Of a DNA stretch of 64,000 nucleotides, positions 1 through 64,000 are shown one piece after another. This stretch comes from Chloroflexota bacterium. Lineage in GTDB: Bacteria; Chloroflexota; UBA6077; SHYK01. Under the pieces are notes generated by a model, which worked only from the letters and a program-made list of their open reading frames with translations, ran no database searches and had not been told where the DNA came from. The stretch is from positions 2,282-66,281 of the forward strand of contig DASRDP010000084.1 in assembly GCA_035652535.1 (NCBI GenBank). The letters run 5' to 3'. Numbering within the stretch: position 1 is the first letter of the stretch; each line of letters starts with the position of its first letter. The position numbers and the translations under genes were made by a program.

Positions 1-947
1 GCGACGGGCGCGAGGCGCTCGTCTCCTTCAATGCCGCAGTGTACGAGCAGCCTGACGGGCGGCAGCGCGGAATCTTCGCCGTGGCGCGCGATGTGACCGA
101 GCAGAAGCGCATGGAGGAGGAGCTTCGACGCAGCGAGTTGACGCTCGAGCGCCTCAACGCCGAGCTGGAGGAGCGCGTGCAGGAGCGGACGTCGCAGCTG
201 GAAGCGACGAACAAGGAACTGGAGGCATTCACCTACGCCGTATCGCACGACCTTCGCGCCCCCCTTCGCGCGATCGACGGGTTCAGCATGGCTCTTATGG
301 AGGACGCCGCGGATCGGCTCGATGAGGTCGGCAAGGGCTACGTGCGTCGAGTGCGCGCGGCGGTCGAGCGCATGGCCGATCTCATCGACGACCTGCTGAA
401 GCTGTCGCGCCTCACCCGCGGGGAGCTGCGCATCGAGGAAGTCGATCTGAGCGCCATGGCGCGCGCCGTCGCCGACGAGCTGCGCGCGACCCAGCCCGAA
501 CGCCCGGTGACGTTCGAGATCGCGGACGGGCTGCTCGCATTTGCTGACCAGTCGCTGATCCGGGCTGCAATGGAGAACCTGCTCGGGAATGCCTGGAAGT
601 TCAGCCGAAACGTCGCGCATGCCCAGATCGAGGTGGGCGCGGCCGAGATCGGAGGCTGCCCCGCGTTCTTTGTCCGGGACAACGGCGCCGGGTTCGACAT
701 GGCGTTTGCGGACAAGCTATTCGGCGCATTTCAGCGTCTCCACACCAAGGAGGAGTTCGAGGGCAACGGAATCGGCCTCGCCACAGTCCAGCGCATCATC
801 CACCGCCACGGCGGCCGCGTCTGGGGCGAGGGCGAGGTTGGAAAGGGCGCGACGTTCTGGTTCACAGTCCCGGCGCGGGAGGACGCTCGCGCGCCGGAAA
901 TCGAAAGGAGTGGCACAGATGCCAGATCAACCGGTGCTGTTGGTTGA
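1..947 (+). CDS. Sensor histidine kinase, C-terminal part (PAS tail, coiled coil, HisKA, HATPase_c); 5' end lies outside the window
   Basis: Frame is open from the window edge (track ORF 39..947 starts at an internal GTG). H-box FTYAVSHDLRAPLRAI. ATPase boxes NLLGNAWKF, DNGAGFD, GNGIGLATV, GKGATFWF. Confidence 0.9.
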   Translation, partial: DGREALVSFNAAVYEQPDGRQRGIFAVARDVTEQKRMEEELRRSELTLERLNAELEERVQERTSQLEATNKELEAFTYAVSHDLRAPLRAIDGFSMALMEDAADRLDEVGKGYVRRVRAAVERMADLIDDLLKLSRLTRGELRIEEVDLSAMARAVADELRATQPERPVTFEIADGLLAFADQSLIRAAMENLLGNAWKFSRNVAHAQIEVGAAEIGGCPAFFVRDNGAGFDMAFADKLFGAFQRLHTKEEFEGNGIGLATVQRIIHRHGGRVWGEGEVGKGATFWFTVPAREDARAPEIERSGTDARSTGAVG

Positions 948-1353
948 AGACAATCCCGACGATGAGGAGCTGACGCGGCGAGCGTTCAAAAAGAGCCGAG
1001 TGATCAATGAGCTGGTCGTCGCGCGGGACGGCCAGGAGGCGCTGGACTGCATTTTCGGGGATGGCGCGAGGCCAATCGCCGATATCCAGCTCGTCCTGCT
1101 GGATTTGAAACTTCCGAAGATCCACGGGCTGGAGGTGCTCCGTCGGATCCGGTCAGACCCGCGCACGCGCACGCTCCCAGTCGTGATTCTCACCTCGTCG
1201 GACGAGGAGCGCGACCTCGTTGCCGGTTACGACCTGGGAGCGAACAGCTACATTCGAAAGCCCGTTGACTTCCAGCAGTTCGCCGAGGCCGTGCAACAGC
1301 TCAGTCTTTACTGGCTGGTGTTGAACGAGCCGCCGCCGGCGACGGCCGCGTAG
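919..1353 (+). CDS. Single-domain (CheY-like) response regulator
   Basis: ATG 919 preceded by AAAGGAG (904-910) and overlapping the upstream kinase by 29 nt. REC signature LLVEDNPDDEEL ... VLLDLKLPKIHG ... ILTSS ... KP. No output domain. Confidence 0.9.
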   Translation: MPDQPVLLVEDNPDDEELTRRAFKKSRVINELVVARDGQEALDCIFGDGARPIADIQLVLLDLKLPKIHGLEVLRRIRSDPRTRTLPVVILTSSDEERDLVAGYDLGANSYIRKPVDFQQFAEAVQQLSLYWLVLNEPPPATAA

Positions 1354-1359
1354 GGCGGA

Positions 1360-3168
1360 ATGGCTGTGCAGGGGCCGCCGATGTCGAAACCGCCCTGGGG
1401 CTTGCGCCTCCAGCTTGCGGCCGTGACCATTGGTGTCGCGCTGCTCACCGGCGCGGGCATCGCCGCCCTGTTCATTGTGCGCAGCAGCCAGGCGCTGCGC
1501 GACGATGTCCTGAGCGAGCAGCTTGCCACGGCCAGCCTCACCGCGGAGTTTGCGTCCATCTACGTTGCCGGCGCGCAGATGGCAGTAGACGGACTGGCGC
1601 GCGAGGCTCGCCTGGTCGAAGCGGCTACGTCGGACACGCCTGAGTCGGCATCGCCCGACCTCGCAGTCTTCCTCCACAGCTACACCCCCCTCGCGGCCAT
1701 CACCCTGTTCGACCTCGATGGGGTCTCACGCGCTACAGGGCTCGCCGACCCGGCGGCCGTGGGCGTCTCCGCGGCTGACCGAGACTACTTCCAGGAAATC
1801 GCGCGAACGAAGGAGCCCTTCGTCGGTCGGCCGATCGTGTCCCGGATCACCAGCCTCCCCGTCGTCCCGTACGCGGTGCCGGTCGTCGATACGGAAGGAA
1901 CGATGCGCGCGGTCCTGATGGGGTCGATCTCCGTGGCACGTCTCTCCGAGGCCCTGGCCAGGGTCAATCCCGACAGCCTGCTGCGCATCTCCGTCGTCGA
2001 CCGGCGCGAGGGCGGAACGAACATCGCGCACACGGACCCCTCCAGGCTCCTCGATCGACCGAATCTTGGCCCTGGCGCGCTCTCGCAGATCCTTGCAGGA
2101 GCCGCGGGAACGGAGCAGTTCCGCAGTCCTGACGGCAACGAATTGCTCCTTGCCTTTAATCCCATTCCCGGCCTACCGTGGTCCGTGGTGACTTGGCAGC
2201 CGGCCGACCAGGCCATGGCCCCGATCACCCGGCGCGGGTGGGAGGCGGCCGCCTTCGCCGCGGTGGCGATCGTTCTCGCCGGAGCGGCAGGGATCGTCGT
2301 GTCGCTCCGGATCAGCCATCCGGTCCTTCGCTTGCGCGATGCGGCGCGCCGCGTGGCGGCCGGCGACCTCGCCGTTCGCGTACGCTTCACCCAGCAAGAC
2401 GAGATCGGCCAGCTCGGCCGCGCCTTCGACGCCATGGCGGAATCACTCCAGGAGCGGTCGCGCGCCCTCGAGGCGGCGAACCGCGAGATGGAGGACTTCA
2501 GCTACGCGGTCGCCCACGAGCTGCGCGCGCCCCTCCGCGCCATCTACGGCTTCAGCCACGAGCTGGTGGCCGAGCATGGCGCTCAGCTCGACGAGCAAGC
2601 CCGGGGCGACCTGAGCCGAATCCGCGCAGCGAGCCTGCGGATGGGCCAGCTCATCGAGGGCGTCCTGACCCTGCTCCGACTCGGCAGAGTCGAGCTTCGT
2701 CGGGAAGCGGTCGACCTGAGCGCCATTGCCGACACAGTCGCGCGCCAGCTCCAGGCCGAGGCGCCGGACCGCGCCGTTCGCGTCACCATCGCCAAAGGGG
2801 TGATGGCCCGAGGCGACCCGGCGCTCCTGCGGACAGCGCTCGCGCACCTCCTGGGAAACGCGTGGAAGTTCACGCGCCCGATCACCGCGCCGGCGATCGC
2901 CTTCGGCTCGCATCAGGCAGATGGAGCGACGGCCTACTTCGTGCGCGACAACGGTGTCGGCTTCGACATGGCCCACACGGCGAACCTGTTCGGCGCGTTC
3001 CAGCGCTTGCACAGCGTCGACGAGTTCGAGGGCAACGGCGTTGGACTCGCGGCGGTCCAGCGCATTGTCCGCCGCCACGGCGGGCGCGTCTGGGCCGAAG
3101 CCGCGCCCGGAAAGGGCGCCACGTTCTGGTTCACGTTGGAGCCGGGGAATGAGAACCACCATGACTGA
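1360..3168 (+). CDS. Membrane sensor histidine kinase (Cache-like extracytoplasmic domain, HAMP, HisKA, HATPase_c)
   Basis: 602-aa ORF starting 6 nt after the RR stop. Two hydrophobic segments bracket a sensor region of about 260 aa. HAMP (AARRVAAGDLAVRVRF) and H-box FSYAVAHELRAPLRAI. The catalytic boxes are near-identical to the kinase at 1..947 (paralogue). Confidence 0.9.
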   Translation: MAVQGPPMSKPPWGLRLQLAAVTIGVALLTGAGIAALFIVRSSQALRDDVLSEQLATASLTAEFASIYVAGAQMAVDGLAREARLVEAATSDTPESASPDLAVFLHSYTPLAAITLFDLDGVSRATGLADPAAVGVSAADRDYFQEIARTKEPFVGRPIVSRITSLPVVPYAVPVVDTEGTMRAVLMGSISVARLSEALARVNPDSLLRISVVDRREGGTNIAHTDPSRLLDRPNLGPGALSQILAGAAGTEQFRSPDGNELLLAFNPIPGLPWSVVTWQPADQAMAPITRRGWEAAAFAAVAIVLAGAAGIVVSLRISHPVLRLRDAARRVAAGDLAVRVRFTQQDEIGQLGRAFDAMAESLQERSRALEAANREMEDFSYAVAHELRAPLRAIYGFSHELVAEHGAQLDEQARGDLSRIRAASLRMGQLIEGVLTLLRLGRVELRREAVDLSAIADTVARQLQAEAPDRAVRVTIAKGVMARGDPALLRTALAHLLGNAWKFTRPITAPAIAFGSHQADGATAYFVRDNGVGFDMAHTANLFGAFQRLHSVDEFEGNGVGLAAVQRIVRRHGGRVWAEAAPGKGATFWFTLEPGNENHHD

Positions 3169-5497
3169 CCGGACCTTGCACGTCCTCTTCGTCGAGGACA
3201 ATCCCGACGACGCCGAGATCATCGCGCGGCAGCTCCGGCGGGAGCTGGGGCCCGTGAAGCACCGGCGGGTCGAGACGCCGGAGGCCCTGGAAAGGGCCCA
3301 CGCCGAGCGGGCATGGGACGTCGTGCTTGTCGACTATACGCTCCCGCGCTTCAACGGGGCGGACGCCGTTCGGCTGGTGCGCCAGTGGCGGCCGGAGCCC
3401 CCCTCCATTGTCGTGTCGGGAACCATTACCGACGAGGTGGCCGCCGAGCTGTTGCGGGTCGGCGCGGCGGACTTCATCCTGAAGGACCGACCGGCCCGTC
3501 TCAGCCACGCCATCCGGCACGCGATGGAGGAGGCGCGCCTGCGCGCCGAAGCACGCTCGGCGCTCGCGGAGCTCAAGTCCAGTGAGAAGCGCTTCCGCTC
3601 CCTCATCGAGCAGGGCTCCGATTTCATCGCCATCGTAGACGACAACGGCGTGATGACATACGTCGCCCCGTCCGTGCTTCGGTTGTTCGGCTACCAGGCG
3701 GACGAGGTCCTCGGTCGCAACATCCTCGATTGGGTCCATCCCGACGACGTCGAGCGCGCCAGAGCTGGCCTCGCAGACCTCTTGCGCAATCCCGCGTCGC
3801 CACGCGTCGAGACCTTTCGAGTGCGGCACCGGAGCGGCGAGTATCGCTGGCTCGAGGGCTCCGGGACGGTCCTGAGCGACGAATCCGCCGTGCGCGCCGT
3901 TGTGCTGAACTATCACGACATCACCGAGCGGCGCACTGCCGAAATCGCGCTCGCGGAAAGCGAGGCGCAGTATCGACGCATCGTCACGTCGGTCCAGGAG
4001 GGGATCAGCCAGATCGACGCCGAGGACCGCATGGTGTTCGTGAACGACCGCATGGCCGCGATGCTGGGCTACGCGCCGGAGGAGATGCTGGGCCGCCCGC
4101 TCGCCGACTTCATCGGACCCACTCGGCGGGGGGCTCCGCTGAATGAGGCGATGGCTCGGCGGCACATGGGTGTCGCCGAGCGCATCGAGGTCGACCTGCT
4201 CCACAAGAACGGCGGGATCGTCTGGGCGATCGTCTCCGCGAGCCCGCTGTTCGATGCCCATGGACACTACGTCGGCGCCCTGGCCGCGCTGACCGATATC
4301 ACCGACCGCAAGCGTGACGAGGAGGCTCTCGCCTCCAAAAACCGCGCGCTGCGCACCCTCAGCCGAGGCAATGACGAGCTGATCCATGCGTCCACCGAGA
4401 TCGATCTGGTGCGAGGGATCTGCCGAGCCGTCGTCGAGGAGGGCGGCTACCGCTTTGCCTGGGTCGGGTACGTCGAGCGCCACGGGGCGCGAATGATCCG
4501 GCCGATCGCGTGGGCCGGGCAGGACGCCACGTACCTCGAAGATGCTCCGCCGGTCGTGGGCGGCGGCAGGACGGGCGGACGGCCGATCGCCGCCGCGGTC
4601 CGGACCGGCGAGGTCGCCGTCGTGCAGCAGCTCGACCGCAGGCCGGTGACGCGATGGATGAAGGAGGCGCGCAAACGAGGGTACATGTCCGTCATCGCAA
4701 TCCCGCTCAAGGACGGAGAGGACGTGTTCGGCGTGCTCAATATCTACGCGGCGCAGCCGGACGCGTTCGATCACGATGAGCGCCAGCTCCTCGAGGAGCT
4801 GGCCAATGACCTGGCGTTCGGGATCCTCGGGCTGCGCGAGCGCGCCGCGCACACGGAGACCCAGCGCCGCGAGCTGGAGGCGCTGCAAAAGATCCGCGCG
4901 ACGATCGAAGCGACCGTGGCCGCGCTCGCCGGGGCGCTGGAGCTCCGGGACCCGTATACGGCGGGCCACCAGCGCCGGGTGGCGAGCCTGGCCGCGGCCA
5001 TTGGCCGCGGGCTTGGCCTCCCGGACGACCGGGTCGAGGGGATCCGCTTCGGCGCGCTCATCCACGACATCGGCAAGGTCTACGTGCCGTCCGAGATCCT
5101 CAATCGCCCCGGCACCCTCACGCCCGTCGAGTTCGAGCTGATCAAGACCCACGCCCAGGCCGGTTACGACATCGTGAAGGACGTGCAGTTCCCCTGGCCC
5201 ATCGCCGAGATGGTGCTCCAGCACCACGAGCGGCTGGACGGGTCCGGCTACCCGAACGGCCTGCGCGGCGAGGCAATCTGCCTGGAGGCGCGCATCCTGG
5301 CCGTGGCGGACGTGGTGGAGGCGATCGGTACATTCCGTCCCTATCGGCCCGCGCTGGGCATGGACCGCGGCCTGGAGGTGATTAGGAGTCAGCGTGGGGT
5401 CGCCTTCGACGCGTCGGTCGTCGACGCCTGCATCCAGGTGATCGGGGCGGGGTTCCGCTTCGAGGCCGCGAACGACGTGCAGGAAGGAGGTTCGTGA
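3161..5497 (+). CDS. Response regulator with REC-PAS-PAS-GAF-HD-GYP architecture (predicted c-di-GMP phosphodiesterase)
   Basis: ATG 3161 overlaps the kinase stop by 8 nt (the track ORF 2921..5497 begins in the overlap). REC motif VLFVEDNPDDAEI. Two PAS-like blocks, a GAF-like block, then HD-GYP motifs HDIGKV and HHERLDGSGYPNGL. Confidence 0.85.
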   Translation: MTDRTLHVLFVEDNPDDAEIIARQLRRELGPVKHRRVETPEALERAHAERAWDVVLVDYTLPRFNGADAVRLVRQWRPEPPSIVVSGTITDEVAAELLRVGAADFILKDRPARLSHAIRHAMEEARLRAEARSALAELKSSEKRFRSLIEQGSDFIAIVDDNGVMTYVAPSVLRLFGYQADEVLGRNILDWVHPDDVERARAGLADLLRNPASPRVETFRVRHRSGEYRWLEGSGTVLSDESAVRAVVLNYHDITERRTAEIALAESEAQYRRIVTSVQEGISQIDAEDRMVFVNDRMAAMLGYAPEEMLGRPLADFIGPTRRGAPLNEAMARRHMGVAERIEVDLLHKNGGIVWAIVSASPLFDAHGHYVGALAALTDITDRKRDEEALASKNRALRTLSRGNDELIHASTEIDLVRGICRAVVEEGGYRFAWVGYVERHGARMIRPIAWAGQDATYLEDAPPVVGGGRTGGRPIAAAVRTGEVAVVQQLDRRPVTRWMKEARKRGYMSVIAIPLKDGEDVFGVLNIYAAQPDAFDHDERQLLEELANDLAFGILGLRERAAHTETQRRELEALQKIRATIEATVAALAGALELRDPYTAGHQRRVASLAAAIGRGLGLPDDRVEGIRFGALIHDIGKVYVPSEILNRPGTLTPVEFELIKTHAQAGYDIVKDVQFPWPIAEMVLQHHERLDGSGYPNGLRGEAICLEARILAVADVVEAIGTFRPYRPALGMDRGLEVIRSQRGVAFDASVVDACIQVIGAGFRFEAANDVQEGGS

Positions 5498-6025
5498 GTG
5501 GTGATGATGCAAGGAGAAAGAACCGCTATGCTGGAGCCCGGGACCTACGCTGATACCTTTCGCGCGCTGAGCGCCTCCATCACCCAGGTGAAGGGGAGAA
5601 ACATCGGGATCGTCGACCGCGGCGACCATGTCGAGGTGTCGTGGCTGGGAGACGACGGCGTGCGGCACGAGCGTCACTTCAACGAGCCGGATCTGGCGTC
5701 GCTCCGCGAGTGGGGAAAGAAGCTTCGCGGCGCGCATCGGTCCGCGCCCACGGGGATCACCGAGGCGGTCCGCTCCCTCCGCGACCAGGGGATTCCGGAC
5801 GCGGTCGAGTCGCTGCGCACCCTTGGCCAGATCCTGGACGAGCGCGCGGCGGAGGAGATCGCCATCGCGGAGATGACGGGCGGCTACTGGGTGTCGTGGA
5901 ATAGCCGAGGCGCGAAGGTGAGCATGGTGTTCGCCCGCGACGAGCTGACGGCGCGCGCGCTGCGGTACCAGACGCTCCGCGGGCGGCCCGACGAGGCGGC
6001 GCCGACAATGCGCAGGCGCCGCTGA
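5498..6025 (+). CDS. Hypothetical protein, last gene of the signalling operon
   Basis: GTG 5498 abuts the HD-GYP stop (TGA 5495-5497) with GGAGG 7 nt upstream; an alternative ATG is at 5528. No family recognised. Apparent two-fold internal repeat (..VEVSWLGDDG..F..DL..LRG and ..YWVSWNSRGA..F..EL..LRG). Confidence 0.6.
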   Translation: MVMMQGERTAMLEPGTYADTFRALSASITQVKGRNIGIVDRGDHVEVSWLGDDGVRHERHFNEPDLASLREWGKKLRGAHRSAPTGITEAVRSLRDQGIPDAVESLRTLGQILDERAAEEIAIAEMTGGYWVSWNSRGAKVSMVFARDELTARALRYQTLRGRPDEAAPTMRRRR

Positions 6026-6040
6026 TTCCCACCCCCGCTG

Positions 6041-6166
6041 CCCCCAACCCCACCCTCCCCCGCTGCGGCAGGGGAGGGGGTTGGATCTTCCCCCCGCGAC
6101 CGGTGGAGGTTCAGGGAGGGCGTGAGGCCCCCACCCCCACCCCCCCCCGCTGCGGCAGGGGAGGGA
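6041..6166. repeat. Two copies of a G/C-rich hairpin element (family 1)
   Basis: Identical 21-nt core CCCCGCTGCGGCAGGGGAGGG at 6058-6078 and 6145-6165. Stem CCCTCCCC/GGGGAGGG. Lies between convergent genes. Confidence 0.8.
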
Positions 6167-6173
6167 GTAAACT

Positions 6174-6240
6174 GTCATCCCGAGGGCGAAGCCCGAGGGA
6201 TCTCGCTCGACAGAGATGCCGCGCTGCGCTCGGCATGATC
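6174..6240 (+). repeat. Palindromic intergenic element, family 2 (diverged copy)
   Basis: GTCATCCCGAGGGCGAAGC...GCTGCGCTCGGCATGATC. Same architecture as the copies at 8673-8816 and 12259-12324. Confidence 0.75.
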
Positions 6241-6255
6241 GGGAAGGCCGAGCCC

Positions 6256-7569
6256 TCACCTCCCCCGGGCGGCCGCCCCGCGCGCCGAAGCCTCGCCCGC
6301 CGCTGCCCGCGTGACGAGCACCAGCAGGCCCAGGACTACGAAGCACAGCAGCAGGGCGCTGAGCCCCAGCGACCAGCGAATGCTGATGAAGCCGCCCAGG
6401 ATCCCGACCGTCACCCCGCTGCCCGCCTTCAGCCCGTTGCTCGCCATGCTGTAGAGGCCGATGACGCGGCCTCGCTCGGCCGGCGGCGCCAGGAGCTGGA
6501 CGAGCGTCTGCGCGATGGACTGTGACGCGAGGCTGGCCACGCCCGCCAGGATCAGCAGCAGGATCGAGAGCGGATAGCTTTCGGTGGCCGCGAAGCCGAT
6601 CATGCTCAGCCCCCAGACGACCGTGCTGAAGAGCGCGGTGCGGGCGCTCGGGCGGAGCAGGCCGCTCGCCTCGAGCAGGATGCCCCCCAGCACCGCGCCG
6701 CCGGCGTTGGCGGCGATGAAGCCGCCGTAGGCGAGGCCCGCCGTGTCGATGCCCAGGTCGTGGGCGAACTCGGGCATCTGGGGCCCGAGGGCGGCGCCGA
6801 TCAAGAGGGCGCTCACCCCACCGAGGGCGACCATGGCGATGATGGTCGGGTTGTCGGCCACGTCGCGAAGCACGCGCACGGCGGCGACGAGCGAGAGGCG
6901 CGGCCGGCGGGCGCCGGGCTGCTCGCGAAGGTGGCCGGTATACGGAACGGTGAGCAGCCACGTTGTGAGCGGGAGGTAGATCAGCACGTTGGCGAAGATG
7001 CCGAAGGTGGGCCCGAGTCCCAGCAGCAGCGCGGACCCGACGGCTGGGCCGCAGAGGATCCCCAGGCTGCGCGCCGTCGAGTTCAGGCGCACGGCGCTGG
7101 GGAGCGTCTCCGGCCCGACGATGTCGTGGAGCATGAGCTGCTCGGCCGGCGCCCAGAGGGCCGCCGCCATACCGTGGAGGGAGAGGAGCACCATGGCGTG
7201 CCAGACCTCGAGCCGCTGGGTCAAGAACAGGGCTCCCCACGACGCGGAGACGGACATAAAGAGGAGCTGCGACGCCTGGATGACCTTCCGGCAATCGTAC
7301 CGGTCCGCTAGCGAGCCGAAGAAGACGGACAGAAGCAGGAACGGCACCCAGTGGCTGATGACCGCGAACCCGGCGAGGGCGGGCGAGTGGAAGTACTGGT
7401 AGAGCATCCAGTAGGTGATGACGTGCTCGACGTTGTCGCCCATCATCGAGAGCATGCCGCCGACGAGGTACCGCCGGCAGTCCGGATTCGCGAGGGCAAG
7501 GAAGCGCGTGGCGGCTGGGCGACGCTCCGCTCCCGTGGTGTCGCCGGGGACGCGCGCGCCGGTGCTCAC
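6256..7569 (-). CDS. MFS transporter (EntS/MFS_3-like)
   Basis: Track ORF 6256..7665. About 12 hydrophobic segments. N-terminal motif FLALANPDCRRYLVGGMLSMMGDN. GTG 7569 has GGAGG 11 nt upstream, whereas ATG 7665 has GGAGG directly abutting it, so the start is uncertain. Confidence 0.8.
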   Translation of the reverse strand: MSTGARVPGDTTGAERRPAATRFLALANPDCRRYLVGGMLSMMGDNVEHVITYWMLYQYFHSPALAGFAVISHWVPFLLLSVFFGSLADRYDCRKVIQASQLLFMSVSASWGALFLTQRLEVWHAMVLLSLHGMAAALWAPAEQLMLHDIVGPETLPSAVRLNSTARSLGILCGPAVGSALLLGLGPTFGIFANVLIYLPLTTWLLTVPYTGHLREQPGARRPRLSLVAAVRVLRDVADNPTIIAMVALGGVSALLIGAALGPQMPEFAHDLGIDTAGLAYGGFIAANAGGAVLGGILLEASGLLRPSARTALFSTVVWGLSMIGFAATESYPLSILLLILAGVASLASQSIAQTLVQLLAPPAERGRVIGLYSMASNGLKAGSGVTVGILGGFISIRWSLGLSALLLCFVVLGLLVLVTRAAAGEASARGAAARGR

Positions 7570-7709
7570 GAAGCCCAAAACCTCCGAGGGGCAACGTCGG
7601 GGTGCACCCAGGATGATAGGGCAGCGACCGAGCGCCTTGGGCCGTATACTCTCGGCGGCCGGCATCCTCCAATCCCCCGATCACCCCATCCCGAGGCCCG
7701 ATTCCGCCA

Positions 7710-8678
7710 GTGAGATCCGATCCCCCGGACGACGACTTCGACGAAGCCTACGACGACGAGGAGCGGCCGCGTCGGCGCATCGGGCCGCTCAAGGTCGCCT
7801 TCATCGGGCTCGTCTGCGGCGTCGCCCTCAGCTTCGGCGCGATCCTGACGGCCTTCTCGACGGGGACCGGCGCCGGGGCGCCCGGGGCGCTGACCATCCT
7901 CATGATGGGGACCGACCAGCGGCCGGACGAGCGCGGGTCGGACCCCGGGCGGACCGATTCGATGATGTTGGTTGTGGTGCGGCCGAACGCTCCCGTGGCG
8001 CTCGTCTCGGTCCCCCGCGATCTCTGGGTCTCGATCCCCGGCTATGGGGAGGGGCGAATCAATACGGCGTATCGCAGCGCCGAGTTGGAGCGGCCCGGTA
8101 GCGGGCCCGCCGAGGCAAAGACAACGGTCGCGGCGGCGCTGGGGATCCACGTCGACCGGTACGTGTTGGTCGACATGGCAGGCCTGCGGACCATCGTCGA
8201 CGACGTGGGCGGCGTCGACGTCGACGTGCCAACAACCATCATCGACCAGGCCTTCCCCACGGACGATTACGGCATTACCACCATCGAGATTCCGGCCGGG
8301 CGCCAGCACCTGAACGGCGCGATGGCCCTCGCCTACGCCCGGACCCGCCACCAGGACAGCGACTTCGGGCGGATGGGGCGCCAGCAGCAGGTGATCGAGG
8401 CGCTGATGGCGAAGCTGGCGCGCCCGTCCGGGATGCTGGCCGCGCCCCGGGTGTTGCGCGCGGTCTCCGCGGCCACGCGATCCGACCTATCACCGGCGGA
8501 CGCGGCGTTTCTGGCGGCCGGGGGCGTGCTGGCCGGGGGCGGCGTGCGCCAGATGGTGATCGGCCCGGAGTTGGTGAGTCCGCTGACCGGTGACGACGGC
8601 GCGGCGCTCCTGCAGCCGCGGCCGGGGCTGAAGGCCGCGGTCGCGGACTTTGTGGAGTTGGCTTCTCCGCGCTCCTGA
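7710..8678 (+). CDS. LCP (LytR-CpsA-Psr) family cell-envelope phosphotransferase
   Basis: N-terminal TM helix, then RTDSMMLVVV...LVSVPRDLWV...GRINTAY...ALAYARTRH..SDFGRMGRQQQVI, typical of the LCP family. Confidence 0.85.
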   Translation: MRSDPPDDDFDEAYDDEERPRRRIGPLKVAFIGLVCGVALSFGAILTAFSTGTGAGAPGALTILMMGTDQRPDERGSDPGRTDSMMLVVVRPNAPVALVSVPRDLWVSIPGYGEGRINTAYRSAELERPGSGPAEAKTTVAAALGIHVDRYVLVDMAGLRTIVDDVGGVDVDVPTTIIDQAFPTDDYGITTIEIPAGRQHLNGAMALAYARTRHQDSDFGRMGRQQQVIEALMAKLARPSGMLAAPRVLRAVSAATRSDLSPADAAFLAAGGVLAGGGVRQMVIGPELVSPLTGDDGAALLQPRPGLKAAVADFVELASPRS

Positions 8679-8816
8679 GGGCGCAGCGCGAAGGATCTCG
8701 ATGGCTGGAGATGCTTCGCTGCGCTCAGCATGACAAACGTCGGTCGGTCAGTCATCCTGAGGGCGCAGCCCGAAGGATCTCGATGGCCGGAGATGCTTCG
8801 CTGCGCTCAGCATGAC
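8673..8816 (+). repeat. Two tandem copies (82-bp period) of palindromic intergenic element family 2
   Basis: TCCTGAGGGCGCAGC(g/c)CGAAGGATCTCGATGGC(t/c)GGAGATGCTTCGCTGCGCTCAGCATGAC at 8673-8734 and 8755-8816. The outer and inner arms are inverted repeats. The first copy contains the LCP stop codon (8676-8678). Confidence 0.9.
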
Positions 8817-8833
8817 CGTCATTCAGATCAGAT

Positions 8834-10765
8834 CTATGGCAGTTCGTACAAAACGCTGCCCATGTCCGAGGCGTCGTATCCGCCCAGGGCCTCCACCTCG
8901 GCCCGGAATTGCGCCGACCCGATCACCGCGCGGAGCGGCGCCAGCAGCTCGCCCTCGTAGTGCTCGGCGGGGACGATCAGGTCGTAGCGCTCCCGGAGGA
9001 GGGGGATGAACTCCATCGAGAGGGCGCGGGCGGCCGCCAGAATCCCGAGCCCGACGTCCGCGGTGCCGCTCATCACCGCGGCCGCCACGGCCAGGTGGTT
9101 GTACTCCTCGCGCTCGTAACCCCGCACCTGCGACGGGTCAGCGCCCAGCCGCTTCAGCTCGTAGTCGAGGAGCACGCGGGTCCCCGCCCCCCGTTGACGA
9201 TTGACATAACGTACATCGGGGCGCAGGAGGTCGGCGAGGCCGTGGATCGCCTTCGGGTTACCGGGCGCCACGATGAGCCCCTGCTCCCGATAGACGAGAT
9301 TGACGATGAGCGCGCGTCGCTCGCGGAGGTAGCGCCGAACGAACCCCACGTTGTACTCGCCGGTCTCCTCGTCGAGCAGGTGCGAGCCGGCGAGGTGCGC
9401 CTCGCCCCGCTGGAGGGCGATGAGGCCGCCGAGGCTGCCGACGTTCGACGACGAGAGGCTGGCGCCGGGCCGAATCCGGGCGATGGCGCTGGAGAGCAGA
9501 TCCAGAGCCAGATCGTGGCTACCGATCGCCACGATGGTGCGCTCCACCTCCCCCGGGTCGCGCAGCACCTCGGCCTCGACTGCCTCGCCCGCGTGCACCC
9601 CCTCCGAGAAGCGCGGGATGCGCACCAGGGCGTCCGCGCGCACCAGGGAGGTGATGACGCCAGCGCCGCGCTGGAGCGGCGTGGCCACCACGCGGTCGCC
9701 GACCCGGCCCAGCTTCACGCGCAGGTATTCGTCCTCGCCCATGGGCGAGAGCACCTTCCGGGTCATCGAAGCCCGAATGCGCGGGCGCGCGACCTGCGCG
9801 ACGCCAAGGAGCCGATGGAGCACCGGGGCGAGAAAGAGCTCGGCGGTCAGAACGGCGGAGACGGGAAAGCCCGGGATCCCGAGGACCGGCTTCCCACCAC
9901 AGACGCCCAGCACCACGGGGTGTCCCGGTCGGACGGCGACGCCGTGGGCGACGAGCGTGCCGAGGTCCCCGACCACGGCCGCCGTGTAGTCTTCGGAGCC
10001 GGCCGAGGAGCCGGCGTTGACCACCACCACGTCGGAGGCGTCGAGGGCGTCGGCGACGCGCCGGAGCAGCCGGTCGCGGTCGTCCCGCTCCGGCGGCAAC
10101 ACCGTCGCGGTGCCGCCCCAGTCCTGGACCTGGGCCGCCAGCATGATGGAGTTGAACTCCACCACGTCGCCGGGCCTCAGCTCGGCGCCGGGCTGCACCA
10201 GCTCTGTGCCGGTCGGCAGAATCGCAACGGCCGGCTTGCGGCGAACCGACACGGTCGTGTTGCCGCTCGCCGCGATGGCGCCGAGATCGAAGGCGCCGAG
10301 CCGCCGCCCCTCCGTCAGGACCAGCTCCGTGGCGACGATGTCCTCCCCCAGCGGGCGGACGTGCTGCCAGGGCGCGACCGGCTGCATGATCTCGACGACG
10401 TCGTCGCTGACGCGGTGTACCTGCTCGATCATGATGACGGCGTCGAAGTCGGGAGGTAGGGGATCGCCGGTATCGACCCACGCCGCCTGGTCGCCGATGC
10501 GTAGACGGATCGGCGCGATCTCCGACGCGCCGATCGTGTCGGCGGCGCGGACGGCGATGCCATCCATCGCCGAGGCGTAGTAGTGGGGGGACGACACGCG
10601 GGCCCACACGGGCGCGGCCGTCACGCGGCCAAGGGCTTCGCGGACGGGCGCGTCCTCGCCGGGGAGCGGAGGGGTCCAGCCGGCCGCGGCGAGGGCGTCC
10701 CAGAACGCCTGGAGGGCGTCGTCCAGCGGCACGTCTCGCAGGAACACGTTGCGCTCGCGCGCCAC
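8834..10765 (-). CDS. moeA: Molybdopterin molybdenum/tungsten-transferase MoeA fused to a C-terminal periplasmic-binding-protein-like (COG1910-type oxyanion-binding) domain
   Basis: 643 aa. The N-terminal 400 aa or so are MoeA-like (SPHYYASAMDGIAVRA..., MoCF domain GSSAGSEDY). The C-terminal 230 aa or so are PBP-like (IGSHDLALDLL...NRQRGAGTRVLLD...). GTG start with GAGGAGG upstream. Confidence 0.8.
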   Translation of the reverse strand: MARERNVFLRDVPLDDALQAFWDALAAAGWTPPLPGEDAPVREALGRVTAAPVWARVSSPHYYASAMDGIAVRAADTIGASEIAPIRLRIGDQAAWVDTGDPLPPDFDAVIMIEQVHRVSDDVVEIMQPVAPWQHVRPLGEDIVATELVLTEGRRLGAFDLGAIAASGNTTVSVRRKPAVAILPTGTELVQPGAELRPGDVVEFNSIMLAAQVQDWGGTATVLPPERDDRDRLLRRVADALDASDVVVVNAGSSAGSEDYTAAVVGDLGTLVAHGVAVRPGHPVVLGVCGGKPVLGIPGFPVSAVLTAELFLAPVLHRLLGVAQVARPRIRASMTRKVLSPMGEDEYLRVKLGRVGDRVVATPLQRGAGVITSLVRADALVRIPRFSEGVHAGEAVEAEVLRDPGEVERTIVAIGSHDLALDLLSSAIARIRPGASLSSSNVGSLGGLIALQRGEAHLAGSHLLDEETGEYNVGFVRRYLRERRALIVNLVYREQGLIVAPGNPKAIHGLADLLRPDVRYVNRQRGAGTRVLLDYELKRLGADPSQVRGYEREEYNHLAVAAAVMSGTADVGLGILAAARALSMEFIPLLRERYDLIVPAEHYEGELLAPLRAVIGSAQFRAEVEALGGYDASDMGSVLYELP

Positions 10766-10804
10766 CCTGCTCTCTCCGCCTCCTCTCAGGAGGATCCCGC
10801 AGGA

Positions 10805-10887
10805 CCGTTCGTCCTGAGCCTATCGAAGGGCGCGGTGTGCTTCGACTGGCCTGCCCTGAGCGAAGCCGAAGGGCTCAGCACGAACGG
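10805..10887. repeat. Palindromic intergenic element, family 3
   Basis: CCGTTCGTCCTGAGCC...GGCTCAGCACGAACGG long imperfect hairpin. It gives the artefactual peptide PFVLSLSKG...LSTNGF. A partial relative is at 23081-23110. Confidence 0.75.
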
Positions 10888-10912
10888 TTTCCGCGCGTTC
10901 TACCGCACCCCA

Positions 10913-12142
10913 CTAGAACAGCACGACGGGCACGATAGCGCCCTCTGGGAGGCCGCCGTCGTCCAGCTCGACTTTGACCATGCCGTCGGCGTGGACGAGG
11001 GTGTAGATGAGATTGGACTTGCCGAAGACCGGCACCGCCCACCGCTCGCCGTCGCGCTCCTCGAGACGGACCTGGACATAGTCCTCGCGGCCGGCGGCCG
11101 AGGCGATGCCGTGGGCCAGGCGGGCGGCCGTCGTGCGCCGGGCGGGCCGACCCGCGCCGGTCAGATACGCCAGCGTGGGCGTGACGAAGAGGTCGAAGGT
11201 CACCATGCAGGAGACGGGGTTCCCGGGCAGACCGAAGATCGGCTTCCCGTCCGCCACCGCGAGAACCGTCGGTTTGCCGGGGCGCAGCGACACGCCGTGC
11301 ACCAGCACGCCCGGCGTGCCGAGGGAGGCGATCACCTCGGCCGTCATGTCCCGCGTGGAGACGGAGCTGCCGGCGGATAGGATCAGCACGTCGGTGGCCG
11401 TGAACCCCCGCCGCGCCGCCTCCGCCAGCGCGTCGTACCGGTCGGGCACGATCCCCAGGGGCACCGGGACGTGCCCTGCCTGCTCCACCAGCGCGGCGAG
11501 GGTCGACGTGTTGATGTCGCGAATCTGGCCCGGGCTCGGCGTCGCGTCGGGCGCGACGATCTCGTCCCCGCCCGAGATGATGCCGACGCTCAGGCGCGGC
11601 GCAACCGTGATCTCAACGATCCCGAGGCTGGCGAGCCCCCCCAGGTCCTGGGCGCGCAGGGTGTGGCCGCGCGGCAGGACCGCCGAGCCGCGACGGATGT
11701 CCTCGCCGACCTGGATCACGTTCTCGCCCGGCGCGACAGGGCGCAGCACCTCCACCGTCCGCTCATCGACGTCCTGCGTCAGCTCCACCATCACGACCGC
11801 GTCGGCGCCGGGCGGCAACATTCCCCCGGTCGCGATGCGCGCGGCCTCGGCGGAACGGACCTGGACCGCGGCGGCCGTTCCCATCGCGACCTCACCGACG
11901 ACGGTGAGGTACGCGGGCAGCGCCTCGCTGGCGCCGAAGGTGTCGGCGGCGCGGACGGCGAACCCGTCCATGGTGGATCGCGGGAAGTCGGGCAGGTCGT
12001 GGGGAGCGAGGAGGTCTTCCGCCAGGACGCGGCCCAGCGCCCGGCTCGCAGATATGCGTTCGGCGCGGTCGAGGGGCGCGAGGCGCTCGTGCAGGCGCTT
12101 CAGCGCATCGGCCGGCGCCATGACGTGAAATAGCTCTTTCAC
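10913..12142 (-). CDS. moeA: Molybdopterin molybdenumtransferase MoeA
   Basis: MoeA domains (FPRSTMDGFAVRAADT..., GGDEIV..., SAGSSVSTRDM, LPGNPVS). Probable start is GTG 12142 (VKELFHVMAPADALKRL) or ATG 12121. The track ORF runs up to 12244 only by reading the duplicated segment in another frame. Confidence 0.85.
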   Translation of the reverse strand: MKELFHVMAPADALKRLHERLAPLDRAERISASRALGRVLAEDLLAPHDLPDFPRSTMDGFAVRAADTFGASEALPAYLTVVGEVAMGTAAAVQVRSAEAARIATGGMLPPGADAVVMVELTQDVDERTVEVLRPVAPGENVIQVGEDIRRGSAVLPRGHTLRAQDLGGLASLGIVEITVAPRLSVGIISGGDEIVAPDATPSPGQIRDINTSTLAALVEQAGHVPVPLGIVPDRYDALAEAARRGFTATDVLILSAGSSVSTRDMTAEVIASLGTPGVLVHGVSLRPGKPTVLAVADGKPIFGLPGNPVSCMVTFDLFVTPTLAYLTGAGRPARRTTAARLAHGIASAAGREDYVQVRLEERDGERWAVPVFGKSNLIYTLVHADGMVKVELDDGGLPEGAIVPVVLF

Positions 12143-12232
12143 GCGAATATCCCGTCGAGGCGCTCGTGCAGGCGCTTCAGCGCATCGGCCGGCGCCATGA
12201 CGTGAACTAGCTCTTTCACGCGAATATCCCGT
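12079..12232. repeat. 77-bp tandem duplication (2 copies, 76/77 identical) covering the moeA start region
   Basis: Copy 1 at 12079-12155 and copy 2 at 12156-12232. The single mismatch is A12130 versus C12207. Confidence 0.95.
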
Positions 12233-12258
12233 ACATCCTGGCACGCGATTCAGGAGCT

Positions 12259-12324
12259 GTCATGCTGAGCGCAGCGAAGCATCTCGGTGAATCGAGATCC
12301 TTCGGGCTGCGCCCTCAGGACGAC
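12259..12324 (-). repeat. Palindromic intergenic element family 2, inverted orientation
   Basis: GTCATGCTGAGCGCAGCGAAGCATCTC...GAGATCCTTCGGGCTGCGCCCTCAGGACGAC. This is the reverse complement of the 8755-8816 copy except for the central loop. Confidence 0.9.
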
Positions 12325-12353
12325 GCATTCCCCAACCTGCGAGGCAAACCTGG

Positions 12354-13166
12354 CTACTCCGGTTTATGCCAGTAGCGGTACTTGAGGCGCCAGGGCTTGG
12401 TGACGGCGTTGGTCACGGCGCGCATCTTGCCGCTGAGGCCGCCGGTGAGGGTGAGGACCCCGCGGATCTCCTTGGCCAGGGGGATATGGTGCTCGGGGTA
12501 GCGCTCCGTCCCCACATCCGGCAGCCCGTGCTCGGCCGCTGATTTCGTGAGGACGTGGAGCACGTGCGTCCCCCCGGCCTGGCTCTTGCCATAGACGTGG
12601 CCGCCCACCTGCGCCGCGCGCTCGGTCGCCCTGGCGTCCATCTCGTCCACGATGCCGAAGGATAGGGCGTGGACCGGGCACGCCTGGACGCAGAAGGGCT
12701 GCTTATCGTCGCGCACCCGGTCGACGCACATGGTGCACTTCGTCGCGCGGCCTGTGACCTCGGACTTGGCGATGACGTGCCACGGACACGCGTAGACGCA
12801 GTACTCGCAGCCGATGCACACCGCGGGGTCGATGACGACTGGCCCCTCGTCGTACTTGGTGATCGCCTCGACGGGGCAGACGGCCGCGCACAACGGATAT
12901 TCGCAGTGCATGCAGCTATTGCGTCCCCAGGTGCTGGCCGTGCCCTCGAGGACTGGCGGCTCCATGGTGATCCAGGTGCTCGGGTTGATAGCGTAGGTGT
13001 CTCCGCGGGGCAGGTCGTTCCAATCCTTGCACGCCTCGACGCACTGCCGGCACCCGATGCACGTTTGAGCGTCGAAGACTATGGCGCGCGCTTTCCCGTC
13101 GGAAAGGCGCCGGGTGGGGTAGGGCCGACGCTCGCCGTGGTCGGGGCCTTGGGGTGTCTCGCTCAT
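12354..13166 (-). CDS. 4Fe-4S dicluster electron-transfer subunit (DmsB/AorA-like) with a C-terminal extension of about 100 aa
   Basis: ATG 13166 forms an ATGA overlap with the AOR stop. Four Cys clusters: CIGCRQCVEAC, CMHCEYPLCAAVCP, CIGCEYCVYACP, CTMC...CVQACP. The track ORF 12354..13910 fuses it to an out-of-frame shadow of the AOR gene. Confidence 0.85.
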   Translation of the reverse strand: MSETPQGPDHGERRPYPTRRLSDGKARAIVFDAQTCIGCRQCVEACKDWNDLPRGDTYAINPSTWITMEPPVLEGTASTWGRNSCMHCEYPLCAAVCPVEAITKYDEGPVVIDPAVCIGCEYCVYACPWHVIAKSEVTGRATKCTMCVDRVRDDKQPFCVQACPVHALSFGIVDEMDARATERAAQVGGHVYGKSQAGGTHVLHVLTKSAAEHGLPDVGTERYPEHHIPLAKEIRGVLTLTGGLSGKMRAVTNAVTKPWRLKYRYWHKPE

Positions 13167-15079
13167 TCCGGCTCGCTCCACGCCGCGAACTCCTCCAATC
13201 CGAGGCGTTCGAGGGTCTCTCGGAACGGCCGGCCCGTCATCTCGTCGCGCCCAGAGAGCCGGTAATACTCCTGGATGATGCCGGGCATGAACTTCGCGAT
13301 GGTGAAGCCCTTGTACTGGCCATCCGGAATCGGCTCGAGGAAGCGCGGCCCAACGTCCGTCCAATCGTGCTCCGCGCGCCAGCCGCGCTGGGTGCCGAAG
13401 ATGCTCTGAAGGATCATGCTTCGGTGGCCGACCTCGAGCGCCTCGTCGAGAGTCACGTCCCAGCCGGTCGTCGCGTTCAGCGCATCGATCATGGACTTGT
13501 ACCCGTCGGGCGCCATCTGGTTCATGGCGAACCAGCACGCGCCCATCAGGCCGGAGGATTGGCGATACTGCTCGCTGAGGATGTGGGACCAGGCCCAGCC
13601 GTCCGGCTCCGTTGGCGAGAGCGGCCCCCAGCTCTCGCGGTACTTCAGGTCCGGCGGCGGCTCGCGGCTGCCGCCGCCCTGCGGCTTCATGCCGCCGCTG
13701 GCCACCAGCTCGCGCAGCATGTTGCCGATCATCGGCCGCCACTCGTGCTGCGCCGGCGTCCCACCTTTGGTGTGGACCACCCACTGGGCGGCGTCGCCGC
13801 CGAGGGCTTCTGCCAGCTCCTTCGGGCCCTCGGCGAGGAGGTTCCCGAGCCAGCCCTCGCGCCGAGCGCACATGTCGAGCAGCCGGTCCACGACGGCTGT
13901 GTCGCCCCATTCAAGGTTCAGGCCGCCCGTTTGCTGCGCGGTCAGGAGCCTCTTTTCCCACGCCTCGAAGGCGAGCCCAGCTCCGTCGGCGAAATGGCTG
14001 CACTCGATGCCGAGGTCGTTGATGCGCTCCGAGAGGTAGAGCACGTCGTTGCCCTTGATGTCGAGGTTGAAGAAGGTGTCGAGCCATTCGGAGCCGGCGT
14101 TGAAGTGGACCTTGGCGCCGATGTGGTCGCCGTCGCCCAGCTCGGCGTCCCAGGGGCACATGCGACCGCATTGGAAGCAGGGGCGGGGCGTGATGCGGTT
14201 CGTCTCGAAGCCGCGCGCGTGGTCTTCGATCACGGTGGCGCGCCAGTTGTGGCGGGTGATGGCGCCCCACGAGCCACCATGGCCGACGTCGCGGCGCTGG
14301 TCGGGCGAGTAGACGCGGAGCGTTGCGCGCCAGCGCTCGCCCGCGTCGATGAGTCGCTCCTTGTTGCGGATGGGTGGGCGCCGCGAACCTCGGGCGACGA
14401 CGGCCTTGAGCCTCTTGGAGCCCATGACGGCGCCGAGACCGTGCGCGGCTACGTGGTTGTAGTCGTTCACCAGCATCGCCGCGCGGATGAGGTTCTCGCC
14501 GGCGGGGCCGATGCACGCGACGCGCGCATCCTGGCGGCCGACCTGGCGGCGGAGCATCTCTTCGGTCTCGCGGGTGCCCTTTCCCCACACGGACCGCGCG
14601 TCGCGGATCTCGGCGCGCCCGTCGTTCAGGTAGAGGTACACGGGGCGATCGGACTGGCCCGTGATGATGATTCCGTCGAAGCCGGCAGCCTTCATCGCCA
14701 CGGCCCAGAAGCCGCTCGTCGCGCCGCGGCCGAGGGTGTAGCGCGTGGCCGGGCTGGGATAGACGGCGGTCATCTTGGTGCCGCCGGGCGTGAGGCCGGT
14801 GCCGGTGACCGGCCCGGTCATCATACAGATCATGCTCGCCGGGCTATAGGCCTCGGTGTCCGGCGCTATCTCATTCAGGAGGATGTACGTCCCAAGTGCC
14901 TGGCCGCCCCAGTACTTCCGGAGAATCGGCTCTTCGGGCAGCTCGACGGGCTCGCAGCTCCCCGAGGTGAGGTCGACGCGGAGCAGCTTGCCCATGTACC
15001 CGCCCGGCAGCGGAGTCCTGCGCACCGATGGGAAGAGCAGCTCGTTGCGCGAGGCTAGGACCTGGGGTTGCGTCGCCAT
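13163..15079 (-). CDS. aor: Aldehyde:ferredoxin oxidoreductase family (tungsto-/molybdopterin) enzyme
   Basis: 638-aa ORF with the AOR N-terminal signature GKLLRVDLTSG...YWGGQALGTYIL and the C-terminal AFOR domain. ATG 15079 has GGAGG 6 nt upstream; an internal ATG at 14995 is an alternative start. Confidence 0.85.
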   Translation of the reverse strand: MATQPQVLASRNELLFPSVRRTPLPGGYMGKLLRVDLTSGSCEPVELPEEPILRKYWGGQALGTYILLNEIAPDTEAYSPASMICMMTGPVTGTGLTPGGTKMTAVYPSPATRYTLGRGATSGFWAVAMKAAGFDGIIITGQSDRPVYLYLNDGRAEIRDARSVWGKGTRETEEMLRRQVGRQDARVACIGPAGENLIRAAMLVNDYNHVAAHGLGAVMGSKRLKAVVARGSRRPPIRNKERLIDAGERWRATLRVYSPDQRRDVGHGGSWGAITRHNWRATVIEDHARGFETNRITPRPCFQCGRMCPWDAELGDGDHIGAKVHFNAGSEWLDTFFNLDIKGNDVLYLSERINDLGIECSHFADGAGLAFEAWEKRLLTAQQTGGLNLEWGDTAVVDRLLDMCARREGWLGNLLAEGPKELAEALGGDAAQWVVHTKGGTPAQHEWRPMIGNMLRELVASGGMKPQGGGSREPPPDLKYRESWGPLSPTEPDGWAWSHILSEQYRQSSGLMGACWFAMNQMAPDGYKSMIDALNATTGWDVTLDEALEVGHRSMILQSIFGTQRGWRAEHDWTDVGPRFLEPIPDGQYKGFTIAKFMPGIIQEYYRLSGRDEMTGRPFRETLERLGLEEFAAWSEPE

Positions 15080-15111
15080 CGCCTGCCTCCGACGCGGGGA
15101 TTTGAAGCACT

Positions 15112-15140
15112 ACAATACACCGCTGCGGTTCCGGGCTCAA
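15112..15140 (-). promoter_or_regulatory. Candidate sigma70-type promoter for the AOR operon
   Basis: On the minus strand, TTGAGC-17 nt-TATTGT sits about 30 nt upstream of the GGAGG/ATG of the AOR gene. It is an AT-rich hexamer in an otherwise GC-rich spacer. Confidence 0.3.
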
Positions 15141-15204
15141 GCGGCGGCTGTGCGCCGACGGCCGACCGCAGGGCGCGTCGGCTCGCGGCGGGGAGGAGGA
15201 ACAC

Positions 15205-15690
15205 GTGCGCTGCCAATTTTGCGGCGAGGAGAACGCGGAAGACGTGAAGACGTGCGTCAAGTGCGGCGCCAACCTCGCTCCGGATACGCCCCCGACCACC
15301 GCGTCGCTCACGGCCTGGTCGGGCGTCGGCATCCCGACGGGCATGGTCACCACAGGTCTCGGCTTCGAGGGGTTTCGGATCACGCAGTATCTGGGCATCG
15401 TGCGCGGGCTCACGGTCCGATCGCGCGGGGCTGTCGGAAATGTCGTCGGTCAGGTGCAATCCTTCTTCGGCGGGAACATCTCGGTGTACGTCACGCTGTG
15501 CGAGCAGGCGCGGGAGGAGGCATACAACCTGATGATTCAGCACGCGACGCAGTGCGGCGCCAACGCCATCATCGGCATGCGCTACGACGCCAACGACGTG
15601 ATGGAGGGCATCACGGAGGTGCTGGCGTACGGGACCGCGGTCACGGTGGCCCCGCTCGAGGCGCCCGACGCGACGCCCGCATCGGGCTGA
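15205..15690 (+). CDS. Zinc-ribbon / YbjQ (UPF0145) fusion protein
   Basis: GTG 15205 with GGAGGAGGA upstream. The N-terminus has CQFCGEEN...CVKCGA (CxxC-x11-CxxC). The C-terminal 105 aa or so match the YbjQ family (ITQYLGIVRG...GANAIIGMRYD...AYGTAV). Confidence 0.75.
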   Translation: MRCQFCGEENAEDVKTCVKCGANLAPDTPPTTASLTAWSGVGIPTGMVTTGLGFEGFRITQYLGIVRGLTVRSRGAVGNVVGQVQSFFGGNISVYVTLCEQAREEAYNLMIQHATQCGANAIIGMRYDANDVMEGITEVLAYGTAVTVAPLEAPDATPASG

Positions 15691-15700
15691 CGCGCCATAC

Positions 15701-15720
15701 CTGCCGCCCTGAAGGGCGGG
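15701..15720 (+). terminator. Hairpin CTGCCGCCCTGAAGGGCGGG, 10 nt after the ybjQ-like stop
   Basis: 7-bp perfect GC stem CCGCCCT/AGGGCGG around a 2-nt centre (6 bp with a 4-nt loop when folded), followed by CCTATTGTTGG. The same hairpin recurs at 16807-16857. Confidence 0.5.
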
Positions 15721-15778
15721 CCTATTGTTGGTAGTCGTAGGGTTAACTCAGGAAACAGGGTGGCGTACAATCGCGCCC

Positions 15779-16031
15779 ATGTGGGGGCTGCTTAGGCGAT
15801 CGCTATGGTTCAACCTCCGCCTATGGACTGGGCCTCTGTCTTTTATCGCAATTAGCCCATTTTTCGCCCTCATCGCCCTGCTTGTCCTCTCTGATCAAAA
15901 AGCTCGGCGCTTGGTCAGGTCCCCGTCCGTTGGTCAGGTCCCCGTCCGGAAAGATGATGTTAGAGATGTCCGTGCTGCAAATGGTCGGTGCAGTTCTCTT
16001 TGTGGCTCTCTGGGGTTCTTATCACCGCTGA
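15779..16031 (+). pseudogene. Small two-TM membrane-protein gene interrupted by a 19-bp tandem duplication (reconstructed product 77 aa)
   Basis: ATG 15779 reads MWGLLRRSLWFNLRLWTGPLSFIAISPFFALIALLVLSDQKARRLVRSPS. Removing one repeat copy continues GKMMLEMSVLQMVGAVLFVALWGSYHR and stops at TGA 16029-16031. As sequenced, the frame runs on antisense through vapC to 16276. Confidence 0.4.
15911..15948. repeat. Perfect 19-bp tandem direct repeat x2 (TTGGTCAGGTCCCCGTCCG)
   Basis: Copies at 15911-15929 and 15930-15948 are identical. Confidence 0.95.
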
Positions 16032-16459
16032 ACGCGCCTTTCCACTTCAGGAACCCGGTCGAAGTCGCGATCAAAGCTCAGGATCTCCCTCAAGCCGAGG
16101 CGGCGCATATGGGCAACGTTGAGGGCGTCGACGAAGTCGAGAAATTGGTACTGGGTGAAAAGGTCCAACGCCTGCAGATACGTTCGTTTGTTCGCGAGCG
16201 AGAGACCTTTCAGCCGCAGCAATGGGCTCAGCAAGCGCTGAACTTCGTCGCGCGGGACGTTGTAGAGGGTCTTTGAGGTTAGGACCCACACGACCTCTAT
16301 GATGACGCCCTCGCAGGTCGCGGCCGACAGCGCTCCTGAGTCGAGTTGCTGAATGATGGCTTGGGCTTGTTGTGTCTGAGCCGCAAGTTGCGGCTCGGTC
16401 GGACCGGGCTGGATTAGGTAGCGCAGGAAGATGTTCGTGTCGATGAAAGCGGTGGCCAT
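16022..16459 (-). CDS. vapC: PIN-domain toxin VapC
   Basis: 145 aa. FIDTNIFLRY at the N-terminus (first acidic residue), and DALNVAHM...SFDRDFDR at the C-terminus. Lies immediately downstream of an AbrB-type antitoxin gene. Confidence 0.85.
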   Translation of the reverse strand: MATAFIDTNIFLRYLIQPGPTEPQLAAQTQQAQAIIQQLDSGALSAATCEGVIIEVVWVLTSKTLYNVPRDEVQRLLSPLLRLKGLSLANKRTYLQALDLFTQYQFLDFVDALNVAHMRRLGLREILSFDRDFDRVPEVERRVQR

Positions 16460-16467
16460 CCCCCGGC

Positions 16468-16728
16468 CTATTCGCCCTCTCGCGCAACATGTCGAACATG
16501 TTCCCGGGCGGCCTCCTCCGTGATCTCTTTGTCTGTCAGTGGACGATCAAGCGGGGGAATCGCCTGGAAGCTGGCTTCAAGGGACGAGACCGCAGGCGCC
16601 AGTCTGACACATCCATCTTCGAGCGTGAATGTGACTTTGTCGCGTGGCTTGATGCCGAGGGATCGGCGGACCTCCAACGGGATGGTGATTTGGCCTTTTT
16701 CGCTCACGGTGCTCACGAATAGTCTCAT
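16468..16728 (-). CDS. vapB: AbrB/MazE/SpoVT-family antitoxin VapB
   Basis: 86 aa with the swapped-hairpin motif VSEKGQITIPLEVRRSLGIKPRDKVTF. There is an 8-nt gap to vapC. Confidence 0.85.
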   Translation of the reverse strand: MRLFVSTVSEKGQITIPLEVRRSLGIKPRDKVTFTLEDGCVRLAPAVSSLEASFQAIPPLDRPLTDKEITEEAAREHVRHVAREGE

Positions 16729-16806
16729 TGCTTTAACTACATCCCGATGTTGGAGAAATTCAAAATAGTTTTACCGAATAGGCTCGAGGCCCGCCGGGTG
16801 ATGGGA

Positions 16807-16857
16807 CTGCTGCCCTGAAGGGTGCGGGATGATGGGGCCGCCGCCCTGAAGGGCGGG
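16807..16857. repeat. Two further copies of the CCGCCCTGAAGGGCGG hairpin (one degenerate) at the right edge of the VapBC islet
   Basis: CTGCTGCCCTGAAGGGTGCGGG at 16807-16828 and CCGCCCTGAAGGGCGGG at 16841-16857, compared with CTGCCGCCCTGAAGGGCGGG at 15701-15720. Confidence 0.85.
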
Positions 16858-17041
16858 TCAGTGTTTCGCCCCTCGGCCCGCCGTTTCCGGCGGCGGGCGA
16901 CGCAGCCCCCCGACCGGCGGGCCTGCCTGGACCGCTTTCCGCGCCCCCGTGACTGCGGCGCACGCTGGGGATATGCTGTTGGGCGATGGCAACGCGGCTT
17001 CGCGCGACGCGCGGGGCCCGACGCGGAGAGGGGGCTAAGTC

Positions 17042-18703
17042 ATGCCGTTCGATCTGGTCATTCGCAACGGAACGGTCATCGACGGGACCGGCGCGCCGCG
17101 GTTCGATGCCGACGTCGGCGTGGAGGGCGACCGAATCACGGCGATCGCGCCCAAGCTGGGGCCGGGCGCGCGAGAGATCGACGCGCGCGGCCACGTGGTG
17201 GCGCCGGGATTCATCGACGCTCACACCCACATGGACCTGTTCCTCGTCCTCTACCCCCACGGCAACCCGGTCGTGAACTTCGGAGTGACGACGGTGGTGA
17301 TCGGGGACTGCGGCGCGTCCGTTGCCCCCGTGCCCGACGGGACGGAGCCGACCGCGGTGCTGGTGAACTACCTGCGTCGAGTGTTGGACGACTACATCGA
17401 CGCCGACGCGTGGCAGTGGAAGAGCTACCCAGATTACCTCGCTTACCTACGGGGGAAGGTCGGCATCAACGTCGCCGCGCTCGTGCCCCATTCGCCGGTG
17501 CGGCTGGCCGTGATGGGCGAGGCCGCGTATCAGCGGGAAGCGTCGCCGGACGAGATCACCGCCATGCAGCGCATGGTGCGGGAGGCGATGCGGGCCGGCG
17601 CCGTCGGCTTCTCGACGAGCCCGCGGGGCGGGCCGGAAGTCCACGCGGGGACGCCCAGCACATTTGCGACGCAGGACGAGATCGTGGCGCTGGCCGACGT
17701 CGCACGGGAGTACGGCGGGTGCTTCCAGTTCAACGGCTTCGGCAACCTCATCAAGCCGGAGACGGGAGCGGCCGCGCTCCTTGAACGCATCAATTCCCTC
17801 ATGATCGGCAACGAGTTCCGCCTCCATCCGGGCGAGCCCGACGAGGCGGCGCGATCCCTCGCCTTCATGGAGGACGCGAGCCTTCGTGGGAAAGATCTGA
17901 CCGGTGTGGTCATCCCGTACCAGCACATCCGCCGCTTCGGCGTCAACGACGCGTTCCTCTTCGACGGGCTGCCGGCGTGGGAGGAGCTGAAGGGAAGCGG
18001 TGGCGACCGACGCGCCCGGCTGCTGGACCCGGACTTTCGCCGCCGGCTGGAGCGGGAGCGGATAGCAGGCGCAGGGAAACCCGCGTTCCCGGAGTGGAAC
18101 GGCTGGGGGAGCGTGGTGTTCGACCGAATGGACCGCGCCGGTCTCAAGCAGCTCGAGGCGCGGGACGTGGCGGAGGTCGCGCGGGCGTCCGGGAAGGAGC
18201 CGGCGGACGCGTTCTTCGACGCCTGGGTCGAGGACGACCTGCGCTCGCGCTTCGTCTATCGCGGCCTCGCCAACGGGAACCTGGATGACCTTGCCGAGAT
18301 GATTCGCTCCCCGCACAGCTTGATCGGCACCGACTGCGGCGCGCACCTCGACCGCTTCTTCTGGCACGGCACGCCCGCGCGCCTCATCGGCCACTGGTGG
18401 CGGGAGAAACAGCTCTTTCCGAGCCTCGAGCAGGCGGTGTGGAAGATCACGGGGTACCCGGCGGAGAAGCTCGGCTTCGAGCGGGGACGCATCCAGCTCG
18501 GGCTGCCGGCCGACATCACGGTCTTCGACCCGAACCGCTATCAGGACCTGGTCATGGAGCGGCTACCAGAGCGGGTGGACGCCGCCGAGGTGCAGCGGCA
18601 CCCGCCGGGAGTCCACGCGGTCGTCGTCAACGGTCAGGTCGTCGTCGAGGACGGCGAGTGCATGGACGCCTTTCCTGGCATCGTCGCGCGCCGAGATCTG
18701 TAG
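17042..18703 (+). CDS. N-acyl-D-amino-acid deacylase (D-aminoacylase) family amidohydrolase
   Basis: 553 aa. N-terminus DLVIRNGTVIDGTGAPRFDADVGVEGDRITAI...GFIDAHTHMD is typical of the D-aminoacylase family. Confidence 0.8.
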   Translation: MPFDLVIRNGTVIDGTGAPRFDADVGVEGDRITAIAPKLGPGAREIDARGHVVAPGFIDAHTHMDLFLVLYPHGNPVVNFGVTTVVIGDCGASVAPVPDGTEPTAVLVNYLRRVLDDYIDADAWQWKSYPDYLAYLRGKVGINVAALVPHSPVRLAVMGEAAYQREASPDEITAMQRMVREAMRAGAVGFSTSPRGGPEVHAGTPSTFATQDEIVALADVAREYGGCFQFNGFGNLIKPETGAAALLERINSLMIGNEFRLHPGEPDEAARSLAFMEDASLRGKDLTGVVIPYQHIRRFGVNDAFLFDGLPAWEELKGSGGDRRARLLDPDFRRRLERERIAGAGKPAFPEWNGWGSVVFDRMDRAGLKQLEARDVAEVARASGKEPADAFFDAWVEDDLRSRFVYRGLANGNLDDLAEMIRSPHSLIGTDCGAHLDRFFWHGTPARLIGHWWREKQLFPSLEQAVWKITGYPAEKLGFERGRIQLGLPADITVFDPNRYQDLVMERLPERVDAAEVQRHPPGVHAVVVNGQVVVEDGECMDAFPGIVARRDL

Positions 18704-18940
18704 CCCGCACCCCCACTGCGGCAGGTGCTGGAGTTCCCCTCCCCCTCGAGGCGACGGGGGGTGGGAGTGACACCCCCCATCCCCGCCTTCCCCCGCAATG
18801 GGGGGGAGGAGCAGACCACTCCCCTCTCTCCCGCGGTCGGGGAGGCGGGTACGGGACGAGGTGACACCCCCCATCCCCGCCTTCCCCCGCAAGGGGGAAG
18901 GGGCGATCAATCCCCTCTCGCTCGACCTCGACGGGGGAGA
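18704..18940. repeat. Family-1 G/C-rich element array (about 2.5 tandem units, 85-94 bp spacing)
   Basis: An identical 32-mer GTGACACCCCCCATCCCCGCCTTCCCCCGCAA occurs at 18767-18798 and 18861-18892. Units begin with TCCCCTC at 18735, 18820 and 18911. There is a 9-bp stem with a GCAA loop at 18880-18901. Confidence 0.9.
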
Positions 18941-18957
18941 TGGCGGCTCCGCCGAGC

Positions 18958-19965
18958 TTAGAGCGCGCCCTGCTCGCGGTAGTAGCGCTCCGCGGCCGGA
19001 TGGAGCGGCACGTCGAGCGGGCACGCGTCCGAGCTGATGCAGAGGTCGCGCAGCGTCACCGTCCCCTCCGCATCCCACTGCACGAGCGGGCGCACCGCGT
19101 CGAGCGCTTTGGCCATCGCGTACGCCAGCTCGTCGGACAGGTCGGCCCGAGTGAAGAGCGGCCATCCGCTGAAGCTCACCGCGGTCACGTCCTCGTTCAG
19201 CTCCGGGAACTCGTCGCGCGCCACGGGGATGACGGGCCACCCCAGCTCGCGGATGCGCGCCTCGCCGGCGGCGCCGAGGGACAGGAACTCCATCCCGGAC
19301 TCGAGGGCGATGTGCCCCCAACCGGAGATCCCTTCGTCGAACACCGCGTCCACGGACCCGTCGCGCATGCCATTGATCCGCGCGGCTTCGCGTGGCCGCT
19401 CGATGAGCTGAAGAGAGCCGCCCCACCGCTCCACGTCGGCGAGCGAGAAGCCGTAGGCTCCCAGCACCTGGTCGACGACGAAGCGGGTGGCATTCTTCGG
19501 GTCGGCACGGACGGAGATTCGCAGCGGCACCCGTCGCTCGGCGATCTCAGCCACCGACGAGATGCCGTGGCGCCGCGAGACGGCGAACACGTGCCAGTCC
19601 AGCGACGGCATGACGCCGATGGCGCGAAGGGGGAGGGGACGGCTGAAGGGGCCCACGCCTCGGTAGGCCATCGTGAGATACGCTGATGGGTTGAAGACGC
19701 CCAGGTCAATCCGGCCGCTCGCCACCTCCTCCGCGGGGTTCGGCGTGTCCGACGCGAGGACCACGCGCGGGGCAAAGGGCCCGTTCCTGGCGGAACCGAC
19801 CGACACGCGGATCTCGCGAAGGGCGCCATCGAGGGTCGTCCGGTCGAACGTGAGCGCGACCGCCATTTGCGCGATGGCGAAGGTGCGAATGTCCGGCGCG
19901 TTGGGCGGGCGAAATGGATCCGCGTCCCGGGTCGCCGCCGATCGAAAGGGCACCGCCTCTGCCAT
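18958..19965 (-). CDS. TAXI-family (TRAP solute-receptor-like) binding-fold protein with no signal peptide
   Basis: Probable ATG 19965 (GGGGGAAG upstream; the track ORF extends to 20085). C-terminal VPLHPAAERYYREQGAL and an AY.G.GPF core resemble TAXI receptors. The N-terminus is hydrophilic. Confidence 0.55.
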   Translation of the reverse strand: MAEAVPFRSAATRDADPFRPPNAPDIRTFAIAQMAVALTFDRTTLDGALREIRVSVGSARNGPFAPRVVLASDTPNPAEEVASGRIDLGVFNPSAYLTMAYRGVGPFSRPLPLRAIGVMPSLDWHVFAVSRRHGISSVAEIAERRVPLRISVRADPKNATRFVVDQVLGAYGFSLADVERWGGSLQLIERPREAARINGMRDGSVDAVFDEGISGWGHIALESGMEFLSLGAAGEARIRELGWPVIPVARDEFPELNEDVTAVSFSGWPLFTRADLSDELAYAMAKALDAVRPLVQWDAEGTVTLRDLCISSDACPLDVPLHPAAERYYREQGAL

Positions 19966-20050
19966 GCTTCCCCCTTGTCCGCCCTCGCTTGGGCGCGAAA
20001 GATCCGTTATTCTCGCATAGCTACAGTTGGCCGTTTCTGAGGAGGATGTC

Positions 20051-21211
20051 GTGAGGAATGGATTTCGTGTGTACGATGCGGACACCCACGTGCATGCGAC
20101 CGCGGAGAGCTTGAAACCGCATCTCAGCGCGGCGCTCCGCGAGCGCCTGCCAAATCTCGATGAGTTCGAGTCGCCATTTCGGACTGGCTGGGCCGGCGAG
20201 AAGCTCGAGCCGCCCTACCGCCACCTGTTCCGCTTCGAGCGCCGGGGTGGATGGGGCGGCGGACAGCCCCGGGTCCTGGGCGAGGCGGCTCCGCGAGAAA
20301 ACGCGTCGCGGGAGTTCCAGCACTTCATGGGGCGAGTCTTTCCCACGCCCGGAAGCTCGGATTACGACCCCGATGCCCGCATTCGCGACATGGACCGGGA
20401 AGGGGTAGACGTCCACATGATGGTGCCGGCCGGCCCCGTCGGCCACGCCGATCCGTGGATCGAGATGGAGTTCATTCGTGCCAACCATCGTTATCTCGAC
20501 GCCTTCTGCAGCGAATATCCCCACCGCCTGAAATCACTCATCGTCGTAACGCCGCGGTCCATCGAGGCGTCCGTTGAGGAGATCAAGCGGTGGGCGGGAT
20601 CGCCGTGGGCGGTGGGCGTGCAGCCGCACTTCCCGCTCGACTACCCGCTCGATCATCCGGACATGGACGCCATCTGGGCGGCAGCCGCCGACGCGGACCT
20701 GTGCATCGTGCACCACAGCTTCGCGTGGGGCTATCCGGGGTACCGGGATCTCTGGGACAACCCCTTCCTCGGGCGGATGGGCTCGCACCCATGGGCAGCC
20801 ATGCGCGCCGTGGCGGCCTTCTTCGGTTCGGGGATCATGGACCGCTTCCCGAGCATTCGCTTCGGAATTCTCGAATCGGGTTTCGGCTGGCTGCCGTTCT
20901 GGGCGCGCCGGATGGACGACCAGGCCGTATACATGGGGTACGTCGCGGAGAACCTGCAGCACAAGCTCAGCGAGTACATGACCGGCGGCCGGTTCTTCGC
21001 CAGCATCGTTCTCCACGAGGGGGAGCGAATGGCGCGCATGGTGATGGATGACCTGGGCGATCACGTCCTCATGTTCGGCTCGGACTATCCGCATGCTGAA
21101 TCGCGGTTTCCGGACTCGGCGGACACGGTGCTCGCGTGGTCGTCGCTCACCCCAGAGCGCATCCAGAAGCTGATGTGGGACAACCCGGTTCGCTTCTTTG
21201 GAGAGCCCTGA
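20051..21211 (+). CDS. Amidohydrolase_2 (ACMSD/LigW-type, COG2159) family protein, AH-1
   Basis: GTG 20051 is 4 nt after GAGGAGGA (20039-20046). Motifs: N-terminal YDADTHVH and C-terminal FGSDYPH. Confidence 0.8.
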   Translation: MRNGFRVYDADTHVHATAESLKPHLSAALRERLPNLDEFESPFRTGWAGEKLEPPYRHLFRFERRGGWGGGQPRVLGEAAPRENASREFQHFMGRVFPTPGSSDYDPDARIRDMDREGVDVHMMVPAGPVGHADPWIEMEFIRANHRYLDAFCSEYPHRLKSLIVVTPRSIEASVEEIKRWAGSPWAVGVQPHFPLDYPLDHPDMDAIWAAAADADLCIVHHSFAWGYPGYRDLWDNPFLGRMGSHPWAAMRAVAAFFGSGIMDRFPSIRFGILESGFGWLPFWARRMDDQAVYMGYVAENLQHKLSEYMTGGRFFASIVLHEGERMARMVMDDLGDHVLMFGSDYPHAESRFPDSADTVLAWSSLTPERIQKLMWDNPVRFFGEP

Positions 21212-22920
21212 TGCGCGTCGCCGGATGGCTCTTGGTCGCGCTGCTGGCCGCGAGCTGCGCGGGGCGCGCCGGCGCCCCTCCATCGTCAGCTCGCGAGGCT
21301 TCCGGCGGGGGCCAGGCCACGGCGTCGACGTCGGCTCCCAAGCGCATTGTCGCCGCGATCATGGGTGACCCGTTCACCGTCTACAACAAGCTGAATATCG
21401 CCAACTCCGTGCGCGGGATTTCCGAGATCGAGCGCATGGTCCACGCGGGGCTGAGTGTGACCGACACGACCGGTCAGCTTCGGCCCGAGCTGGCCGAGGC
21501 CGTTCCTTCGACCGACAACGGGCTCTGGCGGCTCCTCCCCGACGGCGGGATGGAGACCGAATGGCACATTCGCAGGGGGACCGTCTGGCAGGACGGCACG
21601 CCCTTTACCGCCGACGATCTCGTCTTTACGGTCGGCGTCTTGACCGACCCGGAGCTTCCGGTCTTTCGGCATCAGGGCTATCCCCTCATCCAGGGAGTCG
21701 AGGCCATCGATCCACAAACGGTCCTGGTGCGTTGGCGCCGACCCTACATCGACGCGGATCATCTCTTCAGCGACTCTATGGGGATGCCGCTCCCCCGCCA
21801 CCTCCTTGCCGACGCATACGCGACCGAGGAGAAGTCCAACTTCACGCAGCTCCCGTTCTGGAGCACGGATTTCGTCGGGCTCGGCCCTTTCAAGCTCAAG
21901 GAATGGGAGCGCGGCAGCCACGTCATCGTCGAGGCGAACGATCGGTTCGTCCTGGGCCGACCGAAGATCGACGAGATCGAGATCCGCACGATCCCCGATA
22001 CGAATGCGATTGTGGCGAGCGTGCTCTCCGGCAACGTCGACGTCGTTCTCGGCCGCGCCCTATCGGCGGACCAGGCGCTGCAGCTCCGCGACCGTTGGCC
22101 GGAGGGAAAGATCGAGACGCCGGTCACGAGTCTGATGATGATGTATCCCCAGCTGCTCAACCCCACGCCGGCGGTCGTGCTCGATCTGACGTTCCGGCGC
22201 TCGGTGCTGGAGGCCATCGACCGACAGCTCCTGGCGGACAGCATCGACTATGGCCTGACGCCGCCGGCCGATGGGTTCCTGGAGCCGACGCGGCAGGAGT
22301 ACAAGGACACCGAGGCGGCGATCGTCCGCTACCCGTACGACCCGCGGCTCGCAGGCCAGCAGATCGAGCGGCTGGGGTATGCGAAGGGGAACGACGGCTT
22401 CTTCCGCGACGCGACCGGCCAGCAGCTTCATCTCGAGATCCGGGCGACAGCGGGGGAGATCAATCCGAAGACGATGTACGCCGTCTCCGACATGCTGCAG
22501 CAGCTCGGCATCGCCGTCGATCCGGTCGTCATCCCGCTGCAGCGGGTCTCTGACGAGGAGTACCGCTCCCAGTTCCCCTCGTTCACTGTCAACGGGCAGC
22601 CCATCGATCTGCGCTTCTTCTCCCGCTTCCACAGCAATCAGGCGCGGCTGGCGGAGAACAACTTCGTGGGCGAAAATCGTTCGCGGTACATGAACCCGGA
22701 CCTGGATGCGCTCATCGACCGTTACCTGGTAACGATCCCGCACGCGGAGCGCGTGGCGCTCGAGAGCGAGATCACCCACCACGTGACCGAGAACCTACCG
22801 CTGCTCCCGCTCTTCTACGACACGTGGCCGGGCGTCACCAGCAAGCGGCTGGCCAACGTTGGCGCGGCGGCGTCGGGCGGCGACGCGGCATGGAACGCGC
22901 GGGAGTGGGACACGGCGTAG
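21211..22920 (+). CDS. Family-5 (peptide/nickel-type) ABC substrate-binding lipoprotein, SBP5-1
   Basis: ATG 21211 shares one nt with the AH-1 stop (TGATG). Signal sequence MRVAGWLLVALLAASC. Family block PDGGMETEWHIRRGTVWQDGTPFTADDLVF ... GRPKIDEIEIRTIPD. Confidence 0.85.
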   Translation: MRVAGWLLVALLAASCAGRAGAPPSSAREASGGGQATASTSAPKRIVAAIMGDPFTVYNKLNIANSVRGISEIERMVHAGLSVTDTTGQLRPELAEAVPSTDNGLWRLLPDGGMETEWHIRRGTVWQDGTPFTADDLVFTVGVLTDPELPVFRHQGYPLIQGVEAIDPQTVLVRWRRPYIDADHLFSDSMGMPLPRHLLADAYATEEKSNFTQLPFWSTDFVGLGPFKLKEWERGSHVIVEANDRFVLGRPKIDEIEIRTIPDTNAIVASVLSGNVDVVLGRALSADQALQLRDRWPEGKIETPVTSLMMMYPQLLNPTPAVVLDLTFRRSVLEAIDRQLLADSIDYGLTPPADGFLEPTRQEYKDTEAAIVRYPYDPRLAGQQIERLGYAKGNDGFFRDATGQQLHLEIRATAGEINPKTMYAVSDMLQQLGIAVDPVVIPLQRVSDEEYRSQFPSFTVNGQPIDLRFFSRFHSNQARLAENNFVGENRSRYMNPDLDALIDRYLVTIPHAERVALESEITHHVTENLPLLPLFYDTWPGVTSKRLANVGAAASGGDAAWNAREWDTA

Positions 22921-22998
22921 CGCGGGCGAGGCGACGCTCCGACTCCCTTCACTGCCGTAGAGGAGGAGGATCGGAGCGTCAACGGGGCGCCCTCACCC

Positions 22999-23047
22999 GG
23001 CCGCGCCCACGGGCGCGGCCGGCCTCGCCCACCGCGGTGGGCGAGGC
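22999..23047. terminator. Two adjacent GC-rich hairpins between convergent genes
   Basis: GGCCGCGCC-CACG-GGCGCGGCC at 22999-23020 and GCCTCGCCC-ACCGCGGT-GGGCGAGGC at 23022-23047. No U-tract. Confidence 0.4.
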
Positions 23048-23128
23048 GAGAGCCGGTCTCTCTTCCGTGCCGCAGCGGGGCCCTTCGACTGGCTCAGGGC
23101 GAGCGGAACCACGTGCTGAAGGGACCCA

Positions 23129-24130
23129 TCATGGCTCCACCGGCTCGGCACGAGCGGCCCCTTGGGCCTCGGCGGCGATCTCGCTGAGCAGGCGGAAGTC
23201 GATGTTCCCGCCGCTCAACACCAGCACCACGCGCTTGCCGGGCATCCCTACCGCGCCGCTCATGAGCGCGGCGAGGGGGACGGCCCCCGCGCCCTCGGCG
23301 ACCAGCTTCGCCCGCTGCAGGAGCGCCGCGACGGCGGGGCGGATGTCGGCGTCGGACACCTCGATGGCGTCGTCGACACACCGCTGGATGACCGCAAAGG
23401 GAATGGCGCCGAGTCGCTCGACCGCGATCCCGTCCGCGATGGTGTCGCCCACCGGAACGGCGACCGGCGATCCAGCCTTGAGTGACGCGGACAGGGAGGG
23501 CGCGGCGGCGGATTGCACGCCGATCACGGCTGCGCCCGGAAGCGAGGCCTTCACCGCCAGCGCGACGCCGGCGATGAGCCCGCCGCCGCCGACGGGAACG
23601 AGGACCGCGTCGAACTCGGACAGCTCATCGAGGATCTCGAGGCCGATGGTGCCCTGGCCGGCGACGATGGCGGGGTCGTCGAAGCCGGGAATCATCGTCA
23701 GGCCGCGCTCCCGCTGCACCTCCACCGCCCGGTCGTGGGCGTCGTCGTAGTGCGCGCCGTGCAGGATCACCTCGGCGCCGTATGCCCGTGATGCCGCGAC
23801 CTTGCCTTCGGGCGCTGTCGCGGGCATCACCACCACGGCGGTGACGCCCGTGAGCGCGGCCGCAACTGCGACACCCTGCGCATGGTTGCCCGCGCTGGCC
23901 GCGACCACGCCGCGTTGTCGCTGCTCGGGCGCGAGCTGGAGGATCTTGTTGAGGGCGCCGCGCAGCTTGAAGGACCCGGTGCGCTGGAGCATCTCGGCCT
24001 TCACGAAGAGGTCGAGCCCGAGCCTGCGGCTCAAGGCATGGGAGTGGAAGAGCGGCGTGCGCCGCACCGCGGTTCGAATGCGCTGGCGCGCGGAGACGAT
24101 ATCTTCAAAGGAAACGGGCATCGGATCCAC
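23129..24130 (-). CDS. PLP-dependent threonine/serine dehydratase-like enzyme (fold-type II)
   Basis: 333 aa. PLP-lysine motif TGSFKLRGALNK and glycine loop GGGGLIAG. GTG 24130 has GAGGTG 8 nt upstream. Confidence 0.8.
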   Translation of the reverse strand: MDPMPVSFEDIVSARQRIRTAVRRTPLFHSHALSRRLGLDLFVKAEMLQRTGSFKLRGALNKILQLAPEQRQRGVVAASAGNHAQGVAVAAALTGVTAVVVMPATAPEGKVAASRAYGAEVILHGAHYDDAHDRAVEVQRERGLTMIPGFDDPAIVAGQGTIGLEILDELSEFDAVLVPVGGGGLIAGVALAVKASLPGAAVIGVQSAAAPSLSASLKAGSPVAVPVGDTIADGIAVERLGAIPFAVIQRCVDDAIEVSDADIRPAVAALLQRAKLVAEGAGAVPLAALMSGAVGMPGKRVVLVLSGGNIDFRLLSEIAAEAQGAARAEPVEP

Positions 24131-24350
24131 GGGCCGCGCACCTCATCGATGGGCTCAGGGATCGTCGTGGCAGTGTACGGCATCCCCGGCGCCGTCGCGC
24201 CGCCCGACGGCGCCCCGCGGGCGGATCGGAGCGTCCGTCTCGCCCGGATTCGGCTGGCGCCCGTAGAATAGCGGTGTCGTGGGCGCTCGCGCGCACGCTG
24301 GAGCGCTGGCGAGCCCGCGCGCGGTCGGATGTCACGAGGAGGTGTCGCCG

Positions 24351-25541
24351 ATGTTGACGGCAGAGGAGAACGAACGACTTACCCAGGTTGGGCCTGGCAC
24401 GCCGATGGGGGAGCTTCTTCGGCGGTACTGGCACCCGATCGCTGCGACCCTCGACCTGGACTCGGACCCGGTGCGCCCCGTCCGTCTGCTGGGCGAGAAT
24501 CTGGTCTTGTATCGGGATGAGGCGGGCCGGATCGGGCTCGTCGCCGAGCGGTGCGCCCATCGCGGCATCTCGCTGGCATACGGCATCCCGCAAACGGGTG
24601 GGCTCCGCTGCGCGTATCACGGCTGGACCTACGACCAGCAGGGCCACGTCGTCGACATGCCGTTTGAGCCTGCGTGCCTCCCCCTCAAGATCGCCGCGTA
24701 CCCGGTGGAGGAGTTCGCTGGCCTGATCTGGGCTTACCTCGGACCTCAGCCAGCGCCGCTGGTGCCCCACTGGGACCTGCTCACGCGCGATGATCTGGAC
24801 AAGCAGATCTCGATCCGCGAGCTGCCGTGCAACTGGCTCCAGTGCATGGACAACTCCCTCGACCCGCTCCACTTCGAGCACCTCCACGGGGTATACGGCA
24901 ATTACCTCATGAAGAAGCTGAATCGGCCGCCGATGTTGACCGTCGCGCGGCACATCAAGCTCGATTTCGAGGTGTTCGAGTACGGGATCTACAAGCGGCG
25001 TCTCGTGGAGGGTCAGTCGGAAGACTCGACGGACTGGACGGTTGGCCATCCCATTCTTTTCCCGAACACGCTCGCGCAGGGTGGGCCCGAGCAGATGAGC
25101 ATCCAGATTCGCGTTCCCATCGATGACACGCACACGCTCCACGTCTGCCTCGACGGGATTGCGCCCCTCGGCGGGCGGCCAGCTCGGAAGGATGTGCCCG
25201 TGGTTCACGAGCCCGTCGAGTACGACGAGCTGGGGCGCGTCTTCGCCGACGTCATCGTGAAGCAGGACGAGATGGCGTGGATCGGCCAGGGACCGATCAG
25301 CGACCGCACCGCCGAGCACCTCACGACGGGCGACAAAGGGATCCTGCTGTACCGAAAAGTGATCCTCGAAAATCTCGAGAAGGTCGCCCGCGGCGAAGAC
25401 CCCATGGGGGTGATTCGGGACCCGGCGCAGAACGAGCCCTGCATCCCCATCAAGCAGGGGAGCAATTACACCGCGTTCCGGGTCGGTGTGGGCGACACGT
25501 GGCACAACCTGCCGCGCGAGGCCGTCGGCACAACCGCCTGA
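24351..25541 (+). CDS. Rieske [2Fe-2S] non-haem-iron oxygenase alpha subunit, phthalate-dioxygenase-like family
   Basis: ATG 24351 follows GAGGAGG. N-terminus EENERLTQVGPGTPMGELLRRYWHPIA. Rieske ligands CAHRG ... CAYHGW. Confidence 0.85.
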   Translation: MLTAEENERLTQVGPGTPMGELLRRYWHPIAATLDLDSDPVRPVRLLGENLVLYRDEAGRIGLVAERCAHRGISLAYGIPQTGGLRCAYHGWTYDQQGHVVDMPFEPACLPLKIAAYPVEEFAGLIWAYLGPQPAPLVPHWDLLTRDDLDKQISIRELPCNWLQCMDNSLDPLHFEHLHGVYGNYLMKKLNRPPMLTVARHIKLDFEVFEYGIYKRRLVEGQSEDSTDWTVGHPILFPNTLAQGGPEQMSIQIRVPIDDTHTLHVCLDGIAPLGGRPARKDVPVVHEPVEYDELGRVFADVIVKQDEMAWIGQGPISDRTAEHLTTGDKGILLYRKVILENLEKVARGEDPMGVIRDPAQNEPCIPIKQGSNYTAFRVGVGDTWHNLPREAVGTTA

Positions 25542-25624
25542 CGCGCCGCTGGTAGAGCAGTCCGGCGCCACCGCGCTCCGTGACTGGCCAGCCGCACGCG
25601 GCTGTCACCCGGGGTCGCGCCTCG

Positions 25625-26575
25625 TCAGAAGGGGAGGGGCGCTCCCACGCCGCGCTCCCGTGCGCGCTCGTATACGATCGCGGCGGCGGCCACGTCCTCC
25701 AGCGCGATGCCCTGGGATTCGAAGAGGGTGATCTCGTCGTCGGACCGTCGGCCGGGCATCAGGCCCGCGACGATGGGCCCCAGCTCCCAAACCTTGTCCC
25801 ACGAGAGCAGTCCTCGCTCGACGGGCCACGCCAGATCGCCGCTCTCAAGCATCGCCGCCTCGCGGTCGTCCACGGCGATGGTGCCTGCCCGCGTCACAGC
25901 GATCTCGTCCAGCTCCCGGTTGATGCGCACGTTCCCGCCGGCGGCGTTTACGTGGGTCCCGGGCTCCAGCAGGTTGCCGTCGAAGACCGGCTCCGCCGCG
26001 TTGGTCATGGTGATGACGATGTCCCGACCGCGAACGGCCTCCGATGAGGACTCGACCGGGCGCACCTCCTGCTCGAGGATGGCCGTCATCTTTTCGGCGA
26101 ATGCGCGGCGTCGCTGCGCGTCGCGGCTGTAGACGGCGATGGATTCGAGCTTCCGCACCTGGGCAACGGCGAGGATTTGGGTTTCGGCCTGGTGCCCGGT
26201 GCCGATGCAGCCGAGCCGCGAGGCGTTCGGCCGCGCCATGTACTTGGTCGCCACGCCGGACGCGGCCCCGGTCCGGACCTGGCCCAGACGGCCGGAGCGC
26301 AAGAACGCGACCATCCCTTCCCCTGCTTTGTAGAGCACGACATCCTGTCCGCGGGAAGCGCCGTACGCTTTGAAACCCAGGTAGCCCTTCTCCATCAGGC
26401 TCGCGGCCATGAGGTGAAATCGACGGCGCTGGAAGGGGAGCCGTCGACGGGGCTGGATGGCGGCCGCTCCGACCGCCTTGTCGCGGAAGGCGTCCTCCAG
26501 GGCGGCGATACACGAGTCCATGTCCAACAGCTCCGCGACCTGGGTCTCGTCAAGGAAGATGGCCACGGGTGGCAC
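25625..26575 (-). CDS. Ornithine cyclodeaminase / mu-crystallin family protein, OCD-1
   Basis: 316 aa. VRTGAASGVATKYMAR...GCIGTGHQAE (Rossmann) and NAAGGN are typical of the family. Confidence 0.8.
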   Translation of the reverse strand: MPPVAIFLDETQVAELLDMDSCIAALEDAFRDKAVGAAAIQPRRRLPFQRRRFHLMAASLMEKGYLGFKAYGASRGQDVVLYKAGEGMVAFLRSGRLGQVRTGAASGVATKYMARPNASRLGCIGTGHQAETQILAVAQVRKLESIAVYSRDAQRRRAFAEKMTAILEQEVRPVESSSEAVRGRDIVITMTNAAEPVFDGNLLEPGTHVNAAGGNVRINRELDEIAVTRAGTIAVDDREAAMLESGDLAWPVERGLLSWDKVWELGPIVAGLMPGRRSDDEITLFESQGIALEDVAAAAIVYERARERGVGAPLPF

Positions 26576-26686
26576 CTCACGATTCGAGAATCTGCACGGC
26601 TACCTTAGCACGAACGCCTTGGAGCCCCGGACGGGGGATGCATATACTCGGCTGTGCCCGGAGACACGCTGCTTTGGGGGAAATTC

Positions 26687-27670
26687 ATGGCCCGACCACG
26701 CTACGCGCGTCCCGTGACGACGCGCTCCGTCCTGGTCTTTCAGATCGCCGAGGAGCTGGCACGAGACAACACGTGGCCCTATCAGCAGGGCCGCGTGGTG
26801 ATGCGTCCCCAGGGGGGAGACGCGCCGGGCGTCTCGCTCTTCGGGAGTGACAGCCCCGAGGCCATCGACCTCGTCGCGCGCGGGGAGGTGCAGCTCGCCA
26901 TCGTGAACCCAGCGGCTCCCCTCACCCTCGCGTATCGCGGAACGGGGCCTTTCAAGGAGGCCATCCCAGTGCGGACCATCGCCGTCATCCATTCGCGCGA
27001 TGCGTTCGCCTTCGCCGTGAGCGAGAAGTCGGGTATCACGTCCCTGCGCGACATCAAGGAGCGCAAGTATCCACTCAGGGTCACCCTCAGAGGACAGCGC
27101 GACCACGCGAATCACTTCCTCGAGCGGGTCGTGCTCGGAGAGTACGGGATTACCTACGAAGACATCGAGGCGTGGGGAGGGCAGGTTCGATTTGATCCGG
27201 GTCTCCCGACCGGCACGTCAACGTCGGGGGCTGACATCGCGCACTCCCGGATCGATCTGGCGCGCGAGGGCGCCGTCGACGCCATCTTCGACGAGGCGGT
27301 CGGCACGTGGGTCGGGCTCGCGCTCGACGCCGGCATGCGGATCCTGTCGCTCGAGGAGCCGATGGTTCAAAAGCTCGAGGCGATGGGATTTCGGCGATCG
27401 ATCCTGGCAAAGTCGCAGTGGCCCAAGCTTCCGGCGGACGCCCTCAGCCTCGACTTCAGTGGCTGGCCCATTTACACGCACGCCAACGTGCCGGACGACG
27501 TCGTTCGCGCCTTCTGCGCGGCGCTGGAGGCCCGGAAGGACCGCATCCCCTGGCAGGGGGAGGGGCCGCTGCCCCTCGATCGGATGTGCAAAGACTCCCC
27601 CGAGGGGCCCCTCGACGTCCCACTCCACCCTGCCGCGGAGCAATTCTGGCGGGAACGGGGCTACCTGTAG
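26687..27670 (+). CDS. TAXI-like binding-fold protein with no signal peptide (paralogue of 18958..19965)
   Basis: ATG 26687 (the track ORF begins at GTG 26654). Motifs LAIVNPAAPLTLAYRGTGPF and C-terminal VPLHPAAEQFWRERGYL. Confidence 0.55.
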   Translation: MARPRYARPVTTRSVLVFQIAEELARDNTWPYQQGRVVMRPQGGDAPGVSLFGSDSPEAIDLVARGEVQLAIVNPAAPLTLAYRGTGPFKEAIPVRTIAVIHSRDAFAFAVSEKSGITSLRDIKERKYPLRVTLRGQRDHANHFLERVVLGEYGITYEDIEAWGGQVRFDPGLPTGTSTSGADIAHSRIDLAREGAVDAIFDEAVGTWVGLALDAGMRILSLEEPMVQKLEAMGFRRSILAKSQWPKLPADALSLDFSGWPIYTHANVPDDVVRAFCAALEARKDRIPWQGEGPLPLDRMCKDSPEGPLDVPLHPAAEQFWRERGYL

Positions 27671-27675
27671 CTCAG

Positions 27676-29382
27676 CTACGGATGCAGGTTCGCCACTCCC
27701 GGTAGGACGCAGTCGATGTCCGTGTATCCGAGCAGCGTACCGCTGTGAACCGCGGCGAGCGCATAACAGGTAAATCCGTTCGTCGCGGCCAGGGTGCTCT
27801 GAATCGTGCCGGCCAGCGGCTGGGTTAGGCCACCAAGCGTCACCAGGAGATAGCCGTCCTGTCCGTCGCCGACTGGCTGGTTCCAGGTGAGGGTGGTCAC
27901 GTTCGACTGGTTCAGCTTCACGGTGAAGTTCTGTGGCGCGCCGGTTGGTGTATGGAAACCGACGAGCGCACAGAGGACGTCAGAGATCTGCTGCGGGCTG
28001 GGACCCAGCGGAAGCACCGCGTAGCAGTCGAGGTCCGCGGGCGGCGATGTGTCCACGAACGAGATGGCGCTGGACGGGAGCGGCGTCGAGGGGAGGATGG
28101 CGAGAGTGCCGTTCGACATGCGAAGCCGCGCGATCAGATACCCGGTCTGTCCGGTGCCCGAATTCCAGCTCAGATGAACGCCCGCGCTGTCGGAGCTGAG
28201 GGCGAATCCCTTCCCGCCGATGGGGCCGCCGGTCGAGGTTGGCGTGGGTGTGGGCCCGCCGGGAAGCGACGGATCGATCACCGTGACGGTGTACGTGAAA
28301 TTCCTCGGCACACCGAAAACCCGAACATTCGAGACGTTTACCGTGTACGTGGTGTCGGGGCCCGATCCGAAGCTCGCTGTCGGGGCCCACACGATGGTGT
28401 TGTCGCCGAACCCATTTTGAATGGGCTGCACCACCACGGAAATCGGCGTGGCCCCCTGGGTCATCGTGACGGACGCAAGGCTGAAGTCGGCGCTGGGATA
28501 CGAGAATGACCACCGCGTCGGCGTGATCTGGAAGGGGATGAATCCCTGGGGCGGCCACGCCACGAACTCGGGCGACGCGGGCCGTATGCCGAAGCTGCCG
28601 ATCACGTCGAGGTCGTTGGACCCGGTGAAGCCGCCATTGGTCGCCGTCGTCGACCCCGTCCCCATCGACGTCTGGGGCGGGTAGAGGATCCAGCGTCGGT
28701 GGCCGACCGCGGTGTTCGTCGTGCCTTCGTCTGCGACGTACGCCATGACGGCGGCGGGTCCATGCGTGCCCAGCGCGAGGTTGGACGTCCCCGCCGCGAC
28801 TGCTCCCGAAGGCGTGTAACACGTGAACGTCGGGTCCGGGAAGTGGGAGAGACGGCCGCTGGCGATCATCATCAGCGCGGCCTGCTGGTCGTTCACACTG
28901 CGGGCCGTGTCGAGCGTCACATTGTCCGGCAATCCCGCCATCGCACGAAAGTAATTGACCGTGCTGATCGTGGCGGCCTGGTACGCATCGCTGTTGGTTC
29001 CTGCGACGCACCCGGCGATGCTGCCGGTCCAGCCGGCCGGAACGGCGAGGGCCGGCACGAGCACGGTGTTGTAGAGATTCACGACGGCCGTCCGGTCCAT
29101 CGTATTGACGGCGAATGCGCCGGCCTTCGGCTCCGCGCTCACGGTGGGCTGGAGAACAGAGGAGTCCGTGACCTGGGGCGGCGGACCGAGCTCGACGCCC
29201 GGGTTCGATTGGGCCGATGCGACCGTGGCCGACAGGGTGTCGAAGATGTCTCCACCGGCGACGCTCCGGAGCGGGGCCGGACCGAGCTGTGACACCAGCA
29301 GGGCGAGGGTGGCTGTAACCGCGAGGGGACGCCAGGAGACGGGGCGACCGGTCACATGGGGGACGCGGGTCAGTAAACGCAT
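27676..29382 (-). CDS. Secreted CAP/SCP (PR-1-like) domain protein with Ig/FN3-like C-terminal modules
   Basis: ATG 29382 with AGGAGAG upstream. Signal/TM WRPLAVTATLALLVSQL. CAP-like block YFRAMAGLP...NDQQAALMMIASGRLSH...VGHRRWILYP. Pro/Thr linker PTPTPTST. Two FN3-like repeats (HLSWNSGTGQTGY and TLTWNQPVGDGQDGY). Confidence 0.7.
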   Translation of the reverse strand: MRLLTRVPHVTGRPVSWRPLAVTATLALLVSQLGPAPLRSVAGGDIFDTLSATVASAQSNPGVELGPPPQVTDSSVLQPTVSAEPKAGAFAVNTMDRTAVVNLYNTVLVPALAVPAGWTGSIAGCVAGTNSDAYQAATISTVNYFRAMAGLPDNVTLDTARSVNDQQAALMMIASGRLSHFPDPTFTCYTPSGAVAAGTSNLALGTHGPAAVMAYVADEGTTNTAVGHRRWILYPPQTSMGTGSTTATNGGFTGSNDLDVIGSFGIRPASPEFVAWPPQGFIPFQITPTRWSFSYPSADFSLASVTMTQGATPISVVVQPIQNGFGDNTIVWAPTASFGSGPDTTYTVNVSNVRVFGVPRNFTYTVTVIDPSLPGGPTPTPTSTGGPIGGKGFALSSDSAGVHLSWNSGTGQTGYLIARLRMSNGTLAILPSTPLPSSAISFVDTSPPADLDCYAVLPLGPSPQQISDVLCALVGFHTPTGAPQNFTVKLNQSNVTTLTWNQPVGDGQDGYLLVTLGGLTQPLAGTIQSTLAATNGFTCYALAAVHSGTLLGYTDIDCVLPGVANLHP

Positions 29383-29737
29383 CCGTGCTCTCCTGCACAA
29401 TCGGCTCGTCGCCGATGCATGCGCCAGCCGGCACAGCGCCGTCCGCGGTGCGGCTTGACGAACCGTGAAAAATTATGCCGTACTGTTACCAGTGGGGCCA
29501 GCCACTCGGTCGCAGAATTGCCCGATTTGTTGCGCGAATCGGTGTGAAACCATCAACACGGGGGCATCCGGACGGACTGATCCACCCGTTCGCAGGGCGC
29601 GCCCCCGCAAAGACGAACCTGTAGCTCAGCTGTGACGCCCGCGGACAATGCACCGTGCTATGCTCCCGCCGTGGTATAAGCTGCCGCCGGGCGACCCCAT
29701 CGTGTTGCGGCAGCGAGCGGCGCTGGGGTTTCACGGA

Positions 29738-30409
29738 ATGGCGCAGAAGATCCTCGTCGTTGACGACGACAAAATGCTTCGCGATACGATCGAGTTCGTG
29801 CTCTTGACCCAGGGGTACGAAGTCATGATGGCTGTCCACGGTATGGAAGCCCTCCGCATCCTCCAGCGCGAAACGCCCGACGTCATTATTCTGGACCTCA
29901 ATATGCCGGTCATGGACGGGGTTGAATTCGCGCGGCAGTATCGCCGCAGCGGCGCTGCCGCGCCCATCATCCTGTGCACGGCCGACGACCCGTCCGTCGC
30001 AGGCATCAAGATCGGCGCGGCGGAGGTGCTGCGGAAACCGTTCGGTTTCTCTGCGCTGCTGGCAGCGGTGGAACGGCTTGCACACGGCAGCGCCGCGGCC
30101 GACGTCGGTGGAGCGTACGAGCCCCAACCGGCACGGAATGGGGCCGGCCGGCGAAAAATAGAAGAGCGCGGCCATGTCTCCGCCGCGGAGCCGAGGGTGG
30201 CCGTCGCAGCGGAGCACGAAGATGCGCCGCGCCCCGTAAATGGCACGACGGTTCCTTGCCGCGGCTGCCGCGCGATGATTCCCAGCCACCTCGCCTACTT
30301 CCTGCGCGGATACAAGGGTTACCGCTGCAGAACCTGCCACGACGCCCTCATCGATCGCATCGCCCGCCGTCAAGCCGCGCGGCCGCCTCGGAACCTCTTG
30401 ACGCGTTGA
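29738..30409 (+). CDS. Response regulator receiver domain with a C-terminal Cys4 (zinc-ribbon-like) tail
   Basis: ATG 29738 (the track ORF starts at 29648). REC motif KILVVDDDKMLRD...DVIILDLNMPVMDG...KP. Tail PCRGCRAMIPSH...YRCRTCHD. Confidence 0.75.
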   Translation: MAQKILVVDDDKMLRDTIEFVLLTQGYEVMMAVHGMEALRILQRETPDVIILDLNMPVMDGVEFARQYRRSGAAAPIILCTADDPSVAGIKIGAAEVLRKPFGFSALLAAVERLAHGSAAADVGGAYEPQPARNGAGRRKIEERGHVSAAEPRVAVAAEHEDAPRPVNGTTVPCRGCRAMIPSHLAYFLRGYKGYRCRTCHDALIDRIARRQAARPPRNLLTR

Positions 30410-30479
30410 GCGCCGCGGCCCGAGGTTCGGCCGGTCTCTAGGCGCAGTCCGGTTCCCGCCGCGCTCCCCGCGCGGCTTT

Positions 30480-32207
30480 TTAGGACACGATGTCCCACTC
30501 CTCCGCGTTCCACGGCTCGTTCGCGACGTCACCGCGGCCGGTCACGTTCTTCAGGCGGTTGGACACCATCGTCGGCTCGGTCGAGTAGAACAGCGGCAGC
30601 ATGCTGAGCTGGCTCGTTTGGATGTTGACGACCTGCGCGAGCGCCCGATTCCGCTCGCTCTTGGGGATCGTCGTGAGATATCGATTGATCGCCTCGTCAA
30701 GGTCAGGATTGCTGTATCGGGAGTTGTTCCCTCCACCGGCGAAGTGGTTCTCGGGAAGCGCAGCGGACGTGCTGAGGTAACGACGAATCCCAGCTGACGT
30801 CAACGTGTTGCCGGTCTGGACCAGCTCGAACGCCGGGAACTGTGCGCGATACTCCCGGTCCTGGGCAAGCTGCGGGGAGACGAGATTTTGATCGACACCA
30901 ACCCCCAGCTGCTCCCACGCGTTCGCGACGGCGGCCGTGGTCGGCGGGTGGATCGCGTTCTGCACCGTCGTGCGCAGCTCGACGGTGAGACGCTGGCCGG
31001 ATCCATCCAGGTAATACCCGTCGCTGCCCTTCCGATATCCGAGCCCCTCGACGAGCTGCGCGGCGCGTCGGATATCGAAGTCGTACTTGACGATGCTGTC
31101 CTGGATCGCCTGGTACTCAGGAATGGACGGGTTGACCCAGGTGTACGAGATCTGCGACTGCCCGGCCATGATGCTGTCGACCAGTTGCTGGCGGTCGAGG
31201 GCGTGGAGCATCGCCTGCCTGAATCGCAGGTTGGTGACGACGGCGGGATTGGAGTTGACGAATTGCACGTTGATAGGCGTCCACGCGCGTGTCGTCAGCA
31301 CCCAGGTGCCGTTCCACTGGTCCTTGATCTGGAGCGCTTGGTCGAGGGACAGCGCGCGCCCGATGGTGAGATCGGCGCCCGACAGGAGGTTCGCTGCGAG
31401 GGTCGTTGGGTCCTGGATGAAGCGCACTTCGATCTCGTCGATCCGGGGCCGCCCCAGGATGTACTTGGGGTTCGCCTCTGCCACGATGTGGCTGTCCAAC
31501 ACCCAGTCACGGACTTTGAACGGGCCGGTCCCGACGTACTCGCTGGACCAGTACGGGACACCGAGGAAATTTGCCTTGTCCTCGGTATATGCCCGCTCGA
31601 GCAGGTGCTTGGGTAACGGGAGAACGACCTCCTCGCTGAACAGCAGGTCGGCCTCGATGTACGGGTGACTCCACGTCACGACCACCGTCCGCGCGTCGGG
31701 TGCGTCCACGTGGTCGATGAGACTGTGGACGTTGTTCCGAGCGAATCCGACGTCGGGGTCCTGGTCGACCGAAAGGGTGAAGAGGAGATCGTCGGTCGTA
31801 AAGGGGTGGCCGTCCTGCCAGGAAGCTCCCTCTTTGATCTTCCACGTCGTGACCATTTGGCCATCCGACTGGACCTGCCAGAGGCCGTTGTCAACGGTCG
31901 GGACGTTCTCTGCGAGGAGCGGCAGCAGCTCGCCGTGGTAATTCGCGTGGACCAGCCCAACGTGAAGCAGCTGCTGGAGCGCGTCGAGGCCGGGTACGCT
32001 GGACACGCTCCCACTTGGATTCGTCCGTTCTCGCGCCATCGAGGGCGGATCCCCCCGAAGGCCAATCGTCATGCGCTTCGGTCCAGATGCGCTGCGCGCG
32101 CCGTCGGCGCCTCCGTCGACCGCGCCGCGGCTCGGAGTCGTGGCGCATCCAGTGACGATGAAGGCAACCATGGCAAGCGACCCGAGAGATTTGGCGACGT
32201 GCATCAT
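30480..32207 (-). CDS. Family-5 ABC substrate-binding lipoprotein, SBP5-2
   Basis: Start at ATG 32207 or 32204 after GAAGGAG. Lipobox IVTGC. Family block SDGQMVTTWKIKEGASWQDGHPFTTDDLLF ... GRPRIDEIEVRFIQD. Confidence 0.85.
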   Translation of the reverse strand: MMHVAKSLGSLAMVAFIVTGCATTPSRGAVDGGADGARSASGPKRMTIGLRGDPPSMARERTNPSGSVSSVPGLDALQQLLHVGLVHANYHGELLPLLAENVPTVDNGLWQVQSDGQMVTTWKIKEGASWQDGHPFTTDDLLFTLSVDQDPDVGFARNNVHSLIDHVDAPDARTVVVTWSHPYIEADLLFSEEVVLPLPKHLLERAYTEDKANFLGVPYWSSEYVGTGPFKVRDWVLDSHIVAEANPKYILGRPRIDEIEVRFIQDPTTLAANLLSGADLTIGRALSLDQALQIKDQWNGTWVLTTRAWTPINVQFVNSNPAVVTNLRFRQAMLHALDRQQLVDSIMAGQSQISYTWVNPSIPEYQAIQDSIVKYDFDIRRAAQLVEGLGYRKGSDGYYLDGSGQRLTVELRTTVQNAIHPPTTAAVANAWEQLGVGVDQNLVSPQLAQDREYRAQFPAFELVQTGNTLTSAGIRRYLSTSAALPENHFAGGGNNSRYSNPDLDEAINRYLTTIPKSERNRALAQVVNIQTSQLSMLPLFYSTEPTMVSNRLKNVTGRGDVANEPWNAEEWDIVS

Positions 32208-32329
32208 TGCTCCTTCACTGTGCCTCCTCCGCGATGCATGGCGGAGAAGGGCATTGTACGCTCGCCGCCGAATGCCAAGGACGGCGCCGATGCTTACAAT
32301 CAACTGCACGAATGCAAGGCGGGGTAAGG

Positions 32330-33538
32330 ATGAGCTTGAACGGTCACATCGTTGTGGACATGGATACGCACATCCGCGAGTATGCGGATCTCGACCGAAC
32401 GTTTATGCCGCACATGGATCCGGAGCATCGCGAAGAATATCAGCTCCTCTCGACTGCGGTGGCGAAGCGACGAGAGGCGGGCCTCACCACGGCCCTGTTT
32501 ATGCACCCGCAGGCCCTAGTGGAGCCGTCAGACGAGTCCCGGCCCCTCGGCGTGTACGACACCTTCGGCGTGGTGCGGGACGAGCAACGGCCCCGCCACG
32601 TCGAGGAGGCGCGCGGCGGCGCCAAGGAGCGCATCCCCACCGCCGTCCACTGGGACCCAGCCATTCGCCTGGAGGGCATGGACCGCGCGCTGACGGATGT
32701 CTGTGTGATCTTTCCGAGCGCAGCGACGAGCTTCTGCGCGTTCCGGAACGTGCGATTCGAGAGCGCGATGCATCGGGCATACCATCGCTACGCCGAGAAC
32801 TACTGCGCGGAGTCGGACGGGCGGCTGCGCTGGGCGTTCGTCGCGAACTTGCGCGACGTGGGGTCGACCGTCGCCGAGCTGACCGAATGGGCGGAGCGGG
32901 ATGACAACCTCGTCGGCGTAATGTTTCCCCCGTCCTGCCCGGACGGCCGTCTGCTGGATAACCCAGACCTCCATCCCATCTACGCCCGCGCCCAGGACCT
33001 CGATCTCCCGATCCTCATCCACGGCGGCGTCCTCCGCCCGCCGTACACCGCCGGCGCGACCGAGCTGGGCCACGCGGGCTTCATCATCCGCGCCGTCTAT
33101 CAACCCTGGGCGGGCATGACCGCGGTCAGCGCGTTGATTGGCGGCGGCGTGTTCGATCTCTTCCCCAGACTCCGAGCCGCCGTCTTCGAGACGGGCGCTG
33201 GCTGGCTGCCGTGGCTCATCGAGCAGCTCGACGATGGCTTCGAGGGACATCCGCACTTGGCCCCGAACTTGAAGCGGCGGCCATCGGACCTTGTCGCGGA
33301 GGGCCGGCTGTTTCACGCGGTCGAGTCGAGCGAGCGGTACATACCGCACTGCGTGGATGCGCTCGGGGAGGACGTGTGGCTCTTCGCGACGGACTACCCG
33401 CACACCGGGAGTCCGTGGCCGCGCGGAGTCCAGAACATCGCGGAGCGGCCGGAGCTGTCGGAGGGCGCGAAGGCCAAGATCCTCGGCGAGAATGCGCTGC
33501 GTCTCTGCCCGAGGCTCGCTACTTCTCCCAGGAAATGA
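32330..33538 (+). CDS. Amidohydrolase_2 family protein, AH-2
   Basis: ATG 32330 (TAAGGA upstream), divergent from SBP5-2. Motifs: N-terminal VDMDTHIR and C-terminal FATDYPH. Confidence 0.8.
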   Translation: MSLNGHIVVDMDTHIREYADLDRTFMPHMDPEHREEYQLLSTAVAKRREAGLTTALFMHPQALVEPSDESRPLGVYDTFGVVRDEQRPRHVEEARGGAKERIPTAVHWDPAIRLEGMDRALTDVCVIFPSAATSFCAFRNVRFESAMHRAYHRYAENYCAESDGRLRWAFVANLRDVGSTVAELTEWAERDDNLVGVMFPPSCPDGRLLDNPDLHPIYARAQDLDLPILIHGGVLRPPYTAGATELGHAGFIIRAVYQPWAGMTAVSALIGGGVFDLFPRLRAAVFETGAGWLPWLIEQLDDGFEGHPHLAPNLKRRPSDLVAEGRLFHAVESSERYIPHCVDALGEDVWLFATDYPHTGSPWPRGVQNIAERPELSEGAKAKILGENALRLCPRLATSPRK

Positions 33539-34373
33539 TCGCGAGCTGCGGGCGGCGCGCGAACCCCAGCCGGCCGTCGACGGTGACCAACGACTCCGCC
33601 AGCGACTCACGGATCCGCGCGTCGTGCGATGTATCGGACGCGGCGATGCCGAGATACTGGCGCGCTTCCGCGATGGCATCGTCGATCCCGTCGTAACGCC
33701 CGCCAAGGGCTGAACGGACCAGCTCGACATCGGGCCGGATGCCCAGAGAAAAGAGCAGGTTGTACAGCTCGAGGAATCCCGCTTCCGGCGCACGTCGAGA
33801 CCCGATCTCGTCCCACACGGGCCCGAGGACGCTGCCCATCTCCTCGACGCGGTGGAGGATGAAGCAAACGCGGGTTGCGCTGCGATCGAGCTTGTCGATG
33901 AACGAGACGGCGTCGGGAACGAAGTACAGCACATTCGCGACGAATGCGACGTCGTGGGGTTCGACGACCGCTTCGTCCCAGGTTCCCGGCACCAATCGCA
34001 CGTTCTGCACGCCGCGCGCTCGCGCCTCCTCCTCAAAAGCCGCGCGCATGCCGGGGGATGGCTCAACGGCAGTGACGCGTCCGACATCTGGCGCGATCGC
34101 CAGAGCGTAGCGACCAGCGCCCGCGCCGACGTCGAGGACCGAGTCGGTCGGCCGGACGGCTCGACGCAGAGCGAGGACAAAAGGATCGGTCGCCGCGTCG
34201 AGCGAGCGAGTGAGGTGCGCGAAGCGCGCGGCACGTCCGTCCCACCTATCGCGGCCGACGGCTGTCACGGTCGCGTCGGCGGCGTGGCGCGCCTCGACGG
34301 TGCTCCTCCAGCGAGCGGCCCAGTCGATATCTCCCGCAACGATGGGCGCATTCCGCTCCGCCACTCGGCTCAT
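33519..34373 (-). CDS. Class I SAM-dependent methyltransferase
   Basis: Motif I VLDVGAGAGRYA. The 3' end overlaps the AH-2 3' end by 20 nt (convergent). Confidence 0.75.
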   Translation of the reverse strand: MSRVAERNAPIVAGDIDWAARWRSTVEARHAADATVTAVGRDRWDGRAARFAHLTRSLDAATDPFVLALRRAVRPTDSVLDVGAGAGRYALAIAPDVGRVTAVEPSPGMRAAFEEEARARGVQNVRLVPGTWDEAVVEPHDVAFVANVLYFVPDAVSFIDKLDRSATRVCFILHRVEEMGSVLGPVWDEIGSRRAPEAGFLELYNLLFSLGIRPDVELVRSALGGRYDGIDDAIAEARQYLGIAASDTSHDARIRESLAESLVTVDGRLGFARRPQLAIISWEK

Positions 34374-34457
34374 GCCCGTTACCCCCGGCGCGTTTCCACG
34401 CGATGATCCAGCGAGTCTACCACGGAGAACGCCGGCCGCGGTCCGGAGCGGTTCCGG

Positions 34458-34874
34458 CTACTCCCCAAGGATCTGCACGACCAGCTCGCGGCTGCGAGGG
34501 CGGACGTCGAAATCGACCAGCACGATCTGCTGCCACACGCCGAGCGCCATTCGTCCGTCCTCCACGGGCACCGTGACGGACGGGCCGAGAAGGGAGGCGC
34601 GCACGTGACTATGGCCGTTCGCGTCGCCCTCGGTGAGGTTGTGGCGATAGGGCTGCGACTCCGGCGCGATGCGATCAAAAAAGTCCCTGAGGTCTTGCAC
34701 GAGGCCGGGCTCGTACTCCACGGTCGTGAGGGCCGCGGTCGAGCCTGGCACGAACACGGTGACGATGCCGCCGCGGATGCCGGCCGATCGCACCGTGTTC
34801 GCGACGTCGCGGGTCACGTCGATAACGTCATTTCGGCCACGGGTCTGGTACGTCAGGCGGTGCGAGCTGATCAT
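34458..34874 (-). CDS. yjbQ: YjbQ/UPF0047 family protein (secondary thiamine-phosphate synthase family)
   Basis: 138 aa with the family pattern VFVPGSTAALTT.EYEPG...NGHSHVRASLLGPS...G.WQQIVLV. Confidence 0.8.
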   Translation of the reverse strand: MISSHRLTYQTRGRNDVIDVTRDVANTVRSAGIRGGIVTVFVPGSTAALTTVEYEPGLVQDLRDFFDRIAPESQPYRHNLTEGDANGHSHVRASLLGPSVTVPVEDGRMALGVWQQIVLVDFDVRPRSRELVVQILGE

Positions 34875-35146
34875 GGCGCCTCCGAATTGCTGATGAGATG
34901 GTAACGCGGGGTGGGTCCGCGGTCCGGCGAGGCGCCCGGGCCCGGACGACGGGTATCATCCCCGTGGCACTCCCCGCCAAGAACTGACCGCGTGAAACGC
35001 CTCTTTGCCCAGAGATCTCCTGATACGCTGCTGTCCATCGACGTGCCCGCGTTCATTCTGGCGGCGGGCGTGGCGCTGAACGCCGTCTCGACCACCCCGC
35101 GACGGAGAGGCCCGGAAGGCCTTGTTTCGCTTGGTGGTGGTACGAT

Positions 35147-35746
35147 TTGACTGCGATGCCCAATGACGTACGTTGGCTGGCGCTCGCGCGGGCCATGGTC
35201 ACGGCGGCCGTCGGATTCGTCCTCCTCCAGTGGCCGTCAATCGGGCCGGTGTCCACCGAGGCGCGCGCACCGGCGTGTTCCGGCGACCCGATGGGATCGC
35301 CCACCTTCGTCTATCCCAGCGATGGCAGCGTTCTGCGTACCGACGACGACTACGTGTTCGCGGTCGCGCCGGTTAACGGAGCTACTGCCTATCGCTGGGA
35401 GCTTTCTCAGCACGGCGCGCCGGTCGTCTCGACAGTCGAGCCAGTCGGCGGGTTCCCGGACCTCGGCTACGAGCTGCTCCACTCCTTGGCATACGCCGCG
35501 GAGGCGAATTGGTACGTGAGCGCTGAGGATTCTCTGCCGCCTCCTGCGCTCACGCCCGGCATTACGTTCGCGGTTGAGGTGGGGACCGCCGCCCACAAGG
35601 GCATCGAGGTCGGCGATCTCACGGCTCTCGTCAGCGCGGAGGTGTGCGGCCGATGGACGCCCGACGCGACGACGCGAGTGGAGATCACCTGCGACACGGT
35701 CGGGCCGGACGGACCTGCACCCGTTTTTCCGGATAGCTGCACATAG
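35147..35746 (+). CDS. Hypothetical secreted or membrane-anchored protein (4 Cys)
   Basis: 199-aa ORF with an N-terminal hydrophobic segment ARAMVTAAVGFVLLQW. No family recognised. Confidence 0.5.
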   Translation: MTAMPNDVRWLALARAMVTAAVGFVLLQWPSIGPVSTEARAPACSGDPMGSPTFVYPSDGSVLRTDDDYVFAVAPVNGATAYRWELSQHGAPVVSTVEPVGGFPDLGYELLHSLAYAAEANWYVSAEDSLPPPALTPGITFAVEVGTAAHKGIEVGDLTALVSAEVCGRWTPDATTRVEITCDTVGPDGPAPVFPDSCT

Positions 35747-35805
35747 GCCACCGTGGCCCACCCGCTCCGGCCGGTCTTACCCCGTGCCACTCCCGACGCG
35801 GAGCG

Positions 35806-37164
35806 TTACACAAGCCAGCGAATGAGCATCGTGGCGATGCCCAGGTAGATTAGGTTCCCCATCAGGTCCGAGAGCATCGTATCGAACACACCTGCGATGG
35901 TGGCCGGGTCAATGCCGATCTTGCGAAGGGTCATGGGCAGGATCACGCCGGTCGTCGACGCGACAATCGCGATGTTGAGGAAGAGCGCCCCGCCGGCGAT
36001 GACTCCCAGCATCGCGTTTCCCTTCCAAAAGAACGCGATCGTTCCCAGGATCATGCCGAACGTCCCGCCCTTGATGATCCCCACGCCCCACTCGCGGAGC
36101 AGAACGCGGAACGTGTCGCCCGGTGTTACCTCTCCCAGGGCCAGGGAGCGGATCACGATGGTCGCCGTCTGAATTCCCGCGTTCCCCGCCTGTCCGGTGA
36201 TGACCGGGATGAACACGGCGAGGACCGCTGCGCGTTCGATGGTCCCCTGAAAACCACTGATGATGAACGCGGACCCCAGTGACCAGAGCATGTTGAATGC
36301 CAGCCACGGGACCCGGCGCCGAGCAGACTCCAGCATCGGGCTCGTGGCGCGCTCCTTCACGCCGATCCCCGCCATGCGATACATGTCCTCGGTTGCCTCT
36401 TGCTCGACAACTTCGAGGACGTCGTCGACGGTGATCACGCCGAGCAGTCGGTCGCCTTCCGCGACGACCGGGAGGGCCAGCAGGTTATGCTCGGTGAGCA
36501 GGCGCGCCGCAACCTCCTGGTCGGCGCCGGCGGGCACCCGAAGCACCTGCCGGCGCATCACGTCGCTGATGCGCGCCTGCGGCTCCGCGAGCACGAGGTC
36601 GCGCAGGCTCACGACGCCAAGAAGCCGATCGTCGGAGTCGGTCACGTACACGGCGTAGATCGTCTCGGCATTCGGGGCCCGGGTGCGAATGAGCCGCATC
36701 GCCGCGGCAACGGTCAGGTGCGGAGCGATGGACACGACCTCCGGGGTCATCCGGCCCCCCGCGGTCTCCGGCGGGTAGTTCAAGAGATCCCGGATGTCCC
36801 TGGCCTCGTCGTGCTCCATCTCGGCGAGGATCCCTTCGGCTTCGGCGACGGCCAGCTCCTCGACCACATCGGTGGCGTCGTCCGGCTCCATGTCTTCCAG
36901 GATGTCCGCGGCGATGGTTCGGCTGAACCGCGCGATGAGCCGGGCCGCTTCGCTCGAGTCCAGCTCGGCGATGGCGTCGGCGAACCGCTCGCTGCCGAGT
37001 CGGTTCTGGAGCCGGGCAAGCTCGAGCGCGTCCAGCCGGAGGAGGACGTCGGCCAGCTCGGATGGACGGAGCGCGAGGACGGCCGCCTCGGCATCCTGGA
37101 CACGACCTTCGTCCAGCGACTGGCGAAGGGCGCGTACGTCGATCGCGGTGGGCTGCAGGCGCAT
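35806..37164 (-). CDS. mgtE: Magnesium transporter MgtE
   Basis: ATG 37164 with GGAGG upstream (the track ORF extends to 37221). MgtE N-domain, CBS pair, and a C-terminal 5-TM domain ending GVFDTMLSDLMGNLIYLG. Confidence 0.9.
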   Translation of the reverse strand: MRLQPTAIDVRALRQSLDEGRVQDAEAAVLALRPSELADVLLRLDALELARLQNRLGSERFADAIAELDSSEAARLIARFSRTIAADILEDMEPDDATDVVEELAVAEAEGILAEMEHDEARDIRDLLNYPPETAGGRMTPEVVSIAPHLTVAAAMRLIRTRAPNAETIYAVYVTDSDDRLLGVVSLRDLVLAEPQARISDVMRRQVLRVPAGADQEVAARLLTEHNLLALPVVAEGDRLLGVITVDDVLEVVEQEATEDMYRMAGIGVKERATSPMLESARRRVPWLAFNMLWSLGSAFIISGFQGTIERAAVLAVFIPVITGQAGNAGIQTATIVIRSLALGEVTPGDTFRVLLREWGVGIIKGGTFGMILGTIAFFWKGNAMLGVIAGGALFLNIAIVASTTGVILPMTLRKIGIDPATIAGVFDTMLSDLMGNLIYLGIATMLIRWLV

Positions 37165-37832
37165 AGCTGCACCTCCAAACGAGGGATGGGTGCAGACAAT
37201 CGACTTGCGCTGAGCGGGCAACGACGAGCTAACGGTGGGAGGGGTTCTCCGCTTGGATCCGGACCATGTTGGGGATCCCCGTGAGAGGGGACGGCGACCG
37301 TCCGAGGGGGGAGGAGGCTACGGGAGCCGACTCACACGCGGACCTACGGCCACCGCGAGCAGAGCTGCCTGCTGCGCTATTCGGTTGTCGCCGGGTTCGC
37401 GTTGACGAGGTAAGTCGTCCACACAGTCCCTTTCTGGCGTCGGGCCTCCCAACGCCACCGTTATGGTACGTCGCGCGGAATTGCTGCGACAACACGTCAT
37501 TCGGCCGTCCGGACACGATGCGGGACCCAGGACGAACGACACCGTCCGCGGATCGCGCGGTCGTGTCCTTCAGCGACAAGCCCGCAAAGGTGGTGCACAG
37601 CACCTTTAGCGTGCGCTGGCCAAGATCGAGCCGCTCGCGGTCGGCCCGTTGGCCTTGCCGTCATGGCTCGGTTCTCCAGGGAGAGCCGACGCGGTACGAT
37701 CGCGCTGCGCGCGAATCAAGCCGGAGACGTGCTCGACGCACCGTTTTACCATGCGCGGCTCCCCGCGTCGCCGGTCGGCTAACGACGCGAGGGCTGTGCG
37801 CGCACCCTGGCCAGCGACTCGCTGCCGCTAGC

Positions 37833-39050
37833 TCAGTGTGCCACCACGGGCCGCATGGGCACGACGCCCAACAACACTGCCGCGAGGCCCGCCAGCGCCG
37901 AGCCAAAGGCGAAGGGCGCCCAGGGGCCGACGGCTTGCCACAACCCGCCCGCGATGACGCTCGCCGGCAGAAGGGCGATGGCGGTCGCCGCCGCGTAGGT
38001 GCCCAGGGCAGTTGCACGCGATTCGGCGGGCACCAGATCGGTCACGAGCGCCTTTGCGACCCCCTCGCTGGCAGCGTAGTAGACGCTGTAGAGCAGGAAC
38101 AGCGCCCCGACGGTGAGCGCGTTTCCGGCGACCGCGAACCCGACGTATACGGCCGCGAAGATAACGTAGCTCAGGATCATCAGCGGGCGTCGCCCGACGC
38201 GGTCGGAGAGCATGCCGGCCGGCGTCGAGAGCAGCGCATAGAGCGCGTTGAATCCGAAGTAGGCGAGGGGGATCGCGGCGACCGCCATACCGACATTTTG
38301 GGCGCGCAGGATGAGGAACGCGTCCGATGAGTTCCCGACGGCGAAGAGCACGGAGATCCCCGTGAACAGGGCGAACGATCGCCCCAGCCCGCTGAATCCG
38401 AGGCGAGGAAGCTGGCCGTGCTTCGGGACCATCGGGCGGTCTTTGACCAGCCAGATCGCCCCGATGATCGTCGCGATACAGGGAACCGACGTAAACCAGA
38501 AGACGGCCCGGGCGTTGTTCATCGTGACGGCCAGGATTGCCGCCGCCACGAGGGGGCCGATGGCGGCGCCGGCCGTGTCCATGGATTGGTGGAATCCGAA
38601 CGCCTTGCCGCGCTCGGCAGCCTCCACGCTGTCGGCGATGAGGGCGTCCCGCGGAGCACCCCGGATGCCTTTGCCGAAGCGGTCACTGAAGCGAATGGCG
38701 AGCACCTGCGGCCAGGCGGTGCTCAAGGCCAAGAGCGGCTTGACCAGGTTCGAGAAACAGTAGCCCGCCACGACGAGCTGTTTTCGTCGCCCAATCCGGT
38801 CGGAGAACCAGCCGGAGAAGATCCGCAGCACGGCGGCCGTGCTCTCGGCGACGCCCTCGATCAGGCCAACGGCGGCCGGCGGCGCACCCAGCGTGGCGGT
38901 GAGAAACACCGGGAGGACGGGCACGATCATCTCGCCCGAGATGTCCGTGAGCAGGCTGACGACCCCGATGGCGAACACGTTGCGGGGCAGCCCCGCGGAC
39001 CACCACGATCGTGTGGACGCGCTATCGGCCGTTGGAGACGCGATCGCCAT
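37833..39050 (-). CDS. MFS transporter
   Basis: ATG 39050 follows GGAGGGAGAAG. 12 hydrophobic segments. MFS loop motif FSGWFSDRIGRRK. Confidence 0.8.
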   Translation of the reverse strand: MAIASPTADSASTRSWWSAGLPRNVFAIGVVSLLTDISGEMIVPVLPVFLTATLGAPPAAVGLIEGVAESTAAVLRIFSGWFSDRIGRRKQLVVAGYCFSNLVKPLLALSTAWPQVLAIRFSDRFGKGIRGAPRDALIADSVEAAERGKAFGFHQSMDTAGAAIGPLVAAAILAVTMNNARAVFWFTSVPCIATIIGAIWLVKDRPMVPKHGQLPRLGFSGLGRSFALFTGISVLFAVGNSSDAFLILRAQNVGMAVAAIPLAYFGFNALYALLSTPAGMLSDRVGRRPLMILSYVIFAAVYVGFAVAGNALTVGALFLLYSVYYAASEGVAKALVTDLVPAESRATALGTYAAATAIALLPASVIAGGLWQAVGPWAPFAFGSALAGLAAVLLGVVPMRPVVAH

Positions 39051-39093
39051 CTTCTCCCTCCATCTCAGTTCACGCGCGGCGCGTCGACGTGAC

Positions 39094-40809
39094 TCATCCC
39101 CTGAGATCCCATTCATGGATGAAATCCAACAAACCAGCCTCGTGTTTTGCCGGCGGGAGGTTCACGACGCGATGCGGAATCAGCTGGGGCTCGATGAGGT
39201 GGTACAGGCCAATCCATCCCACGTCGTCGGACAGGAGATGCACGATCTGGCGGCCCCACTCCATCCGCTCATCCCAGGGTACCGTGGTGAAGTACTTGTC
39301 GATGGCGGTGTCCATCTCCGGGCGGCTATAGCGCGAGTTGTTGCCGGACACGAGGTAGTTGTTCTCCGGCAGCGCAATGGCCTTGCTGTGGAAGCTCCGC
39401 GCGTAGTCCATCGTGCCCGCCTGGCGCTTGAGGTCGAAGGCGGGGAACGTGGCGCGGAACTCGGCATCGCTCGCGCGCTGGGGCGGCACCAGGAACCGCT
39501 CGACCTCCGCGCCGAGACGCTGCCAATCGTCCGCGCTCGCGAACATGGCCTTTTCCTGGGTCACGTCGCCCTGGCTCGTTCGAATCTGAAACGCCAGGGT
39601 CTGGCCCGATCGGTCCAGGAGCTTCCCATCCGCGCCCCTGGTATACCCGAGGGTTTCCAGCAATCGGAGCGCGCGGGTAGGGTCGAACGGGTACTTGACG
39701 ATCGCCGACTCGACGTACGGGTATTCGGGCTCCAGGGGACTCAAGAACGTGTCCCCCAGGGGCACCTCACCGGGCTGTAAGGAGTCGGCCATGGTTCTCC
39801 GATCGAGGGCGTACAGCATGGCCCGTTTGAAGTCGACGTTCGACACAACCGACGGCGTCGGGTTGATGTGCTGCGGGTAAATCTGCAACATGCTGCGCAG
39901 GCTCGTCTGCAGCCGGCCCGCGTCCCATTGCTGCACGACGGACTGGGCCCACTCGACGTCGATCCTCCCGCCCCAGGAGGTTTCGACGTCCCCGGCCAGG
40001 ATGTTGGCCGCCAGGGTATTGGGGTCCGGGATGAACTTCACCACGACCTCGTCGATTTTGGGCTTGCCCGCCACGTACCGGTCATTCGCCTCGAAGACGA
40101 GGTGGCTGCCAGCCTCCCAGGTCTTGATCTTGAACGGTCCCGTGCCGACGAAATCGGTGCTCCAGTAGGGGCTTTCAATGAAATGCTCCTTGTCCGTCAG
40201 GTAGGCCTGCTCGAGCTTGTGCTTCGCGACGGGGAGCGCGATTTCGAATGAAAAGAGCTGATCCGCGTTGATGAATGGCTTCGTCCAATGCGCGATGGCG
40301 GTGCGGCTGTCCACCGCCTCGACGGTACCGAGGGCGTCATAGGCGACGTGGTTGAAGATGGGAAGCTCCTTGTCGCGCACCATCGTCGCCGTGAAGAGAA
40401 GGTCGTCGGTGGTGAAAGGCGTGCCGTCCTGCCAGACCGCCCCCTCACGGATGGTCCACTGCACCTCCATCTGCCCGTCCGGAGAGAGTCTCCAGAGCCC
40501 ATTCTCGATCGTCGGCGCGTCCGTGGCGAGACGCGGGGCGCGGCCGCTCTCATCCGGCGCCGGGACGGTCAAGCCCGTCTCGACCAGGCGCTCGAGGGAG
40601 TCGATACCCGGGATGTTCGACCGCGGGTTCAGCTTCTGGTACACCGTGTGCGGGTTGCCGCGGATGGCCGCGGTGAATCGCTTGGGACCGGCCGACGCCT
40701 GCTGGCGGCTCACCTGCGCCGCGGGCCGGCTCGCCGGCGGCTCCGCGCAGCCCGTCGCCGCGACGACGAGGACCAATCCGAGGGCTATTGCGCGGACGCA
40801 CCGATTCAT
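39094..40809 (-). CDS. Family-5 ABC substrate-binding lipoprotein, SBP5-3
   Basis: ATG 40809 follows AAGGAGAGG. Lipobox AATGC. Family block PDGQMEVQWTIREGAVWQDGTPFTTDDLLF ... GKPKIDEVVVKFIPD. Confidence 0.85.
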   Translation of the reverse strand: MNRCVRAIALGLVLVVAATGCAEPPASRPAAQVSRQQASAGPKRFTAAIRGNPHTVYQKLNPRSNIPGIDSLERLVETGLTVPAPDESGRAPRLATDAPTIENGLWRLSPDGQMEVQWTIREGAVWQDGTPFTTDDLLFTATMVRDKELPIFNHVAYDALGTVEAVDSRTAIAHWTKPFINADQLFSFEIALPVAKHKLEQAYLTDKEHFIESPYWSTDFVGTGPFKIKTWEAGSHLVFEANDRYVAGKPKIDEVVVKFIPDPNTLAANILAGDVETSWGGRIDVEWAQSVVQQWDAGRLQTSLRSMLQIYPQHINPTPSVVSNVDFKRAMLYALDRRTMADSLQPGEVPLGDTFLSPLEPEYPYVESAIVKYPFDPTRALRLLETLGYTRGADGKLLDRSGQTLAFQIRTSQGDVTQEKAMFASADDWQRLGAEVERFLVPPQRASDAEFRATFPAFDLKRQAGTMDYARSFHSKAIALPENNYLVSGNNSRYSRPEMDTAIDKYFTTVPWDERMEWGRQIVHLLSDDVGWIGLYHLIEPQLIPHRVVNLPPAKHEAGLLDFIHEWDLRG

Positions 40810-40925
40810 GCGCGCCTCTCCTTCGCCGCGCACCGTCCCGGCGCGACGGAACCTTGAGCGTCAGCCAAGTATAGGCCGCCATCCTGCGCCATGCGGCGGC
40901 ACGCGCCCCGGACCGCGATGCTTTT

Positions 40926-40954
40926 TTGACGCACCCCGGCGCCGGTGGTAGAGT
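40926..40954 (+). promoter_or_regulatory. Candidate sigma70-type promoter for the XDH-family gene
   Basis: TTGACG-17 nt-TAGAGT, about 60 nt upstream of AGGAGGA/ATG 41015. Confidence 0.35.
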
Positions 40955-41014
40955 CCCCGGGCCGGGCGCCCAGCCCGATTGCATCGCTCGACAGCCCAGC
41001 CTCAGGAGGACCTC

Positions 41015-43240
41015 ATGGCAGCCGCTCCCGCATTCGCCGTCCTCGGCCGCCCGATCCCCCGCGTGGAGGGCCTGGACAAGGTCACCGGGCGCGCCCACTA
41101 CACCGCGGACGTGGTGCCTGCGAACACGCTGTGGGCCAAAAATGTGCTCAGCCCGCTTCCCCATGCCCGAATCGTGGCCATCGACACGGCGCGGGCGCTG
41201 CGGGTCCCGGGGGTGCGGGCGGTCCTCACCGCGGCGGACGTCCCATTCCGGCGCATCGGGCGCCGGCTCAAGGACTACCCGATCCTGGCCAGGGAGCGCG
41301 TCCTCTACGTCGGGGAGCGCGTGGCCGTCGTCGCCGCCGAGAGCCGCGACGCGGCGGAGGAAGCGGCGCTGCTCGTCGACGTGGAGTACGAGGAGCTGCC
41401 GGCGGTGTTCGACGCGCTCGAGGCGATGGAGGCGGACGCCCCGATCCTCCATCCAGACCTGCGCTCGTATGTCGGATTTCCGGAGTACGTGCCGGCCGAC
41501 CTGCGCAACGTGCACGCGCGCGTCACCATCGACCGGGGAAACGTCGATGAGGCCTTCGCCCGCGCGGACCTTGTCCTCGAGCACACGTTTCGCACCGGTA
41601 CGATGCACCAGGGGTTCATCGAGCCGCATGCGACGGTCGTCGCGATCGATGACGGCGGGCGCGTGGAGATCTGGCAGGCCAATAAGGCCAATTTCCGAAA
41701 CAAAGAGGAGATGGCCGGGATCATCGACCTGCCGCCCGAGCAGATCGTCTACCACGCCGTCAGCGTGGGTGGGGATTTTGGGGGCAAGGGCGCGCCGGGC
41801 GACGCGCCCGCCGGGTACCACCTGGCCCGGATCACCGGCCGCCCCATCAAGTTCATCAACACGAATCAGGAAGAGCTGAGCGCCGGCAGCCCGCGTCACC
41901 CGTCGGTGACGAGAATCAAGTCGGGCGTGATGCGCGACGGCACCGTCATCGCCCGCGACGTCTTCATCGTTTACAACAGCGGCGCCTATGGCGGGCTTCG
42001 ACCCAACGTGATGGACGGGATGCTGCCCGGCGCGGGACAGGCCGGGAACCAGTACGCGCCGCCCAATCTCCGGGTCGACGGGCGGATGGTCTACACCAAC
42101 GAGATCCCGCGCACCTACATGCGCTCGCCCGGGCAGCCGCAGGCCGTCTTCGCCCTCGAGGCTCACATGGACCTGCTCGCCCGGGCCGTCGGCATGGACC
42201 CGCTGGAGTTTCGCGCGAAAAACCTCGGGCCAAGCCCGGACGGCGGCGAGCCCGTCGCGACCACACTGCTGCGGTCCGCGGCGCAAGCGGTGGGCTGGGG
42301 CGCGCCGAAGGCCGCGTTCGTCGGGCGCGGCGTCGCGATGGCGAGCCGGAACATGGGCGGGGGCCCGGGGTCGTCGGACGTGACGCTGCACCCGGATGGC
42401 ACGGTGACCGCCATTACCTCAGCGCCCGACGTGGGAACGGGAACGATGACCGTGGTCGCGGCGGTGGTGGCCGAGTCCCTCGGGCTGCCCGTCGAGCGCG
42501 TCGCGGTGGTGCACGGGGACACGGACACCTTCCCCAACGACACCGAAGCCGGCGCCAGCCGCATGACGAACTCGGCCGGCCACGCCGCCATCGCGGCCTG
42601 CGACCAGCTCAAGGAGCAGCTCACGCCGCTGGCGGCCGCCATGCTGGGCGCCTCCGCGGCCACGTGGGACAATGGCGGGTGGCGCTCACCCGACGGGCGA
42701 TGGGTGTCGATCGAAGACCTCGCCGGGGAGATGATCAAACCGGGCGATCCGGTGGCCAACGTCCACCTCACCGTCACGGTGCCGGGCGGCAAGGAGCCCG
42801 AGCGTTCCGCCCAGGCGGCCGAAGTCGAGGTCGATCCGGAGACCGGGCAGGTGACCGTGCGGCGGCTGGCATCGGCGCAGGCGGTAGGCACGATCATCAA
42901 TGAGACGGCGCATCAGGGTCAGATCGATGGCTGCGTGGTCCAGGGCTTCGGCTACGCCTTGACCGAGGAGCTGGTCTTGCAGGATGGCCGGGTGGCCACG
43001 GCGCATTTCGGGGACTACAAGCTGCCGACCATCGCCGACGTGCCACCCCTAACGACCATCAACGTTCAATCTCATGGCGAGGGCCCGTTTGGCGCCCAGG
43101 CCATCGGCGAGACGCCGGTCGTCCCGACGCCGGCCGCCATCGCGAACGCCGTCGCCGACGCCATCGGCGTGCCCGTGACCGAGCTTCCTCTGAGCGCCGA
43201 ACGCGTGCTCGATCTCATCGCTCGCAAGACCGGCCGCTAG
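41015..43240 (+). CDS. Xanthine dehydrogenase / aldehyde oxidase family molybdopterin-binding (large) subunit
   Basis: ATG 41015 follows AGGAGGA. N-terminus GRPIPRVEGLDKVTGRAHYTAD, plus the hammerhead and MoCo-binding domains (GGDFGGKG, ...GEGPFGAQAIGE). Confidence 0.85.
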   Translation: MAAAPAFAVLGRPIPRVEGLDKVTGRAHYTADVVPANTLWAKNVLSPLPHARIVAIDTARALRVPGVRAVLTAADVPFRRIGRRLKDYPILARERVLYVGERVAVVAAESRDAAEEAALLVDVEYEELPAVFDALEAMEADAPILHPDLRSYVGFPEYVPADLRNVHARVTIDRGNVDEAFARADLVLEHTFRTGTMHQGFIEPHATVVAIDDGGRVEIWQANKANFRNKEEMAGIIDLPPEQIVYHAVSVGGDFGGKGAPGDAPAGYHLARITGRPIKFINTNQEELSAGSPRHPSVTRIKSGVMRDGTVIARDVFIVYNSGAYGGLRPNVMDGMLPGAGQAGNQYAPPNLRVDGRMVYTNEIPRTYMRSPGQPQAVFALEAHMDLLARAVGMDPLEFRAKNLGPSPDGGEPVATTLLRSAAQAVGWGAPKAAFVGRGVAMASRNMGGGPGSSDVTLHPDGTVTAITSAPDVGTGTMTVVAAVVAESLGLPVERVAVVHGDTDTFPNDTEAGASRMTNSAGHAAIAACDQLKEQLTPLAAAMLGASAATWDNGGWRSPDGRWVSIEDLAGEMIKPGDPVANVHLTVTVPGGKEPERSAQAAEVEVDPETGQVTVRRLASAQAVGTIINETAHQGQIDGCVVQGFGYALTEELVLQDGRVATAHFGDYKLPTIADVPPLTTINVQSHGEGPFGAQAIGETPVVPTPAAIANAVADAIGVPVTELPLSAERVLDLIARKTGR

Positions 43241-43241
43241 C

Positions 43242-44186
43242 GTGGCGCTGATCCTCGGACGTTCGGAGGTTGAAGGGCTCCTCGACCTCGAGAGCGCCAT
43301 GACCGCGCTGGAAGAGGTCATGACGGAGGAGATCGAGGGCACCACGTTCCACATGCCGTCGTGGGGCGGAGGATCCACAAAGCGTCGAACGTTTCGTCTG
43401 GTGGGCGGGGGCCTCTACGGCATGAAGCGCATGGGCGTTCGCACCCAGGCGGGCGTCCAGCTCTTCGACACGGATACCGGCCGACTGCTCGCCATCGTGG
43501 GGGCGAGCACGGGCGACCTCCGGACGGGCGCCACGATGGCCCTGGCCGCGCGTTACCTGGCTCGGCCCGATGCCCGGACGATCGGTTTTCTCGGAAGTGG
43601 CCGCAGCGCTCCCACCATTCTGCAGTGCCTCGTCGCCGTGCGGCCCATCGCATCGGCGCGCGTCTACAGCCCGACCCGCGCCCACCGAGAGGCATTCGCC
43701 GAACGAGAGACCGCGGCGCTCGGCATCCCGGTCGTGGCGATGGAGACGGCGGCGGAGGCGATCGACGGAGCGGACATCGTCGCCGTTGCGACCAACTCCC
43801 GCACCGCCGTCGTCGGGTACGACGACGTGCGACCGGGCGTACACGTGACGAGCATGGGGTACACCACGGAGCTGGCCGAGGACCTTTACGTCCGCGCCGA
43901 CCAGTTCGTCGTCCCCAGCCGCGAGCAGGAGATCGAGGCGGCGAGCCCGGTCGCCCATCCGCACATCGAGGGAACCCTGTACCTGATGGTTCGCGACGGC
44001 CGGTACGATCCGCGAACGATGATCGAGCTGGGGTCCATCATCCGCGGCGACGTGGCGCCGAGGAACGGACCGCACGACGTCACCGTGTTCCGCGACTCCC
44101 GGGGGGGCGTCGGGGACGTCGCACTGGCGAACTGGGTGTACGAGCGAGCCCGCGAGCGCGGCTTGGGGATCGAGGTCGATCTCTAA
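43242..44186 (+). CDS. Ornithine cyclodeaminase / mu-crystallin family protein, OCD-2
   Basis: GTG 43242 lies 1 nt after the XDH stop. LRTGATMALAARYLAR...GFLGSGRSA and the rest of the OCD pattern. Confidence 0.8.
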   Translation: MALILGRSEVEGLLDLESAMTALEEVMTEEIEGTTFHMPSWGGGSTKRRTFRLVGGGLYGMKRMGVRTQAGVQLFDTDTGRLLAIVGASTGDLRTGATMALAARYLARPDARTIGFLGSGRSAPTILQCLVAVRPIASARVYSPTRAHREAFAERETAALGIPVVAMETAAEAIDGADIVAVATNSRTAVVGYDDVRPGVHVTSMGYTTELAEDLYVRADQFVVPSREQEIEAASPVAHPHIEGTLYLMVRDGRYDPRTMIELGSIIRGDVAPRNGPHDVTVFRDSRGGVGDVALANWVYERARERGLGIEVDL

Positions 44187-44259
44187 CCAGCCCATCTGCG
44201 CGGTGGCCCTTCCCGCTGTCGCATACGATGCCGCCGCTGCGCGGTTTCCGTTAAGATGA

Positions 44260-44272
44260 TTTGAAGATCAAA
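44260..44272. promoter_or_regulatory. Inverted repeat TTTGA-AGA-TCAAA in the AT-rich spacer upstream of marR (candidate operator)
   Basis: 5-3-5 palindrome, 24 nt upstream of GTG 44296. It is the only AT-rich stretch in the spacer. Confidence 0.35.
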
Positions 44273-44295
44273 CCACATTCGTTCTGGAGCTGGCC

Positions 44296-44817
44296 GTGAG
44301 CGCCAAATCGCCTGTCGGCTCTCCTCCGGAGGTGGCCGAGTCGGACGGCGCGTCGTCGCCGAAAGCGGCGGGGCGCACCGTCGTCCGTGTGCTGCCGCGA
44401 CTTCATCGGCAGATCATCGCCGAGCTGCAGCGGACGCCCGACACCGGCGACATGACGTGGCCGCAGTTTCGGGTCCTCGGCTTTCTCAGCGAACGCGACT
44501 ACCGCGCATCCGAGCTGGCGAGCGCGCTCCAGATCGATCGCTCGACCCTCACGACCGTGGGCGACGGACTGGTGCGCCGTGGGCTCGTGGAACGGGTCCG
44601 CGACCTGCCGGGCGATCGGCGTGGCGTCCTGCTCCGCCTCACCGCGCGCGGCCGTGCCCTGCACGGCGTTCTCAAGGACCGCGCTATCGCCCACGTGGCC
44701 GAGCTGCTGGCCAGCGCGGATCCGGCGGAATGCGCCGGGCTCGTTGACGGCCTCGAAGCGCTGGAGCGCGGGCTCTGTCAGGCGTCAGCCGCCGAACAGC
44801 AGCGCGTGGGCGTGTAG
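44296..44817 (+). CDS. MarR-family transcriptional regulator
   Basis: Winged-helix block FRVLGFLSERDYRASELASALQIDRSTLTTVGDGLVRRGLVERVRDLPGDRRGVLLRLT. Confidence 0.85.
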   Translation: MSAKSPVGSPPEVAESDGASSPKAAGRTVVRVLPRLHRQIIAELQRTPDTGDMTWPQFRVLGFLSERDYRASELASALQIDRSTLTTVGDGLVRRGLVERVRDLPGDRRGVLLRLTARGRALHGVLKDRAIAHVAELLASADPAECAGLVDGLEALERGLCQASAAEQQRVGV

Positions 44818-45705
44818 ATGCAGGAGCGGCCTTCACCTCCTCCTCGGGAGCGGGATGGCGATCCGGCCGGTGCGGACGGGCAGACGATCGCCGAACCGGT
44901 CGCGACCAACGGCCACACCGTCGCATCCGCCGCGCGGCCCGCGCCGTCGGAGCCGGCGGCGTCGAACTTGCCGCCCCCGTCCACCAGACGGCGACGGCTG
45001 TTGCTCATCGTCCCGATCCTCTTCATCGTCGGCGCCGTGGCGCTGTTCGTCGGTCTGCGATTCTGGGTCGAATCCACGTACTTTGTGATGACCGACAACG
45101 CCGAGGTCACGGGGTCCATGGTGCAGGTCGGGTCCCTCAACGCCGGGCGCATCGTCCAGGCGACGGTGGACGTTGGACAGACGGTCACGAAAGACCAGGT
45201 TGTGGCTGTGGTGGCCGTTCCGCAGCAGGTGGGCAACGTTCCGCTCACGGATCAGCCAATCCTGGACCAGACCGGCAGCGTCAACGCGCAGGTCCCGGTC
45301 CGCTCGCCCATCGACGGGGTTGTCGCAGCGCGGATGGGGAGCGTCGGCGGGACCGTGAGCGCCGGGCAGGCGATCTACACGCTCGTCGACCCGCGGCACA
45401 TTTGGGTTCAGGCGAACATCGACGAAGACAAGGTTTCCCGCGTGCAGCCGGGTCAGGAGGTCGAGGTGCACTCGGTGGCGCTGGGGAAGAGTTTTCAAGG
45501 GCGCGTGCGGGCGGTGGCGCCGGCCAGCGCCGCCACGTTCTCGCTGCTGCCCGCTCAGAACCTGTCTGGGAACTTCAACAAGGTCACGCAGTGGGTCCCC
45601 GTGAAGATCGACGTCGACACCGGTGGCGAGGTGCTTCCGCTCGGCACGTCCGTCGACGTGCGCATCCGCGTTCAGGAGGGCGGCGGGGTGCCGTGGCTTC
45701 CATAG
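44818..45705 (+). CDS. HlyD/EmrA-family membrane fusion protein
   Basis: ATG 44818 directly abuts the marR stop. TM anchor followed by TDNAEVTGSMVQVGSLNAGRI and the biotinyl-lipoyl-like and barrel regions. Confidence 0.8.
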   Translation: MQERPSPPPRERDGDPAGADGQTIAEPVATNGHTVASAARPAPSEPAASNLPPPSTRRRRLLLIVPILFIVGAVALFVGLRFWVESTYFVMTDNAEVTGSMVQVGSLNAGRIVQATVDVGQTVTKDQVVAVVAVPQQVGNVPLTDQPILDQTGSVNAQVPVRSPIDGVVAARMGSVGGTVSAGQAIYTLVDPRHIWVQANIDEDKVSRVQPGQEVEVHSVALGKSFQGRVRAVAPASAATFSLLPAQNLSGNFNKVTQWVPVKIDVDTGGEVLPLGTSVDVRIRVQEGGGVPWLP

Positions 45706-47285
45706 CGGCGCCGCTCTCAGCCCGCCGCGCGGCGCTGGCCGGGATCGCGTATCACTGGCAGGCGCTCTTCGTCGTCGTCCTCGGGACGTTCATGGTGGTG
45801 CTGGACACGACCATCGTGAACATCGCCCTGCCGAAGATCATGCAGATCTTTCAGAGCAGCGTCGACGAGGGCGACATGGTGCTGACGGGATACATGCTGG
45901 CGCTGGCCATCGTGATGCCGGCCACGGGGTACCTATCCGATCGCTTCGGCTCGAAGCGCGCGTACATCATCACCATCACCCTGTTCACGGTGGGATCGCT
46001 GCTCTGCGGGCTGGCGCCCAACATGCCCGGGCTCATCGTCTTTCGCGTCCTGCAGGGCCTCGGCGGGGGGATGCTCCAGCCCCTGGGAATGAGCATCCTG
46101 TACACGTCGGCGCCGATGGACAAGCGGGGGACCATCATGGGCGTCTTCGGGCTGCCCTTGCTGATCGCGCCCGCCATCGGCCCGACCCTTGGCGGCTACC
46201 TCGTGGAGTACGTCGACTGGCGATGGATCTTCACCCTGAACGTGCCGGTCGGCATCATGGCGGCGGGCGCCGGCATCCTGATCCTCCGCGAGACGCCCAG
46301 GCAGGCCGGCGGCCGGTTCGACTGGGCAGGCTTCACGCTGGCCGCGATCGGATTCTCGTCCGCCCTGCTCGCCCTCTCGAAGGGGCCCGGCGACGGATGG
46401 ACCGCGCCGCACATCGTGGCGCTGTACCTCGTGACGGCGGCAGCCCTCCCGTGCTGGGTCGTCGTGGAGCTGGCGCAGGACGACCCGATGCTCGACCTGT
46501 CCGTTCTTCGGGACCGGACCTACCTGGTCGCGCAGCTCGTCACGATGGTGGCGACGGTGGGGCTCTACTCGCTACTCCTGCTCCTGCCCCTCTTTCTCCA
46601 GAACGTGCGCGGGCTGGGCGCGATGGAGACGGGCATCCTGCTGCTGCCGAACGCCATCGCCGCGGCGATCTCGATGCCGATCGCGGGGCGGCTGGTGGAT
46701 AAGGTGGGGGCACGGCCGCTGGCGGTCCCCGGGATGCTGGCGCTGGCCGGGGCCACGTGGATGGTCTCCAGCATCGCGCCCGGGACGTCGGACGACTATC
46801 TCCGTCTGGCGCTCGTGATCCGAGGATTCGCGACCGGGGCCATGTTCATGCCCGTCATGGCGGTTGCGATGGACAGCATCGCGCCGCCGAAGATCCCGCG
46901 AGCCACGGCGCTCTCCAACGTAATGCGCCAGCTCGCCGGCGCCTTCGCGACGGCGATGTTCGCGAGCCTGTTTCTCGACCACACGCGGCTGCACGCCGCG
47001 GCGCTGACGCAGGTCGTCACGCCAGCCTCGATCACCGCGGTCAACATTCTGAATGCCACGAAGACCGCGATGATGCAGCTCGGCTACTCCGCCGCCGACG
47101 CCCAGCGCATCGGGCTGCTTGCCCTGACGAAGGAAGTGGAACTGGCCGCGACCGTCCGGGCCTTCGACGACTGCTTCCGGATCGCGACGATCGCGGCGCT
47201 GGCCGGCGTGCTGCCCGCGTTCTTCCTGACCGGGCGGCGGATGTCCGCGCGAGGTCGGCGCGAGGTGGTCGCCGAGGCGGGGTAG
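45693..47285 (+). CDS. DHA2 (EmrB/QacA) family MFS efflux permease
   Basis: Signature LDTTIVNIALPKI and 14 TM-like segments. No ATG is available. GTG 45693 lies 12 nt after AGGAGGG and overlaps the HlyD stop. The track ORF starts at 45402 inside the upstream gene. Confidence 0.8.
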   Translation: MASIAAPLSARRAALAGIAYHWQALFVVVLGTFMVVLDTTIVNIALPKIMQIFQSSVDEGDMVLTGYMLALAIVMPATGYLSDRFGSKRAYIITITLFTVGSLLCGLAPNMPGLIVFRVLQGLGGGMLQPLGMSILYTSAPMDKRGTIMGVFGLPLLIAPAIGPTLGGYLVEYVDWRWIFTLNVPVGIMAAGAGILILRETPRQAGGRFDWAGFTLAAIGFSSALLALSKGPGDGWTAPHIVALYLVTAAALPCWVVVELAQDDPMLDLSVLRDRTYLVAQLVTMVATVGLYSLLLLLPLFLQNVRGLGAMETGILLLPNAIAAAISMPIAGRLVDKVGARPLAVPGMLALAGATWMVSSIAPGTSDDYLRLALVIRGFATGAMFMPVMAVAMDSIAPPKIPRATALSNVMRQLAGAFATAMFASLFLDHTRLHAAALTQVVTPASITAVNILNATKTAMMQLGYSAADAQRIGLLALTKEVELAATVRAFDDCFRIATIAALAGVLPAFFLTGRRMSARGRREVVAEAG

Positions 47286-47565
47286 CGCCGGCCGACGACG
47301 GTGGCGAGGGATCCGGCCGGCCGGGACGCTCGGCCCGCCCCCCAGCGCGCTGGCGACCGGATTTGGCGCGATCCCGCCGGATCTCGGAGAGGCCGGCTAC
47401 GGCCAGACGCGACGAACGTCCGCGCCCTTGAGCCCTAAAGGTCACAACGGGGTCGCGCGGACGAAAAGTGAGACAAGCGGGTTTGCTTGGCGTCCCCATT
47501 CGGGGGTATGCGTTACTCCGAACGACGGAGGATGGAGTGAGAAGGGTTTCTTCCGCGGGCCCGTA

Positions 47566-49242
47566 CTACCGGATCGGCAGCGGGCTCTCGATGGCAACGT
47601 CGAGGAGATACGGGCCGTCGTGGGCGAACGCGGCGCGGAGCGCTGTCGCCAGCTCATCCGGTCGCTCGACCCGCTTCGCCGGCACGCCCATCGCCTCCGC
47701 GATGCGATCGAATCGCAGCGGCGGCTCCGCCAGGTCCATGCCCACGAATCGCCTGCCCCGCGCCGCTGGGCCCAGATACTCCAGCATGTTGAGCTTCAGG
47801 ATCCGATAGCTGGCGTTACTCAGCATCACGAAAGTGGCGGGGATCCGATGGTGCGCGGCCGTCCAGAGCGCGGTGATGCTGTACATGGCCGCGCCGTCGG
47901 AGCACACGCCGACCACCTTCCGGTCCGGCCGGGCGAGCTGGGCGCCGAGGGTGCCCGGCAGGCCGGTGCCGATCCCGCCGCCCCTGCCGTTCATCATCTG
48001 CTCCGGCGCGCTGGGCGCGAGGGCGGCGAGCAGGTGCGGCTGATTCGTGCCGGCCTCCGAGAACACCAGCGCGTCGTCGGGGAGGGCCTCTCGCAGCTCG
48101 TGCATCAGCCTCGGCGCGGAGATCGGGTCCGCGTCCCATCGCGCCCGCGATTCCTCCTCGCGCTGTCGCCTCGCGCTCGCCGTACCCTCGGCGATCGCGG
48201 TCGTGCGCGCCCGCGCCTCCACCTGCTGCTCGGTCGACATGCGGCTCCGGATGGCCGTTGAGAGATCCGCGAGGGCGCTCTTCGGGTCGCAGAGCATGGT
48301 CAGGTCGGCCGGTATGTTCTTGTTCAGTTCCCACGATACGGCGTCGATCTGGATCAGCTTCGTTGTCGGCGCCAGAACGGGCTCGGTGCTGGGGAAGATG
48401 ATCTGAAAGAGCGGCGCACCCACGCATAGCAGCACGTCGCAGTCCGCCAGCCGCTCGCGAAGGCCCGCCGGGCCGCCGGTGAAGGGGATCGGGCCCAGAT
48501 TGAGCGGGTGCGCCGCGGGCACATTGAATTCCGACGCGTAGTTCTCAAAGATCGGGGCGCCGATCAGCTCCGCCAGGTCAACAAGCTCGGCCTGGGCCTC
48601 CGCCAGGGCGACGCGGTCGCCCGCGAGGATCATCGGGCGTCGCGCCGCCAGCAGCAGCTCCGCCGCTCGATCGGTCGCCTCCCGGCCGGGGCGGCTGCGC
48701 CAATCGGTGTACGCTGTCGGGCGGATCTCCACCTCCGCCTCTTCGTCGAGCACGTCGCACGGCATCGCCAGAAAGACGGGGCCCCGCGGGGGCTCGGCCG
48801 CGACCTTAAACGCCCGCCGCAGGGCCTGGGGCACGTCGCGGGCGTGCTCGACCTGGTAGGCCCACTTGGTCACCGGGCGCGCCATGTCGACGAGGGCGGC
48901 GGAGAGGTGCGGCTCCTGGAATAGCGCTCGGGTTTCCGATTGGCCGGCATATACGACCAGCGGCGATTGACCCACCCGCGCGTTGTGCATCATGCCCATG
49001 GCGTTGCCCAGGCCCGGCGCGATGTGCACCTCGACGAAGGCCGGCGCACGCGTCAGGCGCGCATAGGCATCGGCCATGGAGATCGCCACGCCCTCGTGTA
49101 GCGCCAGGACGTACTCGATCTGCGGGTAGTCCTGCAGGGCGTCCATGAAACCCTGCTCGGTCGTGCCGGGATTGCCGAACACGAAGCGCACGCCGTCGGC
49201 GACGAGCTGCTCCAAGATCGCGCGCTTGCCGGACACATACAT
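47566..49242 (-). CDS. Thiamine-pyrophosphate enzyme (benzoylformate decarboxylase / acetolactate synthase-like)
   Basis: 558 aa. TPP_N block VFGNPGTTE...ALHEGVAISMADAYAR and the C-terminal TPP motif GGGIGTGLPG...SDGAAMYS. Confidence 0.85.
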   Translation of the reverse strand: MYVSGKRAILEQLVADGVRFVFGNPGTTEQGFMDALQDYPQIEYVLALHEGVAISMADAYARLTRAPAFVEVHIAPGLGNAMGMMHNARVGQSPLVVYAGQSETRALFQEPHLSAALVDMARPVTKWAYQVEHARDVPQALRRAFKVAAEPPRGPVFLAMPCDVLDEEAEVEIRPTAYTDWRSRPGREATDRAAELLLAARRPMILAGDRVALAEAQAELVDLAELIGAPIFENYASEFNVPAAHPLNLGPIPFTGGPAGLRERLADCDVLLCVGAPLFQIIFPSTEPVLAPTTKLIQIDAVSWELNKNIPADLTMLCDPKSALADLSTAIRSRMSTEQQVEARARTTAIAEGTASARRQREEESRARWDADPISAPRLMHELREALPDDALVFSEAGTNQPHLLAALAPSAPEQMMNGRGGGIGTGLPGTLGAQLARPDRKVVGVCSDGAAMYSITALWTAAHHRIPATFVMLSNASYRILKLNMLEYLGPAARGRRFVGMDLAEPPLRFDRIAEAMGVPAKRVERPDELATALRAAFAHDGPYLLDVAIESPLPIR

Positions 49243-49408
49243 GGTCTCGCTCCGCCCGGAGATCCCGCTCGTGAACCAACGCGTTGTACCAGTTTTGTCG
49301 TGATCGACGCGTGACGTCCGTCGAGATACCTCTGTTATGTCGTTCGGCGAATTTGCGAACGTTGCGCCGTTAAACTGCCGATTGCGTATCCTCGCGAGAG
49401 GTGACCCA

Positions 49409-49675
49409 ATGGCATACGCATCTATTGCTCTCGACGCACAGCGTGCCGCGATCGTACAGGATCTGTTTCGCCTCGCCTTCTGTCGTCAGCTCGCGGAGAA
49501 TGGCGCATCGGTGTCCGGCTGCGGCACGACGGAGGCGTGGAGGCTCAGCGAGGGCGAGTTAACCACGCTTATCGAAGACTATGCGACGTGGCTTCGGCAG
49601 ACCCAGCGGTCTGACGAAGCGGACGTGCTTCTGAACTCTGCATTTGGATCGGGAGCCGCATTTGCCTTGACCTAA
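49409..49675 (+). CDS. Hypothetical small protein
   Basis: ATG 49409 follows GAGAGGTGA (the track ORF starts at 49337). Lower-GC region. No family recognised. Confidence 0.35.
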   Translation: MAYASIALDAQRAAIVQDLFRLAFCRQLAENGASVSGCGTTEAWRLSEGELTTLIEDYATWLRQTQRSDEADVLLNSAFGSGAAFALT

Positions 49676-49824
49676 CGAACCTCCTCATCCTTCCTCCCAC
49701 CGCGCACGGTTGGACTTAAGCCTCACAACCGTGTACGATCCCTCGCGAAGGTCGATTGGTTTCTCCATCGATCGATGCCGAGGTCGATGCTGTACTCTCG
49801 TGCAGCGAAGCTGGACATAACGGC

Positions 49825-49852
49825 TTTTCATTGCACGTTGATGCGGTATAAT
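49825..49852 (+). promoter_or_regulatory. Candidate strong promoter for the Tyr-rich protein gene
   Basis: TTTTCA-16 nt-TATAAT (perfect -10 at 49847-49852) in an AT-rich spacer, followed by the tandem SD GAGGAGGCAAGGAG before GTG 49919. Confidence 0.45.
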
Positions 49853-49918
49853 CCGTCCTTCCTCGGTCAGGCGAGGATCTGCGCGTTGGCTGACGACATC
49901 CTAGTGAGGAGGCAAGGA

Positions 49919-50917
49919 GTGAAGGCGGCTCTTGCGCTAAAGCGCTGGCAAATTGTCCCTGTGCTGGTCATTCTTTTGATGTTTGGTGCGACGACGCTTC
50001 CGGCACAGGCCCAATATGGCTATCCCTACGGCTACGGTTATGGCAACTACGGCGCTCCATACAGCGGTTATTACGGAAACTCCTACTCGGGCTACTACGG
50101 AAATTACTACTCCGGCTACTATCCGTACTCGGGCTACTACGGGAACTACTACTCGAGCTATTACCCATATTCGTACGGCTACAACAGCTACTACCCATAT
50201 TCGTACGGCTACAACAGTTACTACCCGTACTCGTACGGCTACAATAGCTACTATCCGTACTCGGGGTACTACGGGAATTACTACTCGGGCTACTATGGCT
50301 ATCCGACTTACGGGTATGGCTACTACAACGGCTACTACCCGGGCTATGCCTACGCGTACGGCGGGCTCACCGCGCCCACTGGCCTGACGGTCACCAGCAA
50401 CACGGGCAATACCGTGACGCTCTCGTGGACGGCTTCGGTGGGAGCTATCACGTACCAGGTCCTGGAATCAACGGCCGGCGGTCCATACGTCGCCGTGACC
50501 AGCACGCCCTCTTCGGCCACGACGGCGTCGGTCGCCAATCTGGTAACCGGCGTCGTCTACAGCTTCGAGGTGGTCGCTGTCGATGCGTACGGCCACCAGA
50601 GCACTCCGTCCACCCCCGTCACCGTGACGGCGGGGAGTGGCGGAACCGGGCTCACCGCCCCGACCGGCCTCGCCCTCGCCGGTAAGCCATCCAGCACAAG
50701 CGCCACGATCACGTGGACGGCGGTTACTGCCGCGTCGTCGTATCGCGTCTACCAGTCCACCGCGGGGAGCGCGTTCGTTCTGGTCTCGACCACGTTGACC
50801 AACAGCGCAACCGTGGCCGGGCTCACGCCCGGCGTGAGCTATTCGTTCGAAGTGATCGCCATGGACGCCGGCGGCAATGCGAGTCCGCCGTCGCAGCCTC
50901 TCACCTTCACCCAGTAG
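49919..50917 (+). CDS. Secreted protein: signal peptide, 117-aa Tyr/Gly/Ser/Asn/Pro low-complexity domain, two FN3 domains
   Basis: GTG 49919 follows GAGGAGGCAAGGAG (the track ORF starts at 49775). Signal peptide KRWQIVPVLVILLMFGATTLPAQA. Tyr-rich region 50015-50365. FN3 repeats LTAPTGLTVTS...LSWTAS...YQV and LTAPTGLALAG...ITWTAV...YRVYQ. Confidence 0.8.
   Translation: MKAALALKRWQIVPVLVILLMFGATTLPAQAQYGYPYGYGYGNYGAPYSGYYGNSYSGYYGNYYSGYYPYSGYYGNYYSSYYPYSYGYNSYYPYSYGYNSYYPYSYGYNSYYPYSGYYGNYYSGYYGYPTYGYGYYNGYYPGYAYAYGGLTAPTGLTVTSNTGNTVTLSWTASVGAITYQVLESTAGGPYVAVTSTPSSATTASVANLVTGVVYSFEVVAVDAYGHQSTPSTPVTVTAGSGGTGLTAPTGLALAGKPSSTSATITWTAVTAASSYRVYQSTAGSAFVLVSTTLTNSATVAGLTPGVSYSFEVIAMDAGGNASPPSQPLTFTQ
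50162..50251 (+). repeat. Three tandem 30-bp coding repeats (YPYSYGYNSY x3) differing only at synonymous sites
   Basis: Units at 50162-50191, 50192-50221 and 50222-50251. Differences are agc/agt, cca-tat/ccg-tac and aac/aat only. Confidence 0.9.
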
Positions 50918-50941
50918 CGCGCACCTCGGATCGCAAACCAT

Positions 50942-50994
50942 CGCGCAGGGGGACGGGGGATCGCAGAGATGCGCTTCCCTGTCCCCCATGCGCG
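50942..50994 (+). terminator. GC-rich hairpin downstream of the Tyr-rich protein gene
   Basis: CGCGCAGGGGGACGGGG (50942-50958) pairs with CCCTGTCCCCCATGCGCG (50977-50994). Confidence 0.45.
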
Positions 50995-51116
50995 TCAGTT
51001 GACACGCGCGCCTCGCGGATTACAATGGCCCGCTGTCGCGGGCTGGCTCAATCGTGTGCTCGCCAGGGGCGTGAGGCACGGCCGCGCGGCGTTATGAAGT
51101 ACAACCGAGGCGTGGA

Positions 51117-52841
51117 ATGGATCGGTGCGCGCGAGCGGTGGCCATGGTCGGGGCCGTAATCCTCCTCGCGGCCTGCGCGAGGACGACCGGTCCATCCGCG
51201 AATCCGTCGACCGGGGCGGGGCGCGCTGCGCCCAGCAGCGCGCCCCTCAAGCGCATCGTCGCCGGCGTGATCTCCGATCCGTTCACGTTGAACTCGATGA
51301 TCAATACGGCCGGCGGCAACACCATGCCTGGGGTCCCCGAGCTCGAGCAGATGCTGAATGCGGGTCTCGCGCAGACGTCGGACAGCGGCATGGCTCCGCT
51401 GCTGGCGGAACAGGTCCCGACCATCGAGAACGGCGCCTGGCGCGTCGCGCCGGACGGCTCGATGGAGACGACGTGGCGGATTCGGGGTGACGCGCGATGG
51501 CACGATGGGACCGCGCTCACGGCGAACGACCTGCAGTTCACCGTCCAGGTGTTGAAGGACCCGGACTTCCCCGCGTTTCGGAATCGAATTTACGACCTGA
51601 TCACCCGCATCGAGACGCCGGACGACCGCACGGCCGTGGTCTACTGGTCGCAGATCGACATCAGCGCCGACCGGCTCTTCAGCTTTACCAACGATAACCT
51701 CGCCCTGCCGATGCCGGAGCACATCCTGGCGCCCGCCTTCGCCGCGGATAAGGCGACGTTCATCGATCTCCCGTACTGGAGCGAGCAGTTCGTCGGCACC
51801 GGGCCGTTCAGGCTGCGAACGTGGGTGGCCGACAGCCATCTCATCATGGAAGCCAACGATCAGTTCATCCTCGGTCGGCCGAAGATCGATCAGGTCGAAG
51901 TGCGCTTCATCCCCGATCCGAACGCCATGGTTGCCAGCATCCTCGCGGGCGTGGTAGAGATCACCCTCGGGCGCGGCTTCACCCCCGAGCAGGCCGGCGA
52001 GGTGGCCGACCAGTGGCGCGATGGTCACATGATCACCGCGCCGGCGCGCTGGGTCGTCATCTTCCCGCAGCTCCTGACGCCCAGCCCGGCCATCGTCGGC
52101 GACGTGCAATTTCGGCGCGCCCTCCTTCACGCCCTCGACCGCCAGCATCTGATGGAGGTCTACGAGCGCGGAGCCACGGCCGTCGCCGACAGCCTGCTCG
52201 AGCCAAATCAGCCGCAGTACGCCGACATCGAGAAGCGCGTCGCCCGCTACCCGTATGATCCGCGTCGGGCCCTGCAGATTCTCGACGGCCTCGGATTTCG
52301 ACAGGGCTCGGATGGTGCGCTGCGCGATGCGGCCGGCCAGCCGCTGGCGTTCGAGGCGCGAACGCCCGACGTGGGGCCGAACCAGCAGATGAACTTGGCC
52401 GTGGTGGCCGACTGGAAGGCGGTCGGCCTGAGTCCCGACATCGTCGTGGTCCCTCGCCAGCGGCTGGGCGACAATGAGTACCGTTGGACGTTTCCCAGCT
52501 TCGAGCTGACCAAGCGCGCGCACGACGTGAAATCGCTGGCGAACTTCCACAGCTCGCAGACGCCCCTCCCCGAGAACCACTTCCTCGGAAGCAACGTGTC
52601 GCGCTACATGAGCCCCGAGTTCGACCGGATGCTGGACCGATACTTCTCGACCATCTCGGTGAGCGAGCGGACGAAGGCTCTGGGCGATATCGTCGCGACG
52701 TTCTCCGAGAACGTCCTGGCCCTCGGACTGTTCTACGATCACGAACCGGCGCTCGTGGCGAATCGCATTCAGAACGTCGTTGGAGCTCACCGGCTCGATA
52801 CGACGGAGACGTGGAACGCCGACAAATGGGATGTGGACTGA
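51117..52841 (+). CDS. Family-5 ABC substrate-binding lipoprotein, SBP5-4
   Basis: Lipobox LLAAC. Family block PDGSMETTWRIRGDARWHDGTALTANDLQF ... GRPKIDQVEVRFIPD. Confidence 0.85.
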   Translation: MDRCARAVAMVGAVILLAACARTTGPSANPSTGAGRAAPSSAPLKRIVAGVISDPFTLNSMINTAGGNTMPGVPELEQMLNAGLAQTSDSGMAPLLAEQVPTIENGAWRVAPDGSMETTWRIRGDARWHDGTALTANDLQFTVQVLKDPDFPAFRNRIYDLITRIETPDDRTAVVYWSQIDISADRLFSFTNDNLALPMPEHILAPAFAADKATFIDLPYWSEQFVGTGPFRLRTWVADSHLIMEANDQFILGRPKIDQVEVRFIPDPNAMVASILAGVVEITLGRGFTPEQAGEVADQWRDGHMITAPARWVVIFPQLLTPSPAIVGDVQFRRALLHALDRQHLMEVYERGATAVADSLLEPNQPQYADIEKRVARYPYDPRRALQILDGLGFRQGSDGALRDAAGQPLAFEARTPDVGPNQQMNLAVVADWKAVGLSPDIVVVPRQRLGDNEYRWTFPSFELTKRAHDVKSLANFHSSQTPLPENHFLGSNVSRYMSPEFDRMLDRYFSTISVSERTKALGDIVATFSENVLALGLFYDHEPALVANRIQNVVGAHRLDTTETWNADKWDVD

Positions 52842-52857
52842 AAGGAGACGGACAGCC

Positions 52858-53994
52858 GTGAGCATCGTGATCGACACGGACGCCCATTTCTTCCCGGTGG
52901 ACGCCTTCGATGACGAGACCAGTCGCCGCCGATTCCGCAGCCGCTGGCCCCGCGTTCAATTCGACGCTCTGGGCCGCGACTTCATCGTATTCCCGGAGCA
53001 GTTCGATAAGCTGAGCCCGTACCAGCGGAGCATCCCGTGCTCGCTCATCCCCGGCAGGCACCATCCGGGCTACTACGATCCGGCCCCGCGGGAGCAGTGG
53101 CTCGACGAGGCCGGCATCGACATGCAGGTCCTCGTGCCGTCGCCGGCCACGTTCACCTATCACTGCGAGCCCGAGCTGGGCGCCGCCGTGTGCCGCTCGT
53201 ACAACGACGCCATCGCTCGGGTCCTGAAGGCGCACCCGGGGCGCTTCATCGGTCTGGCGGTTCTTCCGATGCAGGACCCGGTCGCCGCGGTCGAGGAGCT
53301 CGATCGCGCGACCCTTGAGCTGGGGATCCACGCGCCCCTCGTGATCTCCAACGTGAACGACAAGAACTTGAACGAGTACGAGTTCTGGCCGGTCTACGAG
53401 CGCATGGAGCTCCTCGGCGTTCCCCTCATCGTGCATGGCAATCGCAACGGTCCGACCGTCGGCCTCGATCGCCTGCCGCACATGCACATGGATAACGCGC
53501 TGGGCTTTCTCTTCGAGGGGTCGTTGGCGATTGCCAGCCTCATCATGTACGGCGTGCTGGACATGTATCCGAAGCTTCGCGTCGGCGTCCTCGAAACGGG
53601 CGCCGGCTATCTCACGTATCTCATGGATCGCCTCGAGGAGATCTACGAGATGGAAACGTTCGGCGGCATCAGCCCGTATCAGGGAAAGCGGGTGAAGGAC
53701 TTGATCCTCAAGCGGCCGAGGGAATACATGGACCAATTCTGGGTCTGCTTCAACGTCGGCGCCGAGGCGCGCAATGTCCCGCACGTCGTTCGCCAGTTCG
53801 GAGCGGACCGGTTCATGGTGAACAGCGACTTTCCCCACGGAGTCGGTGGCGCCGGCGAAGGAATGGTGGACATCGTGAACGGCATCGATGAGATCAGCCG
53901 GTCCGAAAAGGACACGCTGCTCGGTCTGGCCGCGTGCGAGCTGTTCGCCATCGATCCAGAGACCCGCCAGCAGAGGCGGCCGGCCGCCGTGTAG
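52858..53994 (+). CDS. Amidohydrolase_2 family protein, AH-3
   Basis: GTG 52858 follows AAAGGAGA and lies 16 nt after the SBP5-4 stop. Motifs: N-terminal IDTDAHFF and C-terminal VNSDFPH. Confidence 0.8.
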   Translation: MSIVIDTDAHFFPVDAFDDETSRRRFRSRWPRVQFDALGRDFIVFPEQFDKLSPYQRSIPCSLIPGRHHPGYYDPAPREQWLDEAGIDMQVLVPSPATFTYHCEPELGAAVCRSYNDAIARVLKAHPGRFIGLAVLPMQDPVAAVEELDRATLELGIHAPLVISNVNDKNLNEYEFWPVYERMELLGVPLIVHGNRNGPTVGLDRLPHMHMDNALGFLFEGSLAIASLIMYGVLDMYPKLRVGVLETGAGYLTYLMDRLEEIYEMETFGGISPYQGKRVKDLILKRPREYMDQFWVCFNVGAEARNVPHVVRQFGADRFMVNSDFPHGVGGAGEGMVDIVNGIDEISRSEKDTLLGLAACELFAIDPETRQQRRPAAV

Positions 53995-54069
53995 CGCGGC
54001 GCCGGGGACCGCCCAGCCCAACTTTCGCCCGGATTTCAGTTCCCATGACCGATACGACAAGGAGCGCAG

Positions 54070-54816
54070 ATGGCATCAAACGGAAAAGTCGCGCTGGTGA
54101 CGGGAGCGGACTCGGATGTCGGCGCGGCGATCGTCCAGCGGTTCGCCCGCGAGGGATTCCAGGTCGCCGCGTGCGGAGCTTCTCGCGAGCGCGCGAAGCC
54201 GGCGCTGGAGGGGGCGGCGGCTCACGGAGCCGCCGCCGAGTTCTTTGAGCTCGACGTTCGCAAGGAAAGCGACGCGGCGCGGTTCGTCCAAGGCGCGGTC
54301 GACCGTTTCGGCAGGATCGACGCAATCGTGAACTGCGGCGCCTCGCGGCGGATCATCGGCACGATCATGGACATCTCCGACGAGGACTTCGACGAGGAGA
54401 TGGCGGCGGACCTGAAATCTGTCCTTTACGTCTCGCGGGCCGCGATCCCAACGATCGCGAAGGGGGGCGGCGGCGCGATCGTCAATATGTCGTCCATCGC
54501 CCGCGCCGGCGTGCGAGGACGAGCGCTTCGATCGGCCAGCAAGGCGGCGTTGAGCGCGCTCACGCGGGCGATGGCGCTCGACCACGGGCGGGACGCAATC
54601 CGCGTCAACGCCGTCCTGCTTGGGCCCACCCTGTCACGAGACGCCCACTTCCCTCCGGAGCAGCTCGCTCGCATGAAGGCGGAGGCTGCCCTCGGCGAGC
54701 TGCACACAGCGGAAGATGTGGCCGCGGCCGTGTATTTCTTCGCGTCGGATGACGCGCGGCACATCACGGGGGCGCTCCTTCCGCTGGACGCTGGACGGTC
54801 TCTCGCGAGCTTTTGA
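54070..54816 (+). CDS. Short-chain dehydrogenase/reductase (SDR) family protein with atypical motifs
   Basis: 248 aa with the SDR fold pattern. It has TGADSDVG in place of TGxxxGxG and RSASK in place of YxxxK. Confidence 0.75.
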   Translation: MASNGKVALVTGADSDVGAAIVQRFAREGFQVAACGASRERAKPALEGAAAHGAAAEFFELDVRKESDAARFVQGAVDRFGRIDAIVNCGASRRIIGTIMDISDEDFDEEMAADLKSVLYVSRAAIPTIAKGGGGAIVNMSSIARAGVRGRALRSASKAALSALTRAMALDHGRDAIRVNAVLLGPTLSRDAHFPPEQLARMKAEAALGELHTAEDVAAAVYFFASDDARHITGALLPLDAGRSLASF

Positions 54817-54914
54817 TCCGGCGAGCGGCCACCCAGACGGGCAGCGCGTTGTTCACCTGCGAGCGTCACCGCGCACGCGCGCTATGATGTGCTAGAGACC
54901 GCAAGGAGGCTCCC

Positions 54915-56084
54915 GTGAACCGACTCGGGTTGTTTCTGACCACTGCGATCGTGCTGCTCATCGCCGCGTGTGGCGGAAAGACGGGCGCCCCGCCGACCGG
55001 CGGCCTCGCCGCGCCCGCGCGCGAGTCCGACGATCCCCAGGCGCGGTGGGCCAAGACGCTGGATGCGGCGAAGCAGGAAGGCAAGGTCGTGGTCGTGACC
55101 CACACGAACCTGTACTACCAGAAAGAGATCGAGAAGTTCGGCGAGAAGTACCCGGACATCCCGGTCGAGCAGGTGTCGATGCGTCCGAGCGAGTTCACGC
55201 CCAAGGTGATCACCGAGCAGCAGAATGGGATCTACGGATACGACGTCTGGGTATCGCCGACCAGCAATATGGTGGAGACCGTCGTCCCCGCTGGCGGCTT
55301 CGAGAGCCTGATCCCCTACCTGATCCTCCCCGAGGTGACCGACTCGACGCAGTACCGCGGGGGCAAGCCGCTCTACGTGAGCTCCGAGCCCTACGTCATG
55401 GCGTATCAGGGCAACGTGACGACGAACGTCTGGGTGAACCGCGACCTGCTGCCGGCGAGCGAGTTCAACACCCTCGATCAGCTCGTCGACCCGAAGCTCA
55501 AGGGCAAGATCGCGATCCGCACACCCAGCGCGCCGCACGCCGGGTCGCTCACGCTGACGGGCCTTCTTCACAACAAGGGACAGGCGTTTCTGGATCAACT
55601 CCTGATCGACCAGCAGCCGGTCTTCATCGACAACGCCCGATTGATGACTCAAGACCTGATCAATGGGAAGTACCCGGTGGCCATCGGCATCGATGGAGAG
55701 ACGATGGACGCCTGCCAGCGGGAGGGCGGCTGCAAGAGCATGCAGCAGCTCACCGGGTATGAGTACATGCTGAGCTACGGGGTCGGCATCTTGAAGAACC
55801 CGCCGCATCCGAACGCGGCGGCCGTGTTCCTCAACTGGTTCCTCTCCAAGGAGGGCCAGCAGGCCTTCGTGCAGAGCGTGGAAGCCACGACCCCGCCGCC
55901 CTACGACCAGGCGCAGAGCATCCGCGTCGATGTGGACCCGAACCCCGACGCCATCAAGGATCAGGCGATGCCCGACTACGACCACCTCGAGAAGTACAGT
56001 CTCCAGGGCATGGAGGCCGGGAGGCCGGAGATGCAGGCGGTCCTGGCGGCGTACAAAAAGGTCGAAGAGAGCGGAGGCAGGTAG
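54915..56084 (+). CDS. ABC transporter substrate-binding lipoprotein (family 1, iron(III)/FbpA-like)
   Basis: GTG 54915 follows AAGGAGG. Lipobox LIAAC. Immediately followed by a fused two-domain permease. Confidence 0.7.
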   Translation: MNRLGLFLTTAIVLLIAACGGKTGAPPTGGLAAPARESDDPQARWAKTLDAAKQEGKVVVVTHTNLYYQKEIEKFGEKYPDIPVEQVSMRPSEFTPKVITEQQNGIYGYDVWVSPTSNMVETVVPAGGFESLIPYLILPEVTDSTQYRGGKPLYVSSEPYVMAYQGNVTTNVWVNRDLLPASEFNTLDQLVDPKLKGKIAIRTPSAPHAGSLTLTGLLHNKGQAFLDQLLIDQQPVFIDNARLMTQDLINGKYPVAIGIDGETMDACQREGGCKSMQQLTGYEYMLSYGVGILKNPPHPNAAAVFLNWFLSKEGQQAFVQSVEATTPPPYDQAQSIRVDVDPNPDAIKDQAMPDYDHLEKYSLQGMEAGRPEMQAVLAAYKKVEESGGR

Positions 56085-56122
56085 CGGTGGCTTCGACGCT
56101 GTCCGTCGGCGGCTGAGCCGCC

Positions 56123-57865
56123 ATGTCCGTCGCCACCGCCGTACGCCCTGCGTTTCAGCGGCGATTGCCCCATCTCCGTCTCGAGATCTCAGCCGTCGCC
56201 TACGCGGCGCTTCTGGCGCTCGTCGCGTTCGTCGTGCTCTATCCGATCCTGCTCCTGGCTATCAATAGCTTTCGTGTCGGTCCGTTCGGGCAAGCTGGCG
56301 CCTGGGGAGTCGACAACTGGCAGGCGGCCTTCAGCCAGCCCCGGATCGTCGCCGCGCTGCGCAACACCGTCAGCCTCGCCATCACCCGCCAGGCCATCGC
56401 GATCGGGCTCGGCGTCAGCATCGCGTGGCTCCTCGCGCGAACGAATCTCCCGGGCAGATCCTGGCTCGAGGTGTGCTTCTGGTTTGCGCTCCTCCTTCCC
56501 AGCCTCCCGGTTCTGCTCGGCTGGATCTTGCTCCTCGATGGCCACCACGGGATCCTTCTCAACGCGATCCGGAACATCGTGCCGGGGTTCTCGTTCGACA
56601 TCTATTCCTGGTGGGGCATCGTCGTCGCCCACCTGGTCATCAACCTCGTCGCCTTAAAGGTCTTCCTGCTGACTCCGGCCTTCCGAAACATGGATTCTTC
56701 TCTCGAGGAGGCCTCGCGCGCCGCAGGGGCCAGCATGCCGCACACGCTCTTCCGCATTGTCGTCCCGTTGATGACCCCAACGATCCTGTTCGTCACGCTG
56801 CTGGGCCTCATCCGATCGATGCAGTCCTTCGAGATCGAGCTGATCCTGGGCGGCGCATCGAAGATCGACGTGTACAGCACGCTCATCTACCGGCAGGTCA
56901 TGCAGTCGCCGCCCGAATACGGCAAGGCGACGGCACTCAGCATGGTGATCCTCTCGGCCCTCGTGCCGCTCATCGCGCTCCAGCAGTGGATCGCCGGCCG
57001 GCGCAGCTACACCACGGTGTCCGGGAAGTACACCAACCGCCTGTTCGACCTCGGGGTCATGCGCTGGCCGCTGTTCTGCGTCGTCGCTGGCATGCTCATC
57101 GTGATGATCGTCCTGCCCATCCTGTTCATGCTGGTCGGGACCTTCATGAAGGTCTTCGGACAGTTCGATCTCCCCGATCCGTGGACGCTCAACAATTGGC
57201 GGCGCATCCTCACGGATCGGCAGCTCGTCAAGGGGTTGGTCAACACGCTCGTGATCGCCGCGGGTGCGACGATCTTCTCGGTCGTGCTCTTCACCGTCAT
57301 CGCCTACGTATCGGTCCGCACGCGTTTCGTTGGCCGTCGGCTGCTGGATATGCTCACCTGGATTCCCAGCACGGTGCCCGGCATCGTGACGAGCCTCGGC
57401 CTCCTGTGGCTCTTTATCGGAACGCCCATCTTTCGGCCGCTCTACGGGACCGTCTGGATCCTGATCATCGCCCTCGGTTTCGCCGGGCTGACGCTGGGCG
57501 TGCAGCTGATCAAGACGAGCATGATGCAGCTTGGCGCCGAGCTGGAAGAGGCGTCCTGGGCGTCCGGCGCCGGCCGCATCTACACCCTCCGTCGGGTCGT
57601 GCTCCCCCTCATCGCCCCCACGATCGCTGTGGTCGCGCTCCAGAACTTCGGGGCCGCGGCGTCCAGCGTGAGCCTCGTCGCGCTGCTCGGATCGGCCAAC
57701 AACAAGCCGCTCTCGTTGGTGCAGCTCGAGTACATGGACACGGGGCTCTTTGAGCCGGCGACAGTCGTCGGCGTCATCATCTTTTTGTTGACGATCGGCG
57801 CCGCTGTCTTGGCCCGCGCCGTGAGCGTTCGCACCGGCCTCGCCCGATTCGAGGGTCAGCGCTAA
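56123..57865 (+). CDS. ABC transporter permease, duplicated (two BPD_transp_1 domains, FbpB/AfuB-like)
   Basis: 580 aa with about 12 TM segments and two EAA loops (LEEASRAAGAS...RIVVPL and LEEASWASGAG...RVVLPL). Confidence 0.85.
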   Translation: MSVATAVRPAFQRRLPHLRLEISAVAYAALLALVAFVVLYPILLLAINSFRVGPFGQAGAWGVDNWQAAFSQPRIVAALRNTVSLAITRQAIAIGLGVSIAWLLARTNLPGRSWLEVCFWFALLLPSLPVLLGWILLLDGHHGILLNAIRNIVPGFSFDIYSWWGIVVAHLVINLVALKVFLLTPAFRNMDSSLEEASRAAGASMPHTLFRIVVPLMTPTILFVTLLGLIRSMQSFEIELILGGASKIDVYSTLIYRQVMQSPPEYGKATALSMVILSALVPLIALQQWIAGRRSYTTVSGKYTNRLFDLGVMRWPLFCVVAGMLIVMIVLPILFMLVGTFMKVFGQFDLPDPWTLNNWRRILTDRQLVKGLVNTLVIAAGATIFSVVLFTVIAYVSVRTRFVGRRLLDMLTWIPSTVPGIVTSLGLLWLFIGTPIFRPLYGTVWILIIALGFAGLTLGVQLIKTSMMQLGAELEEASWASGAGRIYTLRRVVLPLIAPTIAVVALQNFGAAASSVSLVALLGSANNKPLSLVQLEYMDTGLFEPATVVGVIIFLLTIGAAVLARAVSVRTGLARFEGQR

Positions 57866-57916
57866 GACGCTATACTGGGCTTCGTTCACCATGGGGCAGG
57901 TTTGGGAGGCCGAGCG

Positions 57917-59188
57917 ATGTTGAATCATGAAGAGAATGAGATGATCACCCGCGTAGGGCCGGGCACACCGATGGGTTCGGTGCTGCGCCGCTATTGGCTG
58001 CCGGCGCTCCTCGCGTCCGATCTTCCGGAGCCGGACTGCGCGCCGATGCGTGTGCGCCTCCTCGGTGAGGATCTGGTCGCGTTTCGGGACTCGTCGGGCC
58101 GGTTGGGATTGCTCGACGACTACTGTCCGCACCGTTGCGCATCCCTCTTCCTCGGCCGCAATGAAGAGAACGGCCTCCGCTGCGTCTATCACGGATGGAA
58201 GTTCGACGTTGACGGCAACTGCGTCGACATGCCCACCGAGCCGGTGGACAGCCGATTCAAAGAGAAGGTCCACGCGACCGCCTATCCGCTGGTGGAGCTG
58301 GCGGGCGTGCTCTGGGCGTACATGGGGCCGCCCGAACAGCGGCCGGAGCTTCCGGCCATGGAGTGGACGAGGGCACCGGCGAGCCACCGGTTCGTCTCGA
58401 GAACCCACGAGTACTGCAACTTTGTCCAGGCCATCGAGGGGGGCATCGATACGGCGCACTCCTCGTTCCTGCACCGCAATGACATCTCCGATCGTCTGGC
58501 GTTCCGAACCATGGACGGCGCGCCGACCCTCGAAGTGGAGAAGACGGATTACGGGTTCCGTTACGCGAGCCTGCGCGACATCGGAGACGATGGCATCTAT
58601 CTTCGCGTGTACCAGTTCTTCATGCCCTTCCAGCAGTATCGATCGCACCAGCTCGAGGGCCGGCGCGGCGCCGGCAAGACCGCGGTGCCTCGGCTCCAGG
58701 GGCACATGTGGGTGCCCATAGACGACGAAAACACGTGCGTCTACAACTTCATCCTGTCCGTCGACGATGACAAGCCCCTCACGCCCGAGTTCATTGAAGA
58801 GGCGGAGACCCACGCGGGCCGCAACCCCCTGACGGGCGAGACGATGACCCGGCACCGCACGCGCGCCAACGATTGGCTCATCGATCGCGCGATCCAGCGC
58901 ACACGGACGTTCACCGGCATCACCGGGCTGAACACTCAGGACCTCGCGGTTCAGGAGAGCATGGGGCGGGTCGTGGATCGCTCGCGCGAGCATCTGGGGA
59001 GCACCGATCGGGCCGTGATCGCCTTCCGGCAGATCATGCTGGACGCGGTCAAGAACGTCGCGGAGGGTATCGATCCGCCCGGCGTGAATCCGGCCAGTTA
59101 TCGCGGCGTTCGAGCGGCGGACGTCATACTTCCCAAGGGCGTTCGATGGCAGGATGCGGCGGAGGCGGAGCTGATGGCGCGGCATTAA
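57917..59188 (+). CDS. Rieske [2Fe-2S] non-haem-iron oxygenase alpha subunit, phthalate-dioxygenase-like family (paralogue of 24351..25541)
   Basis: ATG 57917 follows GGGAGG. N-terminus EENEMITRVGPGTPMGSVLRRYWLPA. Rieske ligands CPHRC ... CVYHGW. Confidence 0.85.
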   Translation: MLNHEENEMITRVGPGTPMGSVLRRYWLPALLASDLPEPDCAPMRVRLLGEDLVAFRDSSGRLGLLDDYCPHRCASLFLGRNEENGLRCVYHGWKFDVDGNCVDMPTEPVDSRFKEKVHATAYPLVELAGVLWAYMGPPEQRPELPAMEWTRAPASHRFVSRTHEYCNFVQAIEGGIDTAHSSFLHRNDISDRLAFRTMDGAPTLEVEKTDYGFRYASLRDIGDDGIYLRVYQFFMPFQQYRSHQLEGRRGAGKTAVPRLQGHMWVPIDDENTCVYNFILSVDDDKPLTPEFIEEAETHAGRNPLTGETMTRHRTRANDWLIDRAIQRTRTFTGITGLNTQDLAVQESMGRVVDRSREHLGSTDRAVIAFRQIMLDAVKNVAEGIDPPGVNPASYRGVRAADVILPKGVRWQDAAEAELMARH

Positions 59189-59297
59189 TGGATCGGCTGC
59201 CATGCAGTTCGCCATTGCTCTGGGTGCGCCGCTCGGGTAGCGCGGCTGCGGTGCGGCGGAGGCGTGCCCCCCGCCGCGCCGGACGAACGAGGATAGT

Positions 59298-61040
59298 GTG
59301 CCCTCGCTCATGAGGAGACCGTGGGCGGACCGCATCCGGCTGCGCGCCGCGACGGTTGCGGCGCTGATCGTGCTGGTGGCCGGCTGCCAGAGTGCGCCGA
59401 CTGGGCCGCCGGGTCAGCGCGCGCCGGCGGGCGGCGAGCCGCAGCCCTCGCGGAATCTGGTCATGCTGATCCGCGTCGAGCCCGCGAGCCTTGCGTCCAA
59501 GTCGCTCCAGCAAGCGGGCACGATTCTCACGTCCACGCGCCGGCTGTTCAACGCGACGCTTGGCCTGCTCGACGACCACGGGGAGGTCATCCCGTACCTC
59601 GCCGCGGAGCTCCCGCGACTCAATACGGCGACGTGGAAGGTGTTTCCTGACGGCCGGATGGAGACGACGTACACGCTCCGCCCCGCTCTCACCTGGCACG
59701 ACGGGAGTCCGCTGGACGCGGAGGACTTTGTGTTTTCGTACCGCGTCTACTCGGCGCCCGATCTCGGGCTTGCCACCGGTGCGCCGCAGAACCTCATCGA
59801 GGACGTGGTTGCCGAGGACGCGCGGACCGTGATCATTCGGTGGCGGCAGTCGTACGCGAACGCGGGACTCCTGACCGAGGACTTCCCGCCGCTGCCCCGC
59901 CACATCCTGCAAGATTCCTTCGACGGCCGCGCTGCGCCCGATGCCTTCAGCGGAGACGCTTTCTGGACGCGGGACTACGTGGGTGCGGGCCCGTACCGGC
60001 TCGAGCGGTGGGAGCCGGGCGCCTTCATCGAATCCGTCGCCTTCGACGGCCACGTCCTCGGGCGACCGCGTATCGACCGAATCACCATTCGATGGAGTAG
60101 CGACCCCAACGCATCCCTCGCTGTCATGCTGGCCGGCGACGCGCAGCTCTCCGCGGATTCGTCGCTCCAGTTCCAGCAGGGGCTATTGCTGAAGAACCAG
60201 TGGACGAGCCAGAAGGCAGGCACCGTGCTGTTCAAGCCGGATCTGTTCCGCGGAGCGGCGGTGCAGCTTCGTCCCGAGCTGACCACCCCGCGGGCGCTCC
60301 TCGACGCTCGCGTGCGCCGAGCGCTGGCTTTCGCCGTCGATAAACAAACGCTGAACGACGTCCAGTTCGAGGGGAACGGCTTCATGGCCGATGGCATCAT
60401 TCCTCCGACGGTTTGGTACGGGGCCGATCTCGACCGCGCCGTCCAGAAGTACCCGCTCGACACGCGGAAGAGCGAGGCGCTGATGGCCGATGCCGGCTTC
60501 ACCAAAGGCGCTGATGGCGTCTATGCGAGCCCGACGGACGGTCGTTTCGCCCCTGAGGTGCGGACCAACGCCAGCGCGTTCTTCGAAGCCGAGATGTCGA
60601 CGCTGGCGAGCGGGTGGCGAGGCGCCGGATTCGATTTCACCGAGTATGTCAATCCCGCGGCCCTCGTCCAGGACGCGCAGGTGCGTGCGACGTTCCCTGG
60701 CCTATTCATCTTCAGCCAGGGCCTGGGCGAGGCCGCGCTCGTCGATTACAACAGCGCGGGCATCCCGCGACCGGAGAACCGATGGGTAGGAAGCAACCGC
60801 GGCGGCTGGTCGAATCCGGATTTTGACCGGCTAGCGGAGACCGTCAATACCACGCTGGATCGCACCGAGCGCGCGCAGACCTTTGTCGCGATGCAGCGGA
60901 TCTTCAGCGAGGAGCTGCCGGTCATCCCGCTCTATTTCCAGCCCAGCGTCACGGGCTTCGTCAGCGGGCTGGTCGGACCGGGGAACGTGCCGCCCGATAC
61001 CGCCATCAACTGGAACGTCTATACGTGGGAATTCAGGTAG
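59298..61040 (+). CDS. Family-5 ABC substrate-binding lipoprotein, SBP5-5
   Basis: Start at GTG 59298 or ATG 59310. Lipobox LVAGC. Family block PDGRMETTYTLRPALTWHDGSPLDAEDFVF ... GRPRIDRITIRWSSD. Confidence 0.85.
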   Translation: MPSLMRRPWADRIRLRAATVAALIVLVAGCQSAPTGPPGQRAPAGGEPQPSRNLVMLIRVEPASLASKSLQQAGTILTSTRRLFNATLGLLDDHGEVIPYLAAELPRLNTATWKVFPDGRMETTYTLRPALTWHDGSPLDAEDFVFSYRVYSAPDLGLATGAPQNLIEDVVAEDARTVIIRWRQSYANAGLLTEDFPPLPRHILQDSFDGRAAPDAFSGDAFWTRDYVGAGPYRLERWEPGAFIESVAFDGHVLGRPRIDRITIRWSSDPNASLAVMLAGDAQLSADSSLQFQQGLLLKNQWTSQKAGTVLFKPDLFRGAAVQLRPELTTPRALLDARVRRALAFAVDKQTLNDVQFEGNGFMADGIIPPTVWYGADLDRAVQKYPLDTRKSEALMADAGFTKGADGVYASPTDGRFAPEVRTNASAFFEAEMSTLASGWRGAGFDFTEYVNPAALVQDAQVRATFPGLFIFSQGLGEAALVDYNSAGIPRPENRWVGSNRGGWSNPDFDRLAETVNTTLDRTERAQTFVAMQRIFSEELPVIPLYFQPSVTGFVSGLVGPGNVPPDTAINWNVYTWEFR

Positions 61041-61057
61041 GCCGGCAAGCTCGCTGC

Positions 61058-62257
61058 TTATCCCCACAGCTCTTCCGACGCGAGATCCGCGCCCTCAGCG
61101 AGCGCTTCCAGCTTGGCCCACACGATGTCGGGATGGCCCACGCGCCCGCCGAGCCCGCAGTCGGTGCCCGCGATCACGTTCTCCTTGCCCACGATGTCCG
61201 CGAAGCGGACGATGCGCTCGGCGACCAGCTCGGGGTGCTCGATGAAGTCGCTCGAATGACCGACGATTCCGGGAATCAGGATCTTCCCCTCGGGTAGGCG
61301 CACGTCCTTCCAGACCTTCCACTCGTGCTCGTGTCGCGGGTTCGCCGCCTCCACCGAATAGGCCTGCGCCTTGACGGACAGCACGAGGTCGACGATCTCC
61401 TTGAGCGGGATGTCGTGCTTGTGGGGTCCGTGGTAGCTGCCCCAGCACACGTGGAGCCGGGTCTGTTCGACGGGGACGTCGCGGAGCGCGTGGTTGAGCG
61501 CTTCGAGGCGGAGCGCGGCATAGCGTCGGTAGTCCGCCACACTCATGTCGGGGTGCATCTGCCAAGCGTCGGGGAGGTCGGGATCGTCGATCTGGAGGAT
61601 AAACCCCGCGTCGGTGATCGCCTTGTATTCGACGTGCATCGCGTCGGCGATCGCCTCCAGGTACTGCTCGTCGGACGGATAGTAGGCGTTGTGAAGCCAG
61701 TGCTCAATCGTGCCGGGGGCGACGGCCGGCAGAAACGCGTCCGCCGGGTTGACGCCTTGGAGGGCGGCCCTGAAGTTCTCGAGATCGAGCTGCAGCTCGG
61801 CGGTGCCCACATACGAGAGCGGGCCGACGCAGAAGAGCTGGCGGCGGTCGGCGCGAAGCCCAATCTGGCGGCGATTGATCTGACCTCCAGTGACCGTGGC
61901 CATCGCGAACCCGCCATGCTCCAGGAAATAGCCAGGAAACTCCTTGATGTCTCGCCCCTGGATACCGACGACAGGAACGCTATCGCCAGGGATTTCGCGC
62001 TCTTCAAACCCGGTGAGCCGCTCGCGGGCATAGTTGGAGAAGTTTGACTTCCCAAACTCGCCGTCGTTGACGCAGTCGATCCGGCAGGCGAGCTGCCTGC
62101 GGACGACGTCGCCCACGGCTTCGCGCGTGCGATTCGCCAGCCGTGCGTGGTCGTAGGGATTCCCGGCCGCTTTCGCCGCGACCATCTCGCGGAGGTCGTC
62201 GGGTCGAGGGAGGCTACCTGCGTGCGTCGTGAGGATGCGATCGGTACTTCGCTTCAT
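61058..62257 (-). CDS. Cobalamin-independent methionine-synthase-like (MetE C-terminal domain family) zinc alkyl-transferase
   Basis: ATG 62257 follows GGAGG (6 nt). About 400 aa, beginning ILTTHAGSLPRP. Putative Zn ligands in HVCWGSY and GTDCGLG. The track ORF extends artefactually to 62650. Confidence 0.75.
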   Translation of the reverse strand: MKRSTDRILTTHAGSLPRPDDLREMVAAKAAGNPYDHARLANRTREAVGDVVRRQLACRIDCVNDGEFGKSNFSNYARERLTGFEEREIPGDSVPVVGIQGRDIKEFPGYFLEHGGFAMATVTGGQINRRQIGLRADRRQLFCVGPLSYVGTAELQLDLENFRAALQGVNPADAFLPAVAPGTIEHWLHNAYYPSDEQYLEAIADAMHVEYKAITDAGFILQIDDPDLPDAWQMHPDMSVADYRRYAALRLEALNHALRDVPVEQTRLHVCWGSYHGPHKHDIPLKEIVDLVLSVKAQAYSVEAANPRHEHEWKVWKDVRLPEGKILIPGIVGHSSDFIEHPELVAERIVRFADIVGKENVIAGTDCGLGGRVGHPDIVWAKLEALAEGADLASEELWG

Positions 62258-62371
62258 CGGCGTCCTCCGGATGAGATTCAGGGCTCCATCATATCGGCTC
62301 GCGGGCAAGCGGACCGAGTCGGCAACGGGTGTTGATCCATCGCTGCTATAATGCCGCGCCCTGGAGGACCA

Positions 62372-64000
62372 ATGCTTCTCGAAGTCTGCCCGCCGCGCCG
62401 ATGGTGGAGCGTGCTTCTTCTGATCATGGCGCTGTTCACCGCGTGCGCGGAGCCGGCGCCCGGCGCACCTACCGGGCAGTCGGGCAAGGTGCCGGGGACG
62501 ACTGCGGCCAAGCGCGCTACGACGATCACCGTTGCCGTGGCCGGCAACGTTCCCAATATGGGACTCGTCGGCCTGGCGAGCACGACCACCGGCGGCTGGT
62601 TCTCCATCGCAGAAGTCCATTCGAATGCGCTGATCACATCGGACGTGCACTCACGCCAGCCGGTTGGGCGCCTGATCGACCGCGTCCCCTCTCTCGACAA
62701 CGGGGACATCTCGCTCCTGCCGGACGGCCGGATGCGAGTCATCTATCACGTTCGCCCGGGTGTAACCTGGCACGATGGCCAGCCATTCACCGCTCAGGAC
62801 CTCGTGTTCTCCTATCGGTTCAACACCGATGCGGGGATCCCGACGATTCAATCGGACGTGACCCGAATGCTCGCCTCGGCGGAGGCCCCCGACGATGCAA
62901 CGTTCGTGCTGAATTTCAAAGGCCCCTACTACCGCGCCGACCAGCTCGGTTTGCGCATGTTCTGGCCGTATCCGCGCCACATCCTGGAGCCAGCTTACGA
63001 GCGGTATCTGGAGAGCACGAACCCAGACGACATCGTCAACCTCCCGTACTGGACGTCGGAGTACATCCATCTCGGACCGTTCAGGCTGACGTCGTTCGAC
63101 TCGGCAGGGCCGATCGAGTTCCAGGCGTACGATGGCTACTTTCTCGGTCGACCGAAGGTGGACACGATCCGCGTGCTGGTCTTTAGCGACTTGAATACGC
63201 TGTACGCCAATATCCAGTCGGGCACCGTCGATATCGTGCCGGAAACCGTGTTGCAGCCGGAGCTTGGCTTTCAGCTCATGGACCAGTGGGCGTCGACAGG
63301 AGGAGGCTCGGTCTTCGTGACCAAGAGCGCCCAGCGCTTCCTCTCGCCACAGGAGCGGCCGGAGGTTCAGAGCGAGCCGTCCATGTCCGACTTTCGTGTT
63401 CGCGCGGCCCTCTACGAGGGGCTGGACCGCGTCGCTTTGTCGGAGGGGCTACAGGCCGGACACGGCGAGCTGGCGGCGTGGGCGCTCCTGTGGGAGGGTG
63501 AGCCGCTGTACGACGCGACGAAGGACGCGTTTCGCCGCTACGCGTATGACCCCGAGCGCGCGCAGGCGACGCTTCGCGAGGCCGGCTGGGTCGCCGGTCC
63601 GGATGGAGCGTTGCGGAGCAGCGCGGACGGACGCCGCATGCGGACGTCCATCACCGCGACGCCCGGCCGCATCGAGCGCGAAGCCAACGCGTTCGCCGAT
63701 TACTGGCGGCGCCTCGGCATCGACGTCGAGCAGATCACGGTTCCGGCGGCGCAAATCCGCAACGCGGAGACACGGGCGCTCTACCCGGGTTGGGAGGCGA
63801 GCGCGCAGGGTGGGGGCGACGAGATCCTGGGACGACTCGAAGGGCCCGCCGCGAGCCCGCAGAACCGGTGGACCGGCAATCGCGGCGGATACGACGATCC
63901 GCGCGCCCAGGAGCTGATCGCCAGCTTCCGATCGAGCTTGCGCCGCGACGATCAGCTCCAGGCGATGAAGGCGATCAGTGACTTCGTGGCCGACACCCTC
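62372..64000 (+). CDS. Family-5 ABC substrate-binding lipoprotein, SBP5-6 (3' end outside the window; absent from the ORF track)
   Basis: ATG 62372 follows TGGAGGA. My own translation is open for 543 codons to the window end. Lipobox LFTAC. Family block PDGRMRVIYHVRPGVTWHDGQPFTAQDLVF ... GRPKVDTIRVLVFSD. An extended -10, TGCTATAAT, lies at 62344-62352. Confidence 0.85.
   Translation, partial: MLLEVCPPRRWWSVLLLIMALFTACAEPAPGAPTGQSGKVPGTTAAKRATTITVAVAGNVPNMGLVGLASTTTGGWFSIAEVHSNALITSDVHSRQPVGRLIDRVPSLDNGDISLLPDGRMRVIYHVRPGVTWHDGQPFTAQDLVFSYRFNTDAGIPTIQSDVTRMLASAEAPDDATFVLNFKGPYYRADQLGLRMFWPYPRHILEPAYERYLESTNPDDIVNLPYWTSEYIHLGPFRLTSFDSAGPIEFQAYDGYFLGRPKVDTIRVLVFSDLNTLYANIQSGTVDIVPETVLQPELGFQLMDQWASTGGGSVFVTKSAQRFLSPQERPEVQSEPSMSDFRVRAALYEGLDRVALSEGLQAGHGELAAWALLWEGEPLYDATKDAFRRYAYDPERAQATLREAGWVAGPDGALRSSADGRRMRTSITATPGRIEREANAFADYWRRLGIDVEQITVPAAQIRNAETRALYPGWEASAQGGGDEILGRLEGPAASPQNRWTGNRGGYDDPRAQELIASFRSSLRRDDQLQAMKAISDFVADTL

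Follow-up and report, generated by a model that had tools for sequence, protein, structure and literature searches.

Orphan family-5 solute-binding lipoproteins of an uncultured Chloroflexota lineage as putative receptors encoded beside oxygenase and decarboxylase genes

Introduction

How are six paralogous solute-binding proteins of family 5 (SBP5-1 to SBP5-6) put to use by a bacterium that encodes them within 43 kb, with no cognate transporter gene beside any of them? The question is raised by a 64-kb stretch of DNA from an uncultured soil Chloroflexota bacterium, in the following called the window. The original prediction, made from the sequence letters, compared the arrangement with the orphan-receptor expansions known for Bug/TctC proteins and proposed that the receptors could share one distant transporter or act as sensors. 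Here, the six genes, their neighbours and their relatives in other assemblies are considered together.

Six lipoprotein genes of one subfamily

All six genes (Table 1) encode SBP_bac_5 (PF00496) proteins, with domain scores of 151-184 bits against a Pfam gathering cutoff of 32.4, and their coordinates are exactly as predicted if the originally chosen start codons are used. The predicted lipoprotein character is equally evident, as 6/6 proteins carry a signal peptide with a lipobox cysteine at its end; this cysteine does not vary in alignment A1 and is conserved in at least 90% of alignment A4, a Pro/Ser/Ala/Gly linker follows it, and the proteins are tethered outside the cytoplasmic membrane. 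The conserved blocks quoted previously were found again (PDGxMETxWxIR....WxDGxPFTxxDLxF, GRPKID... and WNxxxW), the first of which amounts in essence to the signature region common to family 5, given that PDB 2d5w can be aligned to it as well. Over the full length, the six proteins are 29-45% identical to each other.

Table 1. Features of the 64-kb window that bear on the six SBP5 genes
Feature	Position	Strand	Characteristics
MoeA-PBP_like fusion	8834-10765	-	PF12727 247 bits; MoeA_N, MoCF, MoeA_C
TAXI/NMT1_3-like binding protein	18958-20085	-	PF16868 56 bits, above Pfam cutoff
Amido2-a	20027-21211	+	PF04909 74 bits; translationally coupled to SBP5-1
SBP5-1	21211-22920	+	569 aa; PF00496 163 bits; lipobox LAASC
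Rieske-a	24279-25541	+	Rieske and LigXa_C; phthalate-dioxygenase-like; PDB 7fhr 2e-53
TAXI/NMT1_3-like binding protein	26654-27670	+	PF16868 51 bits, above Pfam cutoff
Response regulator	29648-30409		adjoins SBP5-2
SBP5-2	30480-32207	-	575 aa; PF00496 184 bits; lipobox IVTGC
Amido2-b	32330-33538	+	PF04909 106 bits; divergent from SBP5-2, spacer about 120 bp
MFS transporter	37833-39116	-	PF07690 142 bits; directly downstream of SBP5-3
SBP5-3	39094-40809	-	571 aa; PF00496 157 bits; lipobox AATGC
SBP5-4	51117-52841	+	574 aa; PF00496 162 bits; lipobox LLAAC
Amido2-c	52858-53994	+	PF04909 76 bits; 16 nt downstream of SBP5-4
Short-chain dehydrogenase	54070-54816	+	adh_short_C2 171 bits; in the 51117-61040 cluster
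SBP_bac_1/8/11-type lipoprotein	54915-56084	+	lipobox LIAAC
Fused two-domain ABC permease, PhnU2/FbpB-like	56123-57865	+	BPD_transp_1 twice
Rieske-b	57902-59188	+	Rieske and LigXa_C; phthalate-4,5-dioxygenase-like alpha subunit; 109 nt upstream of SBP5-5
SBP5-5	59298-61040	+	580 aa; PF00496 153 bits; lipobox LVAGC; divergent subclade
SBP5-6	62372-64000	+	gene cut by window end; PF00496 151 bits; lipobox LFTAC

The AlphaFold2 model of SBP5-4 (pLDDT 91.6, pTM 0.84; linker residues 22-39 disordered) adopts the open form of the large, bilobed cluster-C fold with its extra domain, for which Foldseek returned AppA, Thermus thermophilus OppA, NikZ, YliB and DppA as best matches (probability 1.00; TM to open forms up to 0.71/0.82). 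The best matches of the window proteins by sequence and structure together, Bacillus subtilis AppA (1xoc) and the T. thermophilus oligopeptide-binding protein (2d5w), share with them the three-domain fold and the family-5 signature block, but are 22-23% identical, bind peptides and are encoded with their own permeases. While the nearest solved relatives are oligopeptide or nickel binders, identity to any solved peptide binder does not exceed 23%, and the NCBIfam equivalogs for OppA, DppA, NikA, GsiB and CntA gave best scores of 26-120 bits against cutoffs of 393-1098. Source annotations name SBP5 relatives 'peptide/nickel transport system substrate-binding protein'.

The subfamily to which the six genes belong, a large one of family-5 (cluster C) lipoproteins, is confined to one uncultured Chloroflexota lineage. 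A protein search with SBP5 returned more than 1000 matches, the 120th best still at 534 bits, and the subfamily, with whose HMM SBP5-1 scores 818 bits, comprises hundreds of clusters at 43-49% identity. Close relatives occur in five Chloroflexota MAGs only, in at least 26, 15, 12, 11 and 9 copies per MAG, all lower bounds from partial DNA. For each window copy the closest relative elsewhere, in another metagenome or MAG, is 47-67% identical and thus nearer than any copy within the window (29-44%); SBP5-6, for example, is 63% identical to the gene at 4772-6649 of locus L007 (MAG CoA_1_bin.38), and the closest relative of SBP5-5 (locus L031, 9540-11348) likewise lies downstream of a Rieske gene.

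Transport components in the window

No ORF with both a Walker A and an LSGGQ motif was found in a six-frame scan of the 64-kb window, and phmmer searches of the window seeded with DppDF, SsuB, DppB, DppC and SsuC returned nothing at E<=1, which bears out the earlier statements that an ABC ATPase is absent from the window and that none of the SBP5 genes adjoins Dpp/Opp-type permease or ATPase genes. In Pfam scans of about 50 called window genes, the fused permease was the single BPD_transp_1 protein; it scores 149 bits with TIGR03262 (PhnU2), under the cutoff, and is the only ABC membrane component of the window, where an ATPase gene to go with it is absent. Its earlier description as the only permease is correct for ABC permeases, but three MFS transporters and one MgtE transporter are encoded as well.

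The binding folds other than SBP5 that the original prediction had counted, two TAXI-like proteins, one FbpA-like protein and one MoeA-PBP fusion, were all recovered. The FbpA-like protein, listed in Table 1 as an SBP_bac_1/8/11-type lipoprotein, has no NCBIfam match. With TIGR02122 (cutoff 84 bits) the two TAXI-like proteins score 59 bits (18958-20085) and 43 bits (26654-27670), and a signal peptide is not evident in either of them using the called starts. The MoeA-PBP_like fusion is unrelated to the SBP5 question.

Orphan status among the relatives

Within 3 kb, a Dpp-type permease gene accompanies 0/69 full-length subfamily members in uncultured Chloroflexota loci versus 41/49 canonical SBP5 genes, and, if only genes flanked on either side by 3 kb or more are counted, 0/31 versus 39/44, whereby Fisher P values overstate independence because about 20 orthologous Bradyrhizobium operons predominate in the canonical set, which is composed of distant SBP5 genes. 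The 542 kb of SBP5-centred DNA, drawn from incomplete MAGs and from loci that were all picked for holding an SBP5 gene, contain 85 SBP5 genes, 4 BPD permeases and 2 ABC ATPases, which amounts to 85 receptor genes versus 2 ABC translocon loci in these partial genomes. Neither BPD_transp_1 nor ABC_tran is present in five externally Pfam-annotated loci with 13 SBP_bac_5 genes. Orphan status is a property of the whole subfamily, although genes for OppBC/DppBC-type permeases and oligo_HPY ATPases are usual, if not obligatory, companions of family-5 SBP genes.

A candidate for the shared distant transporter is provided by the related MAG Dino_bin42, where DppB, DppC and a fused DppDF are encoded in the order Rieske, SBP5 (535 aa), DppB, DppC, fused DppDF, LigB, LigA and an SBP5 of the family, followed on the opposite strand by a Rieske gene and another SBP5 of the family. 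The operon's own SBP5 is of a different subfamily (25% identical), and use of this translocon by the orphans is an assumption, because the operon has that cognate receptor. On the flanks of related Dpp operons, further SBP5, Amidohydro_2 and Cupin_2 genes occur. Thus the original suggestion of a shared distant transporter has gained a concrete candidate in a relative but none in the window's own genome, for which no translocon was found within the 64 kb.

Enzyme genes next to the receptors

The most informative feature of the orphan SBP5 genes, absent from the original prediction, is their coupling to oxygenase and Amidohydro_2 genes. Four window copies lie less than 400 bp from an Amidohydro_2 or Rieske gene, two of them in tight operons: the stop codon of Amido2-a overlaps the ATG of SBP5-1 (TGATG, in the context CTGATG), and the spacer between SBP5-4, first gene of the co-directional 51117-61040 cluster, and Amido2-c contains the Shine-Dalgarno sequence AAGGAGA. 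Signal peptides were found in none of the neighbouring enzymes, Amido2-a included.

Amidohydrolase-related dinuclear oxygenases (AROs), such as PtmU3, AibH2 and SfbO, are recognized by the PF04909 fold together with an N-terminal D-x-H and a C-terminal D-x-P-H-x-[D/E] motif at least 200 residues later (PMC13154177). Amido2-a, with 8sm8, PtmU3 and 8sm9 as best PDB matches, possesses both motifs (DTH at position 19, DYPHAE at position 353). A small Rieske ferredoxin (<250 aa), which is a frequent but not obligatory neighbour of low-potential AROs, was not found near Amido2-a, the Rieske proteins of the window being alpha subunits of 420-428 aa with a LigXa_C domain. Amido2-b, which also matches ARO proteins best (8sm9, PtmU3), has D-T-H and DYPHTG and departs from the strict motif at its last position, as does Amido2-c (D-A-H, DFPHGV), which among PDB entries resembles ACMSD (1e-27) and LigW (1e-20) most. 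The C-terminal ARO motif is present in 9/25 Amidohydro_2 proteins of the lineage. Rieske-a and Rieske-b, the latter with PDB matches to 9ina, 7fhr and 7fjl at E values of 1e-94 to 1e-86, combine a Rieske [2Fe-2S] domain with a LigXa_C/VanA_C-type catalytic domain and closely resemble phthalate dioxygenase structures, which places them among the phthalate-family (alpha-only) Rieske oxygenases.

Among the full-length subfamily members, 29/69 have an Amidohydro_2 or Rieske gene within 400 bp versus 3/49 canonical SBP5 genes, an adjacency about seven-fold commoner in the subfamily. Direct adjacency to such a gene was counted for 35/85 SBP5 genes versus 25.0 +/- 3.3 in within-locus shuffles, a moderate excess of about 3 standard deviations. 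The remaining neighbours, from the VOC/glyoxalase, Cupin_2, MoCoBD, UbiD, dienelactone hydrolase, LigB and GMC families, have a catabolic flavour. The SBP-enzyme pairs do not look like stable modules that co-evolve: SBPs with higher identity to each other do not have partners with higher identity (r = -0.03 where the partner is an Amidohydro_2 protein; r = 0.17 where it is a Rieske protein, a value reached by 31/500 permutations), and SBP similarity does not predict the enzyme family of the neighbour.

Discussion

The explanation that we favour, and hold to be reasonably probable, is that the orphans are substrate-specific uptake receptors which are expressed with first-step oxygenases or decarboxylases and feed remote, shared translocons. 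Each paralogue would most likely capture a different small organic substrate and hand it to a generic Dpp/Opp-type ABC translocon (DppB, DppC, fused DppDF) encoded elsewhere in the genome. The receptor gene would stand beside, and often be co-transcribed with, the gene of the cytoplasmic enzyme making the first attack on the imported compound, either a phthalate-dioxygenase-like Rieske oxygenase or a PF04909 protein acting as ARO-type dinuclear oxygenase or ACMSD/LigW-like decarboxylase; substrate-specific induction would therefore switch on both together, with the translocon being shared. The explanation implies that the window's genome encodes a Dpp-type translocon, on which the orphan SBP5 proteins would dock. 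As ligands, aromatic or other carboxylated organics would be more probable than peptides.

A more conventional explanation, to which we give a small share of belief, is that the SBP5 proteins are ordinary oligopeptide, dipeptide or nickel receptors, multiplied so that one Opp/Dpp system can take up a wider variety of peptides, the enzyme neighbours being coincidental. Multi-SBP peptide systems are well documented, and both the peptide/nickel name in the annotations and the peptide ligands of 2d5w and 1xoc, the closest solved structures by sequence and fold, point in this direction. Yet scores with the OppA, DppA, NikA and GsiB equivalogs stay far below the cutoffs and the solved peptide binders are distant, the genes nearby encode oxygenases, decarboxylases and enzymes of ring cleavage instead of peptidases, and a seven-fold excess of enzyme adjacency over canonical SBP5 genes, together with two translationally or operonically coupled pairs in the window, argues against coincidence.

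Alternatively, ligand-bound SBP5 proteins might dock on a membrane histidine kinase, chemoreceptor or cyclase and in this way turn on the catabolic genes nearby. Signalling through SBPs is an established phenomenon, for example with Escherichia coli DppA and Tap (PMC8050422), a response-regulator gene adjoins SBP5-2, and dCache/HAMP kinases or cyclases are encoded in some related loci (L091, L092, L040). A consistently adjacent sensor protein is missing, however, also among the recurrent neighbour families, so that gene context gives no support; the kinases of the window are more than 15 kb distant, and dozens of paralogues would each require a partner, which makes a sensory role unlikely.

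Less likely still is a role outside transport, as extracytoplasmic scaffolds or as proteins that bind or sequester soil organics, in analogy to mycobacterial LpqW. The family-wide lack of a translocon would fit such a role and LpqW (2grv) is among the structural matches, but its match (TM 0.49) is poorer than those of true transport SBPs (TM up to 0.71), subfamily members flank a Dpp translocon in locus L085, and operon coupling to cytoplasmic enzymes is sensible only if the ligand enters the cell.

That the orphans feed a non-canonical partner, either an MFS carrier in the manner of TRAP/TTT systems or a NitT/TauT-type ABC pair, we consider very improbable. The MFS gene directly after SBP5-3, whose ORF overlaps that of the receptor if the ATG at 39116 is used, and SsuB/SsuC-like genes tightly following two subfamily members in locus L040 would be in its favour; however, adjacency to MFS genes is rare and not conserved in related loci, including that of the closest relative of SBP5-3, and the L040 arrangement occurs in 1/43 loci. 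We know of no SBP5-MFS or SBP5-NitT system.

An assembly artefact with six collapsed or chimeric duplicates of one gene, the refuting case named in the original prediction, is effectively refuted, as nothing in its favour was found and base composition is uniform across the window, the diverged copies each have unique flanking genes and a nearer relative in another assembly, and the multi-copy pattern recurs in independent assemblies (ENA, JGI, NCBI, Logan).

Enzyme-coupled receptors that feed shared translocons could be part of a wider picture, which is offered tentatively as a possibility: the subfamily may have left peptide and nickel binding, equipping each cell with dozens of receptors for diverse non-peptide organics, paired with enzymes and served by few shared Dpp translocons. 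In soil and groundwater Chloroflexota as hosts, the ligands might be, for example, carboxylic acids, aromatic or substituted, of humic or lignin origin, each receptor gene would be co-regulated with the Rieske, ARO or decarboxylase gene for the first attack on its ligand, and the one or few Dpp-type translocons would themselves lie within ring-cleavage (LigAB) clusters. If true, family 5 would acquire a new ligand class and a modular 'receptor plus first enzyme, shared pore' architecture for the scavenging of heterogeneous soil carbon would emerge.

Many receptors feeding few shared transporters is a known strategy, with which the pattern described here, in a new protein family and lineage, is consistent. 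Orphan SBPs that use a remote or shared translocon are described as common in a passage of PMC3223731 citing Thomas 2010. The predicted likeness to the Bug/TctC expansions of Bordetella and Cupriavidus holds and extends beyond the window to the large subfamily: in Bordetella pertussis, 76 Bug genes stand against two tctAB sets, and some orphan Bug genes are reported to lie next to those of decarboxylases, e.g. arylmalonate decarboxylases (PMC5812351). In both cases many binding-protein paralogues, mostly with no transporter nearby, face few membrane components, for SBP5 as counted in partial MAG DNA, some orphans adjoin catabolic enzymes and the same logic of a shared translocator would apply. 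The likeness is in organisation only, as SBP5 is a PF00496 cluster-C protein and not TctC (PF03401), its presumed partner is a primary ABC importer instead of a secondary TTT carrier, it occurs in a Chloroflexota of monoderm type, anchored as a lipoprotein, instead of in a Betaproteobacterium with a periplasm, and Bug counts refer to whole genomes whereas SBP5 counts refer to partial MAG DNA.

Closer in protein family are the multi-receptor Opp/Dpp systems, in which several family-5 SBPs, some of them encoded off-operon, deliver different ligands to one translocon (PMC12728205; PMC11192437; PMC3173086; Thomas 2010, cited in PMC3223731). Pseudomonas aeruginosa DppA1-5 share one Dpp system, DppBCDF (PMC12728205), and further examples are Borrelia OppA1-5, pneumococcal AmiA/AliA/AliB and the pairing of E. 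coli MppA with OppBCDF. Each of these systems comprises 2-5 receptors, and the ligands are peptides or peptide-like throughout, in contrast to the at least 9-26 copies per MAG that partial data show for the SBP5 subfamily, beside oxygenase and decarboxylase genes.

Components are also shared in Gram-positive importers, where one ATPase (MsiK/MsmK) energises many sugar permeases. Common to these systems and to the shared translocon proposed for SBP5 is a generic component encoded once, away from many substrate-specific operons, although with MsiK/MsmK the ATPase alone is shared, whereas for SBP5 it would be the whole membrane translocon. The SBP_bac_1 lipoprotein and the fused permease of the window form a pair without an ATPase gene, as in MsiK/MsmK systems.

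Orphan binding proteins as a subfamily trait

The lack of an adjacent translocon, which defines the solute-binding lipoproteins SBP5-1 to SBP5-6 as orphans, is a property of the whole subfamily. All SBP5-like ORFs of the fetched loci were scored with a family HMM, family members being full-length proteins of at least 400 bits and canonical SBP5s those below 250 bits. A Dpp-type permease lies within 3 kb of none of the 69 family members (0/31 where both flanks extend for at least 3 kb) versus 41 of the 49 canonical genes (39/44), with a nominal Fisher P of 5e-24 that overstates independence, as about 20 canonical loci are orthologous Bradyrhizobium operons. A census of 43 Chloroflexota loci and the window (542 kb), in which genes were classed by phmmer seeds verified against Pfam, counts 85 SBP5, 34 Rieske/LigXa-like and 25 Amidohydro_2 genes, 4 BPD permeases and 2 ABC ATPases. 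Independent precomputed Pfam annotation of five loci lists no BPD_transp_1 or ABC_tran gene versus 13 SBP_bac_5 genes.

The G+C content of the window is uniform at about 65-71%, which gives rise to abundant long spurious ORFs; genes were called from third-position GC, and some 50 products were searched against Pfam. All six genes named in the original prediction match PF00496 with 151-184 bits (gathering score 32.4). The conserved blocks quoted there recur in a full-length alignment at 29-45% identity, although PDGxMETxWxIR..WxDGxPFT..DLxF is a general family-5 signature region, alignable to the Thermus peptide-binding protein 2d5w. Likewise, with the start codons proposed there, a short signal peptide opens each protein and ends in a lipobox cysteine, after which comes a Pro/Ser/Ala/Gly-rich tether. 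The claimed absence of an ABC ATPase holds, as no ORF combines Walker A with LSGGQ and phmmer with Dpp- and Ssu-type seeds retrieves nothing at E<=1; the same seeds find no Dpp- or Ssu-type permease. What had been called the only permease is indeed the sole ABC permease, but not the sole transporter, since the window also has genes for three MFS proteins and an MgtE. The further binding folds, namely two TAXI/NMT1_3-like proteins, an SBP_bac_1 lipoprotein and a MoeA-PBP_like fusion, are present as described.

A protein search yields more than 1000 matches, hundreds of them at 43-49% identity, and all matches that carry names are Chloroflexi or Chloroflexota MAG proteins. When each GTDB species was represented by one genome and scanned with a query from the four closest window paralogues, close relatives (>=30% identity) appeared in only five uncultured Chloroflexota MAGs at many loci per MAG, the fetched DNA containing at least 26, 15, 12, 11 and 9 copies, respectively. 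Distant matches at 24-27% identity come from Bradyrhizobium, Bosea, Rhizobium and others.

Features of the window and of related loci
Feature	Coordinates	Strand	Description
SBP5-1	21211-22920	+	family-5 lipoprotein
SBP5-2	30480-32207	-	family-5 lipoprotein
SBP5-3	39094-40809	-	family-5 lipoprotein
SBP5-4	51117-52841	+	family-5 lipoprotein
SBP5-5	59298-61040	+	family-5 lipoprotein
SBP5-6	62372-64000	+	family-5 lipoprotein, cut by window end
Amido2-a	20027-21211	+	PF04909 protein
Amido2-b	32330-33538	+	PF04909 protein
Amido2-c	52858-53994	+	PF04909 protein
Rieske-a	24279-25541	+	Rieske oxygenase
Rieske-b	57902-59188	+	Rieske oxygenase
ABC permease	56123-57865	+	fused two-domain, PhnU2/FbpB-like
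SBP_bac_1 lipoprotein	54915-56084		binding protein
SDR gene to Rieske-b	54070-59188		encloses SBP_bac_1 gene and permease
TAXI/NMT1_3-like	18958-20085	-	binding fold
TAXI/NMT1_3-like	26654-27670	+	binding fold
W/Mo-cofactor-related cluster	8834-15079		MoeA-PBP_like fusion, second MoeA, multi-[4Fe-4S] ORF, AFOR
Multi-[4Fe-4S] ORF	12354-13910		within cluster
AFOR ORF	13163-15079		aldehyde:ferredoxin oxidoreductase
EmrAB-like operon	44296-47285		MarR regulator, HlyD-type membrane-fusion protein, 14-TM-class MFS
Meth_synt_2 ORF	61058-62650	-	MetE C-terminal-like, between SBP5-5 and SBP5-6
FN3-domain protein	49775-50917		GC1 0.48
CAP/SCP-domain protein	27676-29400		574 aa
Dino_bin42 locus	L085 1-14035 (WHTR01000016.1)		Dpp-type translocon
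SMAG_U4683 locus	L040 1684-6913		two family SBP5 genes, SsuB-like ATPase, SsuC-like permease
Cobalamin-gene locus	L003 6201-19879		adjoins family SBP5
Cobalamin-gene locus	L091 1479-6598		adjoins family SBP5

Fold and ligand class

Cluster-C fold and family-5 membership of the window proteins are certain. From 42 family sequences, AlphaFold2 gives a confident model of SBP5-4 (pLDDT 91.6, pTM 0.84), which includes the signal helix and a disordered tether and is placed by Foldseek firmly among cluster-C binding proteins, with AppA and Thermus thermophilus OppA as top matches and identity never above 23%. TM-scores are highest for unliganded forms of YliB, NikA and DppA, so that the model represents an open form. 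The near-invariant residues of the family include a PEN...N..RY block. For the window proteins, every NCBIfam equivalog examined (OppA, DppA, NikA, GsiB, CntA and others) stays far below its cutoff. In two independent assemblies, an SBP5 of the orphan family lies next to cobalamin/cobalt-chelatase genes (CobN, CobA/CobO/BtuR, CobD, CbiA); the task of one subclade might be the uptake of metals or corrinoids and not of carbon substrates.

Coupling to catabolic enzyme genes

Among the 85 SBP5 genes of the census, 35 directly adjoin an Amidohydro_2 or Rieske gene, while within-locus shuffles give 25.0 +/- 3.3. An ORF of either type lies within 400 bp of 29/69 family members versus 3/49 canonical genes (nominal Fisher P 8e-6). 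In the window, Amido2-a and SBP5-1 overlap by their stop and start codons, respectively (CTGATG), 16 nt containing AAGGAGA separate SBP5-4 from Amido2-c, about 120 bp lie between the divergent SBP5-2 and Amido2-b, and SBP5-5 follows Rieske-b after 109 nt; none of these neighbouring enzymes has a signal peptide.

Rieske-b and Rieske-a resemble alpha subunits of the phthalate-4,5-dioxygenase type (E 1e-94 and 2e-53, respectively). Amido2-c is nearest to ACMSD/LigW decarboxylases, and Amido2-a and Amido2-b to PtmU3 and 8sm8/8sm9, which are amidohydrolase-related dinuclear oxygenases (AROs), a recently defined group with largely unknown substrates (PMC10811679). The published ARO signature combines an N-terminal D-x-H with a C-terminal D-x-P-H-x-[D/E] (PMC13154177). 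Amido2-a possesses both motifs (DTH at 19, DYPHAE at 353), while Amido2-b and Amido2-c deviate at the last position; the C-terminal motif occurs in 9/25 Amidohydro_2 proteins of the lineage. Amido2-a has probably been mis-annotated and would be an Fe/Fe or Mn/Fe monooxygenase, not a hydrolase. No small Rieske ferredoxin is encoded near Amido2-a, and NCBIfam has no equivalog for the PF04909 proteins of the window.

Among 105 further neighbours classed by Pfam are VOC/glyoxalase, Cupin_2, molybdenum hydroxylase, UbiD, dienelactone hydrolase, LigB, GMC and TPP enzymes, a set indicative of the oxidative breakdown of aromatics or other recalcitrant organics.

Mirror-tree/Mantel comparison of binding-protein and partner-enzyme similarity gives no signal (r = -0.03 for Amidohydro_2, r = 0.17 for Rieske), and fixed, co-inherited two-gene modules of receptor and enzyme were consequently dropped. 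Nor is clade associated with partner enzyme family, the mean identity being 0.344 for same- and different-partner groups alike; 12/30 nearest-neighbour binding proteins share a partner family. The coupling is thus real as neighbourhood and operon, yet evolutionarily fluid; alternatively, orthologous pairs escape detection in a sample of such sparseness and depth.

A candidate shared translocon

The MAG Dino_bin42 contains one of the census's two ABC loci, a Dpp-type translocon that is a candidate for the shared one. The genes run in the order Rieske, SBP5 (535 aa), DppB, DppC, a fused DppDF (two each of ABC_tran and oligo_HPY domains), LigB, LigA and a family SBP5 (583 aa); next come, encoded on the other strand, a Rieske gene and a further family SBP5. 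The translocon's own SBP5 is shorter, DppA/NikA-like and shares only 25% identity with the window family. In other metagenomes, extra SBP5, paired Amidohydro_2 and Cupin_2 genes likewise lie on the flanks of Dpp operons (DppB 56-60% identical). A location amid Rieske and LigB/LigA extradiol dioxygenase genes is an unusual setting for a 'peptide' transporter.

Proposed role and alternatives

The reading that we favour, with some reserve, is that the window SBP5s are membrane-tethered uptake receptors, each of which would be specific for its substrate, share its expression with the enzyme of the first catabolic step in the cytoplasm and deliver to one or a few generic, remotely encoded Dpp-type translocons. 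The orphan-receptor principle is already known ('homes for the orphans'; Thomas 2010, as cited in PMC3223731), with DppA1-5 as a further case (PMC12728205). The predicted likeness to Bug/TctC expansions stands as a parallel in organisation, Bordetella pertussis having 76 Bug genes versus two tctAB sets (PMC5812351); however, Bug/TctC proteins belong to TTT systems, whereas the window family is ABC cluster C.

That the proteins are ordinary peptide or nickel receptors is unlikely, as the neighbouring enzymes do not point to peptide use. A function as sensors, which has a precedent (PMC8050422), appears somewhat less probable still, and LpqW-like lipoproteins with no part in transport are improbable. 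We give little credence to a non-canonical membrane partner such as an MFS or NitT/TauT system. A conserved SBP5-MFS pair was rejected, as the adjacency is sporadic and missing at the closest relative of SBP5-3. At the other ABC locus of the census, in the MAG SMAG_U4683, genes for an SsuB-like ATPase and an SsuC-like permease come close behind two family SBP5 genes and have the same orientation. This NitT/TauT-type partner is unexpected, no family-5 binding protein being known to use this transporter class; seen only once and not Dpp-type, it was set aside as a general partner. An assembly artefact is practically negligible: the six are not assembly duplicates, a possibility originally rated unlikely, since each has its nearest kin in a different assembly (47-67% identity) and is more distant from its window siblings (29-44%), which indicates ancient divergence.

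No description of this expansion was found in literature searches on orphan binding proteins of Chloroflexi, on family-5 orphans, on SBP_bac_5 with Amidohydro_2, and on Chloroflexota with Rieske enzymes, amidohydrolases and binding proteins. The novelty lies in the protein family (ABC cluster C, not TTT), in the phylum and the scale, and in the systematic siting next to enzymes of the Rieske and ARO/ACMSD types, which would extend 'many receptors, few translocons' from TTT/Bug to ABC importers and a monoderm-type phylum. Uncultured Chloroflexota are plentiful in soils and aquifers, and their carbon uptake is poorly known. If the receptors bind non-peptide organics, the automatic 'peptide/nickel' annotation is wrong for hundreds of metagenomic protein clusters and inferences on peptide use by these bacteria are distorted. 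The practical value lies in correcting such annotations in soil metagenomes and in ligand and substrate discovery, as ligands of the binding proteins would reveal substrates of adjacent orphan Rieske/ARO enzymes.

Other features of the window

The SBP_bac_1 lipoprotein and PhnU2/FbpB-like permease genes have no accompanying ATPase gene, and at a related locus (L008) the matching SBP_bac_1 gene directly adjoins the Rieske orthologue, the permease being absent; uncoupling from the transporters may thus extend to other binding-protein families of the lineage. The TAXI/NMT1_3-like pair has no recognisable signal peptide or lipobox from the longest-ORF starts and scores under the TIGR02122 cutoff, and the window contains no DctQM-type membrane gene; a role as transport receptors is uncertain.

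In the tungsten/molybdenum-cofactor-related cluster, the multi-[4Fe-4S] and AFOR ORFs overlap by about 750 nt. As the start of the long MFS ORF in the EmrAB-like efflux operon overlaps the HlyD gene, the true start is probably near 45700. The longest Meth_synt_2 ORF runs into the 5' end of SBP5-6, but some 130 residues at the start of this ORF look non-coding, and its true start is probably further downstream. The FN3-domain protein has an atypical codon-position composition (GC1 of neighbours about 0.65-0.72) and, like the CAP/SCP-domain protein, is probably a secreted or surface protein unrelated to the SBP5s.

Follow-up and report, generated by a model that had tools for sequence, protein, structure and literature searches.

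The murein-tripeptide-binding protein MppA of Escherichia coli is an orphan solute-binding protein of family 5 (SBP5; Pfam family PF00496) that uses OppBCDF. No permease gene lies beside its own gene, which is found within about 3 kb of mpaA and ycjG, encoding the cytoplasmic enzymes for its ligand. In the TphC/TpiBA and Bug (TctC) systems, the gene of the binding protein forms part of a catabolic operon and adjoins oxygenase genes, the genes for the membrane parts are found elsewhere, and the binding proteins far outnumber the translocators (PMC8556258, PMC5812351). Two groups of enzymes from the family PF04909 are also relevant here: the decarboxylases ACMSD, LigW and gamma-resorcylate decarboxylases, and the amidohydrolase-related dinuclear oxygenases (AROs) PtmU3, DitZ, SfbO and AibH2. 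The published ARO signature is the motif pair D-x-H and D-x-P-H-x-[D/E], which reportedly no characterised PF04909 hydrolase or decarboxylase contains; high-potential AROs mostly lack a small Rieske ferredoxin (PMC13154177). Permease components are often encoded near AROs, with a co-occurrence of 40% for the AibH2-like proteins (PMC10401708).

The 64-kb stretch of Chloroflexota DNA analyzed in this work (the window) contains three pairs of PF04909 (AH) and SBP5 genes: AH-1/SBP5-1, AH-2/SBP5-2, and AH-3/SBP5-4 (Table 1), referred to as pairs 1, 2 and 3. TphC and the Bug proteins are receptors of TTT secondary transporters in Proteobacteria, whereas the proteins studied here are lipid-anchored ABC receptors of cluster C (PF00496) from Chloroflexota with a recurrent PF04909 partner. 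MppA, in contrast, is a single orphan without expansion, its gene is neither directly adjacent to nor translationally coupled with the enzyme gene, and its ligand is a peptide. An earlier note on this DNA regarded the pairing as an unusual operon design; this description has to be dropped, since orphan binding-protein genes in catabolic operons are well documented (TphC/TpiBA, Bug, mppA). A literature search for PF04909/SBP5 pairing in Chloroflexota found nothing.

Table 1. Genes and sites of the 64-kb window referred to in the text
Feature	Position	Strand	Description
Amidohydro_3 gene	17042-18703	+	syntenic with AH-1 in relative L165
AH-1	20051-21211	+	GTG start, GAGGAGG 8 nt upstream; 386 aa; PF04909 E=1.7e-20
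SBP5-1	21211-22920	+	569 aa; PF00496 E=1.3e-47; lipobox LLAAS/C; orphan family 5 solute-binding lipoprotein
RO1	24351-25541	+	Rieske/LigXa_C oxygenase
Ornithine-cyclodeaminase-family gene	25625-26566	-	syntenic with AH-1 in relative L165
Response-regulator gene	29636-30409		adjoins SBP5-2
SBP5-2	30480-32207	-	orphan SBP5 lipoprotein, IVTG/C; divergent from AH-2, 122 nt between
AH-2	32330-33538	+	PF04909 E=3.6e-30; ARO clade by sequence; DTH, DYPHTG (final D/E missing)
SBP5-3	39094-40809	-	orphan SBP5 lipoprotein; flanked by MFS gene and molybdopterin hydroxylase gene
Sigma-70-like promoter match	50999-51026	+	TTGACA-16-TACAAT, 11/12; ~90 nt upstream of SBP5-4; consensus match only
SBP5-4	51117-52841	+	orphan SBP5 lipoprotein; gene 1 of seven-gene + strand run
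AH-3	52858-53994	+	16 nt after SBP5-4; GTG start, GGAG Shine-Dalgarno; PF04909 E=5.6e-21; DAH, DFPHGV
SDR gene, pair-3 operon	54070-54816	+
SBP_bac_1 gene, pair-3 operon	54915-56084	+	belongs to PhnU2-like permease
Fused PhnU2-like ABC permease, pair-3 operon	56123-57865	+	class other than Dpp/Opp
RO2, pair-3 operon	57902-59188	+	Rieske/LigXa_C oxygenase
SBP5-5	59310-61040	+	orphan SBP5 lipoprotein, downstream of RO2
SBP5-6	~62372-beyond 64000	+	SBP5 lipoprotein, LFTA/C; exceeds window end

The coordinates and domains previously assigned to the three pairs hold, and so does the single nucleotide shared by the AH-1 stop codon (TGA, 21209-21211) and the SBP5-1 start codon (ATG, 21211-21213), which was reproduced together with both gene calls when the public contig was run through an independent gene caller. 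The SBP5 genes, earlier counted as four or five, are six paralogues among about 48 genes, or approximately one gene in eight. All AH proteins exceed the gathering score of the PF04909 profile (26.4 bits), with 74.4, 106.1 and 76.0 bits for AH-1, AH-2 and AH-3, respectively, and the six SBP5 proteins score 150-184 bits against PF00496 (cut-off 32.4 bits). A lipobox signal peptide is present at the N-terminus of every SBP5 protein; signal peptides are absent from the AH proteins. The promoter scan gave a strong promoter-like site at pair 3 only and no sigma-70-like match around pair 1, where the terminator scan gave one terminator-like match (inside RO1, minus strand) at or below the level of shuffled sequence. 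A search for evidence of co-transcription found the sequence in no RNA runs, only in DNA metagenomes from soil and mines.

AH-1 possesses the complete ARO signature, D11-T-H13 and D345-Y-P-H-A-E350 (DYPHAE, residues 345-350), the C-terminal motif being defined as D-x-P-H-x-[D/E] preceded by at least about 200 residues. The residues D11 and H13 are invariant across the AH-1 family and are located inside strand E8-14 of the AH-1 model. The full signature occurs in 113 of 120 protein homologues of AH-1; among 80 homologous genome loci, DYPH[ASPC]E is kept in 79, and 78 carry DTH too. The variable positions of the motifs in AH-1 are occupied by polar or small residues (Thr, Ala), as in high-potential AROs of the diiron type. 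The top PDB sequence matches of AH-1 are the AROs 8sm8 and PtmU3, with an identity to solved AROs of only ~20-23%. In these alignments, H222 and E275 of AH-1 match the 'fHH' and 'lEGG' segments of 8sm8 and the 'iH' and 'aEAG' segments of PtmU3, and they are the putative remaining ligands of the first metal site, contributed by strands 5 and 6, respectively. In the alignment, this Glu on beta6 occupies the position of the ARO Glu, where ACMSD has its catalytic His228. In the Foldseek search with the AH-1 model, SfbO, PtmU3, TruffO and AibH were top-ranked, but ACMSD, IDCase and LigW were nearly as close (TM 0.63-0.67), and thus the fold alone cannot separate the two groups. No small (<250 aa) Rieske ferredoxin is encoded near AH-1, the nearby Rieske proteins being full-length (396-428 aa, LigXa_C); an adjacent small ferredoxin is typical only of low-potential AROs. 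The NCBIfam search gave no match for any AH protein. Taken from its sequence, AH-1 is most likely an amidohydrolase-related dinuclear oxygenase of the Fe2 type.

The earlier note classified all three enzymes as ACMSD/LigW-type. They would then be non-redox mononuclear enzymes that decarboxylate or hydrolyse aromatic acids. We consider this reading unlikely for the set as a whole, although all three proteins share the Pfam family and the TIM-barrel of these enzymes, the AH-1 model is structurally close to them, and the SBP5 subfamily genes have bicupins, UbiD and Rieske oxygenases, typical of aromatic catabolism, among their neighbours. Against it, all three AH proteins contain D-x-H and not H-x-H or E-x-H in strand 1, and D-x-P-H and not D-x-P-F in strand 8. 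Moreover, AH-1 lacks the strand-6 His, it is not closest to decarboxylases, and its motif pair is the one that sets AROs apart from characterised PF04909 hydrolases and decarboxylases (PMC13154177); AH-1 is therefore probably not a decarboxylase of this type. The genes surrounding pair 1, including EutB/threonine-dehydratase-like, OCD/EutC-like and Amidohydro_3 genes, look like a set suited to the catabolism of N-containing or cyclic amino acids and not like aromatic-acid enzymes. More speculatively, AH-1 might act on some cyclic or N-substituted derivative of an amino acid and not on an aromatic acid.

The other two enzymes differ from AH-1 and from each other. AH-2 and AH-3 have the D-x-H motif and lack the last carboxylate of the ARO signature. 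The top PDB matches of AH-2 are nevertheless AROs, and it aligns like AH-1 at the His and carboxylate positions with 8sm9 and PtmU3, which places it by sequence in the ARO clade. Only AH-3 retains the proposed likeness, its best solved relatives being ACMSD (6e-27) and LigW (8e-20); it appears to resemble this group but has E/T at the His position. The proposed divergence of the three enzymes is supported by pairwise identities of 23-32%. The motifs on which it was originally based (DADTHVH, DMDTHIR and DTDAHFF, with DYPH or DFPH at the C-terminus) are present, but the differing second His is an unsound basis for it, because this residue varies among AH-1 orthologues of 62-87% identity; in AROs, moreover, the metal is coordinated by the Asp and His of D-x-H, which all three proteins have.

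No Dpp/Opp-type permease gene lies beside any of the six SBP5 genes of the window, and no ABC ATPase gene was detected anywhere in its 64 kb; a canonical Dpp/Opp/Nik importer operon, with two BPD_transp_1 genes and one or two ATPase genes, was not found. In 80 metagenome loci, BPD_transp_1 neighbours occurred only beside distant SBP5 genes (26-28% identity) and never beside members of the subfamily. The relatives of these proteins number 518 at E<1e-30 and 821 at E<1e-100, and all organism-named ones are from Chloroflexota/Chloroflexi. PF04909 proteins are the commonest enzyme neighbours of the subfamily, which also include Rieske/LigXa oxygenases, bicupins and UbiD. Catabolic neighbours, the lack of a membrane partner nearby and over-represented paralogues, the three marks of orphan receptors in catabolic clusters, are all present. 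In the related locus L172, a gene for a dCache histidine kinase is found two genes away from one resembling SBP5-3.

The source annotations name these proteins 'peptide/nickel transport system substrate-binding protein', and it could be argued that they are ordinary scavenging receptors for peptides or nickel, merely stored in flexible genome regions with no substrate tie to their neighbours. In sequence and fold they do match AppA, Thermus OppA, NikZ/NikA and GsiB best, and the ligands of the closest solved relatives of the subfamily are peptides, nickel chelates, glutathione or EDTA. However, the identity to these proteins is only 17-24%, all NCBIfam matches are far below the thresholds, and the fold search with the SBP5-1 model gave generic cluster-C matches only (TM 0.70-0.77 to AppA, OppA and NikZ), without a clue to the ligand. 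Furthermore, the ligands of family 5 extend to opines, EDTA, sugars and signalling molecules, the neighbours are oxidative and catabolic enzymes and not peptidases, and the order and strand of SBP5-1 relative to AH-1 are conserved, all of which makes this explanation rather improbable. A sensory role, in which the ligand-loaded protein signals to a membrane histidine kinase and thereby induces the adjacent catabolic genes, would be compatible with the absence of a nearby transporter, the response-regulator gene adjoining SBP5-2 and the kinase gene in L172. It is very unlikely, since no kinase or regulator gene adjoins pair 1, pair 3 or most of the related loci, and the enzymes in the cytoplasm would receive no substrate from a receptor that lacks a means of uptake.

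Conservation of the pairing was assessed in related loci. Seven loci of the SBP5-1 clade were examined, namely the window and six relatives with 53-69% SBP identity, and in 7/7 an AH-1 orthologue of ~387 aa is located directly upstream on the same strand. The identities of the AH and SBP proteins co-vary (r=0.96), a value taken as a sign of co-inheritance only, because it derives from 5 loci and 10 non-independent comparisons and any linked genes would show the same. Pair 1 is thus a conserved, co-inherited module. The translational coupling proposed for it may apply to the window, with its 1-nt overlap, but is not a conserved feature of the relatives, where the spacer is 0-184 nt. The association is one-sided: an AH-1 orthologue of 86% identity is found in a syntenic cluster without an adjacent SBP5 gene, and of 80 loci with AH-1 homologues in species-representative genomes only 2 have an adjacent SBP5 gene, hence the enzyme does not depend on SBP5-1. 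In the relative L165, the RO1 counterpart (82% identity) directly adjoins the AH-1 orthologue, and the Amidohydro_3 and ornithine-cyclodeaminase-family genes are syntenic with it (77% and 79% identity, respectively). SBP5-1 is a clade-specific addition to this cluster of AH-1, Amidohydro_3, a Rieske oxygenase and an OCD-family enzyme. In other phyla, AH-1 homologues adjoin SBP_bac_1, MFS or TctC/TctA genes instead, and an uptake component is encoded within two genes at 30 of 67 AH-1-family loci, in agreement with the permease co-occurrence of AibH2-like proteins (PMC10401708).

The general claim of a conserved adjacency is only partly borne out by the other pairs. The orthologues of pair 3 are adjacent in one of three relatives (L173) and the pair is absent in the other two, and the contig with the sole clear SBP5-2 orthologue (L108, 69% identity) ends on the side where AH-2 is expected. 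Nevertheless, the adjacency is not random. Permutation of the gene order, with all three PF04909 genes required to touch an SBP5 gene, gave P=0.0065 for five and P=0.011 for six SBP5 genes, and in relatives a PF04909 gene was found on 8 of 100 assessable SBP5 flanks, compared with a background of ~1.5% (binomial P=1.4e-4). These neighbour counts are lower bounds, because in 13 of 80 loci the simple gene caller left the AH gene uncalled, and it also missed some AH/SBP5 pairs that ORF-level matches reveal. Chance is an unlikely source of the adjacency in the window, and the view that abundant SBP5 genes hitch-hike beside whatever other families have expanded (PF04909 being one) with no functional tie, which could appeal to the high density of SBP5 genes, to the ~87% of subfamily members without a PF04909 neighbour, to AH-1 homologues elsewhere without SBP5 and to the absence of pair 3 in two of three relatives, is hardly credible given both tests and is largely refuted for pair 1 by its retention in the same order and strand down to 53% SBP identity.

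The best reading of the pairs is that of receptor-plus-enzyme modules. We propose, with moderate confidence in the scheme as a whole, that in this soil Chloroflexota lineage one family 5 (cluster C) lipoprotein subfamily has multiplied into orphans that lie within catabolic clusters and not beside a permease, and that each copy would be co-expressed with the cytoplasmic enzyme or enzymes for one compound: PF04909 proteins first, followed by Rieske/LigXa oxygenases, bicupins and UbiD. For AH-1/SBP5-1, co-expression would be achieved through the stop/start overlap. The receptor would bind the compound at the cell surface and pass it to a shared, predicted Dpp/Opp-type translocator encoded elsewhere, and the adjoining enzyme, in the case of AH-1 a probable oxygenase, would then convert the imported compound in the cytoplasm. 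More tentatively, and with a lesser degree of belief, the system could be a soil Chloroflexota ABC counterpart of the Bordetella Bug system, in which dozens of orphan family 5 receptors, each wired to one oxidative enzyme, might deliver their ligands to a single promiscuous Dpp-like translocator or a small number of them, and AH-1/SBP5-1 might identify the imported substrate of a widespread ARO subfamily.

The uncharacterised AH-1 family is large, with ~500 loci in species-representative genomes, and its conservation is unusual, with 60-87% identity over at least six phylum-level groups. Its sequence signature places it among the dinuclear (Fe2 or Mn/Fe) oxygenases, a class defined only recently. 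To our knowledge, very few natural substrates of dinuclear AROs have been established. Binding proteins are easily screened for ligands, and therefore a binding protein retained beside an uncharacterised enzyme offers a direct route to the substrate of that enzyme. The locus also shows that large expansions of orphan receptors, known from TTT and TRAP systems in Proteobacteria, occur as well in ABC family 5 of an abundant uncultured soil phylum. This bears on inferences about carbon and nitrogen turnover drawn from soil metagenomes, in which such genes are routinely annotated as 'peptide/nickel transport'.

Genes in the window, whose G+C content is about 67%, were called by third-position G+C and then assigned with Pfam. 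The core observation of the earlier note, that PF04909 (Amidohydro_2) genes are paired with genes for PF00496 solute-binding lipoproteins (SBP5), was confirmed, as were the positions of SBP5-2/AH-2 (pair 2) and SBP5-4/AH-3 (pair 3) and the shared stop/start nucleotide of AH-1/SBP5-1 (pair 1). The junction of pair 1 reads ...CCC TGA TGC..., so that the A of the SBP5-1 ATG is common to the AH-1 stop codon, and an independent gene caller reproduced both genes and their overlap on a public contig with the identical protein. The SBP5-1 protein begins with the lipoprotein signal MRVAGWLLVALLAASC. In total, six PF00496 lipoprotein genes were found in the 64 kb, more than had been reported; pairwise identity among SBP5-1 to -4 is 41-44%, and SBP5-5 and SBP5-6 share 27-31% identity with the other SBP5 proteins.

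Features of the window discussed in the text, with positions and strand
Feature	Positions	Strand	Details
Tungsten/molybdenum cofactor block	8834-15079	minus	two MoeA genes (one with fused PBP_like domain), ferredoxin-like gene, aldehyde:ferredoxin oxidoreductase
PIN/MazE toxin-antitoxin pair	16022-16728	minus	just upstream of pair-1 cluster
NMT1_3 gene	18958-19965	minus	divergent from AH-1, ~85 nt between
AH-1	20051-21211		GTG start preceded by GAGGAGG; 386 aa; PF04909, 74 bits
SBP5-1	21211-22920		569 aa; PF00496, 163 bits
Threonine-ammonia-lyase/EutB-like PLP enzyme	23129-24130	minus	around pair 1
RO1, Rieske/LigXa_C oxygenase	24351-25541
OCD/EutC-like gene	25625-26566	minus
NMT1_3 gene	26687-27670	plus
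CAP/SCP-domain protein	27676-29400	minus	adjoins SBP5 cluster; probably extracytoplasmic
SBP5-2	30480-32207	minus	divergent from AH-2, 122 nt between
14-nt inverted repeat	32223-32250		CCTCCTCCGCGATG / CATGGCGGAGAAGG, 86% complementary; in SBP5-2/AH-2 spacer; could be an operator
AH-2	32330-33538		divergent from SBP5-2
SBP5-3	39094-40809	minus	PF00496
OCD/EutC-like gene	43194-44186	plus
EmrAB-like efflux operon	44260-47285	plus	MarR regulator, HlyD-type adaptor, MFS pump
Fibronectin-III-domain protein	49775-50917	plus	adjoins SBP5 cluster; probably extracytoplasmic
SBP5-4	51117-52841	plus	followed by 16 nt containing GGAG, then AH-3
AH-3	52858-53994	plus
SBP_bac_1 gene	54915-56084	plus	partner of fused permease
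Fused PhnU2-like permease	56123-57865	plus
SBP5-5	59310-61040	plus	PF00496
Meth_synt_2 gene	61058-62650	minus	530 aa; sole domain C-terminal, MetE-like; between SBP5-5 and SBP5-6, divergent from SBP5-6
SBP5-6	~62372 to window end		PF00496

Neither a Dpp/Opp-type permease nor an ABC ATPase gene was found within the 64-kb window. The sole ABC permease is the fused PhnU2-like protein, which has its own SBP_bac_1 partner and no ATPase gene with it, and this duo belongs to the plus-strand gene run that also contains SBP5-4 and AH-3. The claim that no transporter lies between receptor and enzyme is thus correct for all three pairs, although a transporter of another class is part of the pair-3 operon. 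The pair-1 cluster is bordered on both sides by NMT1_3 genes for TAXI-type TRAP solute-binding proteins, neither of which has a DctQM membrane partner near it, so a second binding-protein family is also orphan here.

When the order of the 47-48 window genes was shuffled, contact of all three PF04909 genes with an SBP5 gene came up in 0.65% of the permutations if five SBP5 genes were counted and in 1.1% if six were. Outside the window, metagenome contigs were scanned with an SBP5 alignment, which yielded 80 loci; near-complete members of the SBP5 subfamily had PF04909 on 8 of 100 assessable flanks. Within 300 bp of the 107 SBP5 genes in these loci, where a crude gene caller makes all counts lower bounds, the neighbours were another SBP5 (at least 26), PF04909 (at least 9), BPD_transp_1 (at least 9), Rieske/LigXa (at least 7) and bicupin (at least 6) genes, as well as UbiD, PrpD and glyoxalase. 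All the BPD_transp_1 neighbours stand beside distant SBP5s (26-28% identity), in operons of canonical type, and no subfamily member in the 80 loci had a permease neighbour. The PF04909 partners in the metagenome loci are only 22-50% identical to AH-1, -2 or -3, a diversity indicating that the family-level pairing has arisen or been retained many times.

Conservation of individual pairs was assessed for pairs 1 and 3, the sole good SBP5-2 orthologue being truncated. From the SBP5 side the adjacency of pair 1 is conserved: a PF04909 gene (386-403 aa) lies directly upstream on the same strand in all SBP5-1-clade members examined.

Pair-1 relatives, with protein identities and spacers
Locus	SBP5 identity	AH identity	AH/SBP5 spacer
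L166	69%	86%	78 nt
L168 / L169	70%	85%	184 nt
P0123 contig	66%		85 nt
P0125 contig	66%		110 nt
L170	55%	75%	58 nt
L171	54%	78%	0 nt (TAAATG)

In L166, L168, L170 and L171, the four loci with readable DNA, DTH and DYPHAE are both retained in the AH protein. Over five loci the pairwise AH and SBP identities correlate with r=0.96, the SBP changing about twice as fast; this covariation fits co-inherited neighbours and falls short of proving functional co-evolution. The one-nucleotide overlap was found in this genome only, L171 coming closest to it with a 0-nt spacer. In L168 (4817-5000) and L166 (9165-9242), the spacer corresponding to this overlap is filled with G+C-rich hairpin-forming repeats, e.g. 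CCCTCCCCCC...GGGGGGAGGG. Directly upstream of the orthologous genes L166 carries a PIN/PhdYeFM pair (7095-7790, minus strand), other than the PIN/MazE pair of the window, and such toxin-antitoxin pairs near pair 1 may mark a flexible genome region. For pair 3 the conservation is partial: in L173 an AH-3 orthologue (60%) lies 52 nt downstream of an SBP5-4 orthologue (57%), together with an SDR (50% identical to that of the window), a Rieske oxygenase and another SBP5, whereas the SBP5-4 relatives (56-59%) of L174 and L175 have no PF04909 gene beside them.

From the enzyme side the adjacency of pair 1 did not hold. An 86% identical AH-1 orthologue in L165 is flanked by orthologues of the Amidohydro_3 (77%), RO1 (82%) and OCD-family (79%) genes, without an SBP5. 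Among 80 AH-1 homologue loci of species-representative genomes (60-76% identity), spanning Chloroflexota, Binatia, Alpha- and Deltaproteobacteria, Gemmatimonas, Verrucomicrobiia and Acidiferrales, an SBP5 occurred within 6 kb in seven and nearby in only two. The commonest neighbours were SBP_bac_1 (13 of 67 analysable loci), MFS, a second PF04909, a fused permease (5/67), TctC, TctA, luciferase-like monooxygenases and Rieske oxygenases, and an uptake component lay within two genes in 30 of the 67. The general rule is that an AH-1-type enzyme stands beside some uptake protein; SBP5 takes this role in a single Chloroflexota clade. In other phyla, the most frequent neighbour of AH-1 homologues is the duo of SBP_bac_1 and fused PhnU2-like permease known from the pair-3 operon. 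The AH-1 family comprises 497 loci in species-representative genomes and is 60-87% identical over full length across Chloroflexota, Binatia, Proteobacteria, Gemmatimonas and Verrucomicrobiia, which is an unusual conservation; no NCBIfam model matched it. Some genomes have AH-1-type copies in tandem (L006) or more than one copy (four loci in one Chloroflexota genome).

The enzymes had been described as ACMSD/LigW-type, i.e. related to non-redox PF04909 decarboxylases. AH-3 resembles this type, being closest to ACMSD (6e-27) and LigW (8e-20), and its motif ends in DFPHGV. AH-1 and AH-2 probably do not belong to it, as their top solved relatives are amidohydrolase-related dinuclear oxygenases (AROs). 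Among solved structures AH-1 is most similar to 8sm8 (E=2e-15) and PtmU3 (E=7e-14), with ACMSD and LigW ranking below; the top matches of AH-2 are all AROs, 8sm9 (7e-19) followed by PtmU3, although its C-terminal motif reads DYPHTG. Solved AROs include 8sm6 to 8sm9, PtmU3, AibH2 and DitZ (PMC10811679, PMC10401708). A 2026 study defined AROs by a D-x-H near the N terminus together with a D-x-P-H-x-[D/E] near the C terminus, the latter reportedly present in no characterised PF04909 hydrolase or decarboxylase, which are reported to have other N-terminal motifs instead of D-x-H (PMC13154177). AH-1 carries D11-T-H13 and D345-Y-P-H-A-E350, a combination shared by 78 of 80 homologous genome loci and by 113 of the 120 protein homologues. 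Its E275 ('ilESGFGW') aligns with a Glu of 8sm8 and PtmU3, where ACMSD has His228. The variable motif positions of AH-1 (Thr, Ala) resemble those of high-potential, diiron-type AROs, which are usually without a partner Rieske ferredoxin (PMC13154177). The top fold matches of the AH-1 AlphaFold model (pLDDT 81.5) are SfbO, PtmU3, TruffO and AibH; ACMSD, IDCase and LigW are almost as close, so that fold alone is not decisive. The proposed divergence of the three enzymes was borne out; the residue after D-x-H-x, used as its marker, is uninformative and varies among AH-1 orthologues 62-87% identical.

The interpretation given in the earlier note is partly supported. We infer that expanded orphan surface receptors are spread among catabolic clusters and that each would be co-transcribed with the enzymes that act first on its compound; the compound would enter via a shared translocator encoded elsewhere and then be processed in the cytoplasm by the adjoining enzyme. 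In pair 1, AH-1 would probably perform O2-dependent hydroxylation or dealkylation at a dinuclear centre, alongside the Rieske oxygenase. The neighbouring PLP dehydratase (scoring above the threonine ammonia-lyase cut-off and close to EutB), OCD/EutC-like protein and Amidohydro_3 protein hint that its compound might be a cyclic or N-substituted (N-containing) amino-acid derivative, not one of the aromatic acids suggested earlier. A second OCD/EutC-like gene, at 43194-44186, may point the same way.

TphC shows the same arrangement: its gene is part of the tph operon, and TpiBA is encoded at another site. The SBP5 orphans also match the Bug proteins and the family 5 protein MppA of E. coli, located near mpaA and ycjG without a permease. 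A literature search found no published description of SBP5/PF04909 pairing. New here are the extent to which family 5 has expanded, the phylum in which this occurs, PF04909 as a recurring partner, and a connection to an ARO subfamily that is very large and uncharacterised. The main value of the locus is a practical route to the substrate of an ARO subfamily.
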